NCBI GenBank assembly: GCA_043744895.1
Contig: JAYTTT010000112.1
Location: 3,381 to 67,380 of the forward strand
DNA from: Gemmatimonadota bacterium
GTDB taxonomy: Bacteria; Gemmatimonadota; Gemmatimonadetes; Gemmatimonadales; GWC2-71-9
DNA: 64,000 bases
Reading direction: 5' to 3'
Shown here: in pieces, positions 1-64,000 of the stretch
Layout: each line of letters starts with the position of its first letter
Numbering within the stretch: the first letter of the stretch is position 1
Made by a program: the position numbers and the translations under genes
The notes under the pieces: generated by a model
What the model was told of the DNA's origin: nothing
Databases searched by the model: none
The model's input: the letters and a program-made list of their open reading frames with translations, nothing else

Positions 1-1266
1 CAGCGCCAAGAGCCCCGTCTCCGCGAGGAACTGACGGATCAAACGAGACCGGTTGGCGCCGAGCGTTGCCCGGAGGGCCACCTCCCTCGACCGGGAAGCT
101 CCCCGCGCCAGGAGCAGATTGGCCACGTTGACGCAGGCGACGATGAGCAGGAGCGCGACGGCGGCCAGGAGCAACCGAAACACCGGCCGAATCGCACCGA
201 AGACCACGTCCTCCAGTGGCTCTGCGAAGAACCCCCGCTCGGTGTTCGACTGCGGATACCGGGTCTCCAGCGTGGTCGCGAGCCCAGTGAGTTCCTCCTG
301 GAGCCGAGCGAGGCTGACACCGGGCCCGAGGCGCCCAACCGCGAGCACGGAGTGGCTGTCTCGGGACGACTCCGCCTCGCTGGCCCGGAGGGGGATCCAG
401 ACATCGGTCTCGCCGGCGCCGACGTACGGGGCATGGTAGGCGGCCCGGGCGTGAAGTTCATCGAGTCCGAAATCGGCGACGCGTGGGACGACGCCGACGA
501 CGGTGACCAAGGAATCGTTGAGACGGATTTCCGATCCGATGACGGCCGGGTCGGCGGCCAGACGGCCGCGCCAGAAACCCTCTCCGAGAACCGCTACCGC
601 CGGCCCGCCCGGCCGCGATTCCTCGGCGGTGAACACCCGGCCCCGAATCGGCCCGATTCCCATCAAGCTGAAATACTGGCCGGTGGTGAGGACGGCCGAG
701 AGCCGCAGCGGATCGCCGTCGGTCGGGCGAAAATTGAGTTGGACGCCGATGACCGGCGCCGAGACTGCGAGGCTCCGGACGTCTCGTTCGAGATCGGCGA
801 AGTCCGGGCCGGCCATCGGTTCACGAGTGGTTCCGGTTCGGCGGTCCGTGGCCCAAAGGACCGCGACCCGCTCCGGGTCCGGGACGCTGGTCGGTCGCAA
901 CAGGACGCCGTTCACGATGCTGAAGATCGCGGTGGTCGCTCCGATCCCGATCGCCAAGGTGGCCACCGCCACTGCGGTGAAGCTCGGCGTCCGGGCCAGT
1001 TGTCGCGCTGCGTACTGAAGGTCCCGGGTGATCTCCTCGGCCCAGCGGATGCCCCGTTCGTCCCGGGCGGATTCCCGGGCCTCGGGCCGGCTCCCGAACG
1101 CCACGGCGGCAAGCCGACGGGCCTCGGCCGGCGAGGCCCCGGCCCGGATGTGCTTCTCGGATTCCATCTCGAGATGGAACCGGATCTCGTCTTGGGTGTC
1201 CCGATCGGCCCGCGCGCCGGTCACCAGTCCGCGGAGCCGGCTCCATGTTTCCGACAGCCAAGTCAT
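1..1266 (-). CDS. ADOP/MacB-like ABC permease, N-terminal part (runs off the left edge)
   Basis: Manual translation from ATG at 1266 (ATGA overlap with padR stop): ...DEIRFHLEME...RDLQYAARQLARTPSFTAVAVATLAIGIGATTAIFSIVNGVLLRP..., later LLIACVNVANLLLARG..R.REVALRATLGA. No stop within the window. Confidence 0.9.
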   Translation of the reverse strand, partial: MTWLSETWSRLRGLVTGARADRDTQDEIRFHLEMESEKHIRAGASPAEARRLAAVAFGSRPEARESARDERGIRWAEEITRDLQYAARQLARTPSFTAVAVATLAIGIGATTAIFSIVNGVLLRPTSVPDPERVAVLWATDRRTGTTREPMAGPDFADLERDVRSLAVSAPVIGVQLNFRPTDGDPLRLSAVLTTGQYFSLMGIGPIRGRVFTAEESRPGGPAVAVLGEGFWRGRLAADPAVIGSEIRLNDSLVTVVGVVPRVADFGLDELHARAAYHAPYVGAGETDVWIPLRASEAESSRDSHSVLAVGRLGPGVSLARLQEELTGLATTLETRYPQSNTERGFFAEPLEDVVFGAIRPVFRLLLAAVALLLIVACVNVANLLLARGASRSREVALRATLGANRSRLIRQFLAETGLLAL

Positions 1267-1604
1267 CGTGCCTCCGCCCATTCGAGGATCCAGTTGACGG
1301 CGGCGGACGAGCGCTGCCAGCCGGCGCGCTCGTCGGCGAGGTGCTTGCGGCCCTTCATGGTCAGCTCGTAGAACCGGGCCCGGCGGTTGTTCTCGGTGAT
1401 CCGCCACTCGTCTTTGATCCGGCCCTGACGCTTCAGCCGTTCGAGGGCGGGATAGAGCGATCCCTGATTGACCGACAGCACTTGCCGCGACATGTGCTCG
1501 ATCCGCTGGGTGATGCCCCAGCCATGCATCGGTTCGTGCGAGAGCGTGCTCAAGATCAGGAGATCGAGGGTGCCTTGGAGAATGTCGGCCTGGGGGTTGG
1601 CCAC
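1263..1604 (-). CDS. PadR-family transcriptional regulator (acidobacterial type)
   Basis: ILQGTLDLLIL..L..EPMHGWGI...VNQGSLYPALERL...WRITENNRRARFYELT; GTG start with GAGGAG RBS; directly upstream of an ADOP permease. Confidence 0.93.
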   Translation of the reverse strand: MANPQADILQGTLDLLILSTLSHEPMHGWGITQRIEHMSRQVLSVNQGSLYPALERLKRQGRIKDEWRITENNRRARFYELTMKGRKHLADERAGWQRSSAAVNWILEWAEAR

Positions 1605-1612
1605 GGCTGCTC

Positions 1613-1661
1613 CTCTAGAGGGTCGAGAGTAGTGTAGCGTCTTTCTCTAGGCTGTCAAGGG
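1613..1661 (-). promoter_or_regulatory. sigma70 promoter of padR with two imperfect palindromic boxes (candidate PadR operators)
   Basis: Minus strand TTGACA (1653-1658), 16 bp spacer, TACACT (1631-1636); boxes CTCTAGAGGGTCGAGAG (1613-1629) and CTCTAGGCTGTCAAGGG (1645-1661). Confidence 0.7.
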
Positions 1662-1772
1662 AAGGTGGCGCGATGCTGGGCCGTCGGTGGCGCGCGGTCC
1701 GGCGCCGAGCCATTATTGAGCGGACGCCGTTACCCCCGTTCCATCGGACCAATTGGGAGCTCGAACCCCGCC

Positions 1773-3407
1773 ATGCGAAGGGCCCTTTCGTTATGCACCG
1801 TGGTGACCTGCCTCGCCATCCCGCTCGCGGCCCAGAAGCCGGCCGCGCCGCGACCTGACCCGCGGCTCGAATCGCTCAAGAAGTCGCTCATGGCCGACGT
1901 TGATTCTCGGGCCAAGCAGACCCAGGAGATCAACGACCAGATCTTCAGCTACGGCGAGCTCGGCTTCCAGGAATTCGAGACCTCGAAATATCTGGTGACC
2001 CTCCTTCGCAAGGAGGGGTTCACGGTTGAGGAAGGCTACGCCGGCATGCCGACGGGCTGGGTGGCCACCTGGGGCACCGGCAAGCCGGTGATTGCGGTGG
2101 GCTCCGACATCGACGGGATCCCCCAAGCGTCCCAGATGCCCGGTGTCGCCTGCCGGCAACCGATGATTCCCGGCGCCCCGGGCCACGGTGAAGGGCACAA
2201 TTCGGGGCAGGCCGTGGTGGTCACGGCCGCGCTGGCGGTCAAGAAGCTGATGGAACGGGAACACCTCTCCGGCACGATCAAGGTCTGGCCGGGCGTGGCC
2301 GAGGAACAGCTGGGCGCGAAGGCGTTCTTTACCCGGGCCGGATTGTTCAAGGATGTGGACATCAGCTTCTTCACCCACGTGTATGACAAATTTTCGACCC
2401 CGTGGGGCGCCCCCAACGAATACAGCGGCCTGGTGTCGGTCCTCTATTCTTTCCAGGGCATCAGTGCTCACGCGGCCGGGGCGCCGTGGCGGGGCCGGAG
2501 TGCGCTCGACGCCGTCGAGCTGATGAACGTCGGCTGGAACTACCGGCGCGAGCATCTCCGGCTCGAGCACCGGTCCCACTACGTGATCCGCGACGGCGGC
2601 GACCAGCCGAACGTGGTGCCTTCGACTGCCTCGGTCTGGTACTTCCTCCGGGAACTCGACGCGCCGAAAATTCGGGATCTCTGGGCCATTGCCGATTCGG
2701 TGGCGGCCGGCGCAGCCCTGATGACGGGCACCAAGCTGGCGAGCGTCCGGGTTTTGGGCGCGGCGTGGCCTCCCCACTTCAACAAGCCGGTCGCTGAGGC
2801 CCTCGCGGCCAACATCCAGCGGGTCGGGATGCCCAAATGGTCGGCCGACGACATTCGCTTCGCCAAGGCGATTCAGCACGAGATGGGGCAGCCGGAGCAA
2901 GGTCTCGACACCCTGACCCTGGGTCTCGCTGCCCCGCCGAAGGATGCCGACCGGAAGGGCGGCGGTTCGGACGACATCGGTGACGTGTCGTGGGCGGTGC
3001 CAACGGTTCAGCTGTTCTATCCCTCGAACGTCCCGGGCACCCCCGGGCACAATTGGGCCGACGCCATCGCGATGGCCACCCCGATCGCCCACAAGGGCGC
3101 GACGGCCGGCGCCAAGGCGCTGGCGCTGACGATGCTCGACGTGCTGACCACCACGAAGTTGGTGACCGACGCGTGGGACTACTACCGCAATGTCCAGACG
3201 AAGGACACCAAGTACGAATCATTCCTTCGTCCCGATGACCGGCCCGCCACCGAGCTCAACGCCCAGATCCTGGCCCGGTTTCGAGATCAAATGCGGCCGT
3301 TCTACTATGATGCCGCCACGTACCCGACTTATCTCGACCAGCTCGGCATCAAGTATCCGACCGTCCGGGCCGCCGACGGCAGTTGCGGCGCCAAGGCGAC
3401 GCCATGA
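1773..3407 (+). CDS. Secreted M20 amidohydrolase (AbgB-like), copy 1
   Basis: Signal peptide MRRALSLCTVVTCLAIPLAAQ; motifs ELGFQEFETS, GSDIDGIP, GHGEGHN, GVAEE, AHAAGAPWRGRSALDAVELM, GGSDDIGDVSW. Confidence 0.88.
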   Translation: MRRALSLCTVVTCLAIPLAAQKPAAPRPDPRLESLKKSLMADVDSRAKQTQEINDQIFSYGELGFQEFETSKYLVTLLRKEGFTVEEGYAGMPTGWVATWGTGKPVIAVGSDIDGIPQASQMPGVACRQPMIPGAPGHGEGHNSGQAVVVTAALAVKKLMEREHLSGTIKVWPGVAEEQLGAKAFFTRAGLFKDVDISFFTHVYDKFSTPWGAPNEYSGLVSVLYSFQGISAHAAGAPWRGRSALDAVELMNVGWNYRREHLRLEHRSHYVIRDGGDQPNVVPSTASVWYFLRELDAPKIRDLWAIADSVAAGAALMTGTKLASVRVLGAAWPPHFNKPVAEALAANIQRVGMPKWSADDIRFAKAIQHEMGQPEQGLDTLTLGLAAPPKDADRKGGGSDDIGDVSWAVPTVQLFYPSNVPGTPGHNWADAIAMATPIAHKGATAGAKALALTMLDVLTTTKLVTDAWDYYRNVQTKDTKYESFLRPDDRPATELNAQILARFRDQMRPFYYDAATYPTYLDQLGIKYPTVRAADGSCGAKATP

Positions 3408-5047
3408 GAACTCCGATCCGCACTCTGATGCTGACGGCCCTGACCCTGACTTCGGCCGGCAACGTTCTTGGAGCCCAGGCCAAACCGCCCAAGCCTGATC
3501 CGCGGCTGGCCAAACTCAAACAGGAAGTCGTGGCCGACGTCGAGGCCCGGGCCAAGTTCACCCAGGAGCTGGTCGACCAGGTCTTCAGCTTCGGGGAACT
3601 CGGCTTTCAGGAGTTCGAGACCTCGAAATTCCTGGTGAGCGTTCTTCGGAAGGAAGGCTTTACGGTCGAGGAGAACTACGCTGGCATTCCCACGGCTTGG
3701 GTGGCGACGTGGGGTTCTGGGAAGCCGGTCATTTCGTTAGGCTCCGACATCGACGGAATTCCCCAGGCGTCGCAGATGCCCGGGGTGGCCTGCCGGGCCC
3801 CGATGGTGCCGGGCGGCCCGGGTCACGGCGAGGGGCACAACGCGGGGCAGCCGCTCAACATCACGGCCGCTCTCGCGGTCAAGCGGCTGATGGAACGAGA
3901 CCGGATTTCCGGGACGATCAAGCTCTGGCCCGGCGTGGCCGAGGAGCAGATCGGGACCAAGGCCTACTTCGTCCGGGCCGGCCTGTTTCGCGATGTCGAC
4001 ATCAACATCTTCAGCCACGTCGCCAGCAAGTTCGACGTTCAATGGGGCCAGCCGGATGGCACCGGGCTCGTGTCGGTCGAGTACACCTTCCGGGGCCAGT
4101 CGGCCCACGCGGCCGGCGCCCCGTGGCGGGGCCGGAGCGCCCTCGACGCCGTCGAGTTGATGAACGTCGGGTGGAATTACCGCCGCGAGCACCTCAGGCT
4201 GCCGCACCGGTCGCACTACGTGGTGACCAACGGCGGCGACCAGCCCAACGTCGTCCCGCAGGTGGCCTCGGTCTGGTACTACTTCCGCGAGCTCGACTAC
4301 CCGAGCATCAAGACCCTCTGGGCCATCGGCGATTCGGTGGCGCAGGGCGCCGCGATGATGACCGGGACCACCCTCGAACCGACTCGGGTGTTAGGCTCGG
4401 CCTGGCCCAACCACCACAACAAGCCGATCGCCGTGGCGATGCTCGAGAACATCAAGCACGTCGGGATGCCCAAGTGGTCGGCTGACGACCAGCGGTTCGC
4501 CAAGGCGCTGCAGACGGAAATGAAGGTCAAGGTCCAGGGCCTCGACAGCGCCGTGTCGGACACACTCCAGACGCCCCCCAAGATGGAAGACATGAAAGGG
4601 GGCGGTTCCGACGACATCGGCGACGTGACCTGGACCCTGCCGTCGGTGACGCTGCGGTTTCCGTCGAACATTCCCGGCCTGCCGGGGCACAATTGGACCG
4701 ATGCGATCGCCATGGCCACGCCGGTGGCCCACCAAGGCGCCACCGCCGGAGCGAAGGCCATGGCCATGACCATGCTCGACATCCTGCTCACGCCGAAGCT
4801 GATCACCGATGCGTGGGACTACTTCAAGAACGTCCAGACCAAGGATGTGAAATACGAGCCGCTGATTCGGCCGGACGACCGGCCCGCGATCCACCTCAAC
4901 GCCGCGATCCTGGCCAAATACCGAGACCAGCTCCGGCCGTTCTACTACGATCCGGCCAAGTACAAGACCTACCTCGACCAGTTGGGGATCAAGTACCCCA
5001 CGGTCCGCTCTCCCGATGGGACCTGCGGGGCCAAAGCCGTGCCTTGA
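3404..5047 (+). CDS. Secreted M20 amidohydrolase (AbgB-like), copy 2
   Basis: ATGA overlap with copy 1; signal peptide; same motifs, collinear over the full length. Confidence 0.88.
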   Translation: MRTPIRTLMLTALTLTSAGNVLGAQAKPPKPDPRLAKLKQEVVADVEARAKFTQELVDQVFSFGELGFQEFETSKFLVSVLRKEGFTVEENYAGIPTAWVATWGSGKPVISLGSDIDGIPQASQMPGVACRAPMVPGGPGHGEGHNAGQPLNITAALAVKRLMERDRISGTIKLWPGVAEEQIGTKAYFVRAGLFRDVDINIFSHVASKFDVQWGQPDGTGLVSVEYTFRGQSAHAAGAPWRGRSALDAVELMNVGWNYRREHLRLPHRSHYVVTNGGDQPNVVPQVASVWYYFRELDYPSIKTLWAIGDSVAQGAAMMTGTTLEPTRVLGSAWPNHHNKPIAVAMLENIKHVGMPKWSADDQRFAKALQTEMKVKVQGLDSAVSDTLQTPPKMEDMKGGGSDDIGDVTWTLPSVTLRFPSNIPGLPGHNWTDAIAMATPVAHQGATAGAKAMAMTMLDILLTPKLITDAWDYFKNVQTKDVKYEPLIRPDDRPAIHLNAAILAKYRDQLRPFYYDPAKYKTYLDQLGIKYPTVRSPDGTCGAKAVP

Positions 5048-5120
5048 GAACCGGGCCGGTGTGCAAGGGTGACGGCTGCCGGACTCTCCCAGGCCGTCAC
5101 TCTTTCAGAAAATGGTTCCG

Positions 5121-6002
5121 ATGCGAATCCGCTCCGAAGTCACGGCCCTTCTGGTGTTCGTCAGTGCCTGCAGCATGGCCGCTCGTTCCAGCGCCCCCGC
5201 CGAAGAGTCTCCAACGAGTCCCAAAATGGCGGTTGCCTCCGACCTGAACACGCTTCGGGCCATGCCGGCCGGATTGGCGGCACCCGATGCCGCCCGTCAG
5301 GGCGGGATCGTCCTGCCGTCCCAGATGATCATCCGCACCGGTCAGGTCGCCATCGAGGTCGATTCGCTCGAGCGGGCCATCCGTCTGGTGGGCGAGGCCG
5401 CGACGGCGGCCGGCGGCTTCCTGGCCAATACCTCGATCCAGACCGGCCAGAACGCCCCCCGGACCGCCACTCTCGAAGTGAAGATCCCATCCGACCGATA
5501 CCAGGGGACATTCGATCGACTGAACCAGGTCGGCAAGGTCAGGTCGGCGACCACCACCAGCCAGGATGTCGGCGAAGAATTCGTCGACGTGTCGGCCCGG
5601 GTATCCAATGCCCGAAAACTCGAGGATCGGCTCCTTAACCTGCTGGCCACCCGGACCGGGAAGCTCGATGACGTCCTCACGGTCGAGCGCGAGCTGGCCC
5701 GGGTTCGCGAGGAAATCGAGCGGTATGAGGGGAGGATTCGGTACCTCAAGGCGCAGGTCTCGATGAGTACCATCGCCATTACCGTCTTCGAGCCGAGCCC
5801 GCTGGTAGGCGCCCCCGGGGACAACGTCTTGGTCCAGGCGCTGAAGGAGAGTTGGCGGAACTTCGTGTCGGTGATCGCCGGCGGGATCGCGGCGGCCGGC
5901 GGCCTAATTCCAGTGGTGGTGCTGGCGGGGCTCGGGCTGCTGGTGTTCCGGGCCGGCTGGCGGCGACTCCGCCCGTCGGCCGGCGCGATCAGCGGATCGT
6001 AG
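5121..6002 (+). CDS. DUF4349-domain lipoprotein
   Basis: Lipobox-like FVSAC; MIIRTG..IEV, QDVGEEFVDV.AR..N....E.RL, VERELARVREEIERYEGR; C-terminal TM segment. Confidence 0.8.
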   Translation: MRIRSEVTALLVFVSACSMAARSSAPAEESPTSPKMAVASDLNTLRAMPAGLAAPDAARQGGIVLPSQMIIRTGQVAIEVDSLERAIRLVGEAATAAGGFLANTSIQTGQNAPRTATLEVKIPSDRYQGTFDRLNQVGKVRSATTTSQDVGEEFVDVSARVSNARKLEDRLLNLLATRTGKLDDVLTVERELARVREEIERYEGRIRYLKAQVSMSTIAITVFEPSPLVGAPGDNVLVQALKESWRNFVSVIAGGIAAAGGLIPVVVLAGLGLLVFRAGWRRLRPSAGAISGS

Positions 6003-6447
6003 GCGGCGCGATGAACCCCCGCTCGATCGGCGTGGCCAGGTCGGGCGGGGCGGGGGGGCGGAAGCAGAGATCGATTGCCAGGTACACGGTTTTGGTCACC
6101 GGGAAGATCACCACCGGCGTCACCACCACCGTGGCGAGTCCGCCCGCCAGCAGCGCATTCCAGGGTACGGCGGGCCAGGTCGCCACCATCGCCGCCACGA
6201 AGAAGACACAAAAGGCCACTTCGGTGGCGAACAGGTTGATGGTGTAGCTGCCGAGCCAATAGCCCGGCTCATGACGGTCGAGGCGAAATCCGCAGACCGG
6301 GCAGGACGGGCAGACGGTGAACCAGCTCAGAAAAATCGGGTGACCGCCGCAGACCGGACAACGAAGCCGGAGCGCCCGGGAGAACAGGGTCCGGGGCGGC
6401 GGAAACGGGTCGGGTCCTGCCTGCCGGTGGCGAGGAATCGGGGCCGC
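5989..6447 (-). CDS. DUF983-family membrane protein (start uncertain)
   Basis: RALRLRCPVCG...CPSCPVCG.RLDR.EPGYWLGS followed by two TM helices; no clear ATG after the groES-like stop. Confidence 0.7.
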   Translation of the reverse strand, partial: AAPIPRHRQAGPDPFPPPRTLFSRALRLRCPVCGGHPIFLSWFTVCPSCPVCGFRLDRHEPGYWLGSYTINLFATEVAFCVFFVAAMVATWPAVPWNALLAGGLATVVVTPVVIFPVTKTVYLAIDLCFRPPAPPDLATPIERGFIAPPTIR

Positions 6448-6448
6448 C

Positions 6449-6817
6449 CTAGATCGGAAGCTCGTCGCGAACCAACACCAGGATCGCTGCTTGAGGGACG
6501 ACGAGGTATTTCTTGTCCTCGAAGCTGATTTCAACCGCCGCTTTGCGAAAGAAAATCGCCTGGTCGCCCACCCGGGCCTGCATCGGGCGGAAGCGGGGAG
6601 TTTTTTCCATGGCCCGCCATGGCTCCTCGTCGAAAGTCGAGAGGTCCGGAACCGGGTCGCCCTGGCCGGTGGCGACGATCAGGCCGCTTTGGACCTGCTG
6701 GGTGTCGATGGCGGTGGCCGGGAGGTAAAGCCCAACCCGGGTCCGCTCCTCACCGTCACCGGGGGTGATCAGGACCCGATCACCCACGACCAGAATCTTC
6801 TTGGGCGGAAACTCCAT
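6449..6817 (-). CDS. GroES/Cpn10-like co-chaperonin (orphan)
   Basis: VVGDRVLI, RTRVGLYLP, G.IVA.G.G, VGDQAIF, KKYLVV...IL; no groEL in the window. Confidence 0.8.
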   Translation of the reverse strand: MEFPPKKILVVGDRVLITPGDGEERTRVGLYLPATAIDTQQVQSGLIVATGQGDPVPDLSTFDEEPWRAMEKTPRFRPMQARVGDQAIFFRKAAVEISFEDKKYLVVPQAAILVLVRDELPI

Positions 6818-6821
6818 AGTC

Positions 6822-7292
6822 CTACTTTGCCTGGTGGACGGTGATCAATGCGATCAGCTTGAGCCGACGAGACATGGTTGGGAGGCGGAGCTGGACCTCT
6901 TCGCCGACCTTCTTGTCCATCAGCGCCCGGCCGAGCGGCGACATCAGTGAAATGTGGCCGGCGTCGATGTCCATCATCTCGGCCAAGACCAGTTGGAACG
7001 TCTCGGTTTCGTCGGTCTCGAGGTCGGTGACCGTGACCTTCGATCCGAGGCCGACCCGGTCCTTGGGAGCCTCGGTGTTGGCCAGTTGCGCCACCTGGGA
7101 AAGCCGCAGATGCAATTGGCCGAGGCGGGCCTGTACCAGTTGCTGGCGTTCCAGGGCGGCCTTGTATTCCGAATTTTCCCGGAGGTCTCCCATGGCCACG
7201 GCGGTGGCGATGGCTTGGGGGAGGGTGACCATGAGTTCATGGCTCAGTGCCTCGATCTCCTTGCCAAGTTTTTCCCGCATTTCCTGAATCAT
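6822..7292 (-). CDS. greA: Transcription elongation factor GreA/GreB family
   Basis: AMGDLRENSEYKAALERQ, VGLGSKVTV, ISLMSPLGRAL..KKVGEEV. Confidence 0.9.
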   Translation of the reverse strand: MIQEMREKLGKEIEALSHELMVTLPQAIATAVAMGDLRENSEYKAALERQQLVQARLGQLHLRLSQVAQLANTEAPKDRVGLGSKVTVTDLETDETETFQLVLAEMMDIDAGHISLMSPLGRALMDKKVGEEVQLRLPTMSRRLKLIALITVHQAK

Positions 7293-7309
7293 GTCGGCCT
7301 GCCTGGGAC

Positions 7310-7341
7310 AAAAAGAAGCCGGCCCGGTCGGGGTGGCCGGC
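7310..7341 (-). terminator. Intrinsic terminator-like hairpin in the greA 5' leader
   Basis: Minus strand GCCGGCC-10nt-GGCCGGC followed by TTCTTTTT, 17 nt before the greA ATG; the upstream gene is divergent. Confidence 0.6.
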
Positions 7342-7495
7342 CGGGCGCCAAGTGTCGCTCAGGTATGAAGATAGCAATTTCCGGGTTGGAACGGAACACG
7401 GTTGACCCAACCGATTGGGCAGGCTAATTTTCAGGGTACTTCATCGGGTTCGATGCAACCTCGGTCCCTGTCCCCACATTTCGGACGCACAACGC

Positions 7496-8593
7496 ATGGA
7501 TAAAGGCCTCAGACGCGCTTGGCGCGCGTGGCTGGCTCGGGCCCTCGGGCTCGGACTCTTGTTGTTCGTAGCGGCCTGCGCCAAGGACTATCCGCAGACC
7601 ACCCTGGCGCCGAAATCCGATATCACCCGGATGATCGACAGTCTGTTCCGAACCACCTTCTGGTGGGCCACCGCGGTGTTCGTCCTGGTCGAGGGCGCCT
7701 TGGTGTACGCCCTGTGGCGGTTCCGGGCCAAGCCGAATGATCCGGAGCCGGAGCAGAGCCACGGCAACACCACGGTCGAGATCCTTTGGACGGTGATCCC
7801 CGCCATCATCTTGGTGTTCATCGCGATTCCGACGGTCAAGACCATCTTCAAGACCTCGGTGCCGGCGCCCAACCCCGACGTCGAAGTCGAGGTCATCGGC
7901 CACCAGTGGTGGTGGGAATACCGGTTCCCGAAGCTCGGGATCGTGACGGCCAACGAGTTGGTGGTGCCTCAGGGCAAGATGATCGGGCTCCGGATGTGGA
8001 GCGCCGACGTGCTCCACAGCTGGTGGTCGCCGCAGTTGGCCTCGAAGCGCGATGTCTTCCCGATTTTCTCGCAGACCAAATTCAAGAAGGTCAACCCGCT
8101 CTGGTTCACGGCCGACACGGCCGGCGACTACACCGGGCAGTGCGCCGAGCTCTGCGGGATTCAGCATGGGCGGATGGGGCATCGAGTCATCGTCAAGAGC
8201 CAGGCCGACTTCGATCAGTGGGTCGCGGCCACCCGGATCGGCTCACCGCTAGTGAACGGTGGCAAGATTGATCCGGGGCTCGACAGCAGCTGGAAGCGCG
8301 ACACGATTCATACCAAGGGCCAGGCGGCGTTTCTCGCGGGTGGGTGCATCAGCTGTCACGCGATGGTGGGCACTCCGCTGGCCGGCGCGCTCAAGCTCCG
8401 GGGCCCGAATCTGAGTCACATCGGCGGACGGACCACGATCGGCGCGAATATGTACGAGAACACGCCGACCAATCTGGCGCAGTGGCTTCGGGATCCCCAG
8501 GGGATGAAGAAGGGCAGTCACATGATCCTTCCGCGTCCCTTGACTGAACCGGAGATTTCGGCCTTGGTGGCCTATCTCCGCATGCACAAGTAA
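7496..8593 (+). CDS. coxB: Cytochrome c oxidase subunit II with fused cytochrome c (caa3 type)
   Basis: HGNTTVEILWT, GHQWWWEY, DVLHSW, CuA motif CAELCGIQHGRM, heme c motif CISCH, lipobox-like AAC. Confidence 0.95.
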   Translation: MDKGLRRAWRAWLARALGLGLLLFVAACAKDYPQTTLAPKSDITRMIDSLFRTTFWWATAVFVLVEGALVYALWRFRAKPNDPEPEQSHGNTTVEILWTVIPAIILVFIAIPTVKTIFKTSVPAPNPDVEVEVIGHQWWWEYRFPKLGIVTANELVVPQGKMIGLRMWSADVLHSWWSPQLASKRDVFPIFSQTKFKKVNPLWFTADTAGDYTGQCAELCGIQHGRMGHRVIVKSQADFDQWVAATRIGSPLVNGGKIDPGLDSSWKRDTIHTKGQAAFLAGGCISCHAMVGTPLAGALKLRGPNLSHIGGRTTIGANMYENTPTNLAQWLRDPQGMKKGSHMILPRPLTEPEISALVAYLRMHK

Positions 8594-8608
8594 GGCGAGG
8601 CAACGGCT

Positions 8609-10480
8609 ATGGCTACCTCGGTACTCGAACACCGCGCTCCCGCGATGTCCCACACCTACTCCAAGACCGGGTTGTGGAGCTGGATCACGACGGTCGACCA
8701 CAAGCGGATCGGCATCTTGTACGGCGCCACCGCCTTCCTGTTCTTCCTCCTCGGGGGGGTCGAAGCCCTGATCATCCGGCTTCAGTTGATGGGTCCGAAC
8801 GGAACCTTGGTCGATCCGGACACCTACAACGCGCTGTTCACGATGCACGGCACCACGATGATCTTCTTGGGGGTCATGCCGCTGAGCGCCGCGTTCTTCA
8901 ACTTCTTCATCCCGATCCAGATTGGGGCCCGGGACGTAGCGTTTCCGCGGCTCAACGCCTTCAGCTACTGGGTCTTCCTGCTCGGCGGGATCTTCATCAA
9001 CGTCAGCTTCCTGGTGGGCGCCCCGCCGGATGGCGGTTGGTTCGGCTATGCCAACCTGACCAGCAGCCGGGTGATGGAAGCGACCGCCGCCGCGCCGGCC
9101 CCGGGGATGAACATCGACTTCTGGGTCATCGGTCTTCAGATCCTCGGCATAGCCTCGATCGCGGCGGCCCTCAATTTCTTCGTCACGATCATCAATCTCC
9201 GGGCCCCGGGCATGAAAATGCTCCGGATGCCGATGTTCGTCTGGATGAGTTTCGTCGTCCAGGTCCTGTTGTTGCTGGCCTTCCCGGTCATCACGGTGGC
9301 GCTGGTTTACCTGATGATGGACCGGAACTTCGGGTCGAGCTTCTTCATGCCTGACGGCGGCGGCGATCCGATCATGTGGCAACACCTGTTCTGGATCTTC
9401 GGCCATCCGGAGGTCTACATCCTGATTCTTCCGGCCTTCGGGATCGCCTCCGAAGTGCTGCCGGTGTTTTCGCGGAAGCCGCTGTTCGGTTACACGGCCA
9501 TGGTGTTCTCCGGGATCTTCATCGGCTTCGTCGGCTTCGGCGTGTGGAGCCACCACATGTTCGCGACCGGCATGGGCCCGTTTGCCGACACCTTCTTTTC
9601 GATGGCCACGATGGTGATCGCGATCCCGACTGGGGTCAAGATCTTCAACTGGATCGGCACCATGTGGGGCGGGTCGCTTCGCTATACCAGCGCGATGATG
9701 TTCTCGATCGCGATGGTGGCGCTGTTCATTGTTGGCGGGTTGTCCGGCGTGATGCATGCCTCGCCGCCGGCCGACCTCCAGCAGACCGACACCTACTTCA
9801 TCGTCGCCCACTTCCACTATGTCTTGTTCGGCGGCTCGATCTTCGGGCTGACCTCGGGCGCCTACTACTGGTGGCCCAAGATGTTCGGGCGCCTGCTCCA
9901 TGAGGGACTGGGCAAGGTCCATTTCTGGCTGATGTTCGTTGGCATGAATCTGACGTTCTTCCCGATGCATATCCTCGGGCTGAACGGAATGCCGCGCCGA
10001 GTGTACACCTATCCGGAAGGCCTCAACTTCGAGTTCTGGAACCAGATCGAGACGGTCGGCGCCTTCTTGATCGCGGCCGCCTTCCTGGTGTTTATCGTGA
10101 ACATCATCAAGACCTGGATCGGGCCCAAAGACGCTCCCGCCGACCCGTGGCACGGCGCCACCCTCGAGTGGTCGATTCCATCGCCTCCGCAAGAGTTCAA
10201 TTTTCCGAAACTTCCGGTGGTCGGAAGCTCGATGCCGCAGTGGGATGCTCGCCGGGCAGCGGGCGGACACTTGCCGGAACCGGCGCTGGTCAGCGGCGAC
10301 GACATTCCGATGCCGAATCCGTCGTATTGGCCCCTGATGGCCGCGATCGGTGTCGTGCTCGTCCTCGGGAGCCTGCTGTTTGTCCGGATTTGGCCCCATT
10401 GGTGGCAATTCATGATCGCCAGCACATTGTTCCTGTTCTTCAGCGTGTTCAAGTGGGCTTTCGAGCCGACCGGGCATTAA
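8609..10480 (+). CDS. coxA: Cytochrome c oxidase subunit I (A1-type)
   Basis: TVDHKRIGILY, TMHGTTM, WIFGHPEVYILILP, VWSHHMF, FIVAHFHYV, GMPRR. Confidence 0.97.
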   Translation: MATSVLEHRAPAMSHTYSKTGLWSWITTVDHKRIGILYGATAFLFFLLGGVEALIIRLQLMGPNGTLVDPDTYNALFTMHGTTMIFLGVMPLSAAFFNFFIPIQIGARDVAFPRLNAFSYWVFLLGGIFINVSFLVGAPPDGGWFGYANLTSSRVMEATAAAPAPGMNIDFWVIGLQILGIASIAAALNFFVTIINLRAPGMKMLRMPMFVWMSFVVQVLLLLAFPVITVALVYLMMDRNFGSSFFMPDGGGDPIMWQHLFWIFGHPEVYILILPAFGIASEVLPVFSRKPLFGYTAMVFSGIFIGFVGFGVWSHHMFATGMGPFADTFFSMATMVIAIPTGVKIFNWIGTMWGGSLRYTSAMMFSIAMVALFIVGGLSGVMHASPPADLQQTDTYFIVAHFHYVLFGGSIFGLTSGAYYWWPKMFGRLLHEGLGKVHFWLMFVGMNLTFFPMHILGLNGMPRRVYTYPEGLNFEFWNQIETVGAFLIAAAFLVFIVNIIKTWIGPKDAPADPWHGATLEWSIPSPPQEFNFPKLPVVGSSMPQWDARRAAGGHLPEPALVSGDDIPMPNPSYWPLMAAIGVVLVLGSLLFVRIWPHWWQFMIASTLFLFFSVFKWAFEPTGH

Positions 10481-10504
10481 CTAGGAAAACGGAGACTAGA
10501 AACC

Positions 10505-11164
10505 GTGGCCCACGCCGCAACTGCCGCCCACGCCCCCGGCGAAATCGACGAGCACCACTGGACCTCGACCGGGCTCAACAGCCGCAAGGTCGCGATCTGG
10601 GCCTTCATCGGCTCTGAGTGCCTGTTCTTCGCGTCGTTGATCTCGACCTACCTTGTCTACCGCGGGAAGAGCCTGGTCGGGCCGCTGCCGCACGAAGAAT
10701 CGCAGTGCATGCTGCATGGAAAGATGCAGGCCTGCGAGCCGATCTTTTCGATTCCGCTGGTGACCTTCGGCACCGCGGTGCTCTTGTTCAGCTCCTTCTT
10801 CGTGGTGCTGGCCCTCAACGGCGCCCAAAGGGGAAACCGCAAGCAGCTGCTCACCTGGCTTACCGCCACGGTCATCTGCGGGTTGTTCTTCATCGGGATG
10901 CAAGTCTACGAGTTCAGTCACTTCGCCGGCGAAGGTCTCGGATATAGCACCAATCTCTTTGCCTCGACCTTCTACACGCTGACCGGTTTTCACGGCGCTC
11001 ACGTCACCCTCGGCGTCATTTGGCTTTCGACGATGCTGATCCTGGCCGCTCGCGGCAAGGTGCCTCCCGAGAAGTCGCTCAATCTGGAGATGGCTGCGCT
11101 CTACTGGCATTTCGTCGACGTGGTCTGGATCGTGATCTTCCCCGTCGTCTACCTGATGCGCTAA
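10505..11164 (+). CDS. coxC: Cytochrome c oxidase subunit III (short form)
   Basis: WAFIGSECLFF, FYTLTGFHGAHV, LYWHFVDVVWIVIF. Confidence 0.95.
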   Translation: MAHAATAAHAPGEIDEHHWTSTGLNSRKVAIWAFIGSECLFFASLISTYLVYRGKSLVGPLPHEESQCMLHGKMQACEPIFSIPLVTFGTAVLLFSSFFVVLALNGAQRGNRKQLLTWLTATVICGLFFIGMQVYEFSHFAGEGLGYSTNLFASTFYTLTGFHGAHVTLGVIWLSTMLILAARGKVPPEKSLNLEMAALYWHFVDVVWIVIFPVVYLMR

Positions 11165-11180
11165 CCGGGAATTCAGCGAC

Positions 11181-11534
11181 ATGAACGCTCATGCGACAGA
11201 GGCACACGGTGCTGGGGATCATGCCCATCCGACCCCAGGGTTGTATCTCAAAGTAGCGTTGGTGCTGTTTGCACTGACGGCCCTTGAGGTGCTGGCCTAC
11301 GAAGTCAGCCACCGGCCGGCCTGGCCCATGTATGGCATCGTCGGGCCGATGGTGGTGCCGATTCTTTTGCTGCTCTCCGCTTTCAAGTTCGCCTTGGTGG
11401 CGATGTTTTACATGCACTTGAAGCAGGACTCCAAGCTGTTCACCAACCTGTTCGTCTGGCCGCTCGGACTGGCCGCTGGGATCGTCATGGCGCTCATTGT
11501 CATCAAGATTCTTTGGTTGAAGGCAAGCTACTAG
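11181..11534 (+). CDS. Cytochrome c oxidase subunit IV family protein
   Basis: YLKV...LFALTALEV, KFALVAMFYMHLK; operon position. Confidence 0.85.
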   Translation: MNAHATEAHGAGDHAHPTPGLYLKVALVLFALTALEVLAYEVSHRPAWPMYGIVGPMVVPILLLLSAFKFALVAMFYMHLKQDSKLFTNLFVWPLGLAAGIVMALIVIKILWLKASY

Positions 11535-11639
11535 CGCTCGATGACGTCGGGGCGGGCGCTCGCCCGCTCCGCCCCAGCCCGCCCGGCTCCGCCTCGCTTC
11601 CACCGTTTGACCCGACCGAATCAAGCCCGGAGTTGTCCG

Positions 11640-13021
11640 ATGCAACGATCCAAAGCGATGCTCCCAATAGTGGCCCTGGTCGCGTTGGCGGCTCAGAACG
11701 GGTCTGCCCAGGCGCCCCGGCCACTCAGCCAATGGGAGCGGACCGCCCGAGACCTGCTCAAGGAGTTGGTGGAGATCAACACCTCTGAGAGCGAGGGGAG
11801 CACGGCCAAGGCCGCGTACGCGATGGCCGCCAGACTCAAGGCGGCCGGGTTTCCCGACTCGGATGTCGTGGTAGTGGAACACGCCCCGCGAAAAGGCAAT
11901 CTGATCGCCCGGCTCCGGGGCCGATCGGGCGGGAAGAAGCCGATTCTCCTCCTGTCCCATATCGATGTGGTCGAGGCGAAGCCCGAGGACTGGACGTTGC
12001 CGCCGTTCAGCTTCATCGAAAAGGACGGCACCTTCTTCGGCCGTGGGGTGGCCGACAACAAGGATGAAGCCGCCATGGACCTGACCCTGATCATGCGAAT
12101 GAAGGCCGAGGGCCTCGTTCCCGATCGGGATATCATTGTCGCGCTGACTGCGGACGAGGAGGGCGGCCCCGCCAACGGGGTGGAGTGGCTGCTCCAGAAC
12201 CGGCGTCCACTGATCGATGCCGAATACGCGTTCAACGAGGGCGGCGGCGGCCGGGTCCGCGATGGCATCAAGCTGTCGAACGACGTCCAGGCCAGCGAGA
12301 AGAAGGTCGCGAGCTTCACTTTCGAGAGTACCAACCCCGGTGGTCACAGCTCAGTGCCGGTTAAGCTCTTGTCAAGCTCGGCGGGTTCGATTTCCCGGTC
12401 CGGCTCAACGAAATTACCAAGACCTACTTTGCCCGGTCGGCCTTGGTCACCGAGGGCCGGGTCTCGGCCGCCATGAAGGCGATCGCGACCAACCCGGCCG
12501 ATGCCGAGGCCGCCCGGATCTTGTCCGAGGACCCACGGTACAACTCGCAGTTGCGCACTACCTGCGTCGCGACGATGCTCGAGGGCGGGCACGCCCGCAC
12601 CGCGCTCCCGCAGCGTGCCCGGGCTCACGTCAATTGCCGGGTCCTTCCTGAGGAATCGCCCGATGACGTCCAGAGAACGTTGGAGCGCGTCATCGGCAAT
12701 CCGAAGGTGACCGTGACCCAGCTCGGGACCGCTCGGAACTCGCCGCCGTCACCGCTCACGGCGGATCTGATGACCCAGATCGAGCGGGTGTCCGGGCAGC
12801 TCTGGCCCGGGGTGCCGATCATTCCGACCATGAGCACCGGGGCCACCGACGGGGTCTACCTGCGGACCGCCGGGATTCCGACCTACGGCGTCTCAGGCCT
12901 CTTCTATACCGACCCCAACGCCCACGGGATGAACGAAAAGATCTCGGCCGAGGCGTTTTACCAGGGGCTCGAATTCATGTTTCGGCTGGTCAAGAGCATT
13001 ACCCGGCCGGGCGTGAGCTGA
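11640..13021 (+). pseudogene. Secreted M20/M25/M40 peptidase split by a frameshifting deletion at ~12365
   Basis: Frame 1: LSHIDVV, GRGVADNK, ADEEGG, NEGGGG, GGHSSVPVK. Continues in another frame as ALVKLGGFDFPVRLNEIT...LRTTCVATMLEGGHA..ALPQ...GATDG...AHGMNE. Confidence 0.75.
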
Positions 13022-13027
13022 TCGAGG

Positions 13028-14014
13028 GTGGGGATCATTGGATTGGTTGGCTGCCTGATGAGTCAGGCTGGGGTTCCGCTGATCATCGCGCACCGGGGCG
13101 CTAGCGGCTACCGGCCCGAGCATACCATCGAATCCTACCGCCTGGCCATCGAGCAGGGCGCCGACGTGATCGAGCCGGACCTGGTCATGACCAAGGACCG
13201 GATTCTGGTGGCCCGGCACGAGAACGAAATCGGCGCGACGACCGATGCGGCCGCGAAGTTCCCCGACCGGAAACGCACCAAAGTCATCGACGGCCAGTCG
13301 ACCACGGGGTGGTTTGCCGAAGACTTTACCCTGGCCGAACTGAAGCAGCTCCGGGCCCGCGAGCGGCTCGAGTTTCGGTCGCACCGATTCGACGGCCGGT
13401 TCGAGATCCCGACCTTCGAAGAAATTCTGGTTTTCGTTCGGCGGGAGGAGCGGCGACTCGGCCGGCGGATCGGGATCTACCCGGAGACCAAACATCCGAG
13501 CTACCACGAATCGTTAGGTCTCCCGATCACCGACTCCCTGCTATCGGTCTTGGCCCGGCACGGATACCGGGATCGATCGGAGCCGGTGTTCATCCAGTCG
13601 TTCGAGTCGGCCAACCTTCGAGCCGCCCGCCCCAAAACCAAGCTCCGGCTGGTTCGGCTGATCGAAGCCGCCGGGCCGCTGATCGAGCCGGCTGGATTAC
13701 GAGAGATCGCCGGCTTTGCGGACGGGATCGGCCCGTCGAAAGATCTGGTCCAGCCGATCGGGCCCGATGGCAGCCTGGGCCGGCCGACGTCGCTGGTGGC
13801 GGATGCCCACGCGGCCGGGCTCTTCGTTCATGTGTGGACTCTGCGGGCCGATCCTGCATTCCTGCCCAAGGGGTACGCCGGCGACCCCGCCGCCGAAGTG
13901 CGGCGGATGGTCGAACTCGGCGTGGATGGTTTCTTTACCGACTTTCCCGACCTGGCCCGGCGGGTGATTCTACCAGCTCAAGCCGCCCCCGGCCGGAGGC
14001 CAGGCTCCGAGTGA
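13028..14014 (+). CDS. glpQ: Glycerophosphodiester phosphodiesterase
   Basis: IIAHRGASGYRPEHT, IEPDLVMTKD..LVARHE, IYPETKHP, VFIQSFE, GVDGFFTDFPD. Confidence 0.9.
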   Translation: MGIIGLVGCLMSQAGVPLIIAHRGASGYRPEHTIESYRLAIEQGADVIEPDLVMTKDRILVARHENEIGATTDAAAKFPDRKRTKVIDGQSTTGWFAEDFTLAELKQLRARERLEFRSHRFDGRFEIPTFEEILVFVRREERRLGRRIGIYPETKHPSYHESLGLPITDSLLSVLARHGYRDRSEPVFIQSFESANLRAARPKTKLRLVRLIEAAGPLIEPAGLREIAGFADGIGPSKDLVQPIGPDGSLGRPTSLVADAHAAGLFVHVWTLRADPAFLPKGYAGDPAAEVRRMVELGVDGFFTDFPDLARRVILPAQAAPGRRPGSE

Positions 14015-14449
14015 CCGCCGAAGCAGGACAATCTGGCCGCAGTGGTAGCTGTTGTGGGTGACCAACTGCCAGAGGAGGCTCTCAACGGTGGCCCCGCTCT
14101 TCGGATCGATGATCCGGGTAAGCGTCGAGGCCCGAGCATCGGCCAGGGTGGTCATCTGGTCGAGGTTCGTCCGGAGGAGGGCGACCTCATGTTGCCAGGT
14201 GAGTTCATCGGCCGGACCATCGGCCTTGGGCCAACTGGCGTCGTCATGCTCGGGTAGCTTGGGCCGGGCCCCTTCGATTGCCTTGAGATCGAAATCGATC
14301 CAGTAGTTGATGTGGCCGAGTTCCTGCCACACGGTATGCGGGAGGTGGAGCACCCGCCCGCCGGCGAGTTCCCAGGCCAGGTCATCGACCGCGAGGATCG
14401 GGTCGACGTGGGAACCTTTGCCGTGGATCAGTTCCTGGAGCGCATTCAT
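13970..14449 (-). CDS. DinB/YfiT-family protein
   Basis: HTVWQELGHINYW...HNSYHCGQIVLLRR.LG. Confidence 0.8.
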   Translation of the reverse strand: MNALQELIHGKGSHVDPILAVDDLAWELAGGRVLHLPHTVWQELGHINYWIDFDLKAIEGARPKLPEHDDASWPKADGPADELTWQHEVALLRTNLDQMTTLADARASTLTRIIDPKSGATVESLLWQLVTHNSYHCGQIVLLRRSLGAWPPAGGGLSW

Positions 14450-14451
14450 GA

Positions 14452-15099
14452 CTACAAACTGTCAGCGGCGTCCGCTTCACGCCAGGTCGTGATCGCGCCG
14501 GCCACGGTCGTCTCGTAGCCGAACCGGGACCCGTCGCCAAACAATTGCCGAGCCGCGGCGATCTTGGCGTCGTCTTCGCCGGCTTCGAAGGGCTCGAGCC
14601 GGAACGGTTCGGGCGGGAGCGCCGCGTAGTCGGGGAACTGGTCTTGGATCGGGCAGGCGTTTTCGATCACGTCGTCGGACTCGACCACCATGCCGAGGCC
14701 CATCACTCGGCAGACGAAGGGCCGGTCTCGATAGATCGTACAGGCGCCTTGGTCGTCGAGGGCGGGGCAGGGCAGATCGGCCAGATCGTCGGTCAGCCGG
14801 TCGAACCGGGCTTCTCCAATGGCGGCGATGTCGTAGGGAGCGCGCCACGAGGGCTCCAGCCGTTTCATCCGCTCCAGTTGGGCCTCTGCGCGAGCCAGCA
14901 CACCGGCCCGGATGCCGGGCTCGAGCTGACGGACGGCCCCCGCGACCAGCTCGGCATCGGCCACCGAGATATCGAACGGCCCGAAGCAGCAGGCGGTGCA
15001 CCCGGAGCGGCAGGGAATCACTCCGGGATGGCGGGTGTGGGCGGTGGCCTGCCACTGATCGAGTTGCTCGAGGAGCGGAAGGTACCGCGGGGTGGTCAC
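14452..15099 (-). CDS. YkgJ-family cysteine-cluster protein
   Basis: CRSGCTACC, CPALD..GACTIYRDRPFVCR; GTG start overlapping the upstream TGA. Confidence 0.82.
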   Translation of the reverse strand: MTTPRYLPLLEQLDQWQATAHTRHPGVIPCRSGCTACCFGPFDISVADAELVAGAVRQLEPGIRAGVLARAEAQLERMKRLEPSWRAPYDIAAIGEARFDRLTDDLADLPCPALDDQGACTIYRDRPFVCRVMGLGMVVESDDVIENACPIQDQFPDYAALPPEPFRLEPFEAGEDDAKIAAARQLFGDGSRFGYETTVAGAITTWREADAADSL

Positions 15100-15482
15100 C
15101 CGGGGCTGTCCATGGTGGAGGCGCCCTCGACCATCACGAGGACCCACCCGGCGATCAGGGCCACACCCCCGATCGGAGTGATCGCGCCGAGCCACCGCTG
15201 GCCGGTGAGGACCAGGGCGTAAAGACTTCCCGAAAAGACCACGATGCCCAATCCGAAGGCCCGGGCGGCCCAGTGGAGGTGCCGGGCGGGGTGCCGGTCG
15301 ATCCAGGCTCCGACACCGAGGAGGGCGACGGCGTGGTACATCTGATAGCGGGCCCCGGTTTCGAAGGTGGCCAGATCGGCGGGAGAGAGGCGGGCGGCCA
15401 GGGCGTGGGCCCCGAAGGCGCCGAGCGCGACGCCTAACGCTCCGGCCAGACCGGCCATCGCGAGCACCGTCCGGGCGTTCAT
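15096..15482 (-). CDS. DUF423 (YgdD/TMEM256) membrane protein
   Basis: GAFGAH, FETGARYQMYHA, FSGSLY, LGAITPIGG. Confidence 0.9.
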   Translation of the reverse strand: MNARTVLAMAGLAGALGVALGAFGAHALAARLSPADLATFETGARYQMYHAVALLGVGAWIDRHPARHLHWAARAFGLGIVVFSGSLYALVLTGQRWLGAITPIGGVALIAGWVLVMVEGASTMDSPG

Positions 15483-16393
15483 TCGGTCTGGGCTCGTGGT
15501 GTGGGGACTTCGACGCCCATGCCCATGGCGTGGTAGCCGTTGTCGACGTACATCACGGTCCCGGTAATTCCCAGAGCCAACGGGCTGGCCAGGAAGGCCG
15601 CGGCGTGGCCGACATCGGTGGCCTCGAATTCTCGGGTCAGCGGACTGTGCTGCTTGGTGTAGCTGATCATCCGGCCGATCAGCCCGATCGCCGTGGCGGC
15701 CCGGGACGCGTAGGGTCCGGCGGAAATGGTGTTGACCCGGACCCCGAATCGGCGGCCGGCCTCGAACGCCAGGGTTCGGGTGTCGGACTCAAGCGCCGCC
15801 TTGGCCGAGGACATCCCGCCGCCATACCCGGGAATGACCCGCTCGCTCGCCATGTAGGTCAGTGAGAGGAATGATCCGTTGGGTCGCATCAGCGGGGCCA
15901 AATGCCGGACCAGCGAAATGTTGCTGTAGGCACTGACGCTGATCGCGGCCAGATAGCCCTGGCGGCTGGTGTCGAGCAGCGGCGACTTGACCTCGGGGCC
16001 GTTGGCCAGGCTGTGGACCACGATGTCGAGGCAGGCCGGTCCGAAATCGGTGGTGAATCGATCGGTCAGACCCCGAATCGAGAAGTCACCCCGCTCCTTG
16101 TAGCGTTTGTTTTCCCGGGTCTCGGCGGGCGCGTCATCGAGCACGTCGAAGGCGGCATCGAGCGGATAGATCCGCTCGAACGAAAGCTTCGACCCATCGG
16201 CCAGGACCATCGATTCGTCCATTTTGCCGCGATCGAGCATCTTCTCGAAGATCCCCATCGCGGGCGGCCAGGTCCCAACGCACACGGTGGCGCCCGCCTC
16301 GACTAGGGCCTTGGCGATGGCAAACCCGAAGCCGCCGTCGTCGGCTACTCCGGCAACCAACGCCCGTTTGCCACGAAGATCGATAGCGAGCAT
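15479..16393 (-). CDS. fabI: Enoyl-ACP reductase, plant/Chlamydia-like FabI
   Basis: IDLRGKRALVAGVADDGGFGFAIAK, VGTWPP, IYPLDA, VHSLANGPEV, YGGGMSSAKAALESDTRTLAFEAGR. Confidence 0.9.
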   Translation of the reverse strand: MLAIDLRGKRALVAGVADDGGFGFAIAKALVEAGATVCVGTWPPAMGIFEKMLDRGKMDESMVLADGSKLSFERIYPLDAAFDVLDDAPAETRENKRYKERGDFSIRGLTDRFTTDFGPACLDIVVHSLANGPEVKSPLLDTSRQGYLAAISVSAYSNISLVRHLAPLMRPNGSFLSLTYMASERVIPGYGGGMSSAKAALESDTRTLAFEAGRRFGVRVNTISAGPYASRAATAIGLIGRMISYTKQHSPLTREFEATDVGHAAAFLASPLALGITGTVMYVDNGYHAMGMGVEVPTPRAQTE

Positions 16394-16401
16394 GTCATCT
16401 C

Positions 16402-18987
16402 CTAAGTGTCGGCGCGGAGCACGGCCAGCGGCGGCCGCTTGAGGACCTCGGCGCTGCTCCACAATCCAACCAGCAACGTGAGTAGGACGAGCAGGGCGGT
16501 CAACCCGGTCAGGGAGCCGAGGGGAAGGTCATACCGGGCCTCGAACACCCACTTGGCGAGGGCCCACCCCGCGGCGGCCGACAGCACGATGGCGACGGTG
16601 GCCGCCAACAGGCCGAGGGCCACGTACTCGGCCACCAAGATCTGGAGGACCTGACGCCTGGTGGCGCCGAGGGTTTTGAGCAGGACGCCTTCGCGGAGCC
16701 GCTGGAGCCGGGCGGTGGTGACGGCCCCGATCAGTACGATCGTGCCGGCGGCCAGACTGAAGAGCGCCAGGAACCGCACCGCCAGCGCCGCCTTGGCCAG
16801 CACGCCCTCGATTGCCTCCTGGACCTGAGAGAGGTCGATGCCCGAAATGTTCGGATATTTTTCGGCGATCTGGCGCTGGACTTGGCCTCGGGCGGCGGCG
16901 CTGTCCACCCGGGTCAAGGTCACCAGCATCTGGGGGGCCTGTTCCAGCACTCCTGATTCGAAGACGATGAAGAAGTTGGTTTCGAACCGGCCCCAGTCGA
17001 TCTGGCGGAGGTTGGCGACCCGGCTCGGAATCTGGATTCCCTGAACATCCCAGACGATCTCGTCGCCGACGGTCACGCCGAGGTCGGCAGCGAGATCGGC
17101 GTCGACCGAAATTCGGGCCGGCCCGGTGCCGCGCGCGCCGGACCACCACGATCCGGACACCAGCTTCTCGCTGGCGGTCATCGTATCGCGATAGGTCGAC
17201 CGATATTCCCGGCGCACCGCCCACCCGCCCGCCCGCCGCTGGCGGGGACCTTGGGGCTCGCCCTCGGTGGTGTCGCGGCGGATGGTATCAGGGACGATCG
17301 CGACACCCTTGAGCGACGCGACCCGCATCGGGACGATCGGGACCGGGGCGCTGGCGGCGTAGCCGGCAGTCTTGAGCACGGCTTCGACGCCGGCGGCCTG
17401 GTCGCGCTGGATATCGAAAAACATCAGATTGGGCCGGCCGCCGCCGCTGGCGCCGCCGACCCGAAATTCCCTGAGCAAGTTGTGTTGCACCAAGAAGAGC
17501 GTGGCCAGGAGAAAGGCGCCGAAGCCTAACGCGAGCACCACGGTGCCGGTTTGGTTGGACGGCCGGTAGAGATTGGCCAGTCCCTGGCGGTACAGATACG
17601 GGAGCCGCCGCGGGAACCACCGCCGGAGGGCCGCGATCAAGCCCAACGACGCGAGCCAGAGCACCAAGACCACGAGCCCGACGCCGGCCGCGAAAATGGC
17701 TCCGTCGCGGAGGTTCTGGACCTGGACGGCCGACAGCCCGACCACGCTCGCGCCCAGGAGGCCGAACGCCGCCCAGGCCAGCGGGTCGGCGCGGCCGGGG
17801 GCCGCCTCGTAGGCACTGCGGAGGGTGACCAGGGGCGACACCCGCCGGACGCCGAGCAGGGGCAGCAACGCAAACACCAGCGCCACCCAGAGCCCGAGCC
17901 CGATCCCGACGATCAGGGCCTGGGGCGCCAGGGCGATCTGGACATCGACCGGGAGGAAATCCTTGACCAAGAGCGGCAAGATTCGCTGGACCCCGACTCC
18001 AAGCGCGGCCCCGACGACGCTGCCTAACGCTCCCATGGCGAGCGCCTGAGCCAGGTAGGCCAGGAACACCTGGCCCGAGGTGGCGCCGAGGCAGCGGAGG
18101 ACCGCGATGGTATCGAGCTTCTTTCGAATGAACAGATGGGTGGCGCTGGCGACCCCGAGGCCGCCCAACAGCAAGGCCACCAGGGCCACCAGACCGAGAT
18201 AGTTGCCGAGCCGGGTCAGGGAGTCGGTGAGGTTCTCCCGGTCGTCTTCGACGGTGCGAATGCCGTAACGGATCTGGCGGAGTGACAGCCGGCGGTCGTC
18301 GGCAATCGATTGGGCCTTGGCGGGGTTAGGGAGTTTGAGGAACAGCTCGTATTCGACCCGAGAGCCGAACTGGAGCAGGTTGGTGGCCGGGAGATCGGAC
18401 GCGGCGATGAACACCCGGGGGCCGATCGAGGTCGCGACCCCGATGTCGCCCGGAATATTGGTGACCGTCGCATCGATGACGAACCGGCCCTGGCCGAGAA
18501 TCAGAGTATCGCCGATCTCGGCTTTCAGGGCGGTGAGCAGCGCGGGATCGACCACGGCCCGGCCCCCGGCGGCGACCGACCCCCACCGCGCGGTGGGCGC
18601 CGTGACGATCCGGCCGTAATACGGGTAGCCCGGCTCGAGGGCTTTGACCTGCACCAGCCGAACCCCGGAGGTCCGCGCCACGTAGGCCATCCCGGCAAAG
18701 CTGGTGACTCGGGCCGCCGCCCCCGTGGCGGCCGAGTCACCCCGGATCAGGGTGTCGACCAGCCGCTCGATCCGGTCGGGAAATGGCTTCCGGCCCGAAA
18801 TGGCGATGTCGGCACCGAGCAGAGCCTTGGCCTGGGAACTGACCGAGGTCCGGAGGTTCTCGGTAAAGCCGTTGATCGCCACCAAGGCGGCAACCCCGGC
18901 CGCGACGGAACCGACCAAGAGGCTCAACCGGCGCCGCGAGGCCCGGGTTTCCCGCCACGCCAACTTGAAGACGAACTTGAGATTCAT
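16402..18987 (-). CDS. ABC transporter permease, YbbP/FtsX-like
   Basis: LAWRETRASRRRL, LLGAD, IAVLRCLGA, PNLMFFDIQ, LKTLGATRRQ; 861 aa with duplicated architecture. Confidence 0.88.
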   Translation of the reverse strand: MNLKFVFKLAWRETRASRRRLSLLVGSVAAGVAALVAINGFTENLRTSVSSQAKALLGADIAISGRKPFPDRIERLVDTLIRGDSAATGAAARVTSFAGMAYVARTSGVRLVQVKALEPGYPYYGRIVTAPTARWGSVAAGGRAVVDPALLTALKAEIGDTLILGQGRFVIDATVTNIPGDIGVATSIGPRVFIAASDLPATNLLQFGSRVEYELFLKLPNPAKAQSIADDRRLSLRQIRYGIRTVEDDRENLTDSLTRLGNYLGLVALVALLLGGLGVASATHLFIRKKLDTIAVLRCLGATSGQVFLAYLAQALAMGALGSVVGAALGVGVQRILPLLVKDFLPVDVQIALAPQALIVGIGLGLWVALVFALLPLLGVRRVSPLVTLRSAYEAAPGRADPLAWAAFGLLGASVVGLSAVQVQNLRDGAIFAAGVGLVVLVLWLASLGLIAALRRWFPRRLPYLYRQGLANLYRPSNQTGTVVLALGFGAFLLATLFLVQHNLLREFRVGGASGGGRPNLMFFDIQRDQAAGVEAVLKTAGYAASAPVPIVPMRVASLKGVAIVPDTIRRDTTEGEPQGPRQRRAGGWAVRREYRSTYRDTMTASEKLVSGSWWSGARGTGPARISVDADLAADLGVTVGDEIVWDVQGIQIPSRVANLRQIDWGRFETNFFIVFESGVLEQAPQMLVTLTRVDSAAARGQVQRQIAEKYPNISGIDLSQVQEAIEGVLAKAALAVRFLALFSLAAGTIVLIGAVTTARLQRLREGVLLKTLGATRRQVLQILVAEYVALGLLAATVAIVLSAAAGWALAKWVFEARYDLPLGSLTGLTALLVLLTLLVGLWSSAEVLKRPPLAVLRADT

Positions 18988-19676
18988 GGCGTCGTCACGT
19001 CCTCGACCACCTTGCCGTCGGCGAGCCGGATCATCCGGCGGGCCTTCCCGGCCAGCTCCCGGTCGTGGGTGACCATGACGAGGGTGGTTCCCAATTCGGT
19101 ATTGAGCCCGATCATCAGGTCGATGATGCTGGATCCGTTCTTGGCGTCGAGGTTGCCGGTCGGCTCGTCGGCAAAGAGGATCTGGGGCCGGGAGGCAAAG
19201 GCCCGGGCCAGCGCCACCCGCTGTTGCTCGCCGCCGGAGAGCTGGGCCGGGTAGTGATGTCCCCGATCGCCGAGCCCGACCCGGCTGAGGAGGTCCTGGG
19301 CCCGTTCTTCGGCCGGTTCATCCCGGAGTTCGAGGGGCACCTGAACGTTCTCGCGGGCCGTCAGGGTGGGGATCAGATGGAACGACTGGAACACGAACCC
19401 GACCTTCTGGGACCGGAGGATGGCGCGCTCGTCCTCGGTCATGGCGCCCAAGTCGTGGCCGTCGAGCCGGATCGTTCCCGACGTCGGGCGGTCCAGGCCG
19501 GCCAAGAGGCCAAGCAGGGTGGTTTTGCCGCTGCCCGAGGGCCCGACGATGGCGAGGAAGCCCCCGCGTTCGAGGGCGAACGTGATATTGTTCAGGACCG
19601 TAAGGTGGCGGCCACCCGACAGATAGGTCTGGGTGAGTCCCTGACACTGCAGCATGGGTTCAATGGAGTTGTTCAT
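18984..19676 (-). CDS. ABC transporter ATP-binding protein (YbbA/LolD-like)
   Basis: GPSGSGKTT, QLSGGEQQRVALARA, FADEPTGNLD, MVTHD. Confidence 0.93.
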   Translation of the reverse strand: MNNSIEPMLQCQGLTQTYLSGGRHLTVLNNITFALERGGFLAIVGPSGSGKTTLLGLLAGLDRPTSGTIRLDGHDLGAMTEDERAILRSQKVGFVFQSFHLIPTLTARENVQVPLELRDEPAEERAQDLLSRVGLGDRGHHYPAQLSGGEQQRVALARAFASRPQILFADEPTGNLDAKNGSSIIDLMIGLNTELGTTLVMVTHDRELAGKARRMIRLADGKVVEDVTTP

Positions 19677-19687
19677 AACGTGGCACA

Positions 19688-20383
19688 ATGATAGTGAGAT
19701 ACCCCCTCGGTTTCATTCTGGCCGCCGGCCTGATCACGGGCTGCGGCGAGCCCCGGCAGAGTTCTTCGCCACCGCCTCCGGCGGGCCAGCCGGCCCCGGT
19801 CGCTCCCGACGCGACCCCCCTCGTGGTGTTCGTGGGGACCAGTCTGACAGCCGGGTACGGGCTGCCTGACCCGCGACTGGCCTATCCGGCACTGATTCAG
19901 CGAAAAATCGACTCGGCCGGCCTCGGCTACCGGACCGTCAACGCCGGGGTCAGCGGCGAGACCTCAGCCGGGGCGCTTCGGCGAATCGGCTGGGTCCTGG
20001 ACCAGGGCAAAATCGCGGTGATCATGGTCGAGACTGGGGCCAACGACGGATTGCGGGGGCAGGACCCGGACTCCACCCGGGCGAACATCCAAGCCATCTT
20101 CGATCGAGCCCGGGCGCTCGAACCGGCCCCCAAGCTGGTCCTGACGGGCATGGAGGCGATGCCCAACTTGGGCCGGGACTACACCACCCGGTTTCGGGCG
20201 ATCTATCCCGAATTGGCGAAGGCCAACGAGGTGGTGCTGATCCCGTTCCTGCTCGCCGGGGTGGCGGGCGTCGATTCCTTGAACCAGGCCGACGGGATTC
20301 ATCCCACGGCCCGGGGTCAGGAACTGGTCGCGGCAACGGTCTGGAAGGCGATCCGGCCGTTGCTTATCTCGCGGTCACGATGA
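19688..20383 (+). CDS. tesA: Arylesterase/acyl-CoA thioesterase I (SGNH family), lipoprotein
   Basis: GTSLTAGYG, NAGVSGETSAG, GANDGLRG, QADGIHPT; divergent from ybbAP-like genes as in E. coli. Confidence 0.85.
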   Translation: MIVRYPLGFILAAGLITGCGEPRQSSSPPPPAGQPAPVAPDATPLVVFVGTSLTAGYGLPDPRLAYPALIQRKIDSAGLGYRTVNAGVSGETSAGALRRIGWVLDQGKIAVIMVETGANDGLRGQDPDSTRANIQAIFDRARALEPAPKLVLTGMEAMPNLGRDYTTRFRAIYPELAKANEVVLIPFLLAGVAGVDSLNQADGIHPTARGQELVAATVWKAIRPLLISRSR

Positions 20384-22511
20384 ACGTGAGCGGGGCGAGC
20401 GTGCCGGCAGTGGCCCGGAACCGCTGGGGGCCTGGGGTCGGGCCGAGCCGGACGGTCGTGGCCGCCACCCCGAACTGATCGCTCACGGACGGGGCCGCGG
20501 TCGAGCCGCCGTCCAAGGCCGCCCAGCCGACCGACACCCCGGGCACCGGATTGTTGTTTCCGTCCACCAGCAGAACCCGGAGCGACAGTGGGGGCACCGT
20601 GCCGGCCACGGCCGATTGGTTGTCGCCCGCGGCCGCCACCAGCTGGGTTGGTTGACTGGGCCCGATCAGGAACGAGAAATTCGCCACTAACCCCGACACT
20701 GGATCGCGGGCCTGGATCCGGGCCGTACCGGCCTTGGTGCCCGCCGTATAGAACACCCCGGCAGACCCGCTGGTATCGGTGACCGACGACGTCGCCGACA
20801 CGCTGCCGCCGCCTTCGAGGATTTGCCAGGTCACGGTCGCGCCGGGAACGCTCGTGCCAAGATCCGAGAGGCGGGCGACGGCCGGACTCGCCAGCGTTTG
20901 GGTCACGATGCCGGTCTGCCCACCACCGCTCTTGGGCACGAATCCGGTCGGATTCTGGCGCGTGGGCAACGAGAAGGTGACGCTCTGGCCACCCGGAATA
21001 GTCGCCTGGACGGCGACGTCGTTCTGGTTGTTCGGGGTATAGCCGACCGCCGCCAATCCATCGGTGCCTGAGGTCGTGGCGGGGGCGCTGAGGGTGCCGG
21101 TGCCGACGGTAATTGCCCAGGTCACGTTGATGCTGGGGACGGGGTTCCCGAATGCGTCGCTCAGGCGGACCGTGAGGGTGGCTGCGAAAAACGGCGGGAG
21201 GCCGTTGCCGTTGAAGATTTGAAGCGAGGTCGTCGGACCGGCGGTCCCGAACGAAGCGAACGTGACCGTCGGCGGGCTCGTGGGCCCGGCGATTGTGGCG
21301 CGAATCAGGCTCACGCCCTGCAGGGTTCCCGTCGTGGTCGTGATCGTGGCAATGCCTTGGGCGTCGCTCGACGAACTGTTCGCGGCCACCTGGCCCCCGC
21401 CCGCCACGACCGACCAACTGACTTTTTCTCCACTGACCGGGAAGCCGTTGCTGTCGGTGACCAGTACCCCCAGCGGCTGGGCCTGCGGAGTATTGACCCG
21501 GGCCACCTGGGCTCCGCCGCTTTGATAGAGTACCCGGGCCGCCGGGCCGGCCGTCGCGATGGCGGTGAGAGCGACCGCGGGGATACCGGTCACCGTCGCG
21601 TCGTAGGAAAAGACCCCAACCGACCCGCCTAACAGCATCGTCGTCGCGGCCTGGCCTTGGCTGTTGGTGAGCACGGTCGTGTCCCGTACGGACCCGCCGG
21701 ACGTCAGGGGGCGGAACCGTACCGCCACGCCGGCCATCGGGAGCGAATCGGCGGCTTTGACCACCACGGCGAACGGGACCGGGAGCGCGGCCAAGGGCCG
21801 GCCGGTTTGCCCGGCGCCGCTGACCAGGCCAATCGCCACCGGCTTGGGGACGAAGGTCAGGGCGACCGTGTCGACCACCCCGGTCGGAATGATGGCGGCC
21901 ACTCGGATCGTGACCCGCCGGGGCGGGGCAACGATGACGCCGGCTTGGCTGATCGGGACTTGGGCATCGGTCGTCGACCACGTGACCGGGAAGTTGGTGA
22001 CCGGGGCGCCCTGCGCATCGGACCCCGTGATCCGAAAGGTCAGCGGGTCGCCGAAGGCCAGGGTTGAATCGCGGGGACCAATCCGCAGGGTCCGGATGTT
22101 CGCCCCCGGTCCGACGTACCTGAGCACGAGTCTCGGCGTGGCGGCCGGTCCGGTGCCCAAGGCCACGACCACCACGGTGTCGGTTCCCGAGAAGTAGACC
22201 TGACCGCCGCTCAGGAGGTCGACCGTGACGCCAAGGCGCTCGGAACGGGCCGCGAGGGCCACCTGAAGCCGGAGACTCAGTTGCGAGGCGTCGGTCGGAA
22301 AGGTGACCGTGGTATCGAGGACCCGTTCGGCCGACACCCGGCCGATCCGGATCTTCGCCTGGTCGATCCGGGGTACCGGGGCTGCGGTCTGAATGGTCGG
22401 GGCCAGCACGAGGTCGGCCATAAACTGGGCCGGTTGCTCGAGGGGCTCGGCGCAACCGGCCGCCAGGGCCGCGAGGATTGCGGCCAGACCGTTCCGATAA
22501 CTGTTAGGCAT
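20364..22511 (-). CDS. Ig-like (Big_1-type) repeat lipoprotein
   Basis: Lipobox LAAGC; repeated units G..Q.G..., V.V.D..GNPVPGV.V.W...GGG.....S.TD..G.A. Confidence 0.75.
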   Translation of the reverse strand: MPNSYRNGLAAILAALAAGCAEPLEQPAQFMADLVLAPTIQTAAPVPRIDQAKIRIGRVSAERVLDTTVTFPTDASQLSLRLQVALAARSERLGVTVDLLSGGQVYFSGTDTVVVVALGTGPAATPRLVLRYVGPGANIRTLRIGPRDSTLAFGDPLTFRITGSDAQGAPVTNFPVTWSTTDAQVPISQAGVIVAPPRRVTIRVAAIIPTGVVDTVALTFVPKPVAIGLVSGAGQTGRPLAALPVPFAVVVKAADSLPMAGVAVRFRPLTSGGSVRDTTVLTNSQGQAATTMLLGGSVGVFSYDATVTGIPAVALTAIATAGPAARVLYQSGGAQVARVNTPQAQPLGVLVTDSNGFPVSGEKVSWSVVAGGGQVAANSSSSDAQGIATITTTTGTLQGVSLIRATIAGPTSPPTVTFASFGTAGPTTSLQIFNGNGLPPFFAATLTVRLSDAFGNPVPSINVTWAITVGTGTLSAPATTSGTDGLAAVGYTPNNQNDVAVQATIPGGQSVTFSLPTRQNPTGFVPKSGGGQTGIVTQTLASPAVARLSDLGTSVPGATVTWQILEGGGSVSATSSVTDTSGSAGVFYTAGTKAGTARIQARDPVSGLVANFSFLIGPSQPTQLVAAAGDNQSAVAGTVPPLSLRVLLVDGNNNPVPGVSVGWAALDGGSTAAPSVSDQFGVAATTVRLGPTPGPQRFRATAGTLAPLTFIVTAR

Positions 22512-23982
22512 CGATGAGTGACTGGACTGCCCGGGCCAGTTGGTCCGGGCTAAATGGTTTGGTGAGATGGGCGGCCCGGGGCGCGAGGGTGTCGCCCCGG
22601 GTCGGGGTGCCGGAAATGAAGAGGATCTTGAGGTGGGGCCAATCGGCGATCAGCTCTTCGGCCAACCCGGTTCCGCGCTGCCCCGGCAGGATGATGTCGG
22701 TGACCAGGACCGAGATTTCGCCGCCCCGTTCCGCCGCGACCGTGGTGGCCTCCGCGGCGCTGGCGGCCGCCACGACCCGATAGCCGAAAAATTCGAGGCC
22801 TCGGCGTGCGACCTCGAGGACTCCGGGCTCGTCGTCCACCAGGAGGATCGTTTCCGATCCCCGGCGCGGGGAGGCGGTGTGGGGCGCGTCCGGGTCGGCC
22901 GGTGGGACGGTTTCCGGCAGGGCCTGGAAATGGACCTCGACCGAGGTGCCGCTGTTCGGTTGGCTCCGGACCCAGAGCAGCCCACCGGTTTCCCGAACGA
23001 TCTGTTGGACCGTGCTGAGGCCCAAGCCCCGGGCGCCCGGCGTTTCCTTGGTGGTAAAGAACGGCTGGAACAACTTGGCTTTGGTTTCGGCATCCATGCC
23101 GACGCCGGTATCGCTGACCGTCAGAACCACGAATTCGCCTAACCGCTCGTCGAGGCCGCCGTGGTGGAGCCGTTCATCAGGCCGCACCGGGTGGGTGCTG
23201 ATGGTCAGGGTGCCCCCGGTCGGCATCGCATCGCGGGCGTTGACCACCAGGTTGATCAGAATGTGCTGCAACTCAACCCGGTCGGCATAGGCGGGCGACA
23301 GACCCTCCGATAATTCGAGGGTGAGGATCACCTCGGGCCCGAGCAGCGCTTCGAGCAGTCCGTGCCACTGGGTGATGACCGCGTTCAAGTCGAGCGGCCC
23401 CCGGGTGGTCGGCCGCCGCCGGGAGAATTCGAGCAACTCCTGGAACAGCGAGCTGGCCCGCCGGGCGGCTCGCTCGAGGGTGGGCATGTCGGTCGGCTGG
23501 GTGCTGCCCAAGCTCGTGAAACCCGCAATGACCTGGACCGCGTTGTTCAACTCGTGGGCGATGCCGTCGGCCAGTTGGGTCACCGCATCGAGCCGCTGGG
23601 ACTGCCACAGTTGATGCTCGAGCCGTTTCCGGTGCCGGAGATCGATGGCCGAGACCGCGTAGAGCGTCTCGGCGTCGGTCCGAACCGGAATGACCGACAA
23701 ATCGATGGGCACGGTCCCGCCACTCACGGTGTGACACGAGGCTTCGCCCCGGAACGGTTGGTCCTGCTTGAGGGCGTTCCGGAGGCGTTCGACAACCAGC
23801 GGTTCATCCAAGATCGTGACCAGCTGATCGATCCCCTTGCCTTCGAGGTCCGAGAGTGGAACCCCCACCAGGTTGGCGAAGGCCTGGTTGGCAAACCGGA
23901 CCCGGTCTCGGTCGGTAACGAGAAGGGGCTCGGTCGCGTGTTGAGCGGCCAACTGGGATGAAAGGTCCGCCGGAGCGGTCAT
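22504..23982 (-). CDS. PAS-domain hybrid sensor histidine kinase/response regulator
   Basis: PAS (FANQAF), H-box GIAHELNN, N-box NLVVNARDAM, DTGVGM, FFTTK..GLGL, REC ILLVDDE...VTDIILP...ISG...KPF. Confidence 0.9.
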   Translation of the reverse strand: MTAPADLSSQLAAQHATEPLLVTDRDRVRFANQAFANLVGVPLSDLEGKGIDQLVTILDEPLVVERLRNALKQDQPFRGEASCHTVSGGTVPIDLSVIPVRTDAETLYAVSAIDLRHRKRLEHQLWQSQRLDAVTQLADGIAHELNNAVQVIAGFTSLGSTQPTDMPTLERAARRASSLFQELLEFSRRRPTTRGPLDLNAVITQWHGLLEALLGPEVILTLELSEGLSPAYADRVELQHILINLVVNARDAMPTGGTLTISTHPVRPDERLHHGGLDERLGEFVVLTVSDTGVGMDAETKAKLFQPFFTTKETPGARGLGLSTVQQIVRETGGLLWVRSQPNSGTSVEVHFQALPETVPPADPDAPHTASPRRGSETILLVDDEPGVLEVARRGLEFFGYRVVAAASAAEATTVAAERGGEISVLVTDIILPGQRGTGLAEELIADWPHLKILFISGTPTRGDTLAPRAAHLTKPFSPDQLARAVQSLIDA

Positions 23983-24066
23983 CGGCACGGTTTCTCGGGA
24001 GTTCTGAAGGATAGAGGCGCTCCCACCGGTTGACCAGCGTCTCGGGCTCTCCCTACTCTTCACCCC

Positions 24067-25116
24067 ATGGCCATTTTTGATTCTCGGCACCAGCGGGCCG
24101 CCATGGTCCTTGGGCTGCTCACGGTCGGCCTGGCGATTGCCTTGGCCCCCTACGCCACCGGGCTAATCGCCGTGCCGGTGCTCTACGTCATTCTGGAACC
24201 GGTGCACAGCTGGCTGACCAAATGGCTCAGCCCGGCCAAGGCCGCGGGGCTGGTCATTCTCCTCACCATCCTGCTGATCGTGATTCCGGGGGTATCGCTG
24301 CTCAGTTTGATCATTGGGCAAGCTCAAGAAATGGGCGGGAAGGTGATGGCCGGTCCAATCCTGGAGCGGATCCGCCTGCTCCAAATCGGTCCCTTCGATG
24401 TTGGCGCCGAGCTCGTCAGGCTGGGCCAGACGGTCGTCGGCTGGCTTGGAAGTAACGCCCTATCCCTGCTCGGCACGGTGACTCGCCTGGCGCTCAATAT
24501 CCTCCTGGCCCTGTTCGGGCTCTACTATCTGCTGCTCCGGCCGGACGCGGTCTGGCAGGCGGTGCGGCCCTACATTCCATTTTCTCCGGCCAACACTGAC
24601 CGGCTCCGGGAGCGATTTCGGGCGGTGGCGGTCTCGACCGTCATCGGCACCGGCGTGACCGCCAGCGCCCAAGGCGTAGCGGTGGCCCTCGGCTTCCTGT
24701 TCACCGGCTTGCCCGATGCGGTGTTCTGGGGCGTGGTGACGGTCGTGTTCGCCATCCTGCCCGTGGTCGGGAGCGGGATGATCTGGGGCCCCGGGGTTGT
24801 CGTGCTGATGTTCGACGGCCGATTTGGCGCGGCCGGTTTTCTGGCCATCTGGAGCATGGCGACCACTGGGGTCATCGACTACATCTTCCGGCCGCTCGTC
24901 TTCAATCGCTTTGCGCAGGTGCATCCGCTGATTACCCTCGTGGGCGCGGTCGCGGGGGTGAGCTATTTCGGGCTCCTCGGCCTTCTGGTCGGGCCGCTGG
25001 CCTTGTCGTATTTCTTCGAAATCTTGGCGATGTACCGGGACGAATTCGTGAGGGCCGGATCCCAGAGCGGCTTCACCGAGGAAATCCCGGTGGCACCGCC
25101 TCCGCCAGCCCAGTGA
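24067..25116 (+). CDS. AI-2E family transporter
   Basis: Multi-TM; AQGVAV..GF, FAILPVVGS..IWGP, DYIFRP, HPLITLVGAVAGVSYFGLLGLLVGP. Confidence 0.88.
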   Translation: MAIFDSRHQRAAMVLGLLTVGLAIALAPYATGLIAVPVLYVILEPVHSWLTKWLSPAKAAGLVILLTILLIVIPGVSLLSLIIGQAQEMGGKVMAGPILERIRLLQIGPFDVGAELVRLGQTVVGWLGSNALSLLGTVTRLALNILLALFGLYYLLLRPDAVWQAVRPYIPFSPANTDRLRERFRAVAVSTVIGTGVTASAQGVAVALGFLFTGLPDAVFWGVVTVVFAILPVVGSGMIWGPGVVVLMFDGRFGAAGFLAIWSMATTGVIDYIFRPLVFNRFAQVHPLITLVGAVAGVSYFGLLGLLVGPLALSYFFEILAMYRDEFVRAGSQSGFTEEIPVAPPPPAQ

Positions 25117-26096
25117 AGTCCGCCCCGAACCGAACCCTCGTGTTCTGGGCCTTCGCGGCCATTTATTTCATCTGGGGGTCGACCTACCTCGGGATTCAGA
25201 TCGCGATCGAGACCATGCCGCCCTTCCTGCTGGCGGCCGTCCGGTTTCTCCTGGCCGGGGCGATCTTGGTGGCCTGGGCCCGATGGCAGGGCGAGTCGTT
25301 GCCGGGCCGCTCCGCCTGGATGACCGCCGCCCTCTTGGGCACCCTCTTCTTCGTGTTCGGCAACGGCTTGGTGGTCTGGGCCGAGCAGCACGTGCCGTCG
25401 GGACGAACGGCGCTGCTGGCCTCGACCTCGCCGGTCTGGATCGTCATCCTGGAAAGCGGGCTCGATCGCTGGCGCCGCCCGCCGGTCCGCGTCCTGGCGG
25501 GCATTGGGCTCGGGATGATTGGCCTGATCCTGCTGGCGTCGCCCAATCTGGGCGAAACGAGCGGCGCCGTCTCGCTGGGGGGAATTCTCGCCCTGTTAGG
25601 CGCTTCGTTGGCCTGGGCCGTCGGGTCGGTGCTTGCCCATCGGCATCACCTTCCGGCCAGCCCGGCGATGGCCACCGGCATGAAGATGCTGGGCGGTGGA
25701 GCGCAGCTCGTGGTGGTGGCCCTGGTGGCGGGCGAAACTCGGGGGTTCTCGGCTCGCCAGGTGTCGCCGGGGTCGTGGGTCGCGTTCGTCTATCTGGTGA
25801 TCTTCGGCAGCATCATTGGTTTTACCGCCTTTGCCTACTTGCTCCGAGTCACCACGCCGCAGATGGTGGGGACCTCCGCGTATGTCAATCCGCTGGTGGC
25901 GGTGTTCTTGGGCTGGAGTTTGGCCCATGAGGTGGTCACGGCGAAGATGCTGCTGGGGGCGGCGATCAGCCTGGGAGCTGTGGTCCTGATCCGGATTCCG
26001 GTCCGCCATATTCCTGAGCCGGTTGAAGAGGAGGTCGGCACCATCGAGACCGGAGAGTTCCCCGTCCCGAGGCGCGGCGACGAAGGGCTTGGCTGA
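25113..26096 (+). CDS. EamA/DMT transporter (YedA-like)
   Basis: IYFIWGSTYLGI, PPFLLAAVRF, GNGLVVWAEQHVPSG, GSIIGFTAF, AYVNPLVAVFLG. Confidence 0.9.
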   Translation: MKSAPNRTLVFWAFAAIYFIWGSTYLGIQIAIETMPPFLLAAVRFLLAGAILVAWARWQGESLPGRSAWMTAALLGTLFFVFGNGLVVWAEQHVPSGRTALLASTSPVWIVILESGLDRWRRPPVRVLAGIGLGMIGLILLASPNLGETSGAVSLGGILALLGASLAWAVGSVLAHRHHLPASPAMATGMKMLGGGAQLVVVALVAGETRGFSARQVSPGSWVAFVYLVIFGSIIGFTAFAYLLRVTTPQMVGTSAYVNPLVAVFLGWSLAHEVVTAKMLLGAAISLGAVVLIRIPVRHIPEPVEEEVGTIETGEFPVPRRGDEGLG

Positions 26097-26458
26097 ACGC
26101 CGCCACTGAGGTCTCCGCGAGCGAGCGCTCGAGGGCGCCCGCCGCTTGCGCCAGGAGCGGCGCCGGCTCGGGGGCGATGAGGCCGAGGAGCGGATCGGGG
26201 TCGTCGGTGTCCGTGTCGCCAAACGGGCCGATCGGCCAGGGTGATCTCGGTCGGTGGACGGGTGAGCTTCGCGCCGCCGCCGGGGCCGGATCGGGTGGTG
26301 ATCAGTCCGGCATCGATCAAGGGGCGGAGGGATCGGCGGAGGACCGAGGGCGCGAGCCCAACCCTGGTCGCCAGCAGATAGGAGTCGATGGCCGCGCCCC
26401 GCGCTTCAGTCAGGATCGTGGCCACTTGAATGGCGGTGAGGAAGCGACGGCTCGGCAT
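26075..26458 (-). pseudogene. Rrf2-family regulator, frameshifted at ~26230 (3' end approximate)
   Basis: MPSRRFLTAIQ...LA..V...PSVLRR.L..L..AGLITTRSGPGGGAKLTRPPTEITLAD; an Rrf2-like C-terminal helix LLAQAAGALERSLAETSVA lies in another frame. Confidence 0.65.
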
Positions 26459-26616
26459 GCCGGGCCATGTTAGTTGGTTGCGGATCGATCCGCGGCGCAA
26501 GAAACCGCGAGCACCGGCGAGCGCGAGGCATCAATGGGTTAGCGGGTGAATCCGCGACAGTGACTGTAGCGGATTTGAGGCCTAGAGTCTCATCCACCCC
26601 TGGAGGCCCGAAACGC

Positions 26617-26647
26617 AGAAGGCCGCCCTCATCGAGGACGGCCTTCT
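26617..26647 (-). terminator. Hairpin terminator downstream of the OmpA-family gene
   Basis: AGAAGGCCGCCCTC-ATC-GAGGACGGCCTTCT inverted repeat 25 nt after the stop. Confidence 0.65.
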
Positions 26648-26672
26648 TGCTACCAGGACGTGCGTGAACGGA

Positions 26673-28238
26673 TTACTCTCCCGGCCGGCCGATCTTACTG
26701 GCGCCCTTCGGGCCCGTCTCCGCGCAGGAACCGGCCGGTTCCGGCGACGACGTCTCGATCTGATTCAGTTCGACCCGGCGGTTCTGCGTCATGCCGTCCG
26801 CGGTGCTGTTGTCGGCGCTCGGCTTGCACTCGCCGAAAGCCCGGACCGTGGTGCGGCCCTTGTCGACCCCGCGTTTCACCAACTCGCGCTGGATGAAGTC
26901 AGCCCGTTTCTGCGAGAGCCACCCGTTGTACTTGACGCTGTTCCGCCAGTCGGTGTGGCCGTCGATGTACACCCGGATCGACTGATCGGTCTTCATGTTC
27001 TCGGCCACCTGATCGAGTGACATCCGGTCAACGCCCGCGGCCTCGTCGTACTTGTTGGTACCAAACATGGCCCGGAGCACGACGGACAGCCCGCGCACCG
27101 AGGCGGCGGCCCGATCCGACGAGCCGGAGCAGGTCGCGGTCACGCCGTAATCGCCGCTCCGGCTCCAGCTGTACGTCCACGCCGACGCCGTCGGGCTGCC
27201 CTCAGCAGCCACGGTGCACTCATCGGCCCGCATCCGTCGGCTGTTACCGTCCGACCAATATCCAGTGACCGTGTAGGTGGCCGATTCCCCGAGCTTCAGG
27301 TTTGACGTCTTCGGGCCGATCTCGATCCGCGACAACCGCGCCGGGGGCGGGGGCGGGGGCGGGGCCGTGACCGTGACGGTCGAGGTGTCCGCATACTTGC
27401 CGTTCAACGTCGAGGCGATGACCCGGTAGGTCCCAGCGGTCTTCGAGCTGAATCCGCCGTTTGGACCGATCGTGCCGCTCGGCATCACCGCGTAGGTAAC
27501 CTGCGGCGTCGTCGAGGATCCATCGCAGAGCCGGCCGGAGACATTGAAATTGACCGACTGGCCGGTCTGGACGCTGGCCGTGTTGGGAGTCAGGTCGATG
27601 CCTTCGAGCCGCTTGGTGCACTTCGAATTCGGGAAGATCGACAATCCGAGCTGGGCGCCCAAGTGGGTGTTCTTGGTCGGATCGCCGACCGAAGCCACTG
27701 GTTTGAGGGCCTGGACTTCGTTGCTCCCGTTGGCGGGGCTCGGAATGAAATCGAGGGTGCCGTCGCCGCGGAGCGAGAGCCAACTGTTAACCTTGTAACG
27801 GAGGCCAACCAAGCCACCGACCCCGAAGTCATTCCCGAAAATCGTCTTGACGGCGGCGTTGTTGGACTTGCCGAAATGATTGAGGACCGGGCCGGCGCCA
27901 ATCAGGAAGGCCGCCTTGGTGCCTAACGGGGCGTGATAAAGACCCCGGAGGTGGACCGGCCAATAGCGGATCGGTGAACTGAACTGGCCCGTGAAGTAGT
28001 TCTTGAGATCGGTGGCGTTGAAGGACGCGTCCGCTTCGAGCGAGAACTTCGGCGACAGAAAGTAGCCGACCCGGCCGCCGGCGCCGAAACTGTTCTGACT
28101 CTTGTTCGAGGTGCTGAAGCTGCCGTCGTATTTGGTGTATCGGCCGAAGCCGCCAATTTCAACGGTGCCCTTCTCCTGCGCCAGGGTCGGGAGGGCGTGC
28201 ACCGCCAAGGCTCCCACCACGAGGAGGACTCTACGCAT
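26673..28238 (-). CDS. OmpA-family outer membrane protein (beta-barrel, Ig-like domains, OmpA C-terminal domain)
   Basis: Signal peptide; alternating beta strands; poly-Pro linker; IDGHTD...N..LSQKRA...FGE.KP.ADNST.DG..QNRRVE. Confidence 0.88.
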   Translation of the reverse strand: MRRVLLVVGALAVHALPTLAQEKGTVEIGGFGRYTKYDGSFSTSNKSQNSFGAGGRVGYFLSPKFSLEADASFNATDLKNYFTGQFSSPIRYWPVHLRGLYHAPLGTKAAFLIGAGPVLNHFGKSNNAAVKTIFGNDFGVGGLVGLRYKVNSWLSLRGDGTLDFIPSPANGSNEVQALKPVASVGDPTKNTHLGAQLGLSIFPNSKCTKRLEGIDLTPNTASVQTGQSVNFNVSGRLCDGSSTTPQVTYAVMPSGTIGPNGGFSSKTAGTYRVIASTLNGKYADTSTVTVTAPPPPPPPARLSRIEIGPKTSNLKLGESATYTVTGYWSDGNSRRMRADECTVAAEGSPTASAWTYSWSRSGDYGVTATCSGSSDRAAASVRGLSVVLRAMFGTNKYDEAAGVDRMSLDQVAENMKTDQSIRVYIDGHTDWRNSVKYNGWLSQKRADFIQRELVKRGVDKGRTTVRAFGECKPSADNSTADGMTQNRRVELNQIETSSPEPAGSCAETGPKGASKIGRPGE

Positions 28239-28347
28239 CGGATTCACTCCCTCAAAGGTTTTCGTTCGTCGCTGCATCTTAAACACTTGCAGCGCCACAA
28301 TATAGATACGTTGCCACCGCCAGGATAGTCCCGTAGTTTATTTCATC

Positions 28348-31300
28348 ATGCTCTCGCTCCGCGCCGCCACCGCCGTCTCCATCGCCATCCTGATGGCCGA
28401 TGCCCCCACCGCCCTGCGGGTGATCCGAACCGCCCCGGGGCCCGAGGCCACTCCGACCGCCGCCATCACGGTCACCTTCGATCGCCCGGTGGTCGGGTCA
28501 CTCGACCGCGCGGTCGATCCGGCGTCGATTCTGGCCATCGAGCCGGCCGTCGCCGGGACGCGGGAATGGCGAGATCCGGTCACCCTCCGCCTCAGACCGG
28601 CGGCCCCCCTGCCCGCCGGCACCAGCTATACCGTGACGGTCAGCCCGTCCTTTACTGCCCTCGACGGCGCCCGGCTGGCCGAGCCGTTTCGGTTCGGATT
28701 TCGGGTGTCGGGGCCCGCCATCCTGGCCGGTGTCCCAGTCAGCCAGGACCAATCGCCCCGGTTCCTGGTGGCGAATCAGACCTTTACCCTGGCCACCAGC
28801 TCCCCGGTCGACCTGGCCGACCTTGGCCGCCTCGTCTATGTCGAGCCCGGCGCGACCTGCGAACGTCGCGGCATCATCCGCCTGACTGCCCTCGAGCAAC
28901 GGGCGATTGCCGATTCGGCCCCCTGGCAACTGCGGGAAGCCGGCGGCTGGAACCGCGATCGGTCAGCCGATGCCTTGCGCCGGGTCGTGATCCTCCGGCC
29001 GGCCGAGCCGCTGCCCCTCGGCTGCGCCGCCGACCTGGTCACCCCGACCTTCATCGATCCGACCAACCCCGGCCCGCTTCGCCGCTGGGGCTTCTCGACC
29101 TACGGCACCTTTGCCGTCGATACCACCACCTGCGGCGGCGGCGATGGCAGCTGTCCCGCCGGGCCGATTCGGCTTCGGTTCACTACCCCGGTTCGCGGTG
29201 CCGACGTGCTCCGCCACGTGCGGGTCTTGCCGAAGCTCACCTTCACGGTGGCCGACTCGACCGAGGTCAGTGAGACCTGGACCCTCTGGGCCGACCTCAA
29301 GCCCCGGACCGGCTACCTGATCGAAGTCGATCCCGGGCTGACCGACGGGTTTGGCCAGCGGTTGACGGGCAACACTCGCCGGACGGTGGTGACCACCGGG
29401 TTTTCGCCGAACGTCTCGTACCCCAGCGGCCGGATGACGGTCGAACGGAATGGCCCCCGGACCCTGCCGGTGACCTACGTCAACGTCGACACGATCGAGG
29501 TCATTCAGGCCGCGGTGCCCGAATCGCTCGAGGCCAAGCTGCTGTCCCGATCGTGGTACGCGTGGAACGAGGACTGGGGCGCTCTGGAAACGAAGGCCAC
29601 CCGGCGGAAATACTCCGTCAACCCGGCTCGTGACCGCCACGGCGTCTATGGGGTCCCCTTTGCCAACGCGCCGGGCCTCTTCGCCATCAAGGTCGTGAGC
29701 GGCGCGTTGCCCAAGGGTCCCGCCGAGTCCCAACCGATTGCCCTGATCCAGGTCACCGACCTTGGCGTTCATGCCAAAATCGGCCGGGAAGAAGGGGTCG
29801 TCTGGGTCACCGGCGTGAGTGACGGGAAATCCCGGCCCGGGGTCAGCGTGAAGGTCCGCGACAGCCGGCGCCGCCTCCTGGCGCAGGGCGCCACTGACGC
29901 GCTGGGGATATTTCGATTTTCCGGGATTCGGCGGAAGGGCGAGCCCACCGCCGGCAACGAGCCGGACTACGAGGGCCAGGCGTTCGAGGGATATGTCGAG
30001 GCCCAAGTCAGCGGCGACCGGGCCCTCGTCGGGGTCACCCAGTACGACCCCGACTTGAGCCCCTGGCAGTTCAACGTCTCCGCGGCCTGGGACACCGACC
30101 GGTTTCCGATGGCGGCCGCGGTATTTACCGAGCGCGGGATCTATCGTCCCGGCGATTCGGTCTTCGCCAAGGCCATCGTCCGAACCGGCGCCCTCGGCGC
30201 GCTCAAGGTCCCAGCTCGGACCGATTCGGTCCGGATCGTCTTCGAAGACCGGGACGGCGGCACGCTCAAGGAGCGGACGGTAACCCTGTCGCCCTTTGGA
30301 ACCGCCGCCCCGGTATTCCGATTGGCCAACGACGCCCCGTTAGGCAGGTATGCGGTCGTGACGAGCCTCCGCCGGGAGGGCGCCTGGAAGGAAGTGGCCC
30401 GGGCCGACTACAAGGTGGCGGAGTATCGGGCCCCGGAGTTCCTGGTCGATGTCACCGCCGACACGGCATCGCGGATGACGGGCGACACCCTCAGCGCCAC
30501 GGTGTCGGCGCGATACCTCTTCGGCGCCCCGATGGCCCGCGCCAAGGTGTCGTGGACCGTGCGCGAACAACAGATTGAAGCCTGGGATCTCCAGGTGCCC
30601 AACACCGAAGGCTACTTTGTCGCGGACCGAGGGTGGTGGTGGGAAGAGTGGAGCGGGCGGCGCGCCACGACGGTGGGCGAGAGCCGGGTCGATTCGCTCG
30701 ACGGCAGCGGCCAACTCATGCTCCGGGCGCCGCTCGTGCTGTCGAATCCCAAATTGCCGGCGTTGGTCAGTGTCGATGCGGTGGTAACCGACGTGAACCG
30801 CCAGACCGTGTTCGGAAGCGCCACGGTCAAAGTTCATCCGACCAGCTATTACATCGGGGCCAAACCGGTCTCGAAGACCTACTTCTGGACCGCCAACACG
30901 GCCGAGCGAGTTGACGTGATTGCGGTCCGTCCCGACGGCCGCCGGGTCCCGGCGGTGCCGGTGCACGGCTGGCTGATTCGGCGGGAATGGCATCAGGTCC
31001 GGCGCGAGAGCAACGGCTTGGCCGAACTGGTGGGCGAATGGGTCTCTGATACCGTCGATCGGTGCGTGGTCCGGACCGGGGCGGCCGGCTCCTGCCAACT
31101 GACCCCGAAAGCAGCTGGGAGCTACACCGTGGCGTTCGACGGCGCCGACGATCACGGCCGTCCGGTGTCGACCAGCTTCTATCGGTGGGTCATCGGGCCG
31201 GGGTTCGTGCCGTGGGCCGACGAGTCGCAATTCAAGATGGACGTGGTGCCCGACCGGAGCCGCTATGCCGTGGGCGACACGGCCACCGTGCTGTTCGCGG

Positions 31301-34032
31301 CCCCGTTTACCAACGCCGAGGCCTGGGTGACGGTCGAACGCGAGGGGGTTATCGAGCAGCGACGCTTCACCGTGAAGGACGGCGCCACGACCCTCAAGCT
31401 CCCGGTCACCGAGGGGTGGGTGCCTAACGCGTTCGTGTCGATCGTGGTGGCCCGGGGCCGGAGTGCCAAACCCGGCCCGCTCGACGATCCCGGCCGGCCC
31501 ACGGTCCGGGTCGGATATGCCGAGGTCCGGGTCACCCCGGAGCGGAAACGCCTCGCCGTCGCGTTGGCGGCCGACCGGACCGAGTACCGGCCCGGCGATC
31601 AGGCCACCGTGACCGCCCGGGTCACCGACGGCCCGAAGGGGGTTCGGAGCGAGGTCACCCTGTGGGCCGTGGACGAGGGGGTGCTGTCGCTCACGGGGTA
31701 CCAAGTTCCCAATCCGGTCGAGTTGATCTACCGGCCCCGGGGACTCGGCCTGCGGTTAGGCAGCAACCTCTCGACCGTGGCGCCGCAGGTGGCTCCTGGC
31801 GACAAGGGCCACAACGCAGGCGGTGGGGGCGGCGAGGGCAGCGCCGACATTCTCCGGTCCCGGTTCCGGACGACGGCCTTTTTCCTGGGCGCGGTGGTGA
31901 CCGATTCGAGCGGCACCGGCCGCGCCAGGGTCAAGTTGCCCGACAACCTGACCACCTTCCGGGTCATGGCGGTCGCCGTCACCGCCGGCGATCGCTACGG
32001 CAGCGGGCAATCCTCGATGCTGGTCACCCGGCCCCTGGTGGCCCGCGCCGCGCTGCCGCGGTTCGTCCGGCCCGGCGACCAGTTCACCGCCGGCGTGGTG
32101 GTCAACCATCGGATCGGGGGCACGCCGAACGTTGACGTCTCGGCGTCGGCCACCGGCGTTCGGTTGGTCGGTAACCAGGCCAAGTCGGCTACCCTTGAGG
32201 CTGGCCGGGGCCGGGAAGTCCGGTTCGATTTCCGGGCCGAGCCGGGCGACAGCGCCGCCTTTCGGTTCGACGTGGCCGGCGCCGGCGACCGGGATGCGGT
32301 TCGCCTCGTGATTCCGATCCGGCCGGCCTTTCGAGCCCGGTTCGCCACCATAGCCGGCGTGGTGACCGATTCCGCCCGGGTTACCCTCGACGTGATGCCG
32401 GATGCCGACCCGGCCCGATCCCGGGTCACCTTCAACCTCGGGAGTTCGCCGGCCGCCCTGCTCAAAGGCTACGCCGAGGACCTCCGGGTCTACCCCTATC
32501 TCTGCAGCGAACAGGTCGGCAGCCTGGCGTTGCCGATCATCGCGCTCTACCGGGCCCGGAAGCAGGCCGGCCCCGAGGCCGGCGACACCGTTAGGCTCAA
32601 GGCGGAAATCGAACGGGCGGTCGGCATGCTGACCCGCCGCCAGCGGGAGGACGGCGCGATCGGCCTCTGGGGGGCCCGCGATTGGTCGTCGCCGTCGTTG
32701 ACGGCCCATGCCGGCGCGGTCTTGCTCGAAGCGAAGGCCGCCGGGTTTGCGGTCCGCGATACCGTCATTGCGGCGATGGCCGGCTACCTCACCGCGGTCC
32801 TCGAGCGCCAGGACAACATGGCGTTGTCGGTCCGGCTCTGGGACTCCGACGTTCGCTCTGCGCTGGCCGAGCGAGTGTCGGTGGCGGAATTCTTGAGCCG
32901 AGCCGGCCGGCGAAACCGGGCGCTCGAAAACGACCTGACCCGGCAGCTCGGCCAAATGGCGCCGGACGACCGGCTCCAGTTTGCGATCACCCTGACTCGC
33001 GGAGGCGACGCCCGCACCGCCCGCCGGATTCTCGAGCCGATCTGGTCCACCGTCAAAGTCGAGGGCCGGACCGCGGTGCTGCCCGACTCGGCCCGGAGCC
33101 GCGGCTACTGGACCTCGGCCAACCGAACGCCGGCCCTGTTGCTGATGGCCACCTTGCTGGTCGAGGCGACCCACCCGGTGGCCGCGCCGCTCTTGGAAAC
33201 CGTCGTGTCGAGGGGCCGGGCCGTCGGCCGGAACTGGTGGTGGAACACTCAGGACTACGCGATGGCCGCCCGGGCCGTCGATGCCTGGCAGCGGCGATTC
33301 CCGCCCACCGAGCGGCGGTCGCTCGAAGTTCGGGTCGGCAATCGGCTGGTCTTCGCAACCGCCGCCACGACCGTGTTAGGCGATTCCACCGTCAGCTTGG
33401 CTGCGCTGCTCGGTGGGGCTCAGCCCGGACCCCTGACCTTCGACATTCGCGGTGTCGGCACCGGCGCCGCCGGGTTCTTCTATCTGACATTGTCCGAAAC
33501 CCCTCGGACCGTTCCGGTCAATCCGACCGACCAAGGCATTCCAGTCGAGCGCTGGTACGAGGACTACCAGACCGGCAAGCCGACGACGACCGCTACCGAG
33601 GGCGACCTGGTGCGGGTCCGGCTCCGGGTTACCCTCCCGAGCGAGCGGTCGTTCGTGGTGGTCGATGATCCGCTGCCGGCCGGCCTCGAGGCCATCGACT
33701 TGAGTCTTCGGACCACCGGAGGGCAGGGCGGCCCCGGTATCGAAACGCCGGAGGGTGACGCCGCGGAGGGTGACAACGAATCCCGCTGGATGTTCGGCTC
33801 CTGGGATGCGGGGTGGTGGTCACCGTTCGATCATCGGGAGCTGCGCGACGATCGGGTGATTTATGCCGCCCGGGCCCTCTGGCAGGGGAGCTACACCGCC
33901 ACCTATCTGGCCCGGGCCACCACGCCGGGGCGGTTCCTGAAGCCGCAGGCCCACGCCGAGGAGATGTACAACCCCGCGGTGTACGGGCGGAGTGATGGCG
34001 GGATCTTCGAAGTCAAGCCGAAAACCCGATGA
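28348..34032 (+). CDS. Bacterial alpha-2-macroglobulin (YfhM-like)
   Basis: 1894 aa; FTERGIYRPGD, VAEYRAPEF, LWAVDEGVLSL, LPDNLTTFRVMA, thioester motif YPYLCSEQ, WWNTQD, DPLPAGLE, AEEMYNP. Confidence 0.93.
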   Translation: MLSLRAATAVSIAILMADAPTALRVIRTAPGPEATPTAAITVTFDRPVVGSLDRAVDPASILAIEPAVAGTREWRDPVTLRLRPAAPLPAGTSYTVTVSPSFTALDGARLAEPFRFGFRVSGPAILAGVPVSQDQSPRFLVANQTFTLATSSPVDLADLGRLVYVEPGATCERRGIIRLTALEQRAIADSAPWQLREAGGWNRDRSADALRRVVILRPAEPLPLGCAADLVTPTFIDPTNPGPLRRWGFSTYGTFAVDTTTCGGGDGSCPAGPIRLRFTTPVRGADVLRHVRVLPKLTFTVADSTEVSETWTLWADLKPRTGYLIEVDPGLTDGFGQRLTGNTRRTVVTTGFSPNVSYPSGRMTVERNGPRTLPVTYVNVDTIEVIQAAVPESLEAKLLSRSWYAWNEDWGALETKATRRKYSVNPARDRHGVYGVPFANAPGLFAIKVVSGALPKGPAESQPIALIQVTDLGVHAKIGREEGVVWVTGVSDGKSRPGVSVKVRDSRRRLLAQGATDALGIFRFSGIRRKGEPTAGNEPDYEGQAFEGYVEAQVSGDRALVGVTQYDPDLSPWQFNVSAAWDTDRFPMAAAVFTERGIYRPGDSVFAKAIVRTGALGALKVPARTDSVRIVFEDRDGGTLKERTVTLSPFGTAAPVFRLANDAPLGRYAVVTSLRREGAWKEVARADYKVAEYRAPEFLVDVTADTASRMTGDTLSATVSARYLFGAPMARAKVSWTVREQQIEAWDLQVPNTEGYFVADRGWWWEEWSGRRATTVGESRVDSLDGSGQLMLRAPLVLSNPKLPALVSVDAVVTDVNRQTVFGSATVKVHPTSYYIGAKPVSKTYFWTANTAERVDVIAVRPDGRRVPAVPVHGWLIRREWHQVRRESNGLAELVGEWVSDTVDRCVVRTGAAGSCQLTPKAAGSYTVAFDGADDHGRPVSTSFYRWVIGPGFVPWADESQFKMDVVPDRSRYAVGDTATVLFAAPFTNAEAWVTVEREGVIEQRRFTVKDGATTLKLPVTEGWVPNAFVSIVVARGRSAKPGPLDDPGRPTVRVGYAEVRVTPERKRLAVALAADRTEYRPGDQATVTARVTDGPKGVRSEVTLWAVDEGVLSLTGYQVPNPVELIYRPRGLGLRLGSNLSTVAPQVAPGDKGHNAGGGGGEGSADILRSRFRTTAFFLGAVVTDSSGTGRARVKLPDNLTTFRVMAVAVTAGDRYGSGQSSMLVTRPLVARAALPRFVRPGDQFTAGVVVNHRIGGTPNVDVSASATGVRLVGNQAKSATLEAGRGREVRFDFRAEPGDSAAFRFDVAGAGDRDAVRLVIPIRPAFRARFATIAGVVTDSARVTLDVMPDADPARSRVTFNLGSSPAALLKGYAEDLRVYPYLCSEQVGSLALPIIALYRARKQAGPEAGDTVRLKAEIERAVGMLTRRQREDGAIGLWGARDWSSPSLTAHAGAVLLEAKAAGFAVRDTVIAAMAGYLTAVLERQDNMALSVRLWDSDVRSALAERVSVAEFLSRAGRRNRALENDLTRQLGQMAPDDRLQFAITLTRGGDARTARRILEPIWSTVKVEGRTAVLPDSARSRGYWTSANRTPALLLMATLLVEATHPVAAPLLETVVSRGRAVGRNWWWNTQDYAMAARAVDAWQRRFPPTERRSLEVRVGNRLVFATAATTVLGDSTVSLAALLGGAQPGPLTFDIRGVGTGAAGFFYLTLSETPRTVPVNPTDQGIPVERWYEDYQTGKPTTTATEGDLVRVRLRVTLPSERSFVVVDDPLPAGLEAIDLSLRTTGGQGGPGIETPEGDAAEGDNESRWMFGSWDAGWWSPFDHRELRDDRVIYAARALWQGSYTATYLARATTPGRFLKPQAHAEEMYNPAVYGRSDGGIFEVKPKTR

Positions 34033-36296
34033 GCTATCGTCGCTCGGTCCGGCCGCGGTGGCGGCGGCGGCTGGCCCGGTGGGGCCTCGGGGCCGGCGTC
34101 GCTTGGTCGGCGTGGCTCGCGGTGCCGGTCGATCCGGCCCTGTTGTTGCCGCCGGCCGACCATGGCACGGTGCTGCTCGATCGGGCCGGCGGGTTGCTCC
34201 GATCAACCCGAAGCCTCGACGGGAGCCGGCAGCAGTGGATCTCGTTGGCCGACATCGACCCCGACCTGCTGACGGCCTTCGTGGCGGCGGAGGATCGCCG
34301 GTTCTATGGGCATCGCGGGGTCGATCCGGTGGCGCTGTTCCGGGCGGCCGGTCAGAACCTTGGGGCGGGTCGGGTGGTGTCGGGGGCGTCGACCATTTCG
34401 ATGCAGGTCGCTCGGTTGGTCCGGGGCAACCGGCGGACCTGGGGCGGGAAGCTGGCGCAAGCCGCGTGGGCGGTTCGGCTCGACCGCCAGTTCGGCAAGC
34501 AGGCCGTCCTCGAGCAGTACCTCAACCGGGTGCCGTTAGGCGGCAACGCCGACGGGGTTGACGCGGCGGCTCGGCTCTATTTCGGCAAATCGGCTACTGG
34601 GGTCAGTCTGGCCGAGGCGGCGATGCTGGCCGGGCTGGCCCATGCGCCGAGCCGCGACAATCCCCTGGTGTCGCTGGAGCGAGCCCGGGTCCGGCGGAAC
34701 CGGGTCCTCGACCGGCTCGAGGCGGCGGGACTCGAATCGGCCGAGGCGTTAGGGTCGGCGCGGCTGGAGCCGGCGTTAGGGGTTGGGGCGCCGGCGCAAT
34801 TTCTGGCGCCGCACTTTACCAGCTGGGTGCTGGGCCGGTCCGACAGCGCCCGGGTTCGCGGGGTGGTCCGGACCTCGCTCGACCAGACCCTGCAGCGCGC
34901 CGTCGAGGCCGAGGTGCGCCACACGGTGGCGGAAATGCGGGCGGCCGGGGCGGAACACGCGGCGGCGGTCGTGCTCGACAATCGGAGCGGCGAAATTCTC
35001 AGCTGGGTCGGCTCGCCCGATTTCTTTGGGCCGATCAACGGCCAAGTCGACATGGTGGTGTCGCGGCGCCAGCCCGGGTCGGCGCTCAAGCCGTTCTTGT
35101 ATGGCGCGGCGTTCGACCAGGGCTATACGCCGGCCTCGATTCTCCATGACGTGGCCACCGTCTACCCGACCGCGACCGGCCCCTACGCGCCGCGCAACTA
35201 CGATCGCCGGTACCGGGGCCCGGTCCGGATCCGGGAGGCGTTAGGCAGCAGTCTCAACGTGCCCGCCGTGGAGCTGGCGTCCGAGGTGGGGGTGGCCCGG
35301 TTGCTCGGGGTGTTGCACCGGGCCGGGTTCGCGAGCCTCGACCGCCGGGCCGACCACTACGGGCTCGGCCTGGCTTTGGGCAACGGCGATGTGACGTTGC
35401 TGGAGTTGGCCAACGGATATCGGGCGCTGGCCAATTTGGGGGTGTGGCGGCCGGCCCGGTGGACCGCGACGGGCGAAGGCGGCTCCCCGGGCGAGGGGGT
35501 CCGAGTGGTTTCGGAGCGGGCCGCGGCGCAGGTTCTCGACATTTTGGCCGATCCGGTGGCCCGGATTCCGGGGTTCGGTCCCGTGACCCCGCTCGAGTTC
35601 CCGTTCCGGGCCGCCGCCAAGACCGGCACCAGCCGGCATTTCACCGACAACTGGGCTGCCGCGACCACCGAGCGGTTCACCGTAGCGGTCTGGGTCGGAA
35701 ATTTCAGCGGCCGACCGATGGAAGGCGTCAGCGGGGTGAGCGGAGCCGGGCCGCTGTTGCACCGGACCGTGCTGGCGGTGGCGTCGAGATACCAGCCGGG
35801 GCGGCTGGTCCAGCCCGGCGATCTCGGGATGAGGCCGGTCTCGATCTGCCGGTTGTCGGGACTGGTGGCCACTCGGTATTGTCCGGCGCTGACCGAGTGG
35901 TTCGTGCCGGGCACTGTGCCGGGGCCGGACACCTGGTCGGGCCCTGATGGCGTGGCGTTACCGCCGGCTTTTTCGGAGTGGGCGTCTCGAAGTGGCGCGG
36001 GGACCGCGATGGCCGCGTCAAGGCCGGTTCGGTCGGGCCATGAGCCCGTCCCGGCGGGATTGAAGATCACCTCCCCCCGGAACGGCGACCGGTTTCGGTT
36101 CGTTCCCGGCGTGGACTCGGCGTTCGCGACGGTCGGGCTTCGGGTGGCCGGGGCTGCCCGCCGGGCTCCGGTCCGCTGGTTCATCGACGGCCGGGCCCAG
36201 CGAGTGGCTCGGTGGCCGCTCGAGCTCGGTCGTCATCGGATCGAGGTGGTTCAGGGTCGCGAGCGCGATCAGGTGGACGTCGAGGTCCTGCCGTAG
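34029..36296 (+). CDS. pbpC: Penicillin-binding protein 1C
   Basis: Transglycosylase EDRRF..H.GVD, GASTISMQVAR; transpeptidase PGSALKPF, SLN, KTGTS; ATGA-coupled to the A2M gene. Confidence 0.92.
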   Translation: MSYRRSVRPRWRRRLARWGLGAGVAWSAWLAVPVDPALLLPPADHGTVLLDRAGGLLRSTRSLDGSRQQWISLADIDPDLLTAFVAAEDRRFYGHRGVDPVALFRAAGQNLGAGRVVSGASTISMQVARLVRGNRRTWGGKLAQAAWAVRLDRQFGKQAVLEQYLNRVPLGGNADGVDAAARLYFGKSATGVSLAEAAMLAGLAHAPSRDNPLVSLERARVRRNRVLDRLEAAGLESAEALGSARLEPALGVGAPAQFLAPHFTSWVLGRSDSARVRGVVRTSLDQTLQRAVEAEVRHTVAEMRAAGAEHAAAVVLDNRSGEILSWVGSPDFFGPINGQVDMVVSRRQPGSALKPFLYGAAFDQGYTPASILHDVATVYPTATGPYAPRNYDRRYRGPVRIREALGSSLNVPAVELASEVGVARLLGVLHRAGFASLDRRADHYGLGLALGNGDVTLLELANGYRALANLGVWRPARWTATGEGGSPGEGVRVVSERAAAQVLDILADPVARIPGFGPVTPLEFPFRAAAKTGTSRHFTDNWAAATTERFTVAVWVGNFSGRPMEGVSGVSGAGPLLHRTVLAVASRYQPGRLVQPGDLGMRPVSICRLSGLVATRYCPALTEWFVPGTVPGPDTWSGPDGVALPPAFSEWASRSGAGTAMAASRPVRSGHEPVPAGLKITSPRNGDRFRFVPGVDSAFATVGLRVAGAARRAPVRWFIDGRAQRVARWPLELGRHRIEVVQGRERDQVDVEVLP

Positions 36297-36350
36297 GGAA
36301 CTTTGTCGGCTCGTGGTCGTTTCAATGGTTTAACCGAAAGAAGCATCGTC

Positions 36351-36965
36351 ATGAGCCGGACCAGCCCATTGATCGTTCGCGAGGCCGCAGAATCGCGGCG
36401 CGCTATTCGGAAATATCTCCAGCAGCCGGTGCCTGAGGAGGATCTCCGCGAGATCATCCGCCAGGTCAGCCTGGCCCCGTCGCCCAATAACCTCCAGCCG
36501 TGGCGGTTCGTGGTGGTGCGGGATCCGGCGCTCAAGAAGCAACTGGAGCCGGCGGTGCTCAATCAGCGCCAGGTGCTGTCGACCCATTGTCTGGTGGTGC
36601 TGTACGCCGACATGGAAGACGTCCTCGCCACCTCGGCGGAGATCGTCCATCCCGGGGTGACGGGCGAGGCTCGGGTCAGGGCGCTGGCGGGGGTCACCAG
36701 GGAGTGGGACGCGCAGTCGGTGGAGGAGCGGCAGCGGTTTGCCCACGGAATCACCTACATCGCGTTAGGCTATTTTCTCCTGGCTGCCGAATCGATGGGC
36801 TACCAGACTTCGCCGATGTTGGGATTCAAGCCGGTGGAGGTCAAGGCCATTTTGGGGTTACCGGACGGGGTCACCATTCCGGCGGTGATCGCGCTCGGCC
36901 GGGGCGACGAGCCCGGCTTTCCGCACCATCGTCACTCGGTCGACCGAATCGCCCGCTTCCGGTAG
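36351..36965 (+). CDS. Nitroreductase family protein
   Basis: SRRAIRKY, LAPSPNNLQPWRFVVV, TSPMLGF. Confidence 0.9.
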   Translation: MSRTSPLIVREAAESRRAIRKYLQQPVPEEDLREIIRQVSLAPSPNNLQPWRFVVVRDPALKKQLEPAVLNQRQVLSTHCLVVLYADMEDVLATSAEIVHPGVTGEARVRALAGVTREWDAQSVEERQRFAHGITYIALGYFLLAAESMGYQTSPMLGFKPVEVKAILGLPDGVTIPAVIALGRGDEPGFPHHRHSVDRIARFR

Positions 36966-37510
36966 TCGCTCCGGAGCAGGCCCATGATCAGGGAATCCGA
37001 GATCTCGTCACCCACGATGCAGCGCTCCCGGAGGAGACCCTCCCGGGCAAATCCCAACCGTTCGAGGACCCGCACCGAGGGCGCGTTCCGGGGATCGAGT
37101 TCGGCCTCGATCCGGTGGAGGTCGAGGGTCTCGAATCCGTACTCGAGGACGGCGGCCGTGGCTTCGCCGGCCAGGCCTCGTCCCCAATACGGTTGAGCCA
37201 GGGCGTAGCCGACCTCCGCCCGCCGGCTTGGCCAGTCGACGTGCAACAGACTCCCGGTGCCGATGACCCGATCATCCAGAGCCAGTACGAGGCCGAGCCG
37301 AAGCGCCGTTCCCTCGCCAAATTCGACGGCAGCCTGGTCGATCGCGGCTCGGGCCTCGGAGGTGGTCGTCATTGGGGGCCGGTCCAAATACCGCATCACG
37401 ACGGGATCGGAGAACAGGGAAAAGACGGCCTCGGTGTCAGCTGCCGTCATGGGCCGCAGCCGGAGCCGGTCCGTGGCGAGAATCGGGAAGCCGCGAGCTG
37501 GATCGAACAT
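36932..37510 (-). CDS. GNAT acetyltransferase, RimJ/RimL family
   Basis: TDRLRLRP, RAEVGYAL...YWGRGLA.EA, LHRIEA..DPRN..S.RVLERLGF.REG. Confidence 0.9.
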   Translation of the reverse strand: MFDPARGFPILATDRLRLRPMTAADTEAVFSLFSDPVVMRYLDRPPMTTTSEARAAIDQAAVEFGEGTALRLGLVLALDDRVIGTGSLLHVDWPSRRAEVGYALAQPYWGRGLAGEATAAVLEYGFETLDLHRIEAELDPRNAPSVRVLERLGFAREGLLRERCIVGDEISDSLIMGLLRSDYRKRAIRSTE

Positions 37511-37523
37511 CGCGGGACTAGCC

Positions 37524-37991
37524 CTACGGCGAGGTGGCCCGCCGCTTCGGGCGGTTGACGCTGGCGTGGCTGGCCACGATCTGCCACCGGCCGGCCTGAC
37601 TGCGGTTGAACACGACGGTGGTGTAGATCCCGACCCACTCGCTTTGGCGGCCCTGGATGCTCTGCTGCCGGATCCAGCAGTGCCCGACCGAGGTGGCGCC
37701 GAAGAGGTCGAAATCGCACCGCTCGAGATTCAGCGTCGAGATACTGTCGGGGTCGGCGGCAATGGAGCGAAGTCGGTCAGCCTTGGTCAGGGTGGTGACC
37801 GAGTCGCCGCCGCCGATGGTAAAGCTGTACCGGTCGGCGTAGATCTGGCTGAGGGTGACCGTATCGCGTCGTTGGAGCGCCTCGACGACTTGGCGAAACT
37901 TCGCGGTGAAGTCCGGGGTGGATGATTTGGCCTGGGCTAGTGCGAGCGAGAACGGAACGAGGAACGAACCAAACAGCGCCACGAGTTTCAT
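37524..37991 (-). CDS. Secreted NTF2-like (DUF4440-like) protein
   Basis: GGAGG RBS, signal peptide, D...L..IYAD.Y, C-terminal GRWQIVASHAS. Confidence 0.7.
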   Translation of the reverse strand: MKLVALFGSFLVPFSLALAQAKSSTPDFTAKFRQVVEALQRRDTVTLSQIYADRYSFTIGGGDSVTTLTKADRLRSIAADPDSISTLNLERCDFDLFGATSVGHCWIRQQSIQGRQSEWVGIYTTVVFNRSQAGRWQIVASHASVNRPKRRATSP

Positions 37992-38175
37992 ACTCCCTCC
38001 GGGGGGTCGTGAGGAGTCCGAGAACCGGGTCGACACCTTAGGTCTTGGGTCCAATGTACCGTGTCGACACCGAGGGGCAAGTCGAGTCGGCACTGCGCGC
38101 GGCCAGTTGCTGCACCACGCCGCCAAACATGGCGTCCCCCGTCGCGGGCAGGCGGCGTGGCTCCTGCGAACGACT

Positions 38176-39284
38176 GGGTGGGCAAGACTACCCTGGTCCA
38201 GCAGGTCGTGAGTGGGACGGTCGCGCCCTCCATATATGCTTCGGCTGACGAGCCTGCGCTGCGTGATACGGCCTGGCTCTCGGTGCAGTGGGAAAAGGCC
38301 CGGCGGCTGGCCAACGACGCGGGCGGCAGGGGTGCCGTCCTGGTGATCGACGAGGTGCAGAAGGTGGCCGGGTGGTCCGAGACCGTGAAGCGGCTTTGGG
38401 ACGAGGACACCCGAACAGGTCGACGGCTCCGGGTTGTCCTCCTCGGCTCCGCTCCACTGCTCATGCCGCGGGGGCTCACCGAGAGTCTAGCTGGGCGGTT
38501 CGAGACGATCCACCTTGGGCACTGGTCTCTCGCTGAGATGCGGGACGCCTTCGGCTGGACCCTCGAGACCTATCTGTATTTCGGTGGTTACCCCGGAGCG
38601 GCGCACCTGGCCGCCGATCCACCACGGTGGCGCAGCTTTCTGGTCCACTCCATGATCGAGGCCACCATGGCCCGGGACGTCTTGCTGATGACCCGGATCG
38701 AGAAGCCGGCCCTGCTGCGCCGCCTGTTTGAGCTCGGCTGTCGCTACTCCGGCCAGATCTTGTCCTACACCAAGATGCTCGGCCAGCTTCAGGACGCGGG
38801 CAACACGACGACCCTGGCCCACTACCTCGATCTGCTCGGCGGCGCGGGCATGCTCACGGGCTTGCAGAAGTACGCCGGCAAGGCCGTTCGCCAGCGGGGC
38901 TCGAGCCCGAAGTTGCAAGTGCTGAACACGGCGCTGATGACCGCGCAATCAGGGCTCTCGCCGGAAGAGGCCCGGGCCGACGGCGAGTTCCGCGGGCGGC
39001 TGGTCGAGTCCGCCGTGGGTGCCCATCTCGCCAATGCGGCGGCCGCAGGCGTCTGTGAGCTCTACTATTGGCGCGACCGCAGCCGCGAAGTGGACTTCGT
39101 GCTCCGAGCCGGCCGCGTCGTCGTTGCGATCGAGGTCAAGAGCGGTCGAGCCCCGGATTCCTTCCCCGGCCTGGCCGACTTCGCGGCGGCGTTCAAGCCA
39201 AAGCGCACGTTACTCGTGGGCGGGGATGGCATCGGGCTGGAAGAGTTCCTGACCAGGCCGGTGGAGCACTGGCTTTACGCCTGA
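38176..39284 (+). pseudogene. AAA_14/DUF4143 ATPase, probably 5'-truncated
   Basis: VGKTTLVQQ, VIDEVQK, LLGSA, ESLAGRF, GGYP, YWRD...EVDFV...AIEVKSG; the family G.RQ before VGKTT and the N-terminus are missing. Confidence 0.65.
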
Positions 39285-39358
39285 GACAGAGGACCCGCGT
39301 TTTCCGCAACGCTGACGGAGAGGGACAGCATGACACTGAAGGTCTGCATTGCCGTGGC

Positions 39359-39555
39359 ATCCTCTGGCTGGTCGCCGAGGGGAAGAAACACGTCATCTTT
39401 GTGGATCCCAAGGGCATTCGAACCTTGGGGCGAAGGACCCCCAGATCCAGTTTCACGAGACGATCAAGGAGGTCGAGCAGCGCCTCGGTGACGCGTCCAT
39501 CCAATCAAATATCCGGTCGCACACTATGGGGAAGCTTTGGGGCATCGGAAGGATG
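39359..39555 (+). pseudogene. Remnant resembling the C-terminal PD-(D/E)xK region of a type III restriction/helicase protein
   Basis: ILWLVAEGKKHVIFVDPKGIR, frameshift, NLGAKDPQIQFHETIKEVEQRLGD; no start codon; family resemblance recalled from memory. Confidence 0.45.
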
Positions 39556-39707
39556 AGATGGAGAGGAGGCCCATCTCGCAGGGCGCCCCGTGACAAACCG
39601 TCAGGCCTGATGCCCGGGGGGCCCCTGGGCGGTATCGATTCGGCGAAACCTCATACGTCGGATAGATTGTAACCACAGCAGCCAGGGTCTATCCCCGGGA
39701 GCCACCA

Positions 39708-42143
39708 ATGTTAGACGTCCGTTACGCCCTCCGAAGCCTCACCCGCGCCCGCGGCTTCACCGCCGCCGTCGTCCTGACTTTAGGCCTCGGCATCGGCGCC
39801 AACACCGCCATCTTCAGCGTGGTCCGCGGCGTCTTGCTCAAGCCGCTCCCCCACCGCGACGGCGGCCGATTGGTCTTCCTCCGCCAGTCCACCGCTGGCG
39901 CTGGCGGTGAGAACATCGCCTTTTCGGTCCCTGAGATCGACGACTTCCGCACCGCCTCGAAGTCCCTGGCCGGCATCGCTGAATACTCCCCGCTCACCTT
40001 CACCGTGGTGGAGAAGGGCGAAGCGGTCCGAATCGATGTCGGCCTGGTGACCGGGAACTACTTCTCGGTGATGGGCCTCTCGCCGGTGATCGGCCGCGCC
40101 TTCGCCGCCGGCGACGACGGGCCCGGCGCCGCCCCCGTGATGATGCTAACCCATGACTACTGGATCCGGCGCTTCGGCGGTGACAGCGGAATCGTCGGCA
40201 AGTCGCTTCACGTGGGCGGGAAGGCGGTCCCGGTGGTGGGCGTGCTCCAGGCCGCGCCGGCGTTCCCGCAGCGGATGGATGCCCTCATGAACATGGTGAA
40301 CAGCGAGCACCACGTGTCCGCCATGATGGTGACCGGCCGGACCCACCGGATGACCCAGATGATTGCCCGCCTGAGCCCTACCGCCACCGTCGAGCAGGCG
40401 CGCGGCGAGGTCAAGGACATCGTCACCCGGGTCCACGCCGACCATCCCGAGGCCTACGACGCGGGTTCCGGATACCAGGTCACCCTCACGCCCTTCCAGG
40501 AAGTCCTTGGCCAGAAGGCCAAGCTGACCCTCTGGCTCCTGATGGGCGCCGCGGCCTTCGTCCTGATCATCGCGTGCGCCAACGTCACCAACCTGACGCT
40601 GATCCGGGGGGTCCGGCGCGAGCATGAGCTGGTGGTCCGCGCCGCCCTCGGCGCCGGCACCACCCGCCTCCGCCAACTGCTGCTGACCGAGAATCTGATC
40701 CTGGCGCTGGCGGGCGGTGCGTTAGGCCTGGTGATCGCCTTTGGGGGCCTTGGCGCTCTGGTGGCCTTCACCCAGCGGATGAGCCCCCGGGCCGGCGAGA
40801 TCCAAGTCGACGGCGTCGTCCTTGGGTTCACCCTGGGGCTCACCCTCGTGGTGGCCGTGCTGCTCTCGTACGCGCCCAAGCTCTCCCGCGAGGATGCCTT
40901 GAGCGCCACGCTCGCCGCGGGCGGCAGACGGACCACCGGCGGCGTTAGGCGTCAGCGGCTCCAGCAGACCCTGGTCGTGGCTCAGATCGCGGTGTCGGTG
41001 GTGCTCCTGACCGGGGCCGGCCTGCTGACCCGCACGATGCAGCGGCTCGCGGTCGTCGGCACCGGCCTGACCGGCGGCAATGTCCTGACCCTTGAGGTGC
41101 CCGCGGACTACAATCGGCCGCGGGCCGACAATGTCGCGCTCTACGAACGGATCCAGGCCCAGGTCGCTTCCCTGCCCGGGGTGACCGCCGTGGGACTCGG
41201 CTCCACCGTCCCGCTCCGCTCCGAGCAGTTTGCCTTGGACGTCAAGGCCGAGGGCCGGGCCGTGACGCCGGGCGAGCCGATGCCGCACGCCGAGGGCCGG
41301 ACCGCAAGCCCGGAATACTTCCGGACCGCGGGCATTCCTCTGCTCAAGGGTAGGGAATTCACCACCACCGACCGGACTGGGAGCGCGCTGGTGGTCATCA
41401 TCAACCAAACCCTCGCCAACCGGCTCTTTCCCGGCGTCGATCCGATCGGCCGCCGGGTGGCCTGGACCGGGGAGGTGCTCAAGTTCATTGGGATCTCGGG
41501 AGACTGGCGCACCGTGGTCGGCGTGGTTGGCGATACCAAGGACGGCGGGCTCGACGCCGGGCCGGTTCCGGTGCTCTTCGGGCCCTTTGCCCAGTCCGAC
41601 GTGTTCAGCAGCAGTCTGGTGATCAAGACCGCGACCGACCCAGCCACGCTGGTGGGCCCGGCCACCAGGGCCGTGCGGGCCGCCGCCCCGGAGCAGCCCG
41701 TCGAGAAGGTCCTCACCCTCGATCAGATTCGCGACGAGAGCGTGGCGCCGAGGCGGCTGAACGCGCTGCTGGTGGCGGCGTTCGGACTCCTCGCCGTCCT
41801 GATCGCTGCCGTCGGAATTGCCGGGGTGTTGGCGTTCTCGGTCAGCGCCCGGACCAACGAGATCGGGATCCGGATGACGTTAGGCGCCGATGCCTCGAAG
41901 GTCCAGCGGATGATCTTGGGCGAGGGCGGCGTGTTGCTGGGCCTCGGACTGGTCCTCGGCGTGGGCGGGGCGGTGCTCTTGTCGGGGCTGATCCGCGGCT
42001 TGCTCTTCAACGTGGCGCCGAACGATCCGGTGACCCTCGCGGTGGTGGCGGTGGTGATGGCGGCCGTCGGGATCGCCGCCTGCTGGATTCCGGCGGCCCG
42101 GGCCGCTCGGATCGACCCCGGGATCGCGATCCGGGCCCAATAG
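39708..42143 (+). CDS. ADOP/MacB-like duplicated ABC permease
   Basis: DVRYALRSL...GFTAAVVLTLGLGIGANTAIFSVV, LIIACANV.NL, LVVAQIAVSVVLL.GAGL, RTNEIGIRM.LGA, PAARAARIDP. Confidence 0.92.
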   Translation: MLDVRYALRSLTRARGFTAAVVLTLGLGIGANTAIFSVVRGVLLKPLPHRDGGRLVFLRQSTAGAGGENIAFSVPEIDDFRTASKSLAGIAEYSPLTFTVVEKGEAVRIDVGLVTGNYFSVMGLSPVIGRAFAAGDDGPGAAPVMMLTHDYWIRRFGGDSGIVGKSLHVGGKAVPVVGVLQAAPAFPQRMDALMNMVNSEHHVSAMMVTGRTHRMTQMIARLSPTATVEQARGEVKDIVTRVHADHPEAYDAGSGYQVTLTPFQEVLGQKAKLTLWLLMGAAAFVLIIACANVTNLTLIRGVRREHELVVRAALGAGTTRLRQLLLTENLILALAGGALGLVIAFGGLGALVAFTQRMSPRAGEIQVDGVVLGFTLGLTLVVAVLLSYAPKLSREDALSATLAAGGRRTTGGVRRQRLQQTLVVAQIAVSVVLLTGAGLLTRTMQRLAVVGTGLTGGNVLTLEVPADYNRPRADNVALYERIQAQVASLPGVTAVGLGSTVPLRSEQFALDVKAEGRAVTPGEPMPHAEGRTASPEYFRTAGIPLLKGREFTTTDRTGSALVVIINQTLANRLFPGVDPIGRRVAWTGEVLKFIGISGDWRTVVGVVGDTKDGGLDAGPVPVLFGPFAQSDVFSSSLVIKTATDPATLVGPATRAVRAAAPEQPVEKVLTLDQIRDESVAPRRLNALLVAAFGLLAVLIAAVGIAGVLAFSVSARTNEIGIRMTLGADASKVQRMILGEGGVLLGLGLVLGVGGAVLLSGLIRGLLFNVAPNDPVTLAVVAVVMAAVGIAACWIPAARAARIDPGIAIRAQ

Positions 42144-42157
42144 CGGAGGAGGCCGAG

Positions 42158-42322
42158 ATGCCCGTCGTGAGAATTGAACACGCGGTCCCGCACTTCGAGA
42201 AATGGAAAGAGGCGTTCGACCGCGATCCCGCCGACCGAAAGGGTTCCGGGGTTTCGGGCAAAGCAGTCATGCTGAACCCCCGCGGGCGGATTGCCGAGGT
42301 CGTCGAGGCCAGGGCTCTGTGA
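42158..42322 (+). CDS. Small hypothetical protein (54 aa), possibly internally deleted
   Basis: GGAGG RBS; MPVVRIEHAVPHFEKWKEAFDRDPADRKGSGV-SGKAVMLNPRGRIAEVVEARAL; GTGA overlap with the next gene; absent from the ORF track. Confidence 0.6.
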   Translation: MPVVRIEHAVPHFEKWKEAFDRDPADRKGSGVSGKAVMLNPRGRIAEVVEARAL

Positions 42323-42948
42323 GCAAGGATGCTCCGTTTCGGCCCCTCCTCCTTGCCGGGTTCGTCGCCGTCGTGCTGATCATGGTCCGCCACCGAATCG
42401 CCGCCGCCTCGGGCGAGAAACTCGACCGCCGCCAGGAAGGCCTCTTTGTCCTCGTCACCCTGCGCCCGATCGGGGGCCTGTTCTGGCTTGCCGTCATCGG
42501 GTACCTGATCAACCCCGCCTCGATGGCTTGGTCGTCGCTGGCCCTTCCCCCGGGGCTGCGGTGGACCGGCGTCGGGATCTTCGCGATGGCCGTCGCCCTG
42601 CTTGCCTGGATGTTGCCGAGCCTCGGGACGAACCTGACCGATACCGTGGTCACCCGAATAACCCACACGCTGGTCACTCACGGGCCGTATCGTTGGGTCC
42701 GGCATCCGTTTTACGACGCGATGACGTTGCTGATCCTGGCCAGTTCTCTGATGGCGGCGAACTGGTTTTTCTTCGTCACCGGCAGCCTGGTCGTGCTCCT
42801 GATCGTGATCCGAACTCGCACCGAAGAAGCCCACCTGGTGGCCCGGTTTGGGGACGCTTATCGGAACTATTCCATGAGGACCGGACGTTTCCTGCCCAAG
42901 TGGAGCTCCGCACCGCCATCGTCCAGCCGCCCTGGACCTGCGACCTAA
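42319..42948 (+). CDS. Isoprenylcysteine carboxyl methyltransferase (ICMT/PEMT) family membrane protein
   Basis: LGTNL, HTLVTHGPYRWVRHPFY, EEAHLVARFGDAYRNY..RTGRFLP. Confidence 0.85.
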   Translation: MSKDAPFRPLLLAGFVAVVLIMVRHRIAAASGEKLDRRQEGLFVLVTLRPIGGLFWLAVIGYLINPASMAWSSLALPPGLRWTGVGIFAMAVALLAWMLPSLGTNLTDTVVTRITHTLVTHGPYRWVRHPFYDAMTLLILASSLMAANWFFFVTGSLVVLLIVIRTRTEEAHLVARFGDAYRNYSMRTGRFLPKWSSAPPSSSRPGPAT

Positions 42949-42961
42949 TCCGAGCGATTGG

Positions 42962-43240
42962 CTAGTGGCGCGGTTCGTGAAGCTGGACGGGTAGCACCCG
43001 GCGAATGGCAGCGAAATCGGCGTCAGTAGTGAAAAGGCCCAAGTCGCGGCGCGAAGCCACGGCCCAGAGTAAGAAATTGGTATTCGATCCCTGGATGCCC
43101 TTGGCTCGGCACCGGTTGAACCCGTCCGCGGCTTCTTCAAAGTCGGCGGTCTCGAGCGTAAGATCGGGGAACGCCCGGTGACCGCCGATGCGGAGTGCTT
43201 CGTCGAGCAGTCGATCATCGATCGCAAGGTTGGTTGCCAT
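42962..43240 (-). pseudogene. VapB N-terminus fused in frame to a VapC (PIN) C-terminus
   Basis: MATNLAIDDRLLDEALRIGGHR (VapB-like) joined at ~43175 to AFPDLTLETADFEEAA..FNRCRAKGIQGSNTNFLL..VA.RRDL.LFTTDADF (PIN-like). Confidence 0.7.
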
Positions 43241-43282
43241 GTGTAAAAAGCTACACATCACGGCTCTCGGCAGCAAGTTTCG

Positions 43283-43357
43283 CTGGAGGGTCAGTTGGTA
43301 GAACTTGGCGCGCCGGGTGGGGGACGGTACCCACCTCTCATTGTCGATTGTCAAGAG
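43283..43357 (-). pseudogene. PadR C-terminal fragment with an adjacent PadR-box-like site
   Basis: WVPSPTRRAKFYQLT matches WRITENNRRARFYELT of the intact PadR; TTGTCGATTGTCAAGAG (43341-43357) shares 11/17 with the box at 1645-1661. Confidence 0.5.
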
Positions 43358-43470
43358 AAATATGGAGGGAAGGCGCCGAGTACCCGCCAGGCCAGGACCG
43401 CCACCACGAGCGCGCATCCGGCCGCCGCAATCAGGACCCCGTGGGTCCGGGCCACTCGCCCGGACCCGTC

Positions 43471-44706
43471 ATGGACGGCTTCACGGCGGTCGACGGCGAC
43501 CAGCCGGTGCCGGGCACGACCTACTTCTATCAGGTCGTGGCCGCTTACGAGGTCGACGGGACCACGGGAGCGGCGGCGCCGGTCGAGTTCACGATGCCTG
43601 CCCCCCTGATTGTGGCCCCCCCCGTGGCACGCATCCGGGCGACGGCCGGGGTCACGAGTCCACCTCCGACCCTGGCCCCCGCCGGCGCGGCCAGCCGGAG
43701 CCTGCTCGCCACCCCCACCGCGGTCAGGGGGATCACGGTCACCGGGACCATCGCCTCAGCGACCGTCACCTGGCAGCCGGTCAACGGCGCGGTGAGCTAT
43801 ACCGTCACCCGGTCAACGCCCACCAATCAGCCTCTCGCGCTCTTTCCCGGACTCACGACGACGACATGGACCGATCCGGGGCCACAGTCGCTCGGCTTCA
43901 CCAGCGCCGGCGGGTACGGGTACCAGGTCGCGGCGCTTCTCGGGAATGGAACGACCGTGTCGGGACAAGCCAACTGGACCCGGCCCAATCCTACCTGTGC
44001 GGCCCCGCCGCCAAACACGCCAATGCTGGCCATTCTCACCCCAACGACCTTCCAACCGTCCGGCCCATTCCCGAACGGCGCGGTGCTCACGTGGGCGAAG
44101 CCTTACTATAAAGCCGGGCAAGCCGACGTCGTTGCGTATCTAATGGAGCGCAGCGTGTCGGGAACCAACGCCTGGACGGTTGCGGCGACGTCGTGTGGCG
44201 GGGCAATACCCATCGCCTTAGTCCAAGTCACTCCGACCAATTCCCCCTTACGCTTCATCGATGCCAGCGGCGGCATCGTCCCCAACACCACGTATGACTA
44301 CCGGTTGACGGCGTTCGCCGCGAACGGAGAGACCGGAACCCGGACGACGACCTGGCTCGCGCCGAATCCGCCCCTGCTGCACTGGCTCCCGCCGACGATC
44401 GTGGGCAGTACCGTCACGCTGAACCTGAGGTACGAATCCCCCACCGCCAACGCACCCCCGGTGGCAACAAAACTCCAGTTCACCGGGCCGTCTGGATTGA
44501 ACCAGACCAAGGTCGGACCCGTCTGCGCCGTCCAGTCAGGCTGTTCTGTCACGTTCGCCAGTGTGCCTACCGGGACGCACCCGTTCACGGTGACGGCCCA
44601 ATGGTGGCACGGCATCCCCGCTGGCGGGGGGGTAACTCAGGCGACACTCGCTGGTTCGACGGTGGTCGCGACGACGACCTCCAGCACGACCATCACCGTC
44701 CCGTAG
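43471..44706 (+). CDS. Fibronectin type III-like repeat protein, probably missing its N-terminus
   Basis: PGTTYFYQVVA, ATVTWQPVNGAVSYTVTR, VPNTTYDYRLTA; Thr/Pro-rich; no signal peptide at the available start. Confidence 0.6.
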   Translation: MDGFTAVDGDQPVPGTTYFYQVVAAYEVDGTTGAAAPVEFTMPAPLIVAPPVARIRATAGVTSPPPTLAPAGAASRSLLATPTAVRGITVTGTIASATVTWQPVNGAVSYTVTRSTPTNQPLALFPGLTTTTWTDPGPQSLGFTSAGGYGYQVAALLGNGTTVSGQANWTRPNPTCAAPPPNTPMLAILTPTTFQPSGPFPNGAVLTWAKPYYKAGQADVVAYLMERSVSGTNAWTVAATSCGGAIPIALVQVTPTNSPLRFIDASGGIVPNTTYDYRLTAFAANGETGTRTTTWLAPNPPLLHWLPPTIVGSTVTLNLRYESPTANAPPVATKLQFTGPSGLNQTKVGPVCAVQSGCSVTFASVPTGTHPFTVTAQWWHGIPAGGGVTQATLAGSTVVATTTSSTTITVP

Positions 44707-44824
44707 GCGCCGATCCGGCCCGCGTCGATCTGCGACTCGACCGTTGGCGGTTGAGTGCCCCGGTGCTGATGAAGAGCTGTTTTGACAATGGTGGTCCGGC
44801 CGGGTAGGATCCGCGACCTTACCA

Positions 44825-45739
44825 ATGAAGACACCGATGGTGATTTCCAATGCGTTCCGCCGGATATCTCATGCCCTGGTCCGGTGGTTCGATACCGCCG
44901 CCGTGCCGGCGCCCGCCGGCGGGTCTCCGGCTCCGACCAAGCGGGTGGACTGGGTTCGGGTGGTGCCGTTCATCGCCATGCATGCCATGTGTCTCGGGGT
45001 CTTCTTCGTTGGGTGGCACCCCGGTGCCGTTGCGGTGGCGATCGGGCTCTATCTGGTCCGGATGTTCGCGATCACCGGGTTCTACCATCGCTACTTCTCC
45101 CACCGGACCTTCCGGACCAGCCGTCCGGTCCAGTTCCTGTTCGCGCTGCTGGGGTCGAGTGCCACCCAGCGTGGTCCCCTCTGGTGGGCGGCCCACCACC
45201 GGAAGCATCACCGGTACTCCGATACCGAACTCGACGTCCACTCGCCCCGCCAGCACGGTTTCTGGTGGAGTCACATGGGCTGGATCACCTCGGCGGAGAG
45301 CTTCGCGACCGACCTCCGCGAGGTCCGGGACTTCGCCCGCTATCCGGAGTTGCGGTGGCTCGATCGGTTCGACATCCTGGTGCCGGTTCTTCTCGCCACG
45401 ACGCTCTTCCTGATCGGCGGCATGCCCTATCTGATCTGGGGCTACTTCGTGAGCACCGTGGCGTTGTTCCACGGCACCTCGCTGATCAATTCGCTTGCCC
45501 ACCGACTCGGCAGCCGCCGGTACGAGACCGGTGACGACAGCCGGAACAGCTTGGTCCTCGCGCTAGTCACCCTGGGGGAAGGCTGGCATAACAACCACCA
45601 CAAGTTCCCCGGCGCCGCGAGGCAGGGATTCTTCTGGTGGGAAATCGATATCACCTACTACGGTCTGGTGGTGCTCCAGTGGTTCCGCGTCATTCGGGAT
45701 CTCCGGCCGGTGCCGGCGCGGGTGCTGAACGCGGCCTGA
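44825..45739 (+). CDS. Acyl-CoA (delta-9-like) fatty acid desaturase
   Basis: His boxes YHRYFSHR, HHRKHH, GEGWHNNHH; FWWSHMGW. Confidence 0.92.
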   Translation: MKTPMVISNAFRRISHALVRWFDTAAVPAPAGGSPAPTKRVDWVRVVPFIAMHAMCLGVFFVGWHPGAVAVAIGLYLVRMFAITGFYHRYFSHRTFRTSRPVQFLFALLGSSATQRGPLWWAAHHRKHHRYSDTELDVHSPRQHGFWWSHMGWITSAESFATDLREVRDFARYPELRWLDRFDILVPVLLATTLFLIGGMPYLIWGYFVSTVALFHGTSLINSLAHRLGSRRYETGDDSRNSLVLALVTLGEGWHNNHHKFPGAARQGFFWWEIDITYYGLVVLQWFRVIRDLRPVPARVLNAA

Positions 45740-45766
45740 TCCGCAGACGTCCGTGGCGAGCCGGCC

Positions 45767-45800
45767 CTGTCATTCCCCTGTCACGTGGTTCGGCTATGGT
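45767..45800 (+). promoter_or_regulatory. PhoB/OmpR-type direct-repeat box plus -10 element upstream of the RND operon
   Basis: CTGTCAT-TCCC-CTGTCAC (45767-45784), 10 bp, then TATGGT (45795-45800). Confidence 0.55.
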
Positions 45801-45897
45801 TGTCGGCGAGACGAAGATCGCAACCACCGTGTTGCTTCGACCGGGGATCACGCTTTGGCGACGGTGAGGGCCGACCCGCCCACTGAATAGGGAACGA

Positions 45898-47079
45898 ATG
45901 GTCATCACCTTGCTGGTCGTTGCCCTGTTGCAGGGCCAACCCCCGAGTCAGTTGTCGCTCGACGAAGCCATACACCGGGGCATGGACGTGCGGGGCCGGA
46001 CCGCCGAGGCGCGGGCGTTAGTCGCCGAGGCTCGAGCGGGGCGGCGGCTGGCCGGACAGATTCCCAATCCCAGCTTCTCGTACCAGCACACCGGGGGCAC
46101 TCCTCGGCAACACGTCAGTTTCGACCAGCCGTTTTCGTGGCTGGTGACCCGGGGCGCCGATCGCGCCACGGCCGCGGCCGTGCTCCGCCGGGCCCGGGCC
46201 GATTCGGTGATCCTGATGGCCGGCGTGGCGGCCGAAATCCGTTCGACCTTCTTTGCGACGCTGGGCGCCCGGGAGGCCGAGCGGCTGGCGGTGGAGCAGG
46301 TGAAGGTGATCGATTCCCTCGCGGCGCTGGCCCGCCGGCGATTCGAGGCCGGGGACATCTCCCGGTACGAGTGGGAGCAGGCGGCCCAGGAAGCGCTCCG
46401 GGGCCGGATTCTCGTCTCGTTCGCCCGCGAGGCGACTCGGACCCAGGCAGCCGCCTTTACGCGGGCCACCGGGTCGGTCGATCCAGTGACACCGGCCGCA
46501 AGCCCCCTCGATCGCGGGCTCGACGGGGAACTCGGTCCCGCCTTACCGGTGGATAGCATTCCAGCCCTTGCCGCCGCGGTCGCCGATTCCGCGGCGCTCG
46601 CGTTTGCATCCCAGAGCGCCCGCCGCGCCCGGCTGCCGGTGCCTTCGCTCCAGGCCGGCGCCGATTGGGATGATCCGACGGTGCCGGGAAGACGGTTCAG
46701 CGTGGTCGGGTTCGCGGTACCCCTGCCCCTCTGGAATACCGGCGGCGCCGACGCCGCGCTGGCCCGGGCGCGGGCGGAACGAGGCGCGGCACTCGCCCGG
46801 GAAACTCGGCTCGAGGCGGCCCGGGCCGTGGCGGAAGCCCGAACCCGGCTCGAGGAGACCGCCCGCCGGGCCCGCTTCACCCGGGATTCGTTGGCGCCGG
46901 GTGCGAGCGCGCTGCGGGAGCGGGCGCTGATCGCCTACCGGCTCGGAGAAACTAGCATCCTGAGCGTGCTCGACGCCCTCCGGAGCGAACGCGAAGTCGT
47001 TCAGCAGCAGGTCGAGAGTCTCACGGCGTATCAGGCGGCGCTCGCCGCCTGGTATGCGCTCTTTGGGAGGTCGGAATGA
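45898..47079 (+). CDS. TolC/CzcC-family outer membrane efflux protein
   Basis: LSLDEAI, IPNPS, RRFEAGDIS, VPLPLWN, AYRLGETSILSVLDA. Confidence 0.85.
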   Translation: MVITLLVVALLQGQPPSQLSLDEAIHRGMDVRGRTAEARALVAEARAGRRLAGQIPNPSFSYQHTGGTPRQHVSFDQPFSWLVTRGADRATAAAVLRRARADSVILMAGVAAEIRSTFFATLGAREAERLAVEQVKVIDSLAALARRRFEAGDISRYEWEQAAQEALRGRILVSFAREATRTQAAAFTRATGSVDPVTPAASPLDRGLDGELGPALPVDSIPALAAAVADSAALAFASQSARRARLPVPSLQAGADWDDPTVPGRRFSVVGFAVPLPLWNTGGADAALARARAERGAALARETRLEAARAVAEARTRLEETARRARFTRDSLAPGASALRERALIAYRLGETSILSVLDALRSEREVVQQQVESLTAYQAALAAWYALFGRSE

Positions 47080-48116
47080 ATGGCGCGATCCGCTTCGGCG
47101 GCCTGATCGTCTTGGCCGCCGCCTGCGGCCGGAGAGCGGAGGACGCACCCGTGTCGCCCGACGTCGCGGTGCAGGTCGAGCCGGTCGTCCAGGGAACGGT
47201 GCGCCGGTACGTGACCGGCTACGGCATCGTGGAGTCCGAACCGGCGACCGCGAAACGCCCGGCCGCCGGGGCCGTGATCTCCCCGATTCAACCGGGGGTG
47301 CTCGCGTCAGTCGAGGTGGTCGAAGGCCAGCGGGTCGAGCGGGGCGCGGTGCTGTTTCGTCTCGAGAGCCGGCTGGCCGAAGTGGCGGTGAGGAAGGCGA
47401 AGCAAGAGGTCGAGTTTGCGGACCAGGCCTACCGGCGCCAGCAGGAATTGCTGCAATCGGAAGTGACCTCGCGGCGGGCGGTCCAGGAAGCCAAGCAGCG
47501 GCTCGACGCCGCCGCGGGCGATCTCGCCGCCGCGGAAACCGCGCTGGTCTATCTCCACATCGCGGCTCCGGTCGCCGGCACCGTGCTCCGGCTCACCGCC
47601 CGGGTTGGGCAGTCGGTCGATGCGGCCACGGTCCTGGCGTCGGTGGTCGATCTCAATCGACTGGTCGTGTCGGCCAGTGTGCCGAGCCACGAGGTGGCCG
47701 GCGTAAAGCCGGGTCAGCGCGTTTTTCTCGGCGCCGATACCGCGGCGGCCCGGGGCTCGGTGGTCCTCGTTGGACGCGACATCGATCCGGGCAACGACAC
47801 CTACCGGGTGCTGGTGTCGGTCCCGGCGGGCTTGGGGCTGGCACCGGGCAGCTTCACCGAGATCCGGATTGTCGCCGAGGAGCACCGCAACGTATTCCTG
47901 GTGCCGATCCCGAGCCTGGTCACCACCGCCGGCGAGGGAACCTGGATCATGGTGGTCCGGGGCGACTCGGCGATCAAGGTTCCGGTCACGGCCGGCCTCC
48001 AGGATCGCGGGTTGGTTGAGGTCTCCGGCCCGGGCGTTGCCGAGGGAATCAAGGTCGTGACGGTCGAGGCCTACAGTTTGCCGGGCAACACCAAGATCCG
48101 GGTAGCGGGGCGCTGA
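47076..48116 (+). CDS. RND membrane fusion protein
   Basis: Lipobox LAAAC; V.EGQRVERG.VL, coiled-coil hairpin, I.APVAGTV...G. Confidence 0.88.
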   Translation: MNGAIRFGGLIVLAAACGRRAEDAPVSPDVAVQVEPVVQGTVRRYVTGYGIVESEPATAKRPAAGAVISPIQPGVLASVEVVEGQRVERGAVLFRLESRLAEVAVRKAKQEVEFADQAYRRQQELLQSEVTSRRAVQEAKQRLDAAAGDLAAAETALVYLHIAAPVAGTVLRLTARVGQSVDAATVLASVVDLNRLVVSASVPSHEVAGVKPGQRVFLGADTAAARGSVVLVGRDIDPGNDTYRVLVSVPAGLGLAPGSFTEIRIVAEEHRNVFLVPIPSLVTTAGEGTWIMVVRGDSAIKVPVTAGLQDRGLVEVSGPGVAEGIKVVTVEAYSLPGNTKIRVAGR

Positions 48117-48117
48117 G

Positions 48118-51100
48118 ATGATCGGACGGTTCGCGACGCGCCACGCCCTCTCGATCGTCTTCATCTGTGGCTCGCTCTGTCTGGCCGGCATCTATGCCGC
48201 CTCAAGCCTGGCGTCCTCGGTCTTTCCCCAGACCAACTTTCCCCGGGTCGTGATCCTGGTCGACAACGGCGTCATGCCCGGGGACGAAATGATGGCAACG
48301 ATCACCCGGCCGATCGAGGAGGCGCTGAAGGACATTCCCGGGGCGGTCAACGTGAAGTCGGCCACCGGCCGGGGCTCGGCGGAGATCAACGTCTTTTTTA
48401 CTTGGAACGTCGATATGGTGCAGTCCGAGCTCTATGTCTTGAGCCGGCTGTCCCAGATTCGAAGCACCCTGCCGGCCACCGCGTCGACCCGGGTCCAGCG
48501 CCTAACGTTCGCCGCCTTCCCGATTCTCGGCGTCAGCCTCACCAGCGAGACCCGGGACATCACCGCGCTGTGGGAAACCGCTCGCTACGACCTCAAGCCC
48601 CGGTTTCTCCAGATTCCCGGGGTCGCCCGGGTCGATCTGGTCGGCGGGCGGGCTCCCGAATATCATGTCGTGGTCGACCCGCTCCGGCTGAGCGCCGCGG
48701 GCTTGAGCTTGGCCGAGGTGACCCGGGCGCTCGAGGAGAACAATCTGGTCGCCCCGGCCGGCCTGCACGAGGAAGATCACACCCTCTACCTGACCGTGGT
48801 CGATGGCCGATTTCATTCGATCGCCAACATCGAGGATTTCGTGGTTTCGTCCGCCTCAGGCCACCCGGTCCGGCTTCGCGACGTGGCCGCCGTCATCCGG
48901 GGACCCGAGCCGGTGTTCAATAAGGTTACCGCCGACGGTCGCGCCGCGGTGCTCCTCAATATTCGGAGCCAGCCGGACGGGAGCACTCTCGACATTGCCC
49001 GCGAGCTGCGCGCTCGGATCGCGACGCTCCGGGGCGAGCTGCCGCCCGATCTCAAGCTGGCCTTCTTCTACGATCAGTCGGAAATCGTCCGGGCCTCGGT
49101 CCAGAGTGTCTGGGAGGCGATTCTCTTCGGGCTGATTCTCTCGGTGGTCATCATCTACCTGTTTCTGAGGAGCTGGAGCACGACCCTGGTGGCCACCCTG
49201 GTCATTCCGGTGACGGTGTTGATCACCCTGGTGTCGATGAAGCTCATGGGGCTCACCTTCAATCTGATGACGCTGGGCGGGATCGCCGCCGCGATCGGGT
49301 TGGTTATCGACGACGCGATCGTCGTAGTGGAAGCGATCCACACCCGGCTGGCCGAGGGCCGGTCCCACGCCGATGCGGTCGTGACCGGCCTGGCCGACAT
49401 TTTTCGTCCGTTGGTCGCGTCGACGCTGACCCCGGTCGTGGTGTTCATCCCGTTGGCGTTCCTGAGCGGGATCACCGGCGTCTTCTTCCGGGCGCTGGCG
49501 CTGACGATGGTGGTCTCGCTGCTCACCTCGCTGGCGCTGGCCGTGACCCTGACGCCGTCGCTCGCGGCCTGGTTGATTCGGGACCGGGCCAAGCGGGGCG
49601 ACGGGCCAGTGTTAGGCTGGATGATCGCCCGGTATGAGGCCGCCGTGCGTCCGGCGCTTCGGCGTCCGTGGCTCACCATGGGGGCCTGCGCGGTGGTGCT
49701 GGCCGCGGGGGTCGGTCTCTACGGGAGGCTCGAGAGCGAGTTCCTGCCCGCCATGGAGGAGGGCGGCTTCGTGATCGACTACTTCACGCCCCCAGGAACC
49801 AGCTTGACCGAAACCGACCGGCAACTCCTGCAGGCGGAGGCCATCATTCGATCGGTCCCGGAGGTGGAGAGCTACTCCCGCCGCACCGGGGCCCGGCTCG
49901 CGCTGGCCATTGCGGAACCCAACACCGGCGATTTCCTCGTCAAGCTGCGGACTGACCGGCGGCGTCCGACCGAGGCGGTCATCAGCGAGCTCCGCCGCAA
50001 GTTCAACACCGAACTCCCCGGCCTCAACTGGGATTTTCCCGGCATCCTCGGCGACTTGATCGGCGACCTGATGTGGGCGCCGAAGCCGATCGAGATCAAA
50101 CTCTACTCGACCGATCAGGCGTGGCTCAAGCGGAAGGCCCCGGAGGTGGCGGCGCAGCTGGAAAAGATCCCGGGTGTGGTGGACGTCTTCAACGGCTTGG
50201 TCTACACCGGGCCGACCCTGTCGCTCCGGGCCCGGGGGGCGGATGCCCGCCGGTTCGGCTTCACCGCCGCCGACATCGCGGCCGCCGTCAACACCGCGAT
50301 GCTGGGCCGGGTGGCGTCATCGGTGCTGGAAGGGGACCGGGTCGTGGAAATTCGGGTCAAGGTCGATTCGACCCGCCTCACGACCCTCACGCGGATTGGC
50401 GAACTCCCGCTTCGGACCCCGGCGGGGGCGCTGGTGAAACTCTCCCAGGTCGTGGATGTCGTCGAAGAACCGGGCCAGCTCGAACTTCGGCGCGAGGACA
50501 GCCGGCAAGACGTTGCCGTCGAGGCCCGCCTGGAAGGTCGTGACTTGGGGGGCGCCATCGCGGAAATTCGCCGGGTTTTGGACGCCGATGCCTCGATTCC
50601 GTCCGCCGCGATCGAGTACGGCGGCCTCTACCAGCAGCAACGCGAGTCGTTCCGGAATCTGGTCTCGGTGTTGGCGATGGCGGTGGCGCTGGTCTTCACG
50701 GTGTTGCTGCTTGAGTTCGGCTCGTTCTACGAGCCGGTCGCGATTGTCTTCGGGGCCATCCTCTCCCTCTTTGGAACCGTCCTGGCGCTCTGGGTAACGG
50801 GGACGTCTTTCAATGTGGTCTCGTTTCTCGGTGCGATCATCGGGATCGGGATCGTAGCCAAAAACGGGATCCTGATGCTGGATTACGTCCGGCACCTGCG
50901 CGAGGAAGGGGTGGACCTGGCCGAGGGTCTGATCCGGTCCGGCCGGCGCCGGCTTCGGCCGGTGCTGATGACCTCGATGGCCGCGGCCCTCGGCATGTTA
51001 CCTCTGGCCTATGGGATTGGCTCGGGCGCCGACATGCTCCGGCCGCTGGCGATTGCGGTCATCGGGGCCTTGGCGATCTCGGTCCTCCTGTCCCTGGTGG

Positions 51101-51150
51101 CGACCCCAACCCTGTACTTCCTGATGCTTCGCGGGTCGAAGCCCCGTTGA
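48118..51150 (+). CDS. RND efflux permease (CusA/CzcA/AcrB family)
   Basis: 1010 aa; NLMTLGG..AAIGLVIDDAIVVVE, GIVAKNGIL, RRLRPVLMT, PLAIAVIG. Confidence 0.93.
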   Translation: MIGRFATRHALSIVFICGSLCLAGIYAASSLASSVFPQTNFPRVVILVDNGVMPGDEMMATITRPIEEALKDIPGAVNVKSATGRGSAEINVFFTWNVDMVQSELYVLSRLSQIRSTLPATASTRVQRLTFAAFPILGVSLTSETRDITALWETARYDLKPRFLQIPGVARVDLVGGRAPEYHVVVDPLRLSAAGLSLAEVTRALEENNLVAPAGLHEEDHTLYLTVVDGRFHSIANIEDFVVSSASGHPVRLRDVAAVIRGPEPVFNKVTADGRAAVLLNIRSQPDGSTLDIARELRARIATLRGELPPDLKLAFFYDQSEIVRASVQSVWEAILFGLILSVVIIYLFLRSWSTTLVATLVIPVTVLITLVSMKLMGLTFNLMTLGGIAAAIGLVIDDAIVVVEAIHTRLAEGRSHADAVVTGLADIFRPLVASTLTPVVVFIPLAFLSGITGVFFRALALTMVVSLLTSLALAVTLTPSLAAWLIRDRAKRGDGPVLGWMIARYEAAVRPALRRPWLTMGACAVVLAAGVGLYGRLESEFLPAMEEGGFVIDYFTPPGTSLTETDRQLLQAEAIIRSVPEVESYSRRTGARLALAIAEPNTGDFLVKLRTDRRRPTEAVISELRRKFNTELPGLNWDFPGILGDLIGDLMWAPKPIEIKLYSTDQAWLKRKAPEVAAQLEKIPGVVDVFNGLVYTGPTLSLRARGADARRFGFTAADIAAAVNTAMLGRVASSVLEGDRVVEIRVKVDSTRLTTLTRIGELPLRTPAGALVKLSQVVDVVEEPGQLELRREDSRQDVAVEARLEGRDLGGAIAEIRRVLDADASIPSAAIEYGGLYQQQRESFRNLVSVLAMAVALVFTVLLLEFGSFYEPVAIVFGAILSLFGTVLALWVTGTSFNVVSFLGAIIGIGIVAKNGILMLDYVRHLREEGVDLAEGLIRSGRRRLRPVLMTSMAAALGMLPLAYGIGSGADMLRPLAIAVIGALAISVLLSLVATPTLYFLMLRGSKPR

Positions 51151-51163
51151 GGGGTGAACGCCG

Positions 51164-51949
51164 ATGCCGGCAGTCGTGTTCTCCAACGTCTCCGTCGCCT
51201 ACGGACCAACGCCGGTCCTCCGGAACGTGTCGCTCGACCTGCCCGCTCGGCAGACCCATGTGGTGCTGGGCCCGAGCGGGTCCGGCAAATCGACCCTCCT
51301 CAAGTGTCTGACCGGCCTGCTGATCCCGGCGGAGGGCTCGGTCACCGTATTCGGCCGGGGGGTGGTGTCGGCCACCCTGCCTGCCCAGCGGATGGCGAAC
51401 CGAGAAGCGGGTCTGATGATTCAGGATGGTGGGCTCTTTCCCCACCTCACGGTGGCGGACAACGTCACGCTGCCGGCGCGGCTTTCCGGGTGGCCCGATC
51501 GCCGGATCGCTGCCCGGCTCGACGAGTTGGAGACGTTCGTGGGTTTGGCAGGCGATCTCCGCCTCCGGTTCCCCCGAGCGTTGAGTGGCGGTCAGCGACA
51601 GCGGGTCGCGATCGCCCGGGCTCTGTTTCTCGATCCGCCGCTTCTCTTGCTGGACGAGCCATTGTCCGCGCTCGACCCGATGATCCGCACCGAACTGCAG
51701 GACCAGCTCAAGGAGATTTTTGAGGCGGTTGGCAAGACCGTGGTGATGGTCACCCATGACATTCCTGAGGCCCTGCACTTCGCCGACACCATTGCCCTCC
51801 TCGAGAACGGCACCCTGGTTCAGCACGGCCCGCCGGATCAGATTCTCCGCCGACCCGCCTCGGACTGGGCGAGGCTTTTCATCCGGGCATCGGTGCCCCG
51901 GTGGCGCGAGTTGGCGCGGTCGCTCCAGGCGCTCGGAGAGACACCGTGA
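51164..51949 (+). CDS. Osmoprotectant-type ABC transporter ATP-binding protein
   Basis: GPSGSGKST, GLFPHLTV..N, LSGGQRQRVAIARA, LDEPLSALDP.IR.ELQ, VTHD. Confidence 0.88.
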   Translation: MPAVVFSNVSVAYGPTPVLRNVSLDLPARQTHVVLGPSGSGKSTLLKCLTGLLIPAEGSVTVFGRGVVSATLPAQRMANREAGLMIQDGGLFPHLTVADNVTLPARLSGWPDRRIAARLDELETFVGLAGDLRLRFPRALSGGQRQRVAIARALFLDPPLLLLDEPLSALDPMIRTELQDQLKEIFEAVGKTVVMVTHDIPEALHFADTIALLENGTLVQHGPPDQILRRPASDWARLFIRASVPRWRELARSLQALGETP

Positions 51950-53442
51950 AAGGCCGGTCCCACCCGGCCATCGTTCTGGGGATCGCGATCCTGACCGGTT
52001 GCGGGTCGGAGCCGGTCGGGCCGACGATTCGGGTGGGATCGTTGCGAGATGTCGAAGGCAATCTCCTCGGCGAGCTGTTCGCCCAAGTGATCGAGGCGGC
52101 CGGGGAGGCCCGGGTCGAGCGGCGGCTCGGCCTCGGTGGCACCGGCATTGTCCTCGGCGCCCTCGATGCCGGCGAGGTCGACGTCATTCCCCTGTATTCG
52201 GGGACCCTCGCCGAAGTGGTGCTCCGGGCACCTGGCCTCACCGATGTCGCCACGATTTTGAAGCGGACCCGGGACCACGGCTATGACGTGGGAACGCCGC
52301 TCGGTTTCAACAACACGTACGGCATCGGGGTTCGCCGGGCGGTGGCCGACCGATATGGCCTCAGGCGGGTGTCCGATCTGCGCGGCAAGCCGTGGCGGGG
52401 CGGAGTGACGCCCGAATTCCACGAGGCGGCGACCGGTCTCTCGGGAATGGTCAAGGCCTACGGACTGACGCTTGGCGCCACCCGGACCATGGAACACGCG
52501 TTGTCCTACGTGGCGCTCGCGTCGGGAGAGGTGGACTTCGTCGACGTCTACACGACTGACGCGGCGATCCGGCAGCAGGATCTGATCGTCCTCGAGGACG
52601 ACCTCGGAGTCTTCGCGCGCTACGAGGGACTCGCCCTGGCTCGGCCGGGCTTTGCGAAGCGGTTTCCTCGTTCGTGGGCCGCGCTCGAGAGCCTGGGCTG
52701 GCGGTTTTCGGACCCGACCATGACCCGGCTCAACAGTCAGTTCGAGATCGACCGTCGGGATCCGGCCGCGGTCGCCGCCGGGTTTCTCGCTTCGCTGCCG
52801 AACCGGGTGGGGCGCCCTCTGCCCGCCGCGCCGCAGGCCGCGCGGTGGCGGGTCTGGCGGCGCCTGACGCTGGAGCATGGATTCCTGGTCGGCATTTCCC
52901 TGGCAGCCGCACTCCTGTTCGGAGTGCCGCTCGGGGTGTGGGCCGGTCACCGGCCCCGGGTGGCTCGGTGGGTGTTGTCGCTGGTCGGCGTGGTCCAAAC
53001 GATTCCCGGGGTCGCTCTCCTCTGCTTCTTCATCCCGGTTCTCGGCATTGGCTGGAAGCCGGCGGTCTACGCGTTGGCACTCTATGCTTTGCTGCCGGTC
53101 GTCCAAGGCGCCATTACCGGATTGCAGCAGATCGACCGAAGCCTGGGGGACGTGGCCGCGGTGCTCGGGATGACTCGATGGCAGCGACGGCGTTTGGTGG
53201 AGTTTCCGCTTGCCGCGCCCGCGCTCCTGGCCGGAATCCGAGTGGCGGCCGTCACCAACGTCGGCACCGCGGCGCTGGCGGCACTGGTTGGGGCGGGCGG
53301 ATTTGGGACCCTGATCGTGACCGGGTTGGCCCTGAACGACTGGCGGGTGGTCATGCAGGGTGCCTTGCCGTCTGCCGCCCTCGCGATGCTGCTGCATGCC
53401 GGATTTTCCGCCCTTGAGTCGCGGCTGGCGCGGTGGCGGTAG
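51946..53442 (+). CDS. Glycine betaine/choline ABC transporter, fused substrate-binding protein and permease
   Basis: Lipobox LTGC; IRVGS, LGGT, GFNNTY, DVYTTDA; permease QTIPG.AL, LYALLP, VEFPLA.P, VGAGGFG. Confidence 0.85.
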   Translation: MKGRSHPAIVLGIAILTGCGSEPVGPTIRVGSLRDVEGNLLGELFAQVIEAAGEARVERRLGLGGTGIVLGALDAGEVDVIPLYSGTLAEVVLRAPGLTDVATILKRTRDHGYDVGTPLGFNNTYGIGVRRAVADRYGLRRVSDLRGKPWRGGVTPEFHEAATGLSGMVKAYGLTLGATRTMEHALSYVALASGEVDFVDVYTTDAAIRQQDLIVLEDDLGVFARYEGLALARPGFAKRFPRSWAALESLGWRFSDPTMTRLNSQFEIDRRDPAAVAAGFLASLPNRVGRPLPAAPQAARWRVWRRLTLEHGFLVGISLAAALLFGVPLGVWAGHRPRVARWVLSLVGVVQTIPGVALLCFFIPVLGIGWKPAVYALALYALLPVVQGAITGLQQIDRSLGDVAAVLGMTRWQRRRLVEFPLAAPALLAGIRVAAVTNVGTAALAALVGAGGFGTLIVTGLALNDWRVVMQGALPSAALAMLLHAGFSALESRLARWR

Positions 53443-53619
53443 CGCTCCGTCCACCGAGCACCGCGCCGTCTCACCAATCACCGGCGTCGGGCCCATGATC
53501 TACTGGTTGCCGTTCCTCAATGCGGGGGTGTTTCCGCTCGGCCTCGTCGTCGCGCCGGTGGTTGAGCCGCTCGAATCCGCCCGAGGGGCGACACACCCGT
53601 TATTTTCCCATGATCCTGA

Positions 53620-53656
53620 CCTTGAATATTCGGTCATAGCGACCGATATTTCAAGG
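53620..53656. promoter_or_regulatory. AT-rich inverted repeat abutting the start codon of the AAA ATPase gene
   Basis: CCTTGAATATTCGGTC-ATAGC-GACCGATATTTCAAGG, 13/16 paired; ATG at 53658. Confidence 0.55.
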
Positions 53657-53657
53657 C

Positions 53658-54815
53658 ATGACTACCGAACGACCCATCCACCGAGCGGCGATCGAGCGGC
53701 TGCTCCGGCAGTTTCCGGTCGTCGGCGTCATCGGCGCCCGCCAGGTCGGCAAGACCACGCTGGCTCGCCAGATCGCCGATCGGTGGCGGGGTCCAGCCGC
53801 CCATTTTGACCTGGAAGACGCCCGGGATCTTGCCCGGCTTGCCGAGCCGGCTCTTGCCCTCGGGAGCCTCCAGGGCTTGGTCGTGCTGGACGAAATCCAC
53901 CGGCGCCCCGAGTTATTCCCGTTGCTTCGGGTCCTCGCGGACCGGCCTCGCGTCAAGACCCGGTTTCTGGTCCTCGGCAGCGCCACACCCGAGTTGCTGA
54001 GGCAAAGCTCCGAAACGCTGGCCGGTCGGATCGGCTATTACGAGCTTCCCGGCCTGTCACTCCAGGAGGTGGGGGCCGAGGCGCTCGACCGGCTCTGGCT
54101 CCGGGGCGGTTTTCCCCGGGCCTATCTGGCCCGCAGCGCCGCCGAGAGCACCGCCTGGCGCACCAACTTCATCCGTACCTTCCTGGAACGAGACCTGCCC
54201 GGTTTCGGCGTCCGAACGAGCCCCACCACCATGGGGCGGTTCTGGTCGATGCTGGCCCATTACCATGGCCAGGTTCTCAACGGCTCGGAGCTCGGGCGCG
54301 CGCTGGGGGTGGCCGACACGACGGTGCGCCACTATCTCGACGTCCTCTGCGACACGTTCGTCGTCCGACAACTCACCCCGTGGCACGCCAACATCGGGAA
54401 GCGGCAGATCAAGGCGCCCAAAGTCTACGTGGCCGACAGCGGCCTGCTCCACACCCTCCTGGGGCTGTCGTCCCGGAACGACGTGGACCGGCATCCGAAA
54501 CTTGGCGCCTCCTGGGAGGGCTTTATTCTGGAATCGTTGATCGGCCATCTCGGGATCGATCGCCGTGAGCTCTTCTTCTGGGGGACCCATGCGGGCGCGG
54601 AGTTGGACTTGCTTCGAGTGCACCGGGGGCGCCGGCGGGGTTTCGAGATCAAGCGGACCAGTACGCCCAAGGTGACGCCATCGATGCGCACCGCTGTCGA
54701 GGACCTCAAGCTCGACCGACTCGACGTGATCCACGCCGGCGATCACACCTTTCCGCTCGGGCCCAAGATTCGGGCGGTGGCGGCGGGCCGCCTCCTCATC
54801 GATCTGGAACCGTGA
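53658..54815 (+). CDS. AAA_14/DUF4143 ATPase (intact)
   Basis: GARQVGKTT, VLDEIH, LGSA, SSETLAGR, RGGFP, FLERD, K.PKVY..DSGLLH, GASWEG, ELDL...GFEIK. Confidence 0.9.
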   Translation: MTTERPIHRAAIERLLRQFPVVGVIGARQVGKTTLARQIADRWRGPAAHFDLEDARDLARLAEPALALGSLQGLVVLDEIHRRPELFPLLRVLADRPRVKTRFLVLGSATPELLRQSSETLAGRIGYYELPGLSLQEVGAEALDRLWLRGGFPRAYLARSAAESTAWRTNFIRTFLERDLPGFGVRTSPTTMGRFWSMLAHYHGQVLNGSELGRALGVADTTVRHYLDVLCDTFVVRQLTPWHANIGKRQIKAPKVYVADSGLLHTLLGLSSRNDVDRHPKLGASWEGFILESLIGHLGIDRRELFFWGTHAGAELDLLRVHRGRRRGFEIKRTSTPKVTPSMRTAVEDLKLDRLDVIHAGDHTFPLGPKIRAVAAGRLLIDLEP

Positions 54816-54858
54816 CACCGTGCGGGCTAGGTTGCGTCCGTACCTCAGGAGCTAAAAC

Positions 54859-56796
54859 ATGATCCCAAGGTTGCCGTTCCCGCTTGTGTTGGTCGCCGCG
54901 GTGTTCACGGGGCCAACCGATGCGGCCCGGGCCCAGGCGCGTTCTGATTCAGCGTATCAGGTGGTTGCCACCCGGAACGTGATGGTGGTTGCCCGCGACG
55001 GCATGCGCCTGGCGACCGACGTCTACGCGCCGGGACGCAACGGAGTGGTGTCAGGCCGTTTTCCCGCCATCGTCGAACGGACCCCATACAACAAGGTCAG
55101 CGGGGCCGAGTCGCAGGTGGAGTACTTCGTACCACGGGGTTATGTGGTGGTCCGCCAGGACATCCGCGGGCGCTTTGCCTCCGAGGGCAAGTGGCGGCCG
55201 TTGCGGGACGACGGGCCCGACGGGGCCGACCTGCTGGCCTGGATCGCGGCCCAGCCGTGGTCCAATGGCAAGGTGGGCACCGTGGGGACGTCGTACAGCG
55301 GCGCCACCCAGCATGCCATTGCCATCACCAACGCGCCCAGCCTGGCCGCGATGGTGCCGGTCGACGCGATGAGCAATGCCGGCTACTACGGGATCCGCCA
55401 CCACGGTGCGTTCGAGTTGCGCTGGCTCAACTGGATCATGACGTTAGGCAACGCCACCGGCACCCGGGCGGCCGCTGACGGGCTCTCGGCCAGCCAGAAC
55501 GGCGTCGCGGCCGCGGCGCGTGCCGCCGCGACCCCCGCGGCCTCCGGCGCGCTCCAGGAACTCGGGACCATGGTCCGTGAGTACGCGTCGGCCCTGCCCC
55601 TCCGGCCCGGCACTACCCCGCTCAAGTTTGCGCCCGAGTACGAGTCGTGGCTGGTGGAGGCGATGCGCCACGGGGACAACGACAGCTTCTGGCGCGACAT
55701 GGGCGCCGGGGTGGTCGATCATCTGAAGGAGTACCAGGACGTCCCGGCCCATCACTTCACCGGGTGGTACGACTCGTGGGGCACCCAGGTGGCCAACATG
55801 AACTACGTCGAGCTGTCGCGAGCCAAGAAGAGCCTCCAGCGCCTGACGATCGGCCCGTGGACCCACGGCGGGCAGGGGCTGAGTTTCGCTGGGATTGCCG
55901 AATTTGGCCCGGAGGCTGCGCTCGACATGAACGCCCTTCGCATGCGCTGGTTCGATCGCTGGTTGCTGGGGATCGACAATGGGGTGGACCGCGAGCCGCC
56001 GGTCCGGGTCTTCGTCATGGGAGGGGGGGATGGTCGCAAGACCCCGGACGGCCGCCTTTTCGTCGGCGGACGGTGGCGCGAGGAGCGCGAGTGGCCGCTG
56101 GCCCGCACCGCCTACACACCCTACTACCTGCACTCCGATGGCGTTTTGTCCCCTGAGCTGCCCAAGGCGGCGGCGCCGACCTCCTACGCCTTCGACCCGC
56201 GCCATCCGGTGCCCACGATCGGGGGCAACGTCTCGTCGGAGGGCATTCTGATGCCGCGCGGCGCCCAGGATCAACGTTGCTCGAGCGCGCACTGGCTCTG
56301 CCAGGACGCCCTTCCGCTCTCGGCCCGACAGGACGTGCTGGTGTTTCAGACGGCGCCCCTGGAGCGTGACATCGAAGTCACCGGCCGCTTGGTCGTGAAG
56401 CTCTGGGCCGGCTCCGACGCGAAGGACACCGACTTCACCGTCAAACTGGTCGACGTCTACCCGCCGAACGCCGACTATCCGGCGGGGGTGGACCTCAATG
56501 TTGCCGACGGCATCGTCCGGGCCCGGTACCGCACCTCGCTCACCCGGCCCACGCTCCTCACCGGCAGCGATCCGCGCGAATACACCATCGAGATGTACCC
56601 CACCTCGCTGGTGTTCGCCCGCGGCCACCGCCTCCGCCTCGACGTGTCGAGCAGCAACTTCCCACGCTTCGACGTCAATCCCAACACCGGCGAACCCCTC
56701 GGAAGGCAACGGAGCCGGCGGATCGCGCAGAACAGCGTGTACCACGACCCAATCCATCTTTCCCGGATCCTACTGCCCATCATCCCCAAGCCCTGA
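54859..56796 (+). CDS. Secreted CocE/NonD-family hydrolase (peptidase S15)
   Basis: RTPYNK, QDIRGRFASEG, nucleophile GTSYSG, GWYD, GPWTH, SSNFPRFDVNPNTG. Confidence 0.92.
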   Translation: MIPRLPFPLVLVAAVFTGPTDAARAQARSDSAYQVVATRNVMVVARDGMRLATDVYAPGRNGVVSGRFPAIVERTPYNKVSGAESQVEYFVPRGYVVVRQDIRGRFASEGKWRPLRDDGPDGADLLAWIAAQPWSNGKVGTVGTSYSGATQHAIAITNAPSLAAMVPVDAMSNAGYYGIRHHGAFELRWLNWIMTLGNATGTRAAADGLSASQNGVAAAARAAATPAASGALQELGTMVREYASALPLRPGTTPLKFAPEYESWLVEAMRHGDNDSFWRDMGAGVVDHLKEYQDVPAHHFTGWYDSWGTQVANMNYVELSRAKKSLQRLTIGPWTHGGQGLSFAGIAEFGPEAALDMNALRMRWFDRWLLGIDNGVDREPPVRVFVMGGGDGRKTPDGRLFVGGRWREEREWPLARTAYTPYYLHSDGVLSPELPKAAAPTSYAFDPRHPVPTIGGNVSSEGILMPRGAQDQRCSSAHWLCQDALPLSARQDVLVFQTAPLERDIEVTGRLVVKLWAGSDAKDTDFTVKLVDVYPPNADYPAGVDLNVADGIVRARYRTSLTRPTLLTGSDPREYTIEMYPTSLVFARGHRLRLDVSSSNFPRFDVNPNTGEPLGRQRSRRIAQNSVYHDPIHLSRILLPIIPKP

Positions 56797-56805
56797 CCCG
56801 CCCTC

Positions 56806-56854
56806 GCCGAGCGCCGAGCCCCGAGTGCCGAGCCCCGAGTGCCGAGCGCCGAGA
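56806..56854. repeat. Intergenic tandem heptamer repeat, 7 copies of SCCGAGY
   Basis: gccgagc gccgagc cccgagt gccgagc cccgagt gccgagc gccgaga. Confidence 0.9.
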
Positions 56855-56880
56855 ATCCCCCTTGCCTCCGCGGTCTCGTT

Positions 56881-56898
56881 ATTGCATGTTTATGCATT
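56881..56898 (+). promoter_or_regulatory. ARG-box-like operator immediately upstream of argG
   Basis: atTGCATgtttATGCAtt, a 5-4-5 palindrome in an AT-rich patch abutting the argG ATG. Confidence 0.65.
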
Positions 56899-58092
56899 AT
56901 GCAGAATCCGACTCTCGCCCTCGCCTTCTCCGGGGGCCTCGATACCAGCTACTGCGTGCCCCGGCTCACCGACCAGGGCTTTGCCGTCCACACCGTCTAC
57001 GTCAACACCGGCGGCGCCGGCCCTGACGAACGGGCCCAGATCCGCCGCCAGGCCATGGCGGTCGGAGCCGTCGAGCACCACGAAATTGATGCCCGCCAAG
57101 CCGTCTTCGAACGGTTCGTCCGCTATCTGATCCAGGGCAACGTGCTTCGGGGCGAGGTCTACCCGCTGAGCGTGGCCGCGGAACGAACCCAGCAAGCTAT
57201 CTCGGTCGTCGAGGTCGCCCGCCGGATTGGGGCCGGCTCGGTGGCCCACGGGTCGACCGGGGCCGGCAACGATCAGGTCCGCTTCGACATCGCGCTCCGG
57301 GTCTTGGCCCCGGAACTCGCCATCGTGACTCCGATCCGGGACGAAGGTCTCTCGCGCGACGCCGCGATCGCCTACCTCGAGGCCCGGAAGCTTCCGGTGC
57401 CGCCGAAGGCTGGCGCGTTCAGCATCAACAAGGGCCTCTGGGGCACCACCTGGGGCGGCGGTTGGACCCACGACACCTGGGCCGCGCCCCCGGCCGAGCT
57501 CCTCGATCCGCCCGCCGATGCCCCCGCCCCCAAGGATCTGGTCGTGGGCTGGGAGCAGGGCGTTCCGGTCAGTCTCGACGGCACCAAGCTGGCCCCCGCC
57601 GACCTGATTGCCACGATCAGCCGGGCGGCGGAGTCCTACGGGATCGGCCACAACATCCATGTCGGCGAAACGGCCCTTGGCATCAAGGGCCGGATCGGCT
57701 TCGAAGCCGGCGCCGCCATCATCCTGATCACCGCCCATCGCGATCTCGAGAAGCTGGTCCTCACCAAGTGGCAGAGCTACTGGAAGGACCACCTGTCCCG
57801 CTTCTATGGCGACCGGCTCCATGAAGGCCTCTACTTCGATCCGGCCCTCCGGGACATCGAGGCCCTGATCACCAGTTCGCAGCAGCGGGTCACCGGCGAC
57901 ACCAGGGTTCGGCTCGCCCCGGGCCGCTTCATGGTCACCGGAACCCGGAGTCCTTTCTCGTTGATGGACCGATCGGTCGCCACCTACGGCGAAGAAAACC
58001 GGCTCTGGACCGGCGACGAAGCCCGGGCCTTTGCCCGGATCGGTGCGATTCCCTCATTGCTCGCGGCCAAGGTTGCCGCGAAAGGCGGCTGA
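56899..58092 (+). CDS. argG: Argininosuccinate synthase
   Basis: LAFSGGLDTS, YPLSV.AER, AHGSTGAGNDQVRFD, TPIRD, GIKGRIGFEA. Confidence 0.95.
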   Translation: MQNPTLALAFSGGLDTSYCVPRLTDQGFAVHTVYVNTGGAGPDERAQIRRQAMAVGAVEHHEIDARQAVFERFVRYLIQGNVLRGEVYPLSVAAERTQQAISVVEVARRIGAGSVAHGSTGAGNDQVRFDIALRVLAPELAIVTPIRDEGLSRDAAIAYLEARKLPVPPKAGAFSINKGLWGTTWGGGWTHDTWAAPPAELLDPPADAPAPKDLVVGWEQGVPVSLDGTKLAPADLIATISRAAESYGIGHNIHVGETALGIKGRIGFEAGAAIILITAHRDLEKLVLTKWQSYWKDHLSRFYGDRLHEGLYFDPALRDIEALITSSQQRVTGDTRVRLAPGRFMVTGTRSPFSLMDRSVATYGEENRLWTGDEARAFARIGAIPSLLAAKVAAKGG

Positions 58093-58093
58093 C

Positions 58094-59188
58094 GTGGTCC
58101 GCACGACGCGGGTGCGGCTCGACCGGATCGCCTCCTCGACTAAGAACGCTCGGCTTGCCCCCGACGTGATTCTCGGCGACGACATCCTGGCCGAGGAGGG
58201 ACGGATCGTCGCGGTCCGCATTCTGACCGACAAGTCGAGCTATAACACGGTCGAAGATCCGAGCGGGCGGATGATGGCGCTCCGGGCCGGCGATGTCCTG
58301 GCCGGAACGTTAGGCTCGCGCCGGGCACTCCGGGGCTACGCCGGCGAAGTGCCCGCCTCCGTGGCCGTCGGCGACACCATCGAGGTCCTCAACTTGGGCG
58401 GCATTCTTGGCCGCTGTACCTCGATCAATCCCGACATCGGGCCGCCGTTCAAGGCTGAGGTCCTGGGCGCCGTTCTGACCTTCCCGGAGCTGGGCGACCG
58501 AATCGGCCGGCCGGCCACGATCAAGGACGGCGCGATTCCGGCGGCCGACGTGCTCAGTTCCGATACCCCGATCGTGTTCGTCGCGGGTACCTGCATGAAC
58601 GCCGGGAAGACGGTGGCGGCGACCGAGCTGGTCCGGGGGTTGTCGCGCCGGGGGCTCAAGGTCGGCGCGGCCAAGCTGACGGGCGTGTCGTTGATGCGCG
58701 ACACGCTCTCGATGCTCGACGCGGGGGCGGTGGCGGCCCTCACCTTCAACGATGCCGGGATCGCGAGCACCCATCCGGGGCAGACGGTCGGGGTCGCCAA
58801 GGGCTTGCTCAACCGGCTCGGCAGCCGCCAGGCCGGGTCGCCCGATGTGATCGTGGCCGAGCTGGGCGACGGAATTCTCGGCGAGTACGGCGTCCAGGAC
58901 ATTCTCCTCGACGCCCAGTTGATGAGCGTGGCGGCGGCCCACGTGATGGCCGCCCCCGATCCGGTGGCCTGCTGGGGGGCGCTCGAACTGTTCCGCGACC
59001 GGTTCAAGCTACCGATCGCGGTGTTCACCGGGCCGGCCACCGACAATCAGGTTGGGCGCGACTTCATTGAAGGCACCCTTGGCTTGCCCTCGCACAACGC
59101 CCTTCGGGACGCCGCCGGCTTGGTCGACCGGATCGAGCCGCTGGTTCGAGCGGCCATGGCGGCCGCCGTTCCAGCCGCGGCGGGCTAA
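58094..59188 (+). CDS. Uncharacterised P-loop protein, DUF1611/DgcN-like, embedded in the arg operon
   Basis: GTG start 1 nt after the argG stop; stop overlaps the argC ATG; VAGTCMNAGKT, AAKLTG, DVIVAELGDG. Confidence 0.7.
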   Translation: MVRTTRVRLDRIASSTKNARLAPDVILGDDILAEEGRIVAVRILTDKSSYNTVEDPSGRMMALRAGDVLAGTLGSRRALRGYAGEVPASVAVGDTIEVLNLGGILGRCTSINPDIGPPFKAEVLGAVLTFPELGDRIGRPATIKDGAIPAADVLSSDTPIVFVAGTCMNAGKTVAATELVRGLSRRGLKVGAAKLTGVSLMRDTLSMLDAGAVAALTFNDAGIASTHPGQTVGVAKGLLNRLGSRQAGSPDVIVAELGDGILGEYGVQDILLDAQLMSVAAAHVMAAPDPVACWGALELFRDRFKLPIAVFTGPATDNQVGRDFIEGTLGLPSHNALRDAAGLVDRIEPLVRAAMAAAVPAAAG

Positions 59189-60216
59189 TGCGGGTCGCGG
59201 TCATCGGGGCGGCGGGCTATGTCGGCGGCGAGTTGCTCCGGCTCCTGTTCCAGCACCCGGACATATCCGACGTCCTGGCCACCAGCCGAAGTCAGGCGGG
59301 CAGGCCGTTAGGCGCCGCCCATCCGGCCCTGGCGTACCGGGCCGAGGCCCGGTTCTCCGGAGCCACGCCCGCGGAAGCGGCCCGAGGCATGGATGTAGTC
59401 TTCCTGGCCCTCGAACACGGCGAGTCCTCGAAGCTGATGGGCGACATTGTCGGTCAGGGGGCGGGGCTGATCATCGACTTGGCGGCTGATTTCCGGATTC
59501 GCGATGGCCGGCTCTACGCGGCGTACTACGGCGCTCACCCCGCGCCGGGGTTGGTCCATCGGTTCCAGTACGGCCTGGCTGACGTGCGGGGTCGTGAGCT
59601 GAGGGGGGCCACGGCGATCGCGGCTCCGGGATGCTTTGCCACGGCATCGCAGTTGGCGCTCTACGTCCTCCGCGCGGCTCCGCTGGTGGGCGAGCCCGTG
59701 ATCTATGGGATCACCGGTTCGAGCGGGGCGGGCGTTCATCCCAAGCCAACCACCCATCATCCGGCCCGGGCCCATAACGTGTTCGCCTACTCGGTCCTGG
59801 GCCACCGGCACGAGGCCGAGATGGCCGAGCAATGGCGGGCGTGGACCGGCCGGCCGGAGGCAACGCCGCGGCTCCTGTCGCACTCGGGGCCGTTCGTCCG
59901 GGGTATTTACGCCACCGTGCACGCCCATTTGCGGGAGCCGGTCGGCGCGGCGGTTGTCGCCGGGGCCGCGGCGGCATTCGCGGGCCGGCCGTTTGTCCGG
60001 GTGCTCGATGCGCCGCCGCAATTGACCCATGTGGTCGGCACCAACGACGCGCTGATTCACGCCGCCACCACCGCGGATGGCCGCGAAGTGGCGGTGACCG
60101 TGGCGATCGACAACTTGGTCAAAGGCGCCGGCGGCCAAGCGGTGCAGGCGATGAATTTGGCGCTCGGTCTCCCGGAAACGGCTGGCCTCCGGGTGGCGGC
60201 CCCGTTTCCGATCTAA
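59188..60216 (+). CDS. argC: N-acyl-gamma-glutamyl-phosphate reductase
   Basis: GAAGYVGGELLRLL..HP, VFLALEHG, IIDLAADFR, PGCFAT, HRHEAE, IDNLVKGAGGQAVQAMN. Confidence 0.93.
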   Translation: MRVAVIGAAGYVGGELLRLLFQHPDISDVLATSRSQAGRPLGAAHPALAYRAEARFSGATPAEAARGMDVVFLALEHGESSKLMGDIVGQGAGLIIDLAADFRIRDGRLYAAYYGAHPAPGLVHRFQYGLADVRGRELRGATAIAAPGCFATASQLALYVLRAAPLVGEPVIYGITGSSGAGVHPKPTTHHPARAHNVFAYSVLGHRHEAEMAEQWRAWTGRPEATPRLLSHSGPFVRGIYATVHAHLREPVGAAVVAGAAAAFAGRPFVRVLDAPPQLTHVVGTNDALIHAATTADGREVAVTVAIDNLVKGAGGQAVQAMNLALGLPETAGLRVAAPFPI

Positions 60217-60238
60217 TGCCCACGATGAGGAACGAAAG

Positions 60239-61390
60239 ATGACGGTAGCAACGACCGGGGCCTTGCTCCCCGTCTATGCCCAGTTTCCCCTCCGGGCCGT
60301 ATCCGGGCAGGGGTCGTGGATCGTGGACGACCAGGGCCAGAAGTGGCTCGACGCCTATGGTGGCCATGCGGTCGCGGCAACCGGCCACTCCCACCCCGAG
60401 GTGGTCCGGGCCATTTCGGAGCAGGCGGCCAAGCTGATCTTCTACTCTACGGTAATTCCCCATGCCGGCCGGGAAACGCTGGCCGAGGTGATTGCGTCGC
60501 TCTGTCCCGACCCGCTGGCCAAGGTGTTCTTTTGCAACAGCGGAGCGGAGGCCAACGAGAACGCTTTGGTGCTGGCCCGCAAAGTGACCGGCCGTCAGCG
60601 GATCGTCTCGGTGGCCGGTGGGTGGCATGGGCGCACGGTGGCCACGCTCGCGGTGACCGACGGGGCCAAGTATGAGGACGGGGCGCGACGAGCCGGGATT
60701 CCGTTGTCCTTCAAAGTGGCGTTCAACGACGTCACCGCCATGAGCGCCGCGGTCGACGAGTCGGTCGCGGCCGTTATCGTGGAGCCGGTCCAGGGCATGG
60801 CGGGTGCCCGCGATTGCTCGCCGGATTTCCTCCGAGCGGCCCGGATCGCGTGCGACCGGGAGGGCGCCGTCCTGATCTTCGACGAAATCCAGTGCGGAGT
60901 CGGGCGCTGCGGCGCGTTTACCGCCGCCGAGGCGTACGAAGTGATTCCCGATATTCTGACGCTGGCCAAGGGGCTCGCGGCCGGTCTGCCGATCGGCGCT
61001 ATGGTCGCCACGAACGCCATCACGGCAGGTCTCAAGATCGGCGATCTGGGAAGCACCTTCGGCGGCGGCCCGGTGCCGTGCGCCGCGGCGCTTGCCAATC
61101 TCGAAGTAATCCGCCGGGACCGGTTGGTGGAGAATGCCGTGATGGTGGGCGACCACATCCGCCGCGCGGCAGGTCGGATTCCCGCGGTCACCGACATTTC
61201 CGGCCGAGGGTTACTGATCGGTCTCACGCTCGACCGGCCGGCGGCCGGGGTGCAGCGGGCGTTGTTCGAGTCGCGGGTCCTGACCGGTACCGCTGGCGAT
61301 CCAAACATCCTCCGGCTGATGCCGCCGCTGTCCTTTTCTCGCACCGAAGCGAACCTTCTGATCGACGCCTTGCGTCGGGTCCTCTCATGA
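60239..61390 (+). CDS. argD: N-acylornithine aminotransferase (class III)
   Basis: FFCNSGAEANE, WHGRT, VEPVQG, IFDEIQCG.GR, LAKGLAAG.PIGA, STFGG. Confidence 0.9.
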   Translation: MTVATTGALLPVYAQFPLRAVSGQGSWIVDDQGQKWLDAYGGHAVAATGHSHPEVVRAISEQAAKLIFYSTVIPHAGRETLAEVIASLCPDPLAKVFFCNSGAEANENALVLARKVTGRQRIVSVAGGWHGRTVATLAVTDGAKYEDGARRAGIPLSFKVAFNDVTAMSAAVDESVAAVIVEPVQGMAGARDCSPDFLRAARIACDREGAVLIFDEIQCGVGRCGAFTAAEAYEVIPDILTLAKGLAAGLPIGAMVATNAITAGLKIGDLGSTFGGGPVPCAAALANLEVIRRDRLVENAVMVGDHIRRAAGRIPAVTDISGRGLLIGLTLDRPAAGVQRALFESRVLTGTAGDPNILRLMPPLSFSRTEANLLIDALRRVLS

Positions 61391-62400
61391 GAAAACGTGA
61401 TTTCCTGGCCACCGAGGATCTCGGCGCCGACGGCTTCAAGGCCATGCTTGATCTGGCCGCGCGGGTCAAGCGTGGTGAGGTGCCAGGTGGCCTCGAAGGC
61501 AAGATCATGGCCGCCGCGTTCTTGGACCCGAGTCTCCGCACCCGGGCCAGTTTCGAGTCGGCCATGTTCATGCACGGCGGGCATATGATCGTGCTGGAAC
61601 CGGGGCGGGGCAGCTGGAGCCTCGAAACCGAGCAGGGCGCCGTCATGGAAGGCACCGCCGTCGAGCACTTGATCGAGACCTCCCGGGTCCTGGGTCGGTA
61701 CGCGGATGTGATCGGGGTTCGGGTCTTTCCCCGCGGCACCGAGTGGGTCCGGGAGCGCCAGGACCGGATCATCAAGGATTTCGCCGCGTACAGCGAGAAG
61801 TCGGTGATCAATCTCGAATCGGCTCGCCGGCATCCCTGCCAGGGTCTGGCCGACGCGCTGACCCTGAAAGAAAAACTCGGCGATCCCAAGGGCAAGAAGT
61901 TCGTGATGAGCTGGGCCTGGCACCCGAAGGCGCTGCCCACGGCGGTGCCGGCCAGCGCGGCCATTGCCGCGGCGCAGTTAGGCATGGACGTGGTCATCGC
62001 CCGGCCCCAGGGGTTCGACCTTGACGCCGAGGACATGGCGACGATCTATCAGCAGGCGGCGGCTGCGGGGGGCCGAGTCACGCTCGCGCAGTCCCAAACG
62101 GATGCCATGGTCGGGGCCGATGCGGTCTATGTGAAGTCCTGGGGCTCGCTCCAGCACTACGGCAAGCCAGAGGAGGAGAAGGAGTTCCGGGCCGGGCTTC
62201 GGGGCTGGAAGATGACCACCGATTTGCTTCGGGCCACCAAGGCGGGCAGAGGGATCGTGATGCATTGTCTCCCGGTGCGGCGGAACGTCGAAATCGACGA
62301 TGCGGTCCTCGACGGCCCCTGCTCGGTGGTAATCGACGAAGCGGAGAACCGGCTCCATGTTCAGCGGGCGCTGCTCCTTGAGCTGATTGGAAAGAAATAA
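61387..62400 (+). CDS. argF': N-acylornithine carbamoyltransferase (AOTCase/SOTCase family; succinyl-type signature)
   Basis: SLRTRASF, WSLETEQGAVMEGTAVEH, HPCQGLAD, WAWHPKALP.AV, YVKSW, MHCLPVRRNV. Confidence 0.9.
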   Translation: MRKRDFLATEDLGADGFKAMLDLAARVKRGEVPGGLEGKIMAAAFLDPSLRTRASFESAMFMHGGHMIVLEPGRGSWSLETEQGAVMEGTAVEHLIETSRVLGRYADVIGVRVFPRGTEWVRERQDRIIKDFAAYSEKSVINLESARRHPCQGLADALTLKEKLGDPKGKKFVMSWAWHPKALPTAVPASAAIAAAQLGMDVVIARPQGFDLDAEDMATIYQQAAAAGGRVTLAQSQTDAMVGADAVYVKSWGSLQHYGKPEEEKEFRAGLRGWKMTTDLLRATKAGRGIVMHCLPVRRNVEIDDAVLDGPCSVVIDEAENRLHVQRALLLELIGKK

Positions 62401-63338
62401 TGTCGCCTCATGACGTGACCCGGCCTTTGGCGGGGTTGAAGGGTGCGCTCCGGTACGTTCGGGCCTATCGAGACCATGTGTTCGTGGTCAAGGTTGGCGG
62501 TGACGTCGTGGCCGACGGGCATGGACTCGACCAGGTGTCGGCCCAGCTGGGGCTCCTCCACAGCCTCGGCATCCGGATCGTCATCGTCCACGGCGGCGGT
62601 CCCCAGGCCACGGCGCTGAGCCGCCGCCTCGGGCACGAGCCCGAGATCGTGGCCGGGCGCCGGGTCACCGACGATGCGGCCCTCGAAGTGGTCAAAATGG
62701 TATTTGCCGGAACGGCCAACCTCGATTTGCTCTGCGCCCTTCGGCGGCACGGGGTGCAGGCGGTGGGCTTGAGCGGCGTCGATGCCGACCTGCTGTCGGC
62801 CACCAAGCGGCCGCCGGTGACGGTCACGGACGATGCCGGGGTGACCCGGGTGGTCGATTACGGGCACGTCGGCGAGATCGAGCACGTCGACGGCCGGGTG
62901 TTGACGACGCTCCTCGATCAGCGGTTCGTGCCGGTGATCTGTTCCTTGGCCGGCGACCGGGACGGTCACGTGTTCAACGTCAATGCCGACACCGTGGCCG
63001 AACGGATCGCGGTCGATCTCAAGGCTCAGAAACTGATCTTCCTGACCGGGGTGGCCGGTGTGCTTCGCGATCGCAACGATCCCTCCTCGCTCGTCACGTT
63101 CGCCGATCCCGACGATCTGGCCCAGTTGATGGAAGCCGGTGCCCTCGCCGGCGGCATGCGGCCCAAGGTCGAGGCCTGCATCCGGGCGGCGACCAGCGGG
63201 GTCGAGCGGACCCACATCATTGACGGCCGGGCCACCGACTCGCTGTTGCAGGAAGTGTTCACCGGATCTGGAACCGGGACGATGATCGTGGGCAAGAAAG
63301 AAAAGGCGACCTACGTCGGGGCTGAACTTGCGGAATGA
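62400..63338 (+). CDS. argB: N-acylglutamate kinase
   Basis: FVVKVGG, VHGGGPQ, GRRVTD, GLSGVD, NVNADTVA, GGMRPKV, IIDGR; 312 aa with no fused GNAT domain. Confidence 0.93.
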   Translation: MSPHDVTRPLAGLKGALRYVRAYRDHVFVVKVGGDVVADGHGLDQVSAQLGLLHSLGIRIVIVHGGGPQATALSRRLGHEPEIVAGRRVTDDAALEVVKMVFAGTANLDLLCALRRHGVQAVGLSGVDADLLSATKRPPVTVTDDAGVTRVVDYGHVGEIEHVDGRVLTTLLDQRFVPVICSLAGDRDGHVFNVNADTVAERIAVDLKAQKLIFLTGVAGVLRDRNDPSSLVTFADPDDLAQLMEAGALAGGMRPKVEACIRAATSGVERTHIIDGRATDSLLQEVFTGSGTGTMIVGKKEKATYVGAELAE

Positions 63339-64000
63339 AGTCGAGCTCCTGAAGGCGTTGGTGGCGTGCCCCTCAATCAGCGGCACCGAGGACGCGATTG
63401 CCCGGCTGGTCGAACAGGTCGCCGCGGGGTTCGGGCTTGACGTGGTACGCGACGATACCGGGGTCAAGATATCGGTCGATACCGGCCGGCCGGGCCGGAC
63501 GTTGGCGTTCCTTTCCCATCTCGATGTCGTGCCGCCGGGCGACGGCTGGACTCGCGATCCCTTTACCCCGGTGGTCGAGGGTGACCTGCTCTACGGCCGG
63601 GGCTCCGGCGACGCCAAGGCGTCGGTGGCCTCGATGCTGCTGGCCGCGCTCGACTTTGCCGAACAGCGAGGGAATTCGGTTGGCGGCTCGCTGTTGGTGG
63701 TGTTCGGTCTGGGCGAAGAAACGAAACACACGACGATGGGCCGGGCGGTCGCCACCTTGCCTCCGATCACCGCGGCGGTCGTTGGGGAGCCGACCAATCT
63801 CGACGTAGCGATTGCCCAGCGGGGCCTGATGATGGTCGACCTGGTGGCGCGCGGCGACCAGCGGCACGCGGGTTACGCCTCCGAGGGCAATTGTGCCAAT
63901 GCCATTACCCGGTTGGCGGCCGACCTGGTCCGGCTGCCGTCGCTGCTTCAGGATCGCATCCATCCGGTGTTAGGCACGACGACGGTGACGGCCACCATGA
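63328..64000 (+). CDS. argE: ArgE/DapE-family deacylase (partial, runs off the right edge)
   Basis: Manual translation: LLKALVACPSISGTE, FLSHLDVVP, LYGRGSGDAKASV, GEET, VVGEPT, QRHAG; TTG start is approximate. Confidence 0.8.
   Translation, partial: MRNEVELLKALVACPSISGTEDAIARLVEQVAAGFGLDVVRDDTGVKISVDTGRPGRTLAFLSHLDVVPPGDGWTRDPFTPVVEGDLLYGRGSGDAKASVASMLLAALDFAEQRGNSVGGSLLVVFGLGEETKHTTMGRAVATLPPITAAVVGEPTNLDVAIAQRGLMMVDLVARGDQRHAGYASEGNCANAITRLAADLVRLPSLLQDRIHPVLGTTTVTATM

Follow-up and report, generated by a model that had tools for sequence, protein, structure and literature searches.

Introduction

To our knowledge, bacterial lineages in which one short word runs through the whole genome are few (HIP1, DUS/USS and Chi). 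Chi, which has a density comparable to 0.2 per kb, KOPS and AIMS are asymmetric octamers lying mostly in coding DNA. In the chromosome-organising MatP/matS, SlmA/SBS and Noc/NBS systems, a protein reads dispersed sites that lie in genes irrespective of promoters; such sites number in the tens, are palindromic and are regionally restricted. The DUS/USS of Neisseriaceae and Pasteurellaceae are non-palindromic, occur on both strands without polarity at conserved sites, are low in atypical genes, come in one-base dialects and accompany competence genes. HIP1 (GCGATCGC) of cyanobacteria is a conserved, regularly spaced octamer present at hundreds to about 1,000 copies per Mb, in frame within genes, with looser first and last bases and alternative forms in some lineages, among the features described in PMC4390886 and PMC5861425.

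Here we analyse CGTTAGGC, a word predicted from a 64,000-nucleotide stretch of DNA (the window) of a Gemmatimonadales genome, G000. The word shares the above properties of HIP1 and DUS/USS, as well as the asymmetric octameric form and mostly coding location of Chi, KOPS and AIMS. Unlike HIP1, it is non-palindromic, comes with no common methylase from either of the two families searched, is found patchily inside a single order instead of throughout a phylum, is tracked by a candidate reader protein and occurs in phage records. Unlike DUS/USS, it is shorter (8-9 bp), lacks terminator inverted pairs, has no receptor pilin identified, and is scattered over three families of Gemmatimonadales with absences within genera (G294, G423). 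Unlike Chi, KOPS and AIMS, it has no replichore polarity, and AddAB-type genes were not found in most motif-rich genomes. Like MatP, SlmA and Noc, the candidate would read dispersed sites placed irrespective of promoters; where those proteins have few sites, motif-rich chromosomes contain about 1,000-4,500 asymmetric, evenly spread ones, and the candidate has a predicted AP2-like fold, with the three-stranded sheet and C-terminal helix of the AP2/ERF domain (PF00847). Its family differs from AP2/ERF in being stand-alone, 82-124 aa long and equipped with a Lys/Arg-rich tail.

Results

The original prediction listed 28 intragenic copies of a heptamer in the window. All 20 GTTAGGC and 8 GCCTAAC coordinates are exact, there are no further copies, and all 28 lie within independent gene calls. 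The chance expectation of about 7 was too high: Markov models of order 1-3 give 2.1-2.6 for the window, and the heptamer ranks first under all three. The main reading is TTA-GGC, as proposed (23 of 28), with CTA-ACG once, at 48500, and GTT-AGG at 32590 and 40944 (2 of 28); CCT-AAC is read at 31422, as listed, and also at 22503, which the list had missed. Among the reported near-matches, those at 13513, 18325, 34748 and 34775 are flank variants, while that at 39779 (TTTAGGC) breaks the core. The sites are as follows (motif copies unless stated).

3736..3742, plus strand: TCG-TTA-GGC, amidohydrolase gene
4390..4396, plus: GTG-TTA-GGC, same amidohydrolase gene as 3736
13512..13519, plus: flank variant CGTTAGGT, of a class enriched 10x that avoids neighbours as the main motif does
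15432..15438, minus: GCG-TTA-GGC, DUF423 gene
17524..17530, minus: GCG-TTA-GGC, ABC permease gene
18022..18028, minus: GCG-TTA-GGC, same ABC permease gene as 17524
18325..18331, plus: weak flank variant GTTAGGG
21627..21633, minus: CTG-TTA-GGC, Ig-like domain gene
22503..22509, plus: ATG-CCT-AAC, start of minus-strand gene 20364-22511
23137..23143, minus: CGG-TTA-GGC, histidine kinase gene
25595..25601, plus: CTG-TTA-GGC, drug/metabolite exporter gene
27921..27927, minus: CCG-TTA-GGC, OmpA-domain gene
30339..30345, plus: CCG-TTA-GGC, alpha-2-macroglobulin gene
31422..31428, minus: GTG-CCT-AAC, alpha-2-macroglobulin gene
31755..31761, plus: CGG-TTA-GGC, alpha-2-macroglobulin gene
32590..32596, plus: GTT-AGG, alpha-2-macroglobulin gene
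33375..33381, plus: GTG-TTA-GGC, alpha-2-macroglobulin gene
34535..34541, plus: CCG-TTA-GGC, pbpC
34747..34781, plus: two weak flank variants CGTTAGGG (34748, 34775; GTTAGGG), pbpC
35240..35246, plus: GCG-TTA-GGC, pbpC
36764..36770, plus: GCG-TTA-GGC, nitroreductase gene
40721..40727, plus: GCG-TTA-GGC, ADOP permease gene
40944..40950, plus: GTT-AGG, same ADOP permease gene as 40721
41879..41885, plus: ACG-TTA-GGC, same ADOP permease gene as 40721
48500..48506, minus: CGC-CTA-ACG, RND permease gene
49611..49617, plus: GTG-TTA-GGC, same RND permease gene as 48500
55443..55449, plus: ACG-TTA-GGC, CocE/NonD hydrolase gene
58309..58315, plus: ACG-TTA-GGC, ORF 58094-59188, arg cluster
59307..59313, plus: CCG-TTA-GGC, argC
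61977..61983, plus: CAG-TTA-GGC, N-acetylornithine carbamoyltransferase gene
63969..63975, plus: GTG-TTA-GGC, ORF starting at 63328

The copy at 22503 also contains the TAA stop of a kinase gene ending at 22504.

The genome of the window contains 1,377 copies. In all four open frames, observed counts (852, 37, 99 and 150) exceeded those of within-gene synonymous shuffles (45, 10, 13 and 29) by 4-19x. Against a dicodon null the Leu-Gly frame lost most of its excess (852 versus 622), while the remaining frames stayed 1.9-3.6x above it; enrichment in several frames, not Leu-Gly alone, thus outlasts nulls that preserve codons and dicodons. In the two closed frames the motif is used by 69 of 620 TAA and 56 of 1,164 TAG stops, and 40% of all TTA codons in the genome lie inside it. 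It is not intragenic by nature: 1,145 of the 1,377 copies lie wholly in called genes, at 0.27 per kb versus 0.29 per kb in intergenic DNA. Instead of a heptamer we find an octamer with loose ends and a strict core, consensus YGTTAGGY(R), non-palindromic and over-represented on both strands (CGTTAGGC / GCCTAACG). Of 18 single mismatches of the core (CGTTAGAC is an example), 14 were at or below expectation and the other four reached at most 1.22x, as against 25x for the motif itself. We conclude that this is a genome-wide iterated signal acting at the DNA level, which was the core of the original prediction.

The sites repel one another below about 500 bp. Pairs closer than 200 bp occurred at 0.18x, and pairs at 200-400 bp at 0.56x, of an opportunity-matched null (0.84-1.51 for five control heptamers); in four other sequence sets, pooled, 40 pairs below 400 bp were found versus 79. 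The spread over contigs was even (dispersion chi-square 99.6, 79 contigs), and no gene specificity was observed. Genes below GC3 0.75 used 5 of 454 opportunities, as against 772 of 9,069 at GC3 0.80-0.90. Only 3 inverted pairs lay within 30 bp, and convergent gaps contained 0.23 sites per kb versus 0.25-0.30 in other gaps. Leading and lagging genes on clear-skew contigs used the motif alike (7.9% versus 7.4%, P 0.52-0.65), and no polarity was seen across 12 chromosome windows of G305. A search for AddAB-type genes (PF12705) gave no match in many rich genomes, G000, G006, G241 and G305 among them, and gave matches in many poor ones. The suggested Chi-like role is not supported, as polarity is absent and AddAB does not track the motif. 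As to a methylation target, searches for the two families PF00145 and PF01555 revealed no methylase common to the rich genomes.

Between species, TTA was kept at 44 of 66 positions in the motif versus 6 of 60 elsewhere (P 4e-11), confirming that sites are conserved. In the alpha-2-macroglobulin alignment, the copy at 31422 is present in 11 of 17 sequences covering the site, those at 31755 and 33375 in 6 and 4 of 16 sequences, respectively, that at 30339 is exact in one other species with last-base variants in three more, and that at 32590 is found only in this genome.

All 22 genomes of the source genus and scattered other genera are motif-rich, with up to 974 copies per Mb. In some lineages a one-base T/C dialect, CGTCAGGC, takes the place of CGTTAGGC. 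Eleven GC-rich phage records, picked by searching for motif pairs and with hosts not established, contain in-frame copies at host-like or higher density (0.3-1.8 per kb); several look temperate (integrase-like matches in 4 of the 11, one provirus). Secondary contigs carry the motif too. Our literature search yielded no account of this chromosome-wide signal. Together, the data point to CGTTAGGC as a chromosome-wide signal, present in hundreds to thousands of copies, in scattered Gemmatimonadales lineages, and carried by some phages.

The likely reader of the motif, predicted to bind DNA, is a basic, stand-alone, uncharacterised 93-aa protein (24 Lys/Arg versus 3 Asp/Glu) encoded outside the window (G000:C484:2547-2828, minus strand) by a gene with unrelated, variable neighbours. 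Its AlphaFold model (pLDDT 79; strands 27-32, 37-49 and 52-62, helix 69-86) shows a three-stranded sheet packed on a helix, as in the AP2 domain. While the protein itself had no match in Pfam, 8 of 101 relatives match Pfam AP2, and AP2 occurs in 15% of the members of one Atlas neighbour cluster (score 0.88). Foldseek revealed no fold match at E<=0.001 (best E 0.13 and 0.04), the best viral fold neighbours were HNH endonucleases (E 0.14-0.26), and a sequence search of solved structures gave no match. All named close relatives are hypothetical proteins of Gemmatimonadota.

The gene is one of three among 4,008 with at least three GTTAGG sites in the 200 bp upstream; since the protein was found by looking for motif clusters, this promoter is not independent evidence. 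Throughout the order, promoters of the gene have such clusters: GTYAGG was also present within 300 bp upstream of homologues (27 of 30 and 7 of 10), even in motif-poor G360, G074 and G022 (chance below 1% each), and mostly in the C form in several C-dialect genomes. Promoter sites fit equally well a gene under the control of another reader.

A match to the candidate (E<1e-10) was found in 34 of the 41 motif-rich genomes and in 3 of the 39 motif-poor ones; related genomes in these counts are not independent of one another, and the DprA tree is a weak one. Two protein-bearing genomes that had been classed as poor turned out to be rich, at 78 and 164 copies per Mb. In family f2, 13 of 17 rich versus 0 of 78 poor genomes had a strong match. 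The single-protein search gave no match in seven rich genomes (G241, G298, G402, G305, G036, G038 and G040), the first four of them among the richest (596-974 per Mb), and subsets of five of the seven were also empty with profiles A1 and A2. The Pfam AP2 profile matched no genome whatever and therefore carries no information on rich genomes without the candidate. Family f1 includes 15 genomes that carry a second subfamily without motif enrichment (median pattern/control 0.53, as against 0.52 for the 36 genomes lacking it) and 15 genus g20 genomes with only about 2x (pattern/control 1.01).

Discussion

YGTTAGGY(R) is a DNA site that is conserved, spaced evenly and indifferent to orientation, and we tentatively favour the view that it is bound by a predicted AP2-like, sequence-guided nucleoid protein; the nucleoid-protein option of the original prediction now has a named candidate. 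The three-stranded sheet would read the motif, the Lys/Arg tail would grip DNA non-specifically, and the protein may tune its own gene through its promoter sites. One bound site would serve a few hundred bases, so that a second site nearby would bring little, and weak selection or drive for coverage would pay for the rare codons. Phage DNA would gain sites because it meets the same protein. In motif-rich lineages without the candidate family, the reader would have to be a diverged or an unrelated protein.

The main rival, which we consider rather unlikely, is a third family of DNA uptake sequences: a competence pilus or periplasmic receptor would prefer DNA with the motif, biased uptake and recombination would drive and maintain even spacing, and the AP2-like gene would either be a mere passenger or function once DNA has been taken up. 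The absence of polarity, even spacing, conserved sites, one-base dialect and depletion in low-GC3 genes all agree with it, and matching properties are among those described for DUS in PMC2397512. ComEC (5 of 5 genomes), DprA (77 of 80) and type IV pilins (5 of 5) are present, but competence genes are as frequent in motif-poor genomes and no pilin separates rich from poor. About half of DUS/USS sit in terminators according to bioRxiv 10.1101/2025.10.24.684340, whereas here inverted pairs within 30 bp number only 3 and convergent gaps show no excess. Uptake also leaves unexplained the conserved promoter clusters at a protein without an evident signal peptide, and the densities reached in phage records.

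It is improbable that the motif reflects a repair or gene-conversion ratchet, in which a protein sitting at the motif chooses the template strand for the surrounding few hundred bases; whatever DNA the cell contains, a new site would then become fixed only at a distance from existing ones. Such a ratchet, proposed for HIP1 with saturation and spacing among its predictions (PMC4390886), accounts for phages and secondary contigs alike. However, the C5 methylase family (PF00145) was found in 0 of 5 rich genomes, the N6/N4 family (PF01555) in 3 of 5, missing from the richest tested, and fourfold-site identity near sites (0.57-0.59, partly saturated) equals the background of 0.57.

Slightly less plausible still is a defence self-tag: occupied sites would protect the host's own DNA against a translocating nuclease or silencer, and phages would imitate the tag. 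The host-like densities in phages, the patchy range and an AP2-like protein compatible with a shield fit this idea, and phages reportedly use host Chi, a precedent for carrying a host tag. However, no nuclease tracked the motif, and the phage records were found via motif pairs, lack established hosts and in several cases appear temperate.

A spread or selection of attC cores through integrase activity is very hard to sustain. The match of the motif to the integron core is real for about five attC-like hairpins in G000 that end in CGTTAGGC, and arrays on one strand are a frequent source of the background counts in poor genomes. Yet integrase does not track the motif: one above cut-off occurs in poor G025-G027 and G032-G035, and the search gave none in rich G013 or G037. 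Unlike a scar, the motif is conserved to the left and right of the crossover point, and CGTCAGGC breaks GTTRRRY. The integron-linked reading is largely refuted; RYYYAAC...GTTRRRY hairpins number only about 5 among the 1,377 copies, most of which lie inside genes.

Last, a polar signal of the Chi/KOPS/AIMS type, suggested by the octamer density of about 0.2 per kb in G000, or mere codon-pair bias, suggested by the dicodon null in the Leu-Gly frame, is barely credible, being already contradicted by the polarity, frame and intergenic-density results.

To return to the nucleoid-protein reading, a fuller and more speculative form of it would be a sequence-addressed chromatin, in which an asymmetric octamer every 1-4 kb or so is read by an AP2-fold protein whose basic tail resembles that of histone H1, site and reader co-vary in dialects from lineage to lineage, the signal is strong enough to change both codons and residues, and phages take it up in order to be treated as self. 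Why genome-wide words accumulate is still argued, and the Gemmatimonadales motif is an independent case. Five features make the question testable: the reader has a named candidate, the dialects form a natural T/C pair, one genus contains both rich and poor genomes, the exclusion length has been measured at about 500 bp, and phages carry the motif. In this poorly cultured phylum, the motif may also be of use for assigning phages to their hosts. If the proposal is true, a bacterial motif iterated through the genome would here have a reader that is intracellular and independent of methylation.

Motif Enrichment in the Window and in the Genome

The original prediction located at least 28 copies of GTTAGGC/GCCTAAC in the window, all in coding sequence; each of the 28 was found where it had been placed, and all lie inside genes as called by our own codon-model script. 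Their enrichment was upheld, while the expected number (about 7) was revised downwards, with Markov models of orders 1-3 giving 2.1-2.6. In the whole genome (G000, in which the window lies on contig C112), GTTAGGC occurs 1,377 times and the octamer CGTTAGGC, the top word of the genome (19-fold over Markov orders 2-3), 1,007 times, and motif density is equal within and between genes (0.27 and 0.29 per kb). The ends of the motif are loose (TGTTAGGC 9.6-fold, CGTTAGGT 10-fold) and the GTTAGG core is strict, none of 18 variants exceeding 1.22-fold enrichment.

Coding DNA contains 852 TTA-GGC, 37 GTT-AGG, 99 CTA-AC and 150 CCT-AAC copies. Synonymous shuffling within genes leaves 45, 10, 13 and 29 of these, and a dicodon-preserving null 622, 17, 28 and 78. 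The excess thus extends, as predicted, to all four open frames and is not limited to Leu-Gly. Rare codons are forced to the extent that 852 of 2,117 TTA codons lie inside the motif; the two closed frames serve as stops (69 of 620 TAA and 56 of 1,164 TAG). No replichore polarity was seen, leading-strand and lagging-strand genes making equal use of the motif (7.9% versus 7.4%). Low-GC3 genes use about 1% of motif opportunities, versus 8-10% in typical genes.

Other features recorded in the window were:

11670-13021: M20 peptidase in two overlapping ORFs (11670-12476 and 12443-13021), a possible frameshift
56837-56850: tandem heptamer array G[AC]G[CT]GCC, unrelated to the motif
56899-63338: arginine cluster (argG, argC, argD, N-acetylornithine carbamoyltransferase, argB)

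The genome contains 181 such arrays, 144 of them not deep within called genes, and they are common to sister species; other words, maybe similar repeats, occur in further genomes (CACAGAG in G025, AGGGTTCAG in G294). The nearest relatives of the window argG are Gemmatimonadota records, mainly Gemmatimonadales, and its best matches in G241, G294, G298 and G305 are only 32-35% identical.

Conservation and Spacing of Motif Sites

Selection at the DNA level, as originally proposed, agrees with synonymous conservation measured over 226 orthologues from genome G011: TTA was kept at 44 of 66 sites inside the motif against 6 of 60 elsewhere, and CCT at 6 of 9 against 11 of 148. In the more distant G006, TTA was kept at 11 of 40 motif sites and 2 of 34 others, and none of 53 sites was common to the genome under study and G305. 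One CCT-AAC site of the alpha-2-macroglobulin gene recurs in 11 of 17 sequences despite near-saturated fourfold sites; other motif sites in this gene are gained or lost between sequences, in some cases with a different amino acid. Retention together with turnover implies that sites are kept up individually, without fixed position. No halo of reduced divergence around motif sites was found in the orthologue comparison. The window is present in four sequencing runs from a single study; contigs of the two that may be its source contained no usable variation at motif sites.

When sites were redrawn among synonymous opportunities (300 draws), observed site pairs amounted to 0.14 of the null below 100 bp, 0.21 at 100-200 bp and about 0.55 at 200-400 bp, and were normal beyond 600 bp; none of the 300 draws was equally low. 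CGTTAGGT sites likewise avoid neighbours (6.3% versus 16.6%), five control heptamers showed no such avoidance, and the deficit was repeated in four other sequence sets (40 versus 79 pairs below 400 bp). Within 400 bp, opposite-orientation pairs (18 versus 70.5 expected) were avoided more than same-orientation pairs (69 versus 126, a count that internal gene repeats may inflate), both in this genome and in pooled other genomes (L163-L207, L238-L257).

Range and Dialects of the Motif

Octamer density is 32-334 per Mb in all 22 genomes of the genus and reaches 974 per Mb in the order. The distribution across the phylum, a check put forward in the original prediction, is limited to the order: 24 of 401 genomes carry at least 30 per Mb, all inside the order, with none among 134 genomes outside it. 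This tally, the 251-genome dialect survey and the 401-genome profile search below place G181 or G447, which are unpublished, in the poor class (low motif density). G294 is poor, whereas three congeners are the richest genomes. G029 prefers CGTCAGGC, the C form (29 versus 6.4); across 251 genomes, this form reaches 682 per Mb in G037 and more than 390 per Mb in G259, G383, G435 and G133, the level in most being roughly 40-90 per Mb, and the T form is mostly present as well in high-CGTCAGGC genomes. On a quick DprA tree (42 rows) the trait is scattered, and well-supported branches force at least three changes; with only these forced, its history may be a single origin plus losses.

Two scans for motif pairs yielded 45 stretches and at least 122 matches, about 80 of these being examined. 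Among the matches listed, at least 20 loci have five or more copies; at least 11 GC-rich phage records (60-73% GC) carry the motif within genes at 0.3-1.8 per kb, a density from records chosen for motif pairs. The remaining multi-copy loci among the matches listed are AT-rich repeats or attC-like arrays.

Phage records with the motif in genes: L295, L297, L313, L357, L363, L365, L372, L378, L382, L383/L400, L412

Three whole phage records, encoding head, tail or terminase genes, hold 29 copies in 44 kb, 16 in 22 kb and 43 in 41 kb, the reversed word occurring 3, 0 and 2 times. Pooled coding DNA of ten phage loci gave 87 versus 2.8, with the same strict core as in the bacterial genome. L297 has genes for terminase, portal and capsid proteins as well as for two methyltransferases.

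A Candidate Reader Protein

Tight clusters of motif sites in the genome were listed, which revealed a candidate reader. Promoters with a comparable cluster number 3 among 4,008 genes; those of 360 genes contain at least one site.

G000:C484:2547-2828 (minus strand): 93-aa basic ORF, three sites in its promoter and one just downstream
G000:C109:22158-22467 (plus strand): another basic ORF of AP2-like type, only distantly related (E 1.8e-6 against profile A2), with CCCTAACC some 110 bp upstream
G000:C263:8965-9044: intergenic cluster of four sites between phosphatase-like and glycosyltransferase genes, a possible regulated promoter
G000:C294:5441-5491: intergenic cluster of three sites before a sigma-factor-like gene, a possible regulated promoter

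The predicted model of the 93-aa protein has a three-stranded sheet, a helix and a disordered basic tail. Pfam AP2 was matched by 8 of its 101 relatives, fold searches with the model gave sub-threshold neighbours only, and, of its close relatives, those with names are Gemmatimonadota proteins annotated as hypothetical. In an 80-genome panel, the protein matched 32 of the 39 genomes first classed as rich (of high motif density) and 5 of the 41 classed as poor, the C form being uncounted for a few of the latter; two of these five proved rich, which changes the counts to 34 of 41 and 3 of 39. Two further genomes outside this search, G439 and G450, are also motif-rich (196 and 37 per Mb). A profile matched 58 of 401 genomes, none outside the order; in family f2 it matched 13 of 17 rich genomes and strongly none of 78 poor ones (one weakly). 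Two sets of homologues have GTYAGG upstream in 27 of 30 cases and in 7 of 10, in many at a fixed -24 to -35, and these include homologues of the motif-poor G360, G074 and G022. Judging by predicted fold, charge, promoter sites and co-occurrence, the candidate may bind the motif. A code linking residue to dialect (W versus Y/F at position 40) was dropped because of exceptions (G037, G259, G389).

The protein search found no candidate in seven rich genomes (G241, G298, G402, G305, G036, G038 and G040); these include four of the richest, and one assembly is complete, in four contigs. Profiles and synteny beside an AlaX-like gene pointed to no reader in the richest genomes either, nor did Pfam AP2, which matched no genome at all. 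Thirty genomes of family f1 have members of the protein family and show no motif enrichment or twofold at most. Neither necessity nor sufficiency of the protein is thus established.

Possible Roles of the Motif

The strict core, orientation-free site and diminishing returns over about 500 bp imply that the protein at work pays off by covering DNA locally. We tentatively favour a sequence-guided nucleoid protein that would read the motif, with the AP2-like family as putative binder in most lineages; this is possible at somewhat below even chances. A DNA uptake sequence, which agrees with the motif distribution, is rather unlikely: terminator pairs are absent, and ComEC, DprA and the pilin repertoire fail to separate rich from poor genomes. 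Maintenance by a repair ratchet is doubtful, given that there is no fidelity halo and that C5 and N6/N4 methylases do not separate the two classes. A self-tag for defence draws support from the phage records and is improbable overall. A link to integrons is very improbable, as integrase does not distinguish rich from poor, and Chi or codon bias, contradicted by the shuffle nulls and equal leading/lagging use, hardly merits consideration.

Several specific candidates were rejected. Codon-pair bias is contradicted by the nulls and, like replichore polarity and AddAB as a partner of the motif, does not distinguish the rich class from the poor. No AddAB-type nuclease (PF12705) turned up in 45 of the 80 Gemmatimonadales genomes surveyed, several of them close to complete. 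A dif origin was dropped since the XerD arm, TTATGTTAACT, differs from the motif. Related elements in the genome were:

G000:C509: probable dif site on the minus strand, CGTCGTATAA-GATGTA-TTATGTTAACT
G000:C59:11054-11190, C188:5788-5914, C271:41372 and 46735, C359:4106: attC-like hairpins ending in CGTTAGGC
G000:C181, C59 (with internal TAG), C364: three intI genes

The methylome of one cultured Gemmatimonadota strain (RGATCY, ATGCAC and CCAGN7TCA, none equal to the motif; PMC3974934) was given no weight. Literature searches on the motif, on Gemmatimonadota with such motifs and on AP2 nucleoid proteins found no description, subscription papers, REBASE and supplements being outside their scope. 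Comparisons with known systems draw on PMC4390886, PMC5861425, PMC2397512, bioRxiv 10.1101/2025.10.24.684340 and PMC13756078. The motif behaves like HIP1 or DUS, yet lacks a defining trait of each. We conclude that it is a real genome-wide signal, selected or driven, and that it comes with a candidate reader open to test.

Follow-up and report, generated by a model that had tools for sequence, protein, structure and literature searches.

The rule that reads the acyl specificity of an ArgF'-type transcarbamylase from residue 92 reportedly goes back to 2007 and the work of Shi. The transcarbamylase superfamily is defined by the carbamoyl-phosphate motifs SxRT, HPxQ and HxLP, and N-succinylornithine transcarbamylase (SOTCase) is told apart from N-acetylornithine transcarbamylase (AOTCase) by three residues, namely A, S, P, V or Q at position 92, Pro at 185 and V, I or E at 302 (Shi 2015 review, PMC4581275). 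That review and two GapMind papers report the E92V specificity switch as demonstrated in the Xanthomonas backbone. AOTCase is reported to go with a fused NAGS/K (PMC4490483). GapMind 2026 (PLoS Genet, PMC13759103; bioRxiv 10.1101/2024.10.14.618325) described an arg cluster of Steroidobacter denitrificans with a predicted alternative N-succinylglutamate synthase, ACG33_RS14135 (A0A127FCT3), and inferred from residue 92 that operons with a like gene work through succinylated intermediates (S1B text, PMC13759103). The string 'Gemmatimonad' is absent from its text and text-readable supplements (Figure S2 is an image), and a literature search for Gemmatimonad* with succinylornithine found nothing. 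The inference in GapMind 2026 covers what looks like the same operon family as the one described here, and the succinyl idea is not new.

The operon analyzed here lies at the end of a 64,000-nucleotide stretch of DNA (the window) from an uncultured Gemmatimonadales bacterium, the genome of which is 84.7% complete. The gene order is argG-X-C-D-F'-B-E-H-R, where X is a P-loop gene; argH, argR and then his genes follow argE beyond the window. The genes within the window are:

56899..58092, + strand: argG, argininosuccinate synthase (TIGR00032 over cut-off; the ATG start at 56899 is inferred, the longest ORF running from 56839)
58094..59188, + strand: conserved hypothetical P-loop protein of 364 aa with a DUF1611/DgcN/BioD-like C-terminal domain, candidate alternative ArgA (N-succinylglutamate synthase)
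59188..60216, + strand: argC, N-acylglutamyl-phosphate reductase (TIGR01850 over cut-off)
60239..61390, + strand: argD, N-acylornithine aminotransferase (NF002874 and TIGR00707 are the best matches, both below cut-offs; operon position)
61387..62400, + strand: argF', 337-aa N-acylornithine transcarbamylase, predicted N-succinyl-L-ornithine transcarbamylase
62400..63338, + strand: argB, stand-alone N-acylglutamate kinase (TIGR00761 over cut-off)
63328..64000 (window end; the gene continues to 64392), + strand: argE-like M20 deacylase, predicted N-succinylcitrulline desuccinylase

As in the Steroidobacter cluster, a hypothetical gene stands inside an arg operon without ArgA, in the neighbourhood of an ArgF' with A, P, S, V or T at position 92; the operon here, in contrast, includes argE. 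The order argG-C-D-F'-B-E-H is that of the succinyl-type operons of Cytophagales (Persicobacter, Bernardetia), the first enzyme excepted. It is a complete operon, conserved across 80 loci.

The argF' product is an ArgF' transcarbamylase. Its ORF is real, with a start that overlaps the argD stop and a stop that overlaps the argB start, and it contains the 80's-loop segment quoted in an earlier sequence-only reading. The superfamily motifs are present as S49-x-R51-T52, H149-P-x-Q152 and H293-x-L295-P296; W77, E144, K250 and the 179-188 loop, which are features of the ArgF' group, align to AOTCase, and the Lys250 loop replaces the DxxxSMG motif that ordinary OTCases have in the 240's loop. The protein scores 398 bits on profile NF003384 (cut-off 288), whereas the OTCase profiles stay below their cut-offs (NF001986, 202 against 306; TIGR00658, 185 against 281). 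In phmmer searches it matches X. campestris AOTCase with E 1e-88 to 1e-89 and B. fragilis SOTCase with E 1e-47, and a structure model superimposes with a TM-score of 0.90 on AOTCase, which belongs to the knotted ArgF' group, marked by a trefoil knot in the second domain. It is the sole PF00185 match found in the genome. Every homologue with a name carries the label N-acetylornithine carbamoyltransferase, which does not discriminate, since it is also borne by enzymes of Parabacteroides and Cytophagales whose residue 92 is Pro, Ala or Gln.

The residues that bear on acyl specificity are:

61660..61662, + strand: Val92 (GTC), the principal switch for specificity, corresponding to Glu92 in AOTCase and Pro90 in SOTCase
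61936..61938, + strand: Pro184 (CCC), equivalent to AOTCase Asn185, the second SOTCase marker, in a proline-rich loop
62290..62292, + strand: Glu302 (GAA), equivalent to AOTCase Lys302, the third SOTCase marker (V, I or E allowed)
61921..61929, + strand: His179-Pro-Lys181, which together with Arg298 (62278-62280) is likely equivalent to B. fragilis H176/R178/R278

The sequence-only reading had claimed an N-succinylornithine specificity signature from Val92 and had named alignment to X. campestris AOTCase among its checks. That alignment, gap-free over residues 4-106 of argF' and 24-126 of the chain (phmmer), puts Val92, not Glu, in the Glu92 column, where the wild type (3kzc) has Glu and 3l06 has Val. 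According to its title, PDB entry 3l06 is the structure of the E92V mutant in the presence of carbamyl phosphate and an N-succinyl ligand, and the titles for the E92A/P/S/V mutants all name an N-succinyl ligand; Pro occupies the position in B. finegoldii and P. distasonis. The claimed signature was borne out and extended by two further published markers, Pro at 185 and Glu302, so that all three SOTCase states are present and Val, Pro and Glu stand in place of the AOTCase set Glu92/Asn185/Lys302. Val92, the Pro185 equivalent and Glu302 each occur in 120/120 aligned proteins (argF' and 119 homologues); among 80 GTDB loci, Val92 is found in all 78 that cover the site and the Pro and Glu markers in 80/80. 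Given its retention in 120/120 proteins and 78/78 loci, Val92 is not a chance feature. His179, Lys181 and Arg298 are the likely counterparts of the residues that anchor the succinyl group in B. fragilis SOTCase: aligned to B. finegoldii, two are identical and one is conservative, with Lys at the site of B. fragilis Arg178 in argF' and likewise in P. distasonis, Bernardetia and Fulvitalea. These three are probably necessary, but they are non-diagnostic because Xanthomonas carries the same ones. Going by the three markers, the argF' product is most probably an N-succinylornithine transcarbamylase, which databases annotate as the acetyl enzyme.

Overall, argF' is 44.6% identical to the Xanthomonas enzyme and 34-37% identical to five Bacteroidota enzymes, and it has 60 positions in common only with Xanthomonas and 19 only with Bacteroidota. 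In a sequence tree of 36 rows, with well-supported Gemmatimonadales and Bacteroidota clades and an open backbone, argF' falls in its own clade outside the Bacteroidota clade. Greater closeness to Bacteroides over the whole protein was therefore rejected; argF' may conceivably have been acquired from Bacteroidota or Xanthomonas, the backbone of the tree being open. Three segments had been read earlier as closer to Bacteroides. This stands for residues 79-84 (5/6 match Bacteroidales, 2/6 Xanthomonas) and slightly for residues 176-188 (9-10/13 against 8/13), but residues 148-156 are tied at 6/9 each, and a 58-aa stretch containing the latter two segments favours Xanthomonas (46.9 bits, against 37.4 bits for Bacteroides). 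Like B. fragilis SOTCase (1js1, 2fg6), argF' lacks Glu at 92 and Lys at 302, has Pro at 185 and a one-residue insertion before HPxQ, and carries the likely equivalents of the His and Arg succinyl anchors; it differs from that enzyme at 92, where Val takes the place of Pro, and at 302, where Glu takes the place of Ile or Val. X. campestris AOTCase (3kzc) is the closest solved sequence and fold, alike in its loops and carbamoyl-phosphate motifs, yet its Glu92, Asn185 and Lys302 are all swapped. At the level of sequence, argF' is a natural counterpart of the engineered E92V mutant 3l06 on a Xanthomonas-like backbone.

For ArgG, C, B, E and H, the Bacteroidota counterparts give better scores than those of Xanthomonas (Xanthomonas argH being only partly in the locus); ArgE reaches 178 bits with Persicobacter ArgE and 43.5 bits with that of X. 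sacchari. The M20 deacylase is of the type found in the Bacteroidota succinyl pathway (GapMind 2020, PMC7311316), whereas the Xanthomonas ArgE is of a different type (25% identity). The locus departs from the Bacteroidota pathway in that its operon encodes a P-loop protein and lacks a GNAT ArgA, and from Bacteroidota ArgB in the longer N-terminus of classical kinases. ArgJ, full ArgA (TIGR01890), fused NAGS/K and ordinary OTCase were not found in the 84.7%-complete genome, and three Bacteroidota GNAT ArgA candidates had no match in it at E 1e-4. Since AOTCase is reported to go with a fused NAGS/K, which Xanthomonas has, the stand-alone ArgB counts for the succinyl reading. Two candidates for ArgA elsewhere in the genome were considered. 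A weak TIGR01890 match (contig C187) was rejected, as it adjoins a methyltransferase and a MarR-like gene in what looks like an arsenic-resistance set; a GNAT (G000:C484), 40% identical to the GNAT of the Xanthomonas arg operon, is unlikely, being unlinked to arg genes and placed among unrelated ones.

In ArgB, Arg87 (62658-62660) directly precedes the conserved substrate-binding Arg. Arg occupies this equivalent of E. coli position 65 in 80/80, 31/31 and 3/3 Bacteroidota loci; in X. sacchari and in four solved acetyl kinases among the alignments listed, the residue there is Leu, Met or His. As a clean succinyl marker it holds only partly, as 5/12 ArgB loci from ArgJ-bearing genomes carry the same Arg (12 of 30 genomes passed the limit of E 1e-30). 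The nearest solved relatives of the operon ArgB are ordinary acetylglutamate kinases. A literature search on NAGK Leu65 found nothing, and the text-readable portions of GapMind 2026 discuss neither this position nor BioD-like nucleotide residues.

The P-loop gene likely encodes the first enzyme of the pathway, because searches of the genome yielded neither ArgJ nor full ArgA nor an ordinary OTCase. It stands between argG and argC in 60/60 loci showing both. Its C-terminal domain has the fold of DgcN/DUF1611 proteins and BioD (2g0t, Z 16.9; 2obn, 15.9; BioD, 15.2; DgcN 7xrj, 14.9; rmsd 2.8-3.2 over 179-187 residues, 3.2 over 184 for DgcN), at 13-16% identity and with the N-terminal 100-150 residues barely matched; ACG33_RS14135 is likewise remotely similar to DgcN 7XRJ in structure, a likeness between the two proteins drawn from their descriptions. 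Foldseek returned BioD and SRP GTPases, with DgcN not among the matches listed. By sequence, the protein has no NCBIfam match at E 0.001, NF041892 (DgcN) included, and a weak one to PF07755; one PDB search gave no match and another only P-loop matches. A separate DgcN-like gene (G000:C133) scores 274.5 on NF041892, under the cut-off of 480, and hhalign aligns the P-loop protein to it over 35 columns with a probability of 34%. The BioD-like nucleotide residues of the P-loop protein, G171-K172, T173, K194 and E256, are invariant. Among 80 distant P-loop loci, 38 show argF', with Glu92 in none (Thr 33, Ser 2, Ala 2, Val 1) and Pro185 in 36/36 covered. Across 151 Gemmatimonadota genomes, which are kin and not independent, argF' occurs in 42, the P-loop gene in 49, both in 41, and either with ArgJ in 0. 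In eight genomes a homologue of the P-loop gene occurs but no close argF' does; as the five checked have only ordinary-type OTCase matches, the P-loop gene is not tied to SOTCase.

N-succinylornithine use is predicted because the sole ornithine-type transcarbamylase found has Val, Pro and Glu at the three positions, and we hold it very probable that argF' carbamylates N-succinyl-L-ornithine in a succinyl arginine pathway encoded by this operon. The earlier proposal of arginine synthesis via N-succinylated intermediates draws support from these residues, the single PF00185 match, the missing ArgJ, full ArgA and fused NAGS/K, and the Cytophagales operon order; the organism likely makes arginine by the succinyl route known from gut Bacteroides. 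Glutamate would be converted to N-succinylglutamate by the P-loop protein and then, through ArgB, ArgC and ArgD, to N-succinylornithine, which ArgF' would turn into N-succinyl-L-citrulline; ArgE would take off succinate, and citrulline would yield arginine through ArgG and ArgH. We infer every substrate in this scheme, including that ArgB, C, D and E would prefer succinyl compounds. Judging from the published mutants, loss of the Glu92 carboxylate would let the succinyl carboxylate sit against His179, Lys181 and Arg298.

Another possibility, which we consider improbable, is a relaxed enzyme that accepts both acetyl and succinyl groups or a different dicarboxylic acyl group, loss of Glu92 meaning only that it is not acetyl-restricted. 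The clade separate from both characterised enzymes, Lys for B. fragilis Arg178, Glu for Val or Ile at 302 and a first enzyme from a family known from predictions only would fit this; yet the same Lys is present in P. distasonis, Bernardetia and Fulvitalea, Glu302 is among the listed SOTCase states, and the strict invariance of the site suggests a single fixed substrate. Slightly less probable still is an ordinary AOTCase that receives acetyl groups through the P-loop gene or the unlinked C484 GNAT. The NF003384 score, the acetyl label, the closeness of sequence and model to Xanthomonas AOTCase, the similarity of that GNAT to its Xanthomonas counterpart and the presence of DgcN, a D-glutamate N-acetyltransferase, among the top structural matches of the P-loop protein all lean that way, but the three AOTCase markers are absent, the label extends to the enzymes noted above whose residue 92 is not Glu, and there is no fused NAGS/K while the GNAT sits among unrelated genes. 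That a lysY/lysZ/lysJ-like cluster on another contig (G000:C3) supplies ornithine-type intermediates on a LysW carrier and makes the acyl route dispensable is scarcely credible, as no ordinary OTCase was found that would use free ornithine, the operon of the window is whole and kept in 80 loci, and the genes at C3 are most readily taken for a lysine pathway.

A more speculative and rather doubtful extension of the succinyl reading is that the Gemmatimonadales pathway was assembled apart from that of Bacteroidota, with a first enzyme that would be a BioD-type ATP-dependent ligase joining free succinate to glutamate, rather than a CoA transferase, and recycling the succinate released by ArgE, and with the Arg beside the substrate-binding Arg of ArgB as a second succinyl determinant. 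If so, succinyl protection would also operate in certain genomes that have an ordinary OTCase or ArgJ, and within ArgF' the acetyl-specific AOTCase would be the exception. With the residue rule dating from 2007 and a like inference in GapMind 2026, the surprise of the main prediction is limited. It would extend the succinyl arginine route to much of Gemmatimonadales (41/74 sampled genomes of the family) and correct, as predicted, a systematic database label of this clade as the acetyl enzyme, and the compact and complete operon, argE included, offers a system for the predicted alternative ArgA.

The transcarbamylase gene argF' and the codon on which the question of its substrate turned are as follows:

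61387-62400, + strand, argF', an ORF of 337 aa
61660-61662, + strand, GTC codon of Val92, aligned onto Glu92 of N-acetylornithine transcarbamylase (AOTCase)

A search of the PDB with ArgF' (phmmer) placed the X. campestris AOTCase and its mutants on top (E 1e-88 to 1e-89), led by 3l06, whose title names carbamyl phosphate and an N-succinyl ligand in an E92V mutant; the B. fragilis N-succinylornithine transcarbamylase (SOTCase) was the next match (E 1e-47). Because the first alignment block to the X. campestris enzyme is gapless, Val92 falls opposite Glu92, as the sequence-only reading had proposed. That reading had noted this one marker. A review (Shi 2015, PMC4581275) lists Glu92, Asn185 and Lys302 for AOTCase, and A/S/P/V/Q, P and V/I/E for SOTCase; ArgF' carries Val92, Pro184 (equivalent to 185) and Glu302, so that all three published markers are in the SOTCase state. 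These residues are invariant among 120/120 aligned proteins (the query and its 119 best homologues), and across 80 GTDB loci Val92 occurs in 78/78 covering the site and the other two markers in 80/80. The E92 specificity switch is described in the same review and in two arginine-pathway annotation papers, GapMind 2020 (PMC7311316) and GapMind 2026 (PMC13759103), and is likewise supported by PDB entry titles. Gln92, found in the Cytophagales ArgF' of Persicobacter (L095) and Bernardetia (L096), is counted as a SOTCase state in the review (PMC4581275) and is absent among the solved E92 mutants.

His179, Lys181 and Arg298 are counterparts of the B. fragilis succinyl anchors and are common to Xanthomonas too. 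A relaxed enzyme, or one specific to another acyl group, is unlikely. The acetyl route, which we regard as quite improbable, agrees with the database label of every named homologue, N-acetylornithine carbamoyltransferase. However, the same label is attached to enzymes of Bacteroidota in which position 92 is Pro, Ala or Gln, and it therefore carries no weight.

The closest GTDB relatives of ArgF' are, by title, Gemmatimonadota/Gemmatimonadales MAGs in 79/80 loci. The remaining MAG, titled Bacillota (L029, G151), also carries this operon, 63-75% identical to that of the window, and is probably mislabelled or a mixed bin. ArgF' is 44.6% identical to the X. sacchari enzyme vs 34-37% to five Bacteroidota enzymes, and shares 60 positions with Xanthomonas only and 19 with Bacteroidota only. 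Three segments had been thought nearer to the Bacteroides enzyme; one is clearly Bacteroidales-like (5/6 vs 2/6), one leans slightly that way and one is a tie, and a 58-aa stretch with the last two segments scored higher on Xanthomonas (46.9 bits) than on B. fragilis (37.4 bits). On these alignments the proposed closeness was overstated. A 36-row tree, built from the query, 7/119 homologues, 17/34 distant ArgF', five Bacteroidota enzymes, one from Xanthomonas and five OTCases, separated a Gemmatimonadales and a Bacteroidota clade, both at 100/100; its backbone is unresolved, and it came with long-branch warnings. The AlphaFold model (pLDDT 86.5) gave a TM of 0.90 to AOTCase and about 0.80 to B. 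fragilis; residues 73-90, adjoining Val92, have pLDDT < 50, making the model unfit for judging the pocket.

The operon order is argG, a hypothetical gene, argC, argD, argF', argB, argE, argH and argR, followed by his genes, and its junctions overlap or almost abut. Past the window (64389 onward on the same contig), translations read as hisG, hisD, hisC, hisH, hisA, hisB and hisF-like ORFs close after argH and argR, on this reading an arginine-histidine supercluster. The Persicobacter and Bernardetia operons (GNAT, argG, C, D, F', B, M20, H) differ in order solely by the first enzyme. Scores of ArgG, C, B, E and H are higher against these Bacteroidota than against X. sacchari (ArgE, 178 vs 43.5 bits), and ArgF' is the only member with the opposite preference; the Xanthomonas comparator is one divergent species whose argH is cut at the locus edge. 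Short repeats translating as SAE(C/H)R-like runs occur between and inside ORFs, at approximate coordinates:

about 53450-53500, window
about 54815-54860, window
about 56795-56840, window
about 11700-12100, contig C484 of the source genome

The source genome (4.77 Mb, 66% G+C, 84.7% complete) yielded one PF00185 match, and in this 84.7% we found neither ArgJ nor a full-length ArgA; tblastn of three Bacteroidota GNAT ArgA candidates against it gave no match. An unlinked GNAT (C484:12216-12830, L182), which shares 40% identity with a GNAT of the Xanthomonas arg operon, lies between an acyl-CoA synthetase-like and an oligopeptidase-like gene; its X. sacchari counterpart sits between argB and argC in the arg operon. 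Fused NAGS/K is reported to accompany AOTCase (PMC4490483), and the operon ArgB is a stand-alone protein. A lysY/lysZ/lysJ-like (LysW-type) cluster is present at a contig end (C3:9600-12784, L183) and probably serves lysine synthesis; a LysW bypass is scarcely credible.

The hypothetical gene is likely to encode the first enzyme of the pathway:

58094-59188, + strand, P-loop gene between argG and argC

It had no match in NCBIfam and a weak one to DUF1611. Wherever a locus shows both argG and argC, the gene stands between them (60/60; 80 examined), and it is as conserved as its operon neighbours. Among 151 Gemmatimonadota genomes, 49 have the P-loop gene, 42 a close argF', 41 both and 49 ArgJ, which overlaps with neither; this pattern tracks genera and does not amount to a statistical test. 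The C-terminal domain of the protein model (pLDDT 96.9) matches DUF1611 proteins (Z 16.9, 15.9), BioD (15.2) and DgcN 7xrj (14.9). G171, K172, K194 and E256, which we take to correspond to BioD residues for nucleotide binding, Mg binding and catalysis, are invariant (76 rows), and K194 aligns with a Lys in M. tuberculosis BioD. With these BioD-type residues the protein may be an ATP-dependent ligase rather than a CoA transferase. A canonical DUF1611/DgcN-like gene, cut by a contig end, lies apart from the operon (C133:8356-9342, L180; PF07755 E 4e-72; NF041892 274.5 bits, under cut-off).

In 80 more distant metagenome loci (L100-L179; P-loop gene 35-48% identical), argF' was visible in 38. Position 92 is Thr in 33 of them, Ser in two, Ala in two and Val in one, with no case of Glu, and Pro185 occurs in 36/36 covered. 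Thr92 is absent among the E92 mutants tested. In the large group with Thr92 (33/38), argH is divergent, upstream of argR-argG. Eight Gemmatimonadota genomes have a P-loop homologue without a close argF', which argues against a strict link between the two genes. All five inspected contained only ordinary-type OTCase matches elsewhere, and in 4/5 the homologue is within an argR-X-C-D-B operon (X, the P-loop gene):

L081-L084, L087-L091 (genomes G039, G123, G137, G057, G043), P-loop homologues in genomes with ordinary-type OTCase only, 34-47% identity

A possible second marker is in ArgB, which has an arginine directly before the residue, Arg88, that falls on E. coli Arg66 in the aligned ranges:

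62658-62660, + strand, argB Arg87 codon

E. coli Arg66 is described as binding NAG (PMC3236213). The preceding residue is Leu, Leu, Met or His in the solved acetyl kinases shown, and Leu in X. sacchari. Arg occupies this position in 80/80 Gemmatimonadales argF' loci, 31/31 distant loci with ArgB in view, 4/4 P-loop-plus-OTCase loci (argR-X-argC-argD-argB operons) and 3/3 Bacteroidota. Searching 30 ArgJ-bearing genomes left 18 without a match at E 1e-30; the other 12 loci have Arg (5), Leu (6) or Ser (1), and the five with Arg (L186, L190, L192, L194, L195) belong to family f2. Either the marker is unspecific or the ArgJ cycle of these genomes may use succinyl groups; Arg87 is consistent with the succinyl reading without being specific for it. 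Our literature search found no paper on this position.

In Bacteroidota, a succinyl arginine route is established (GapMind 2020, PMC7311316). GapMind 2026 (PMC13759103) predicts an alternative N-succinylglutamate synthase in Steroidobacter (ACG33_RS14135), with homologues in 109 genera and A/P/S/V at position 92 in 90% of 70 neighbouring ArgF'. We place the P-loop gene with it by neighbourhood and fold, not by direct sequence comparison. 'Gemmatimonad' is absent from the text and text-readable supplements of that paper, whose Figure S2 may include such genera, and our literature search yielded no paper on Gemmatimonad* that treats arginine biosynthesis and succinylornithine. The observation is real, and the succinyl reading of the operon is well supported and largely anticipated in the literature. 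The residues, gene order, conservation, co-occurrence and folds observed in the operon point to a pathway of predicted substrates that very probably operates in this organism: glutamate would first be N-succinylated, ArgB, C and D would form N-succinylornithine, ArgF' would carbamylate it, ArgE would release succinate, and ArgG and ArgH would carry out the last steps.
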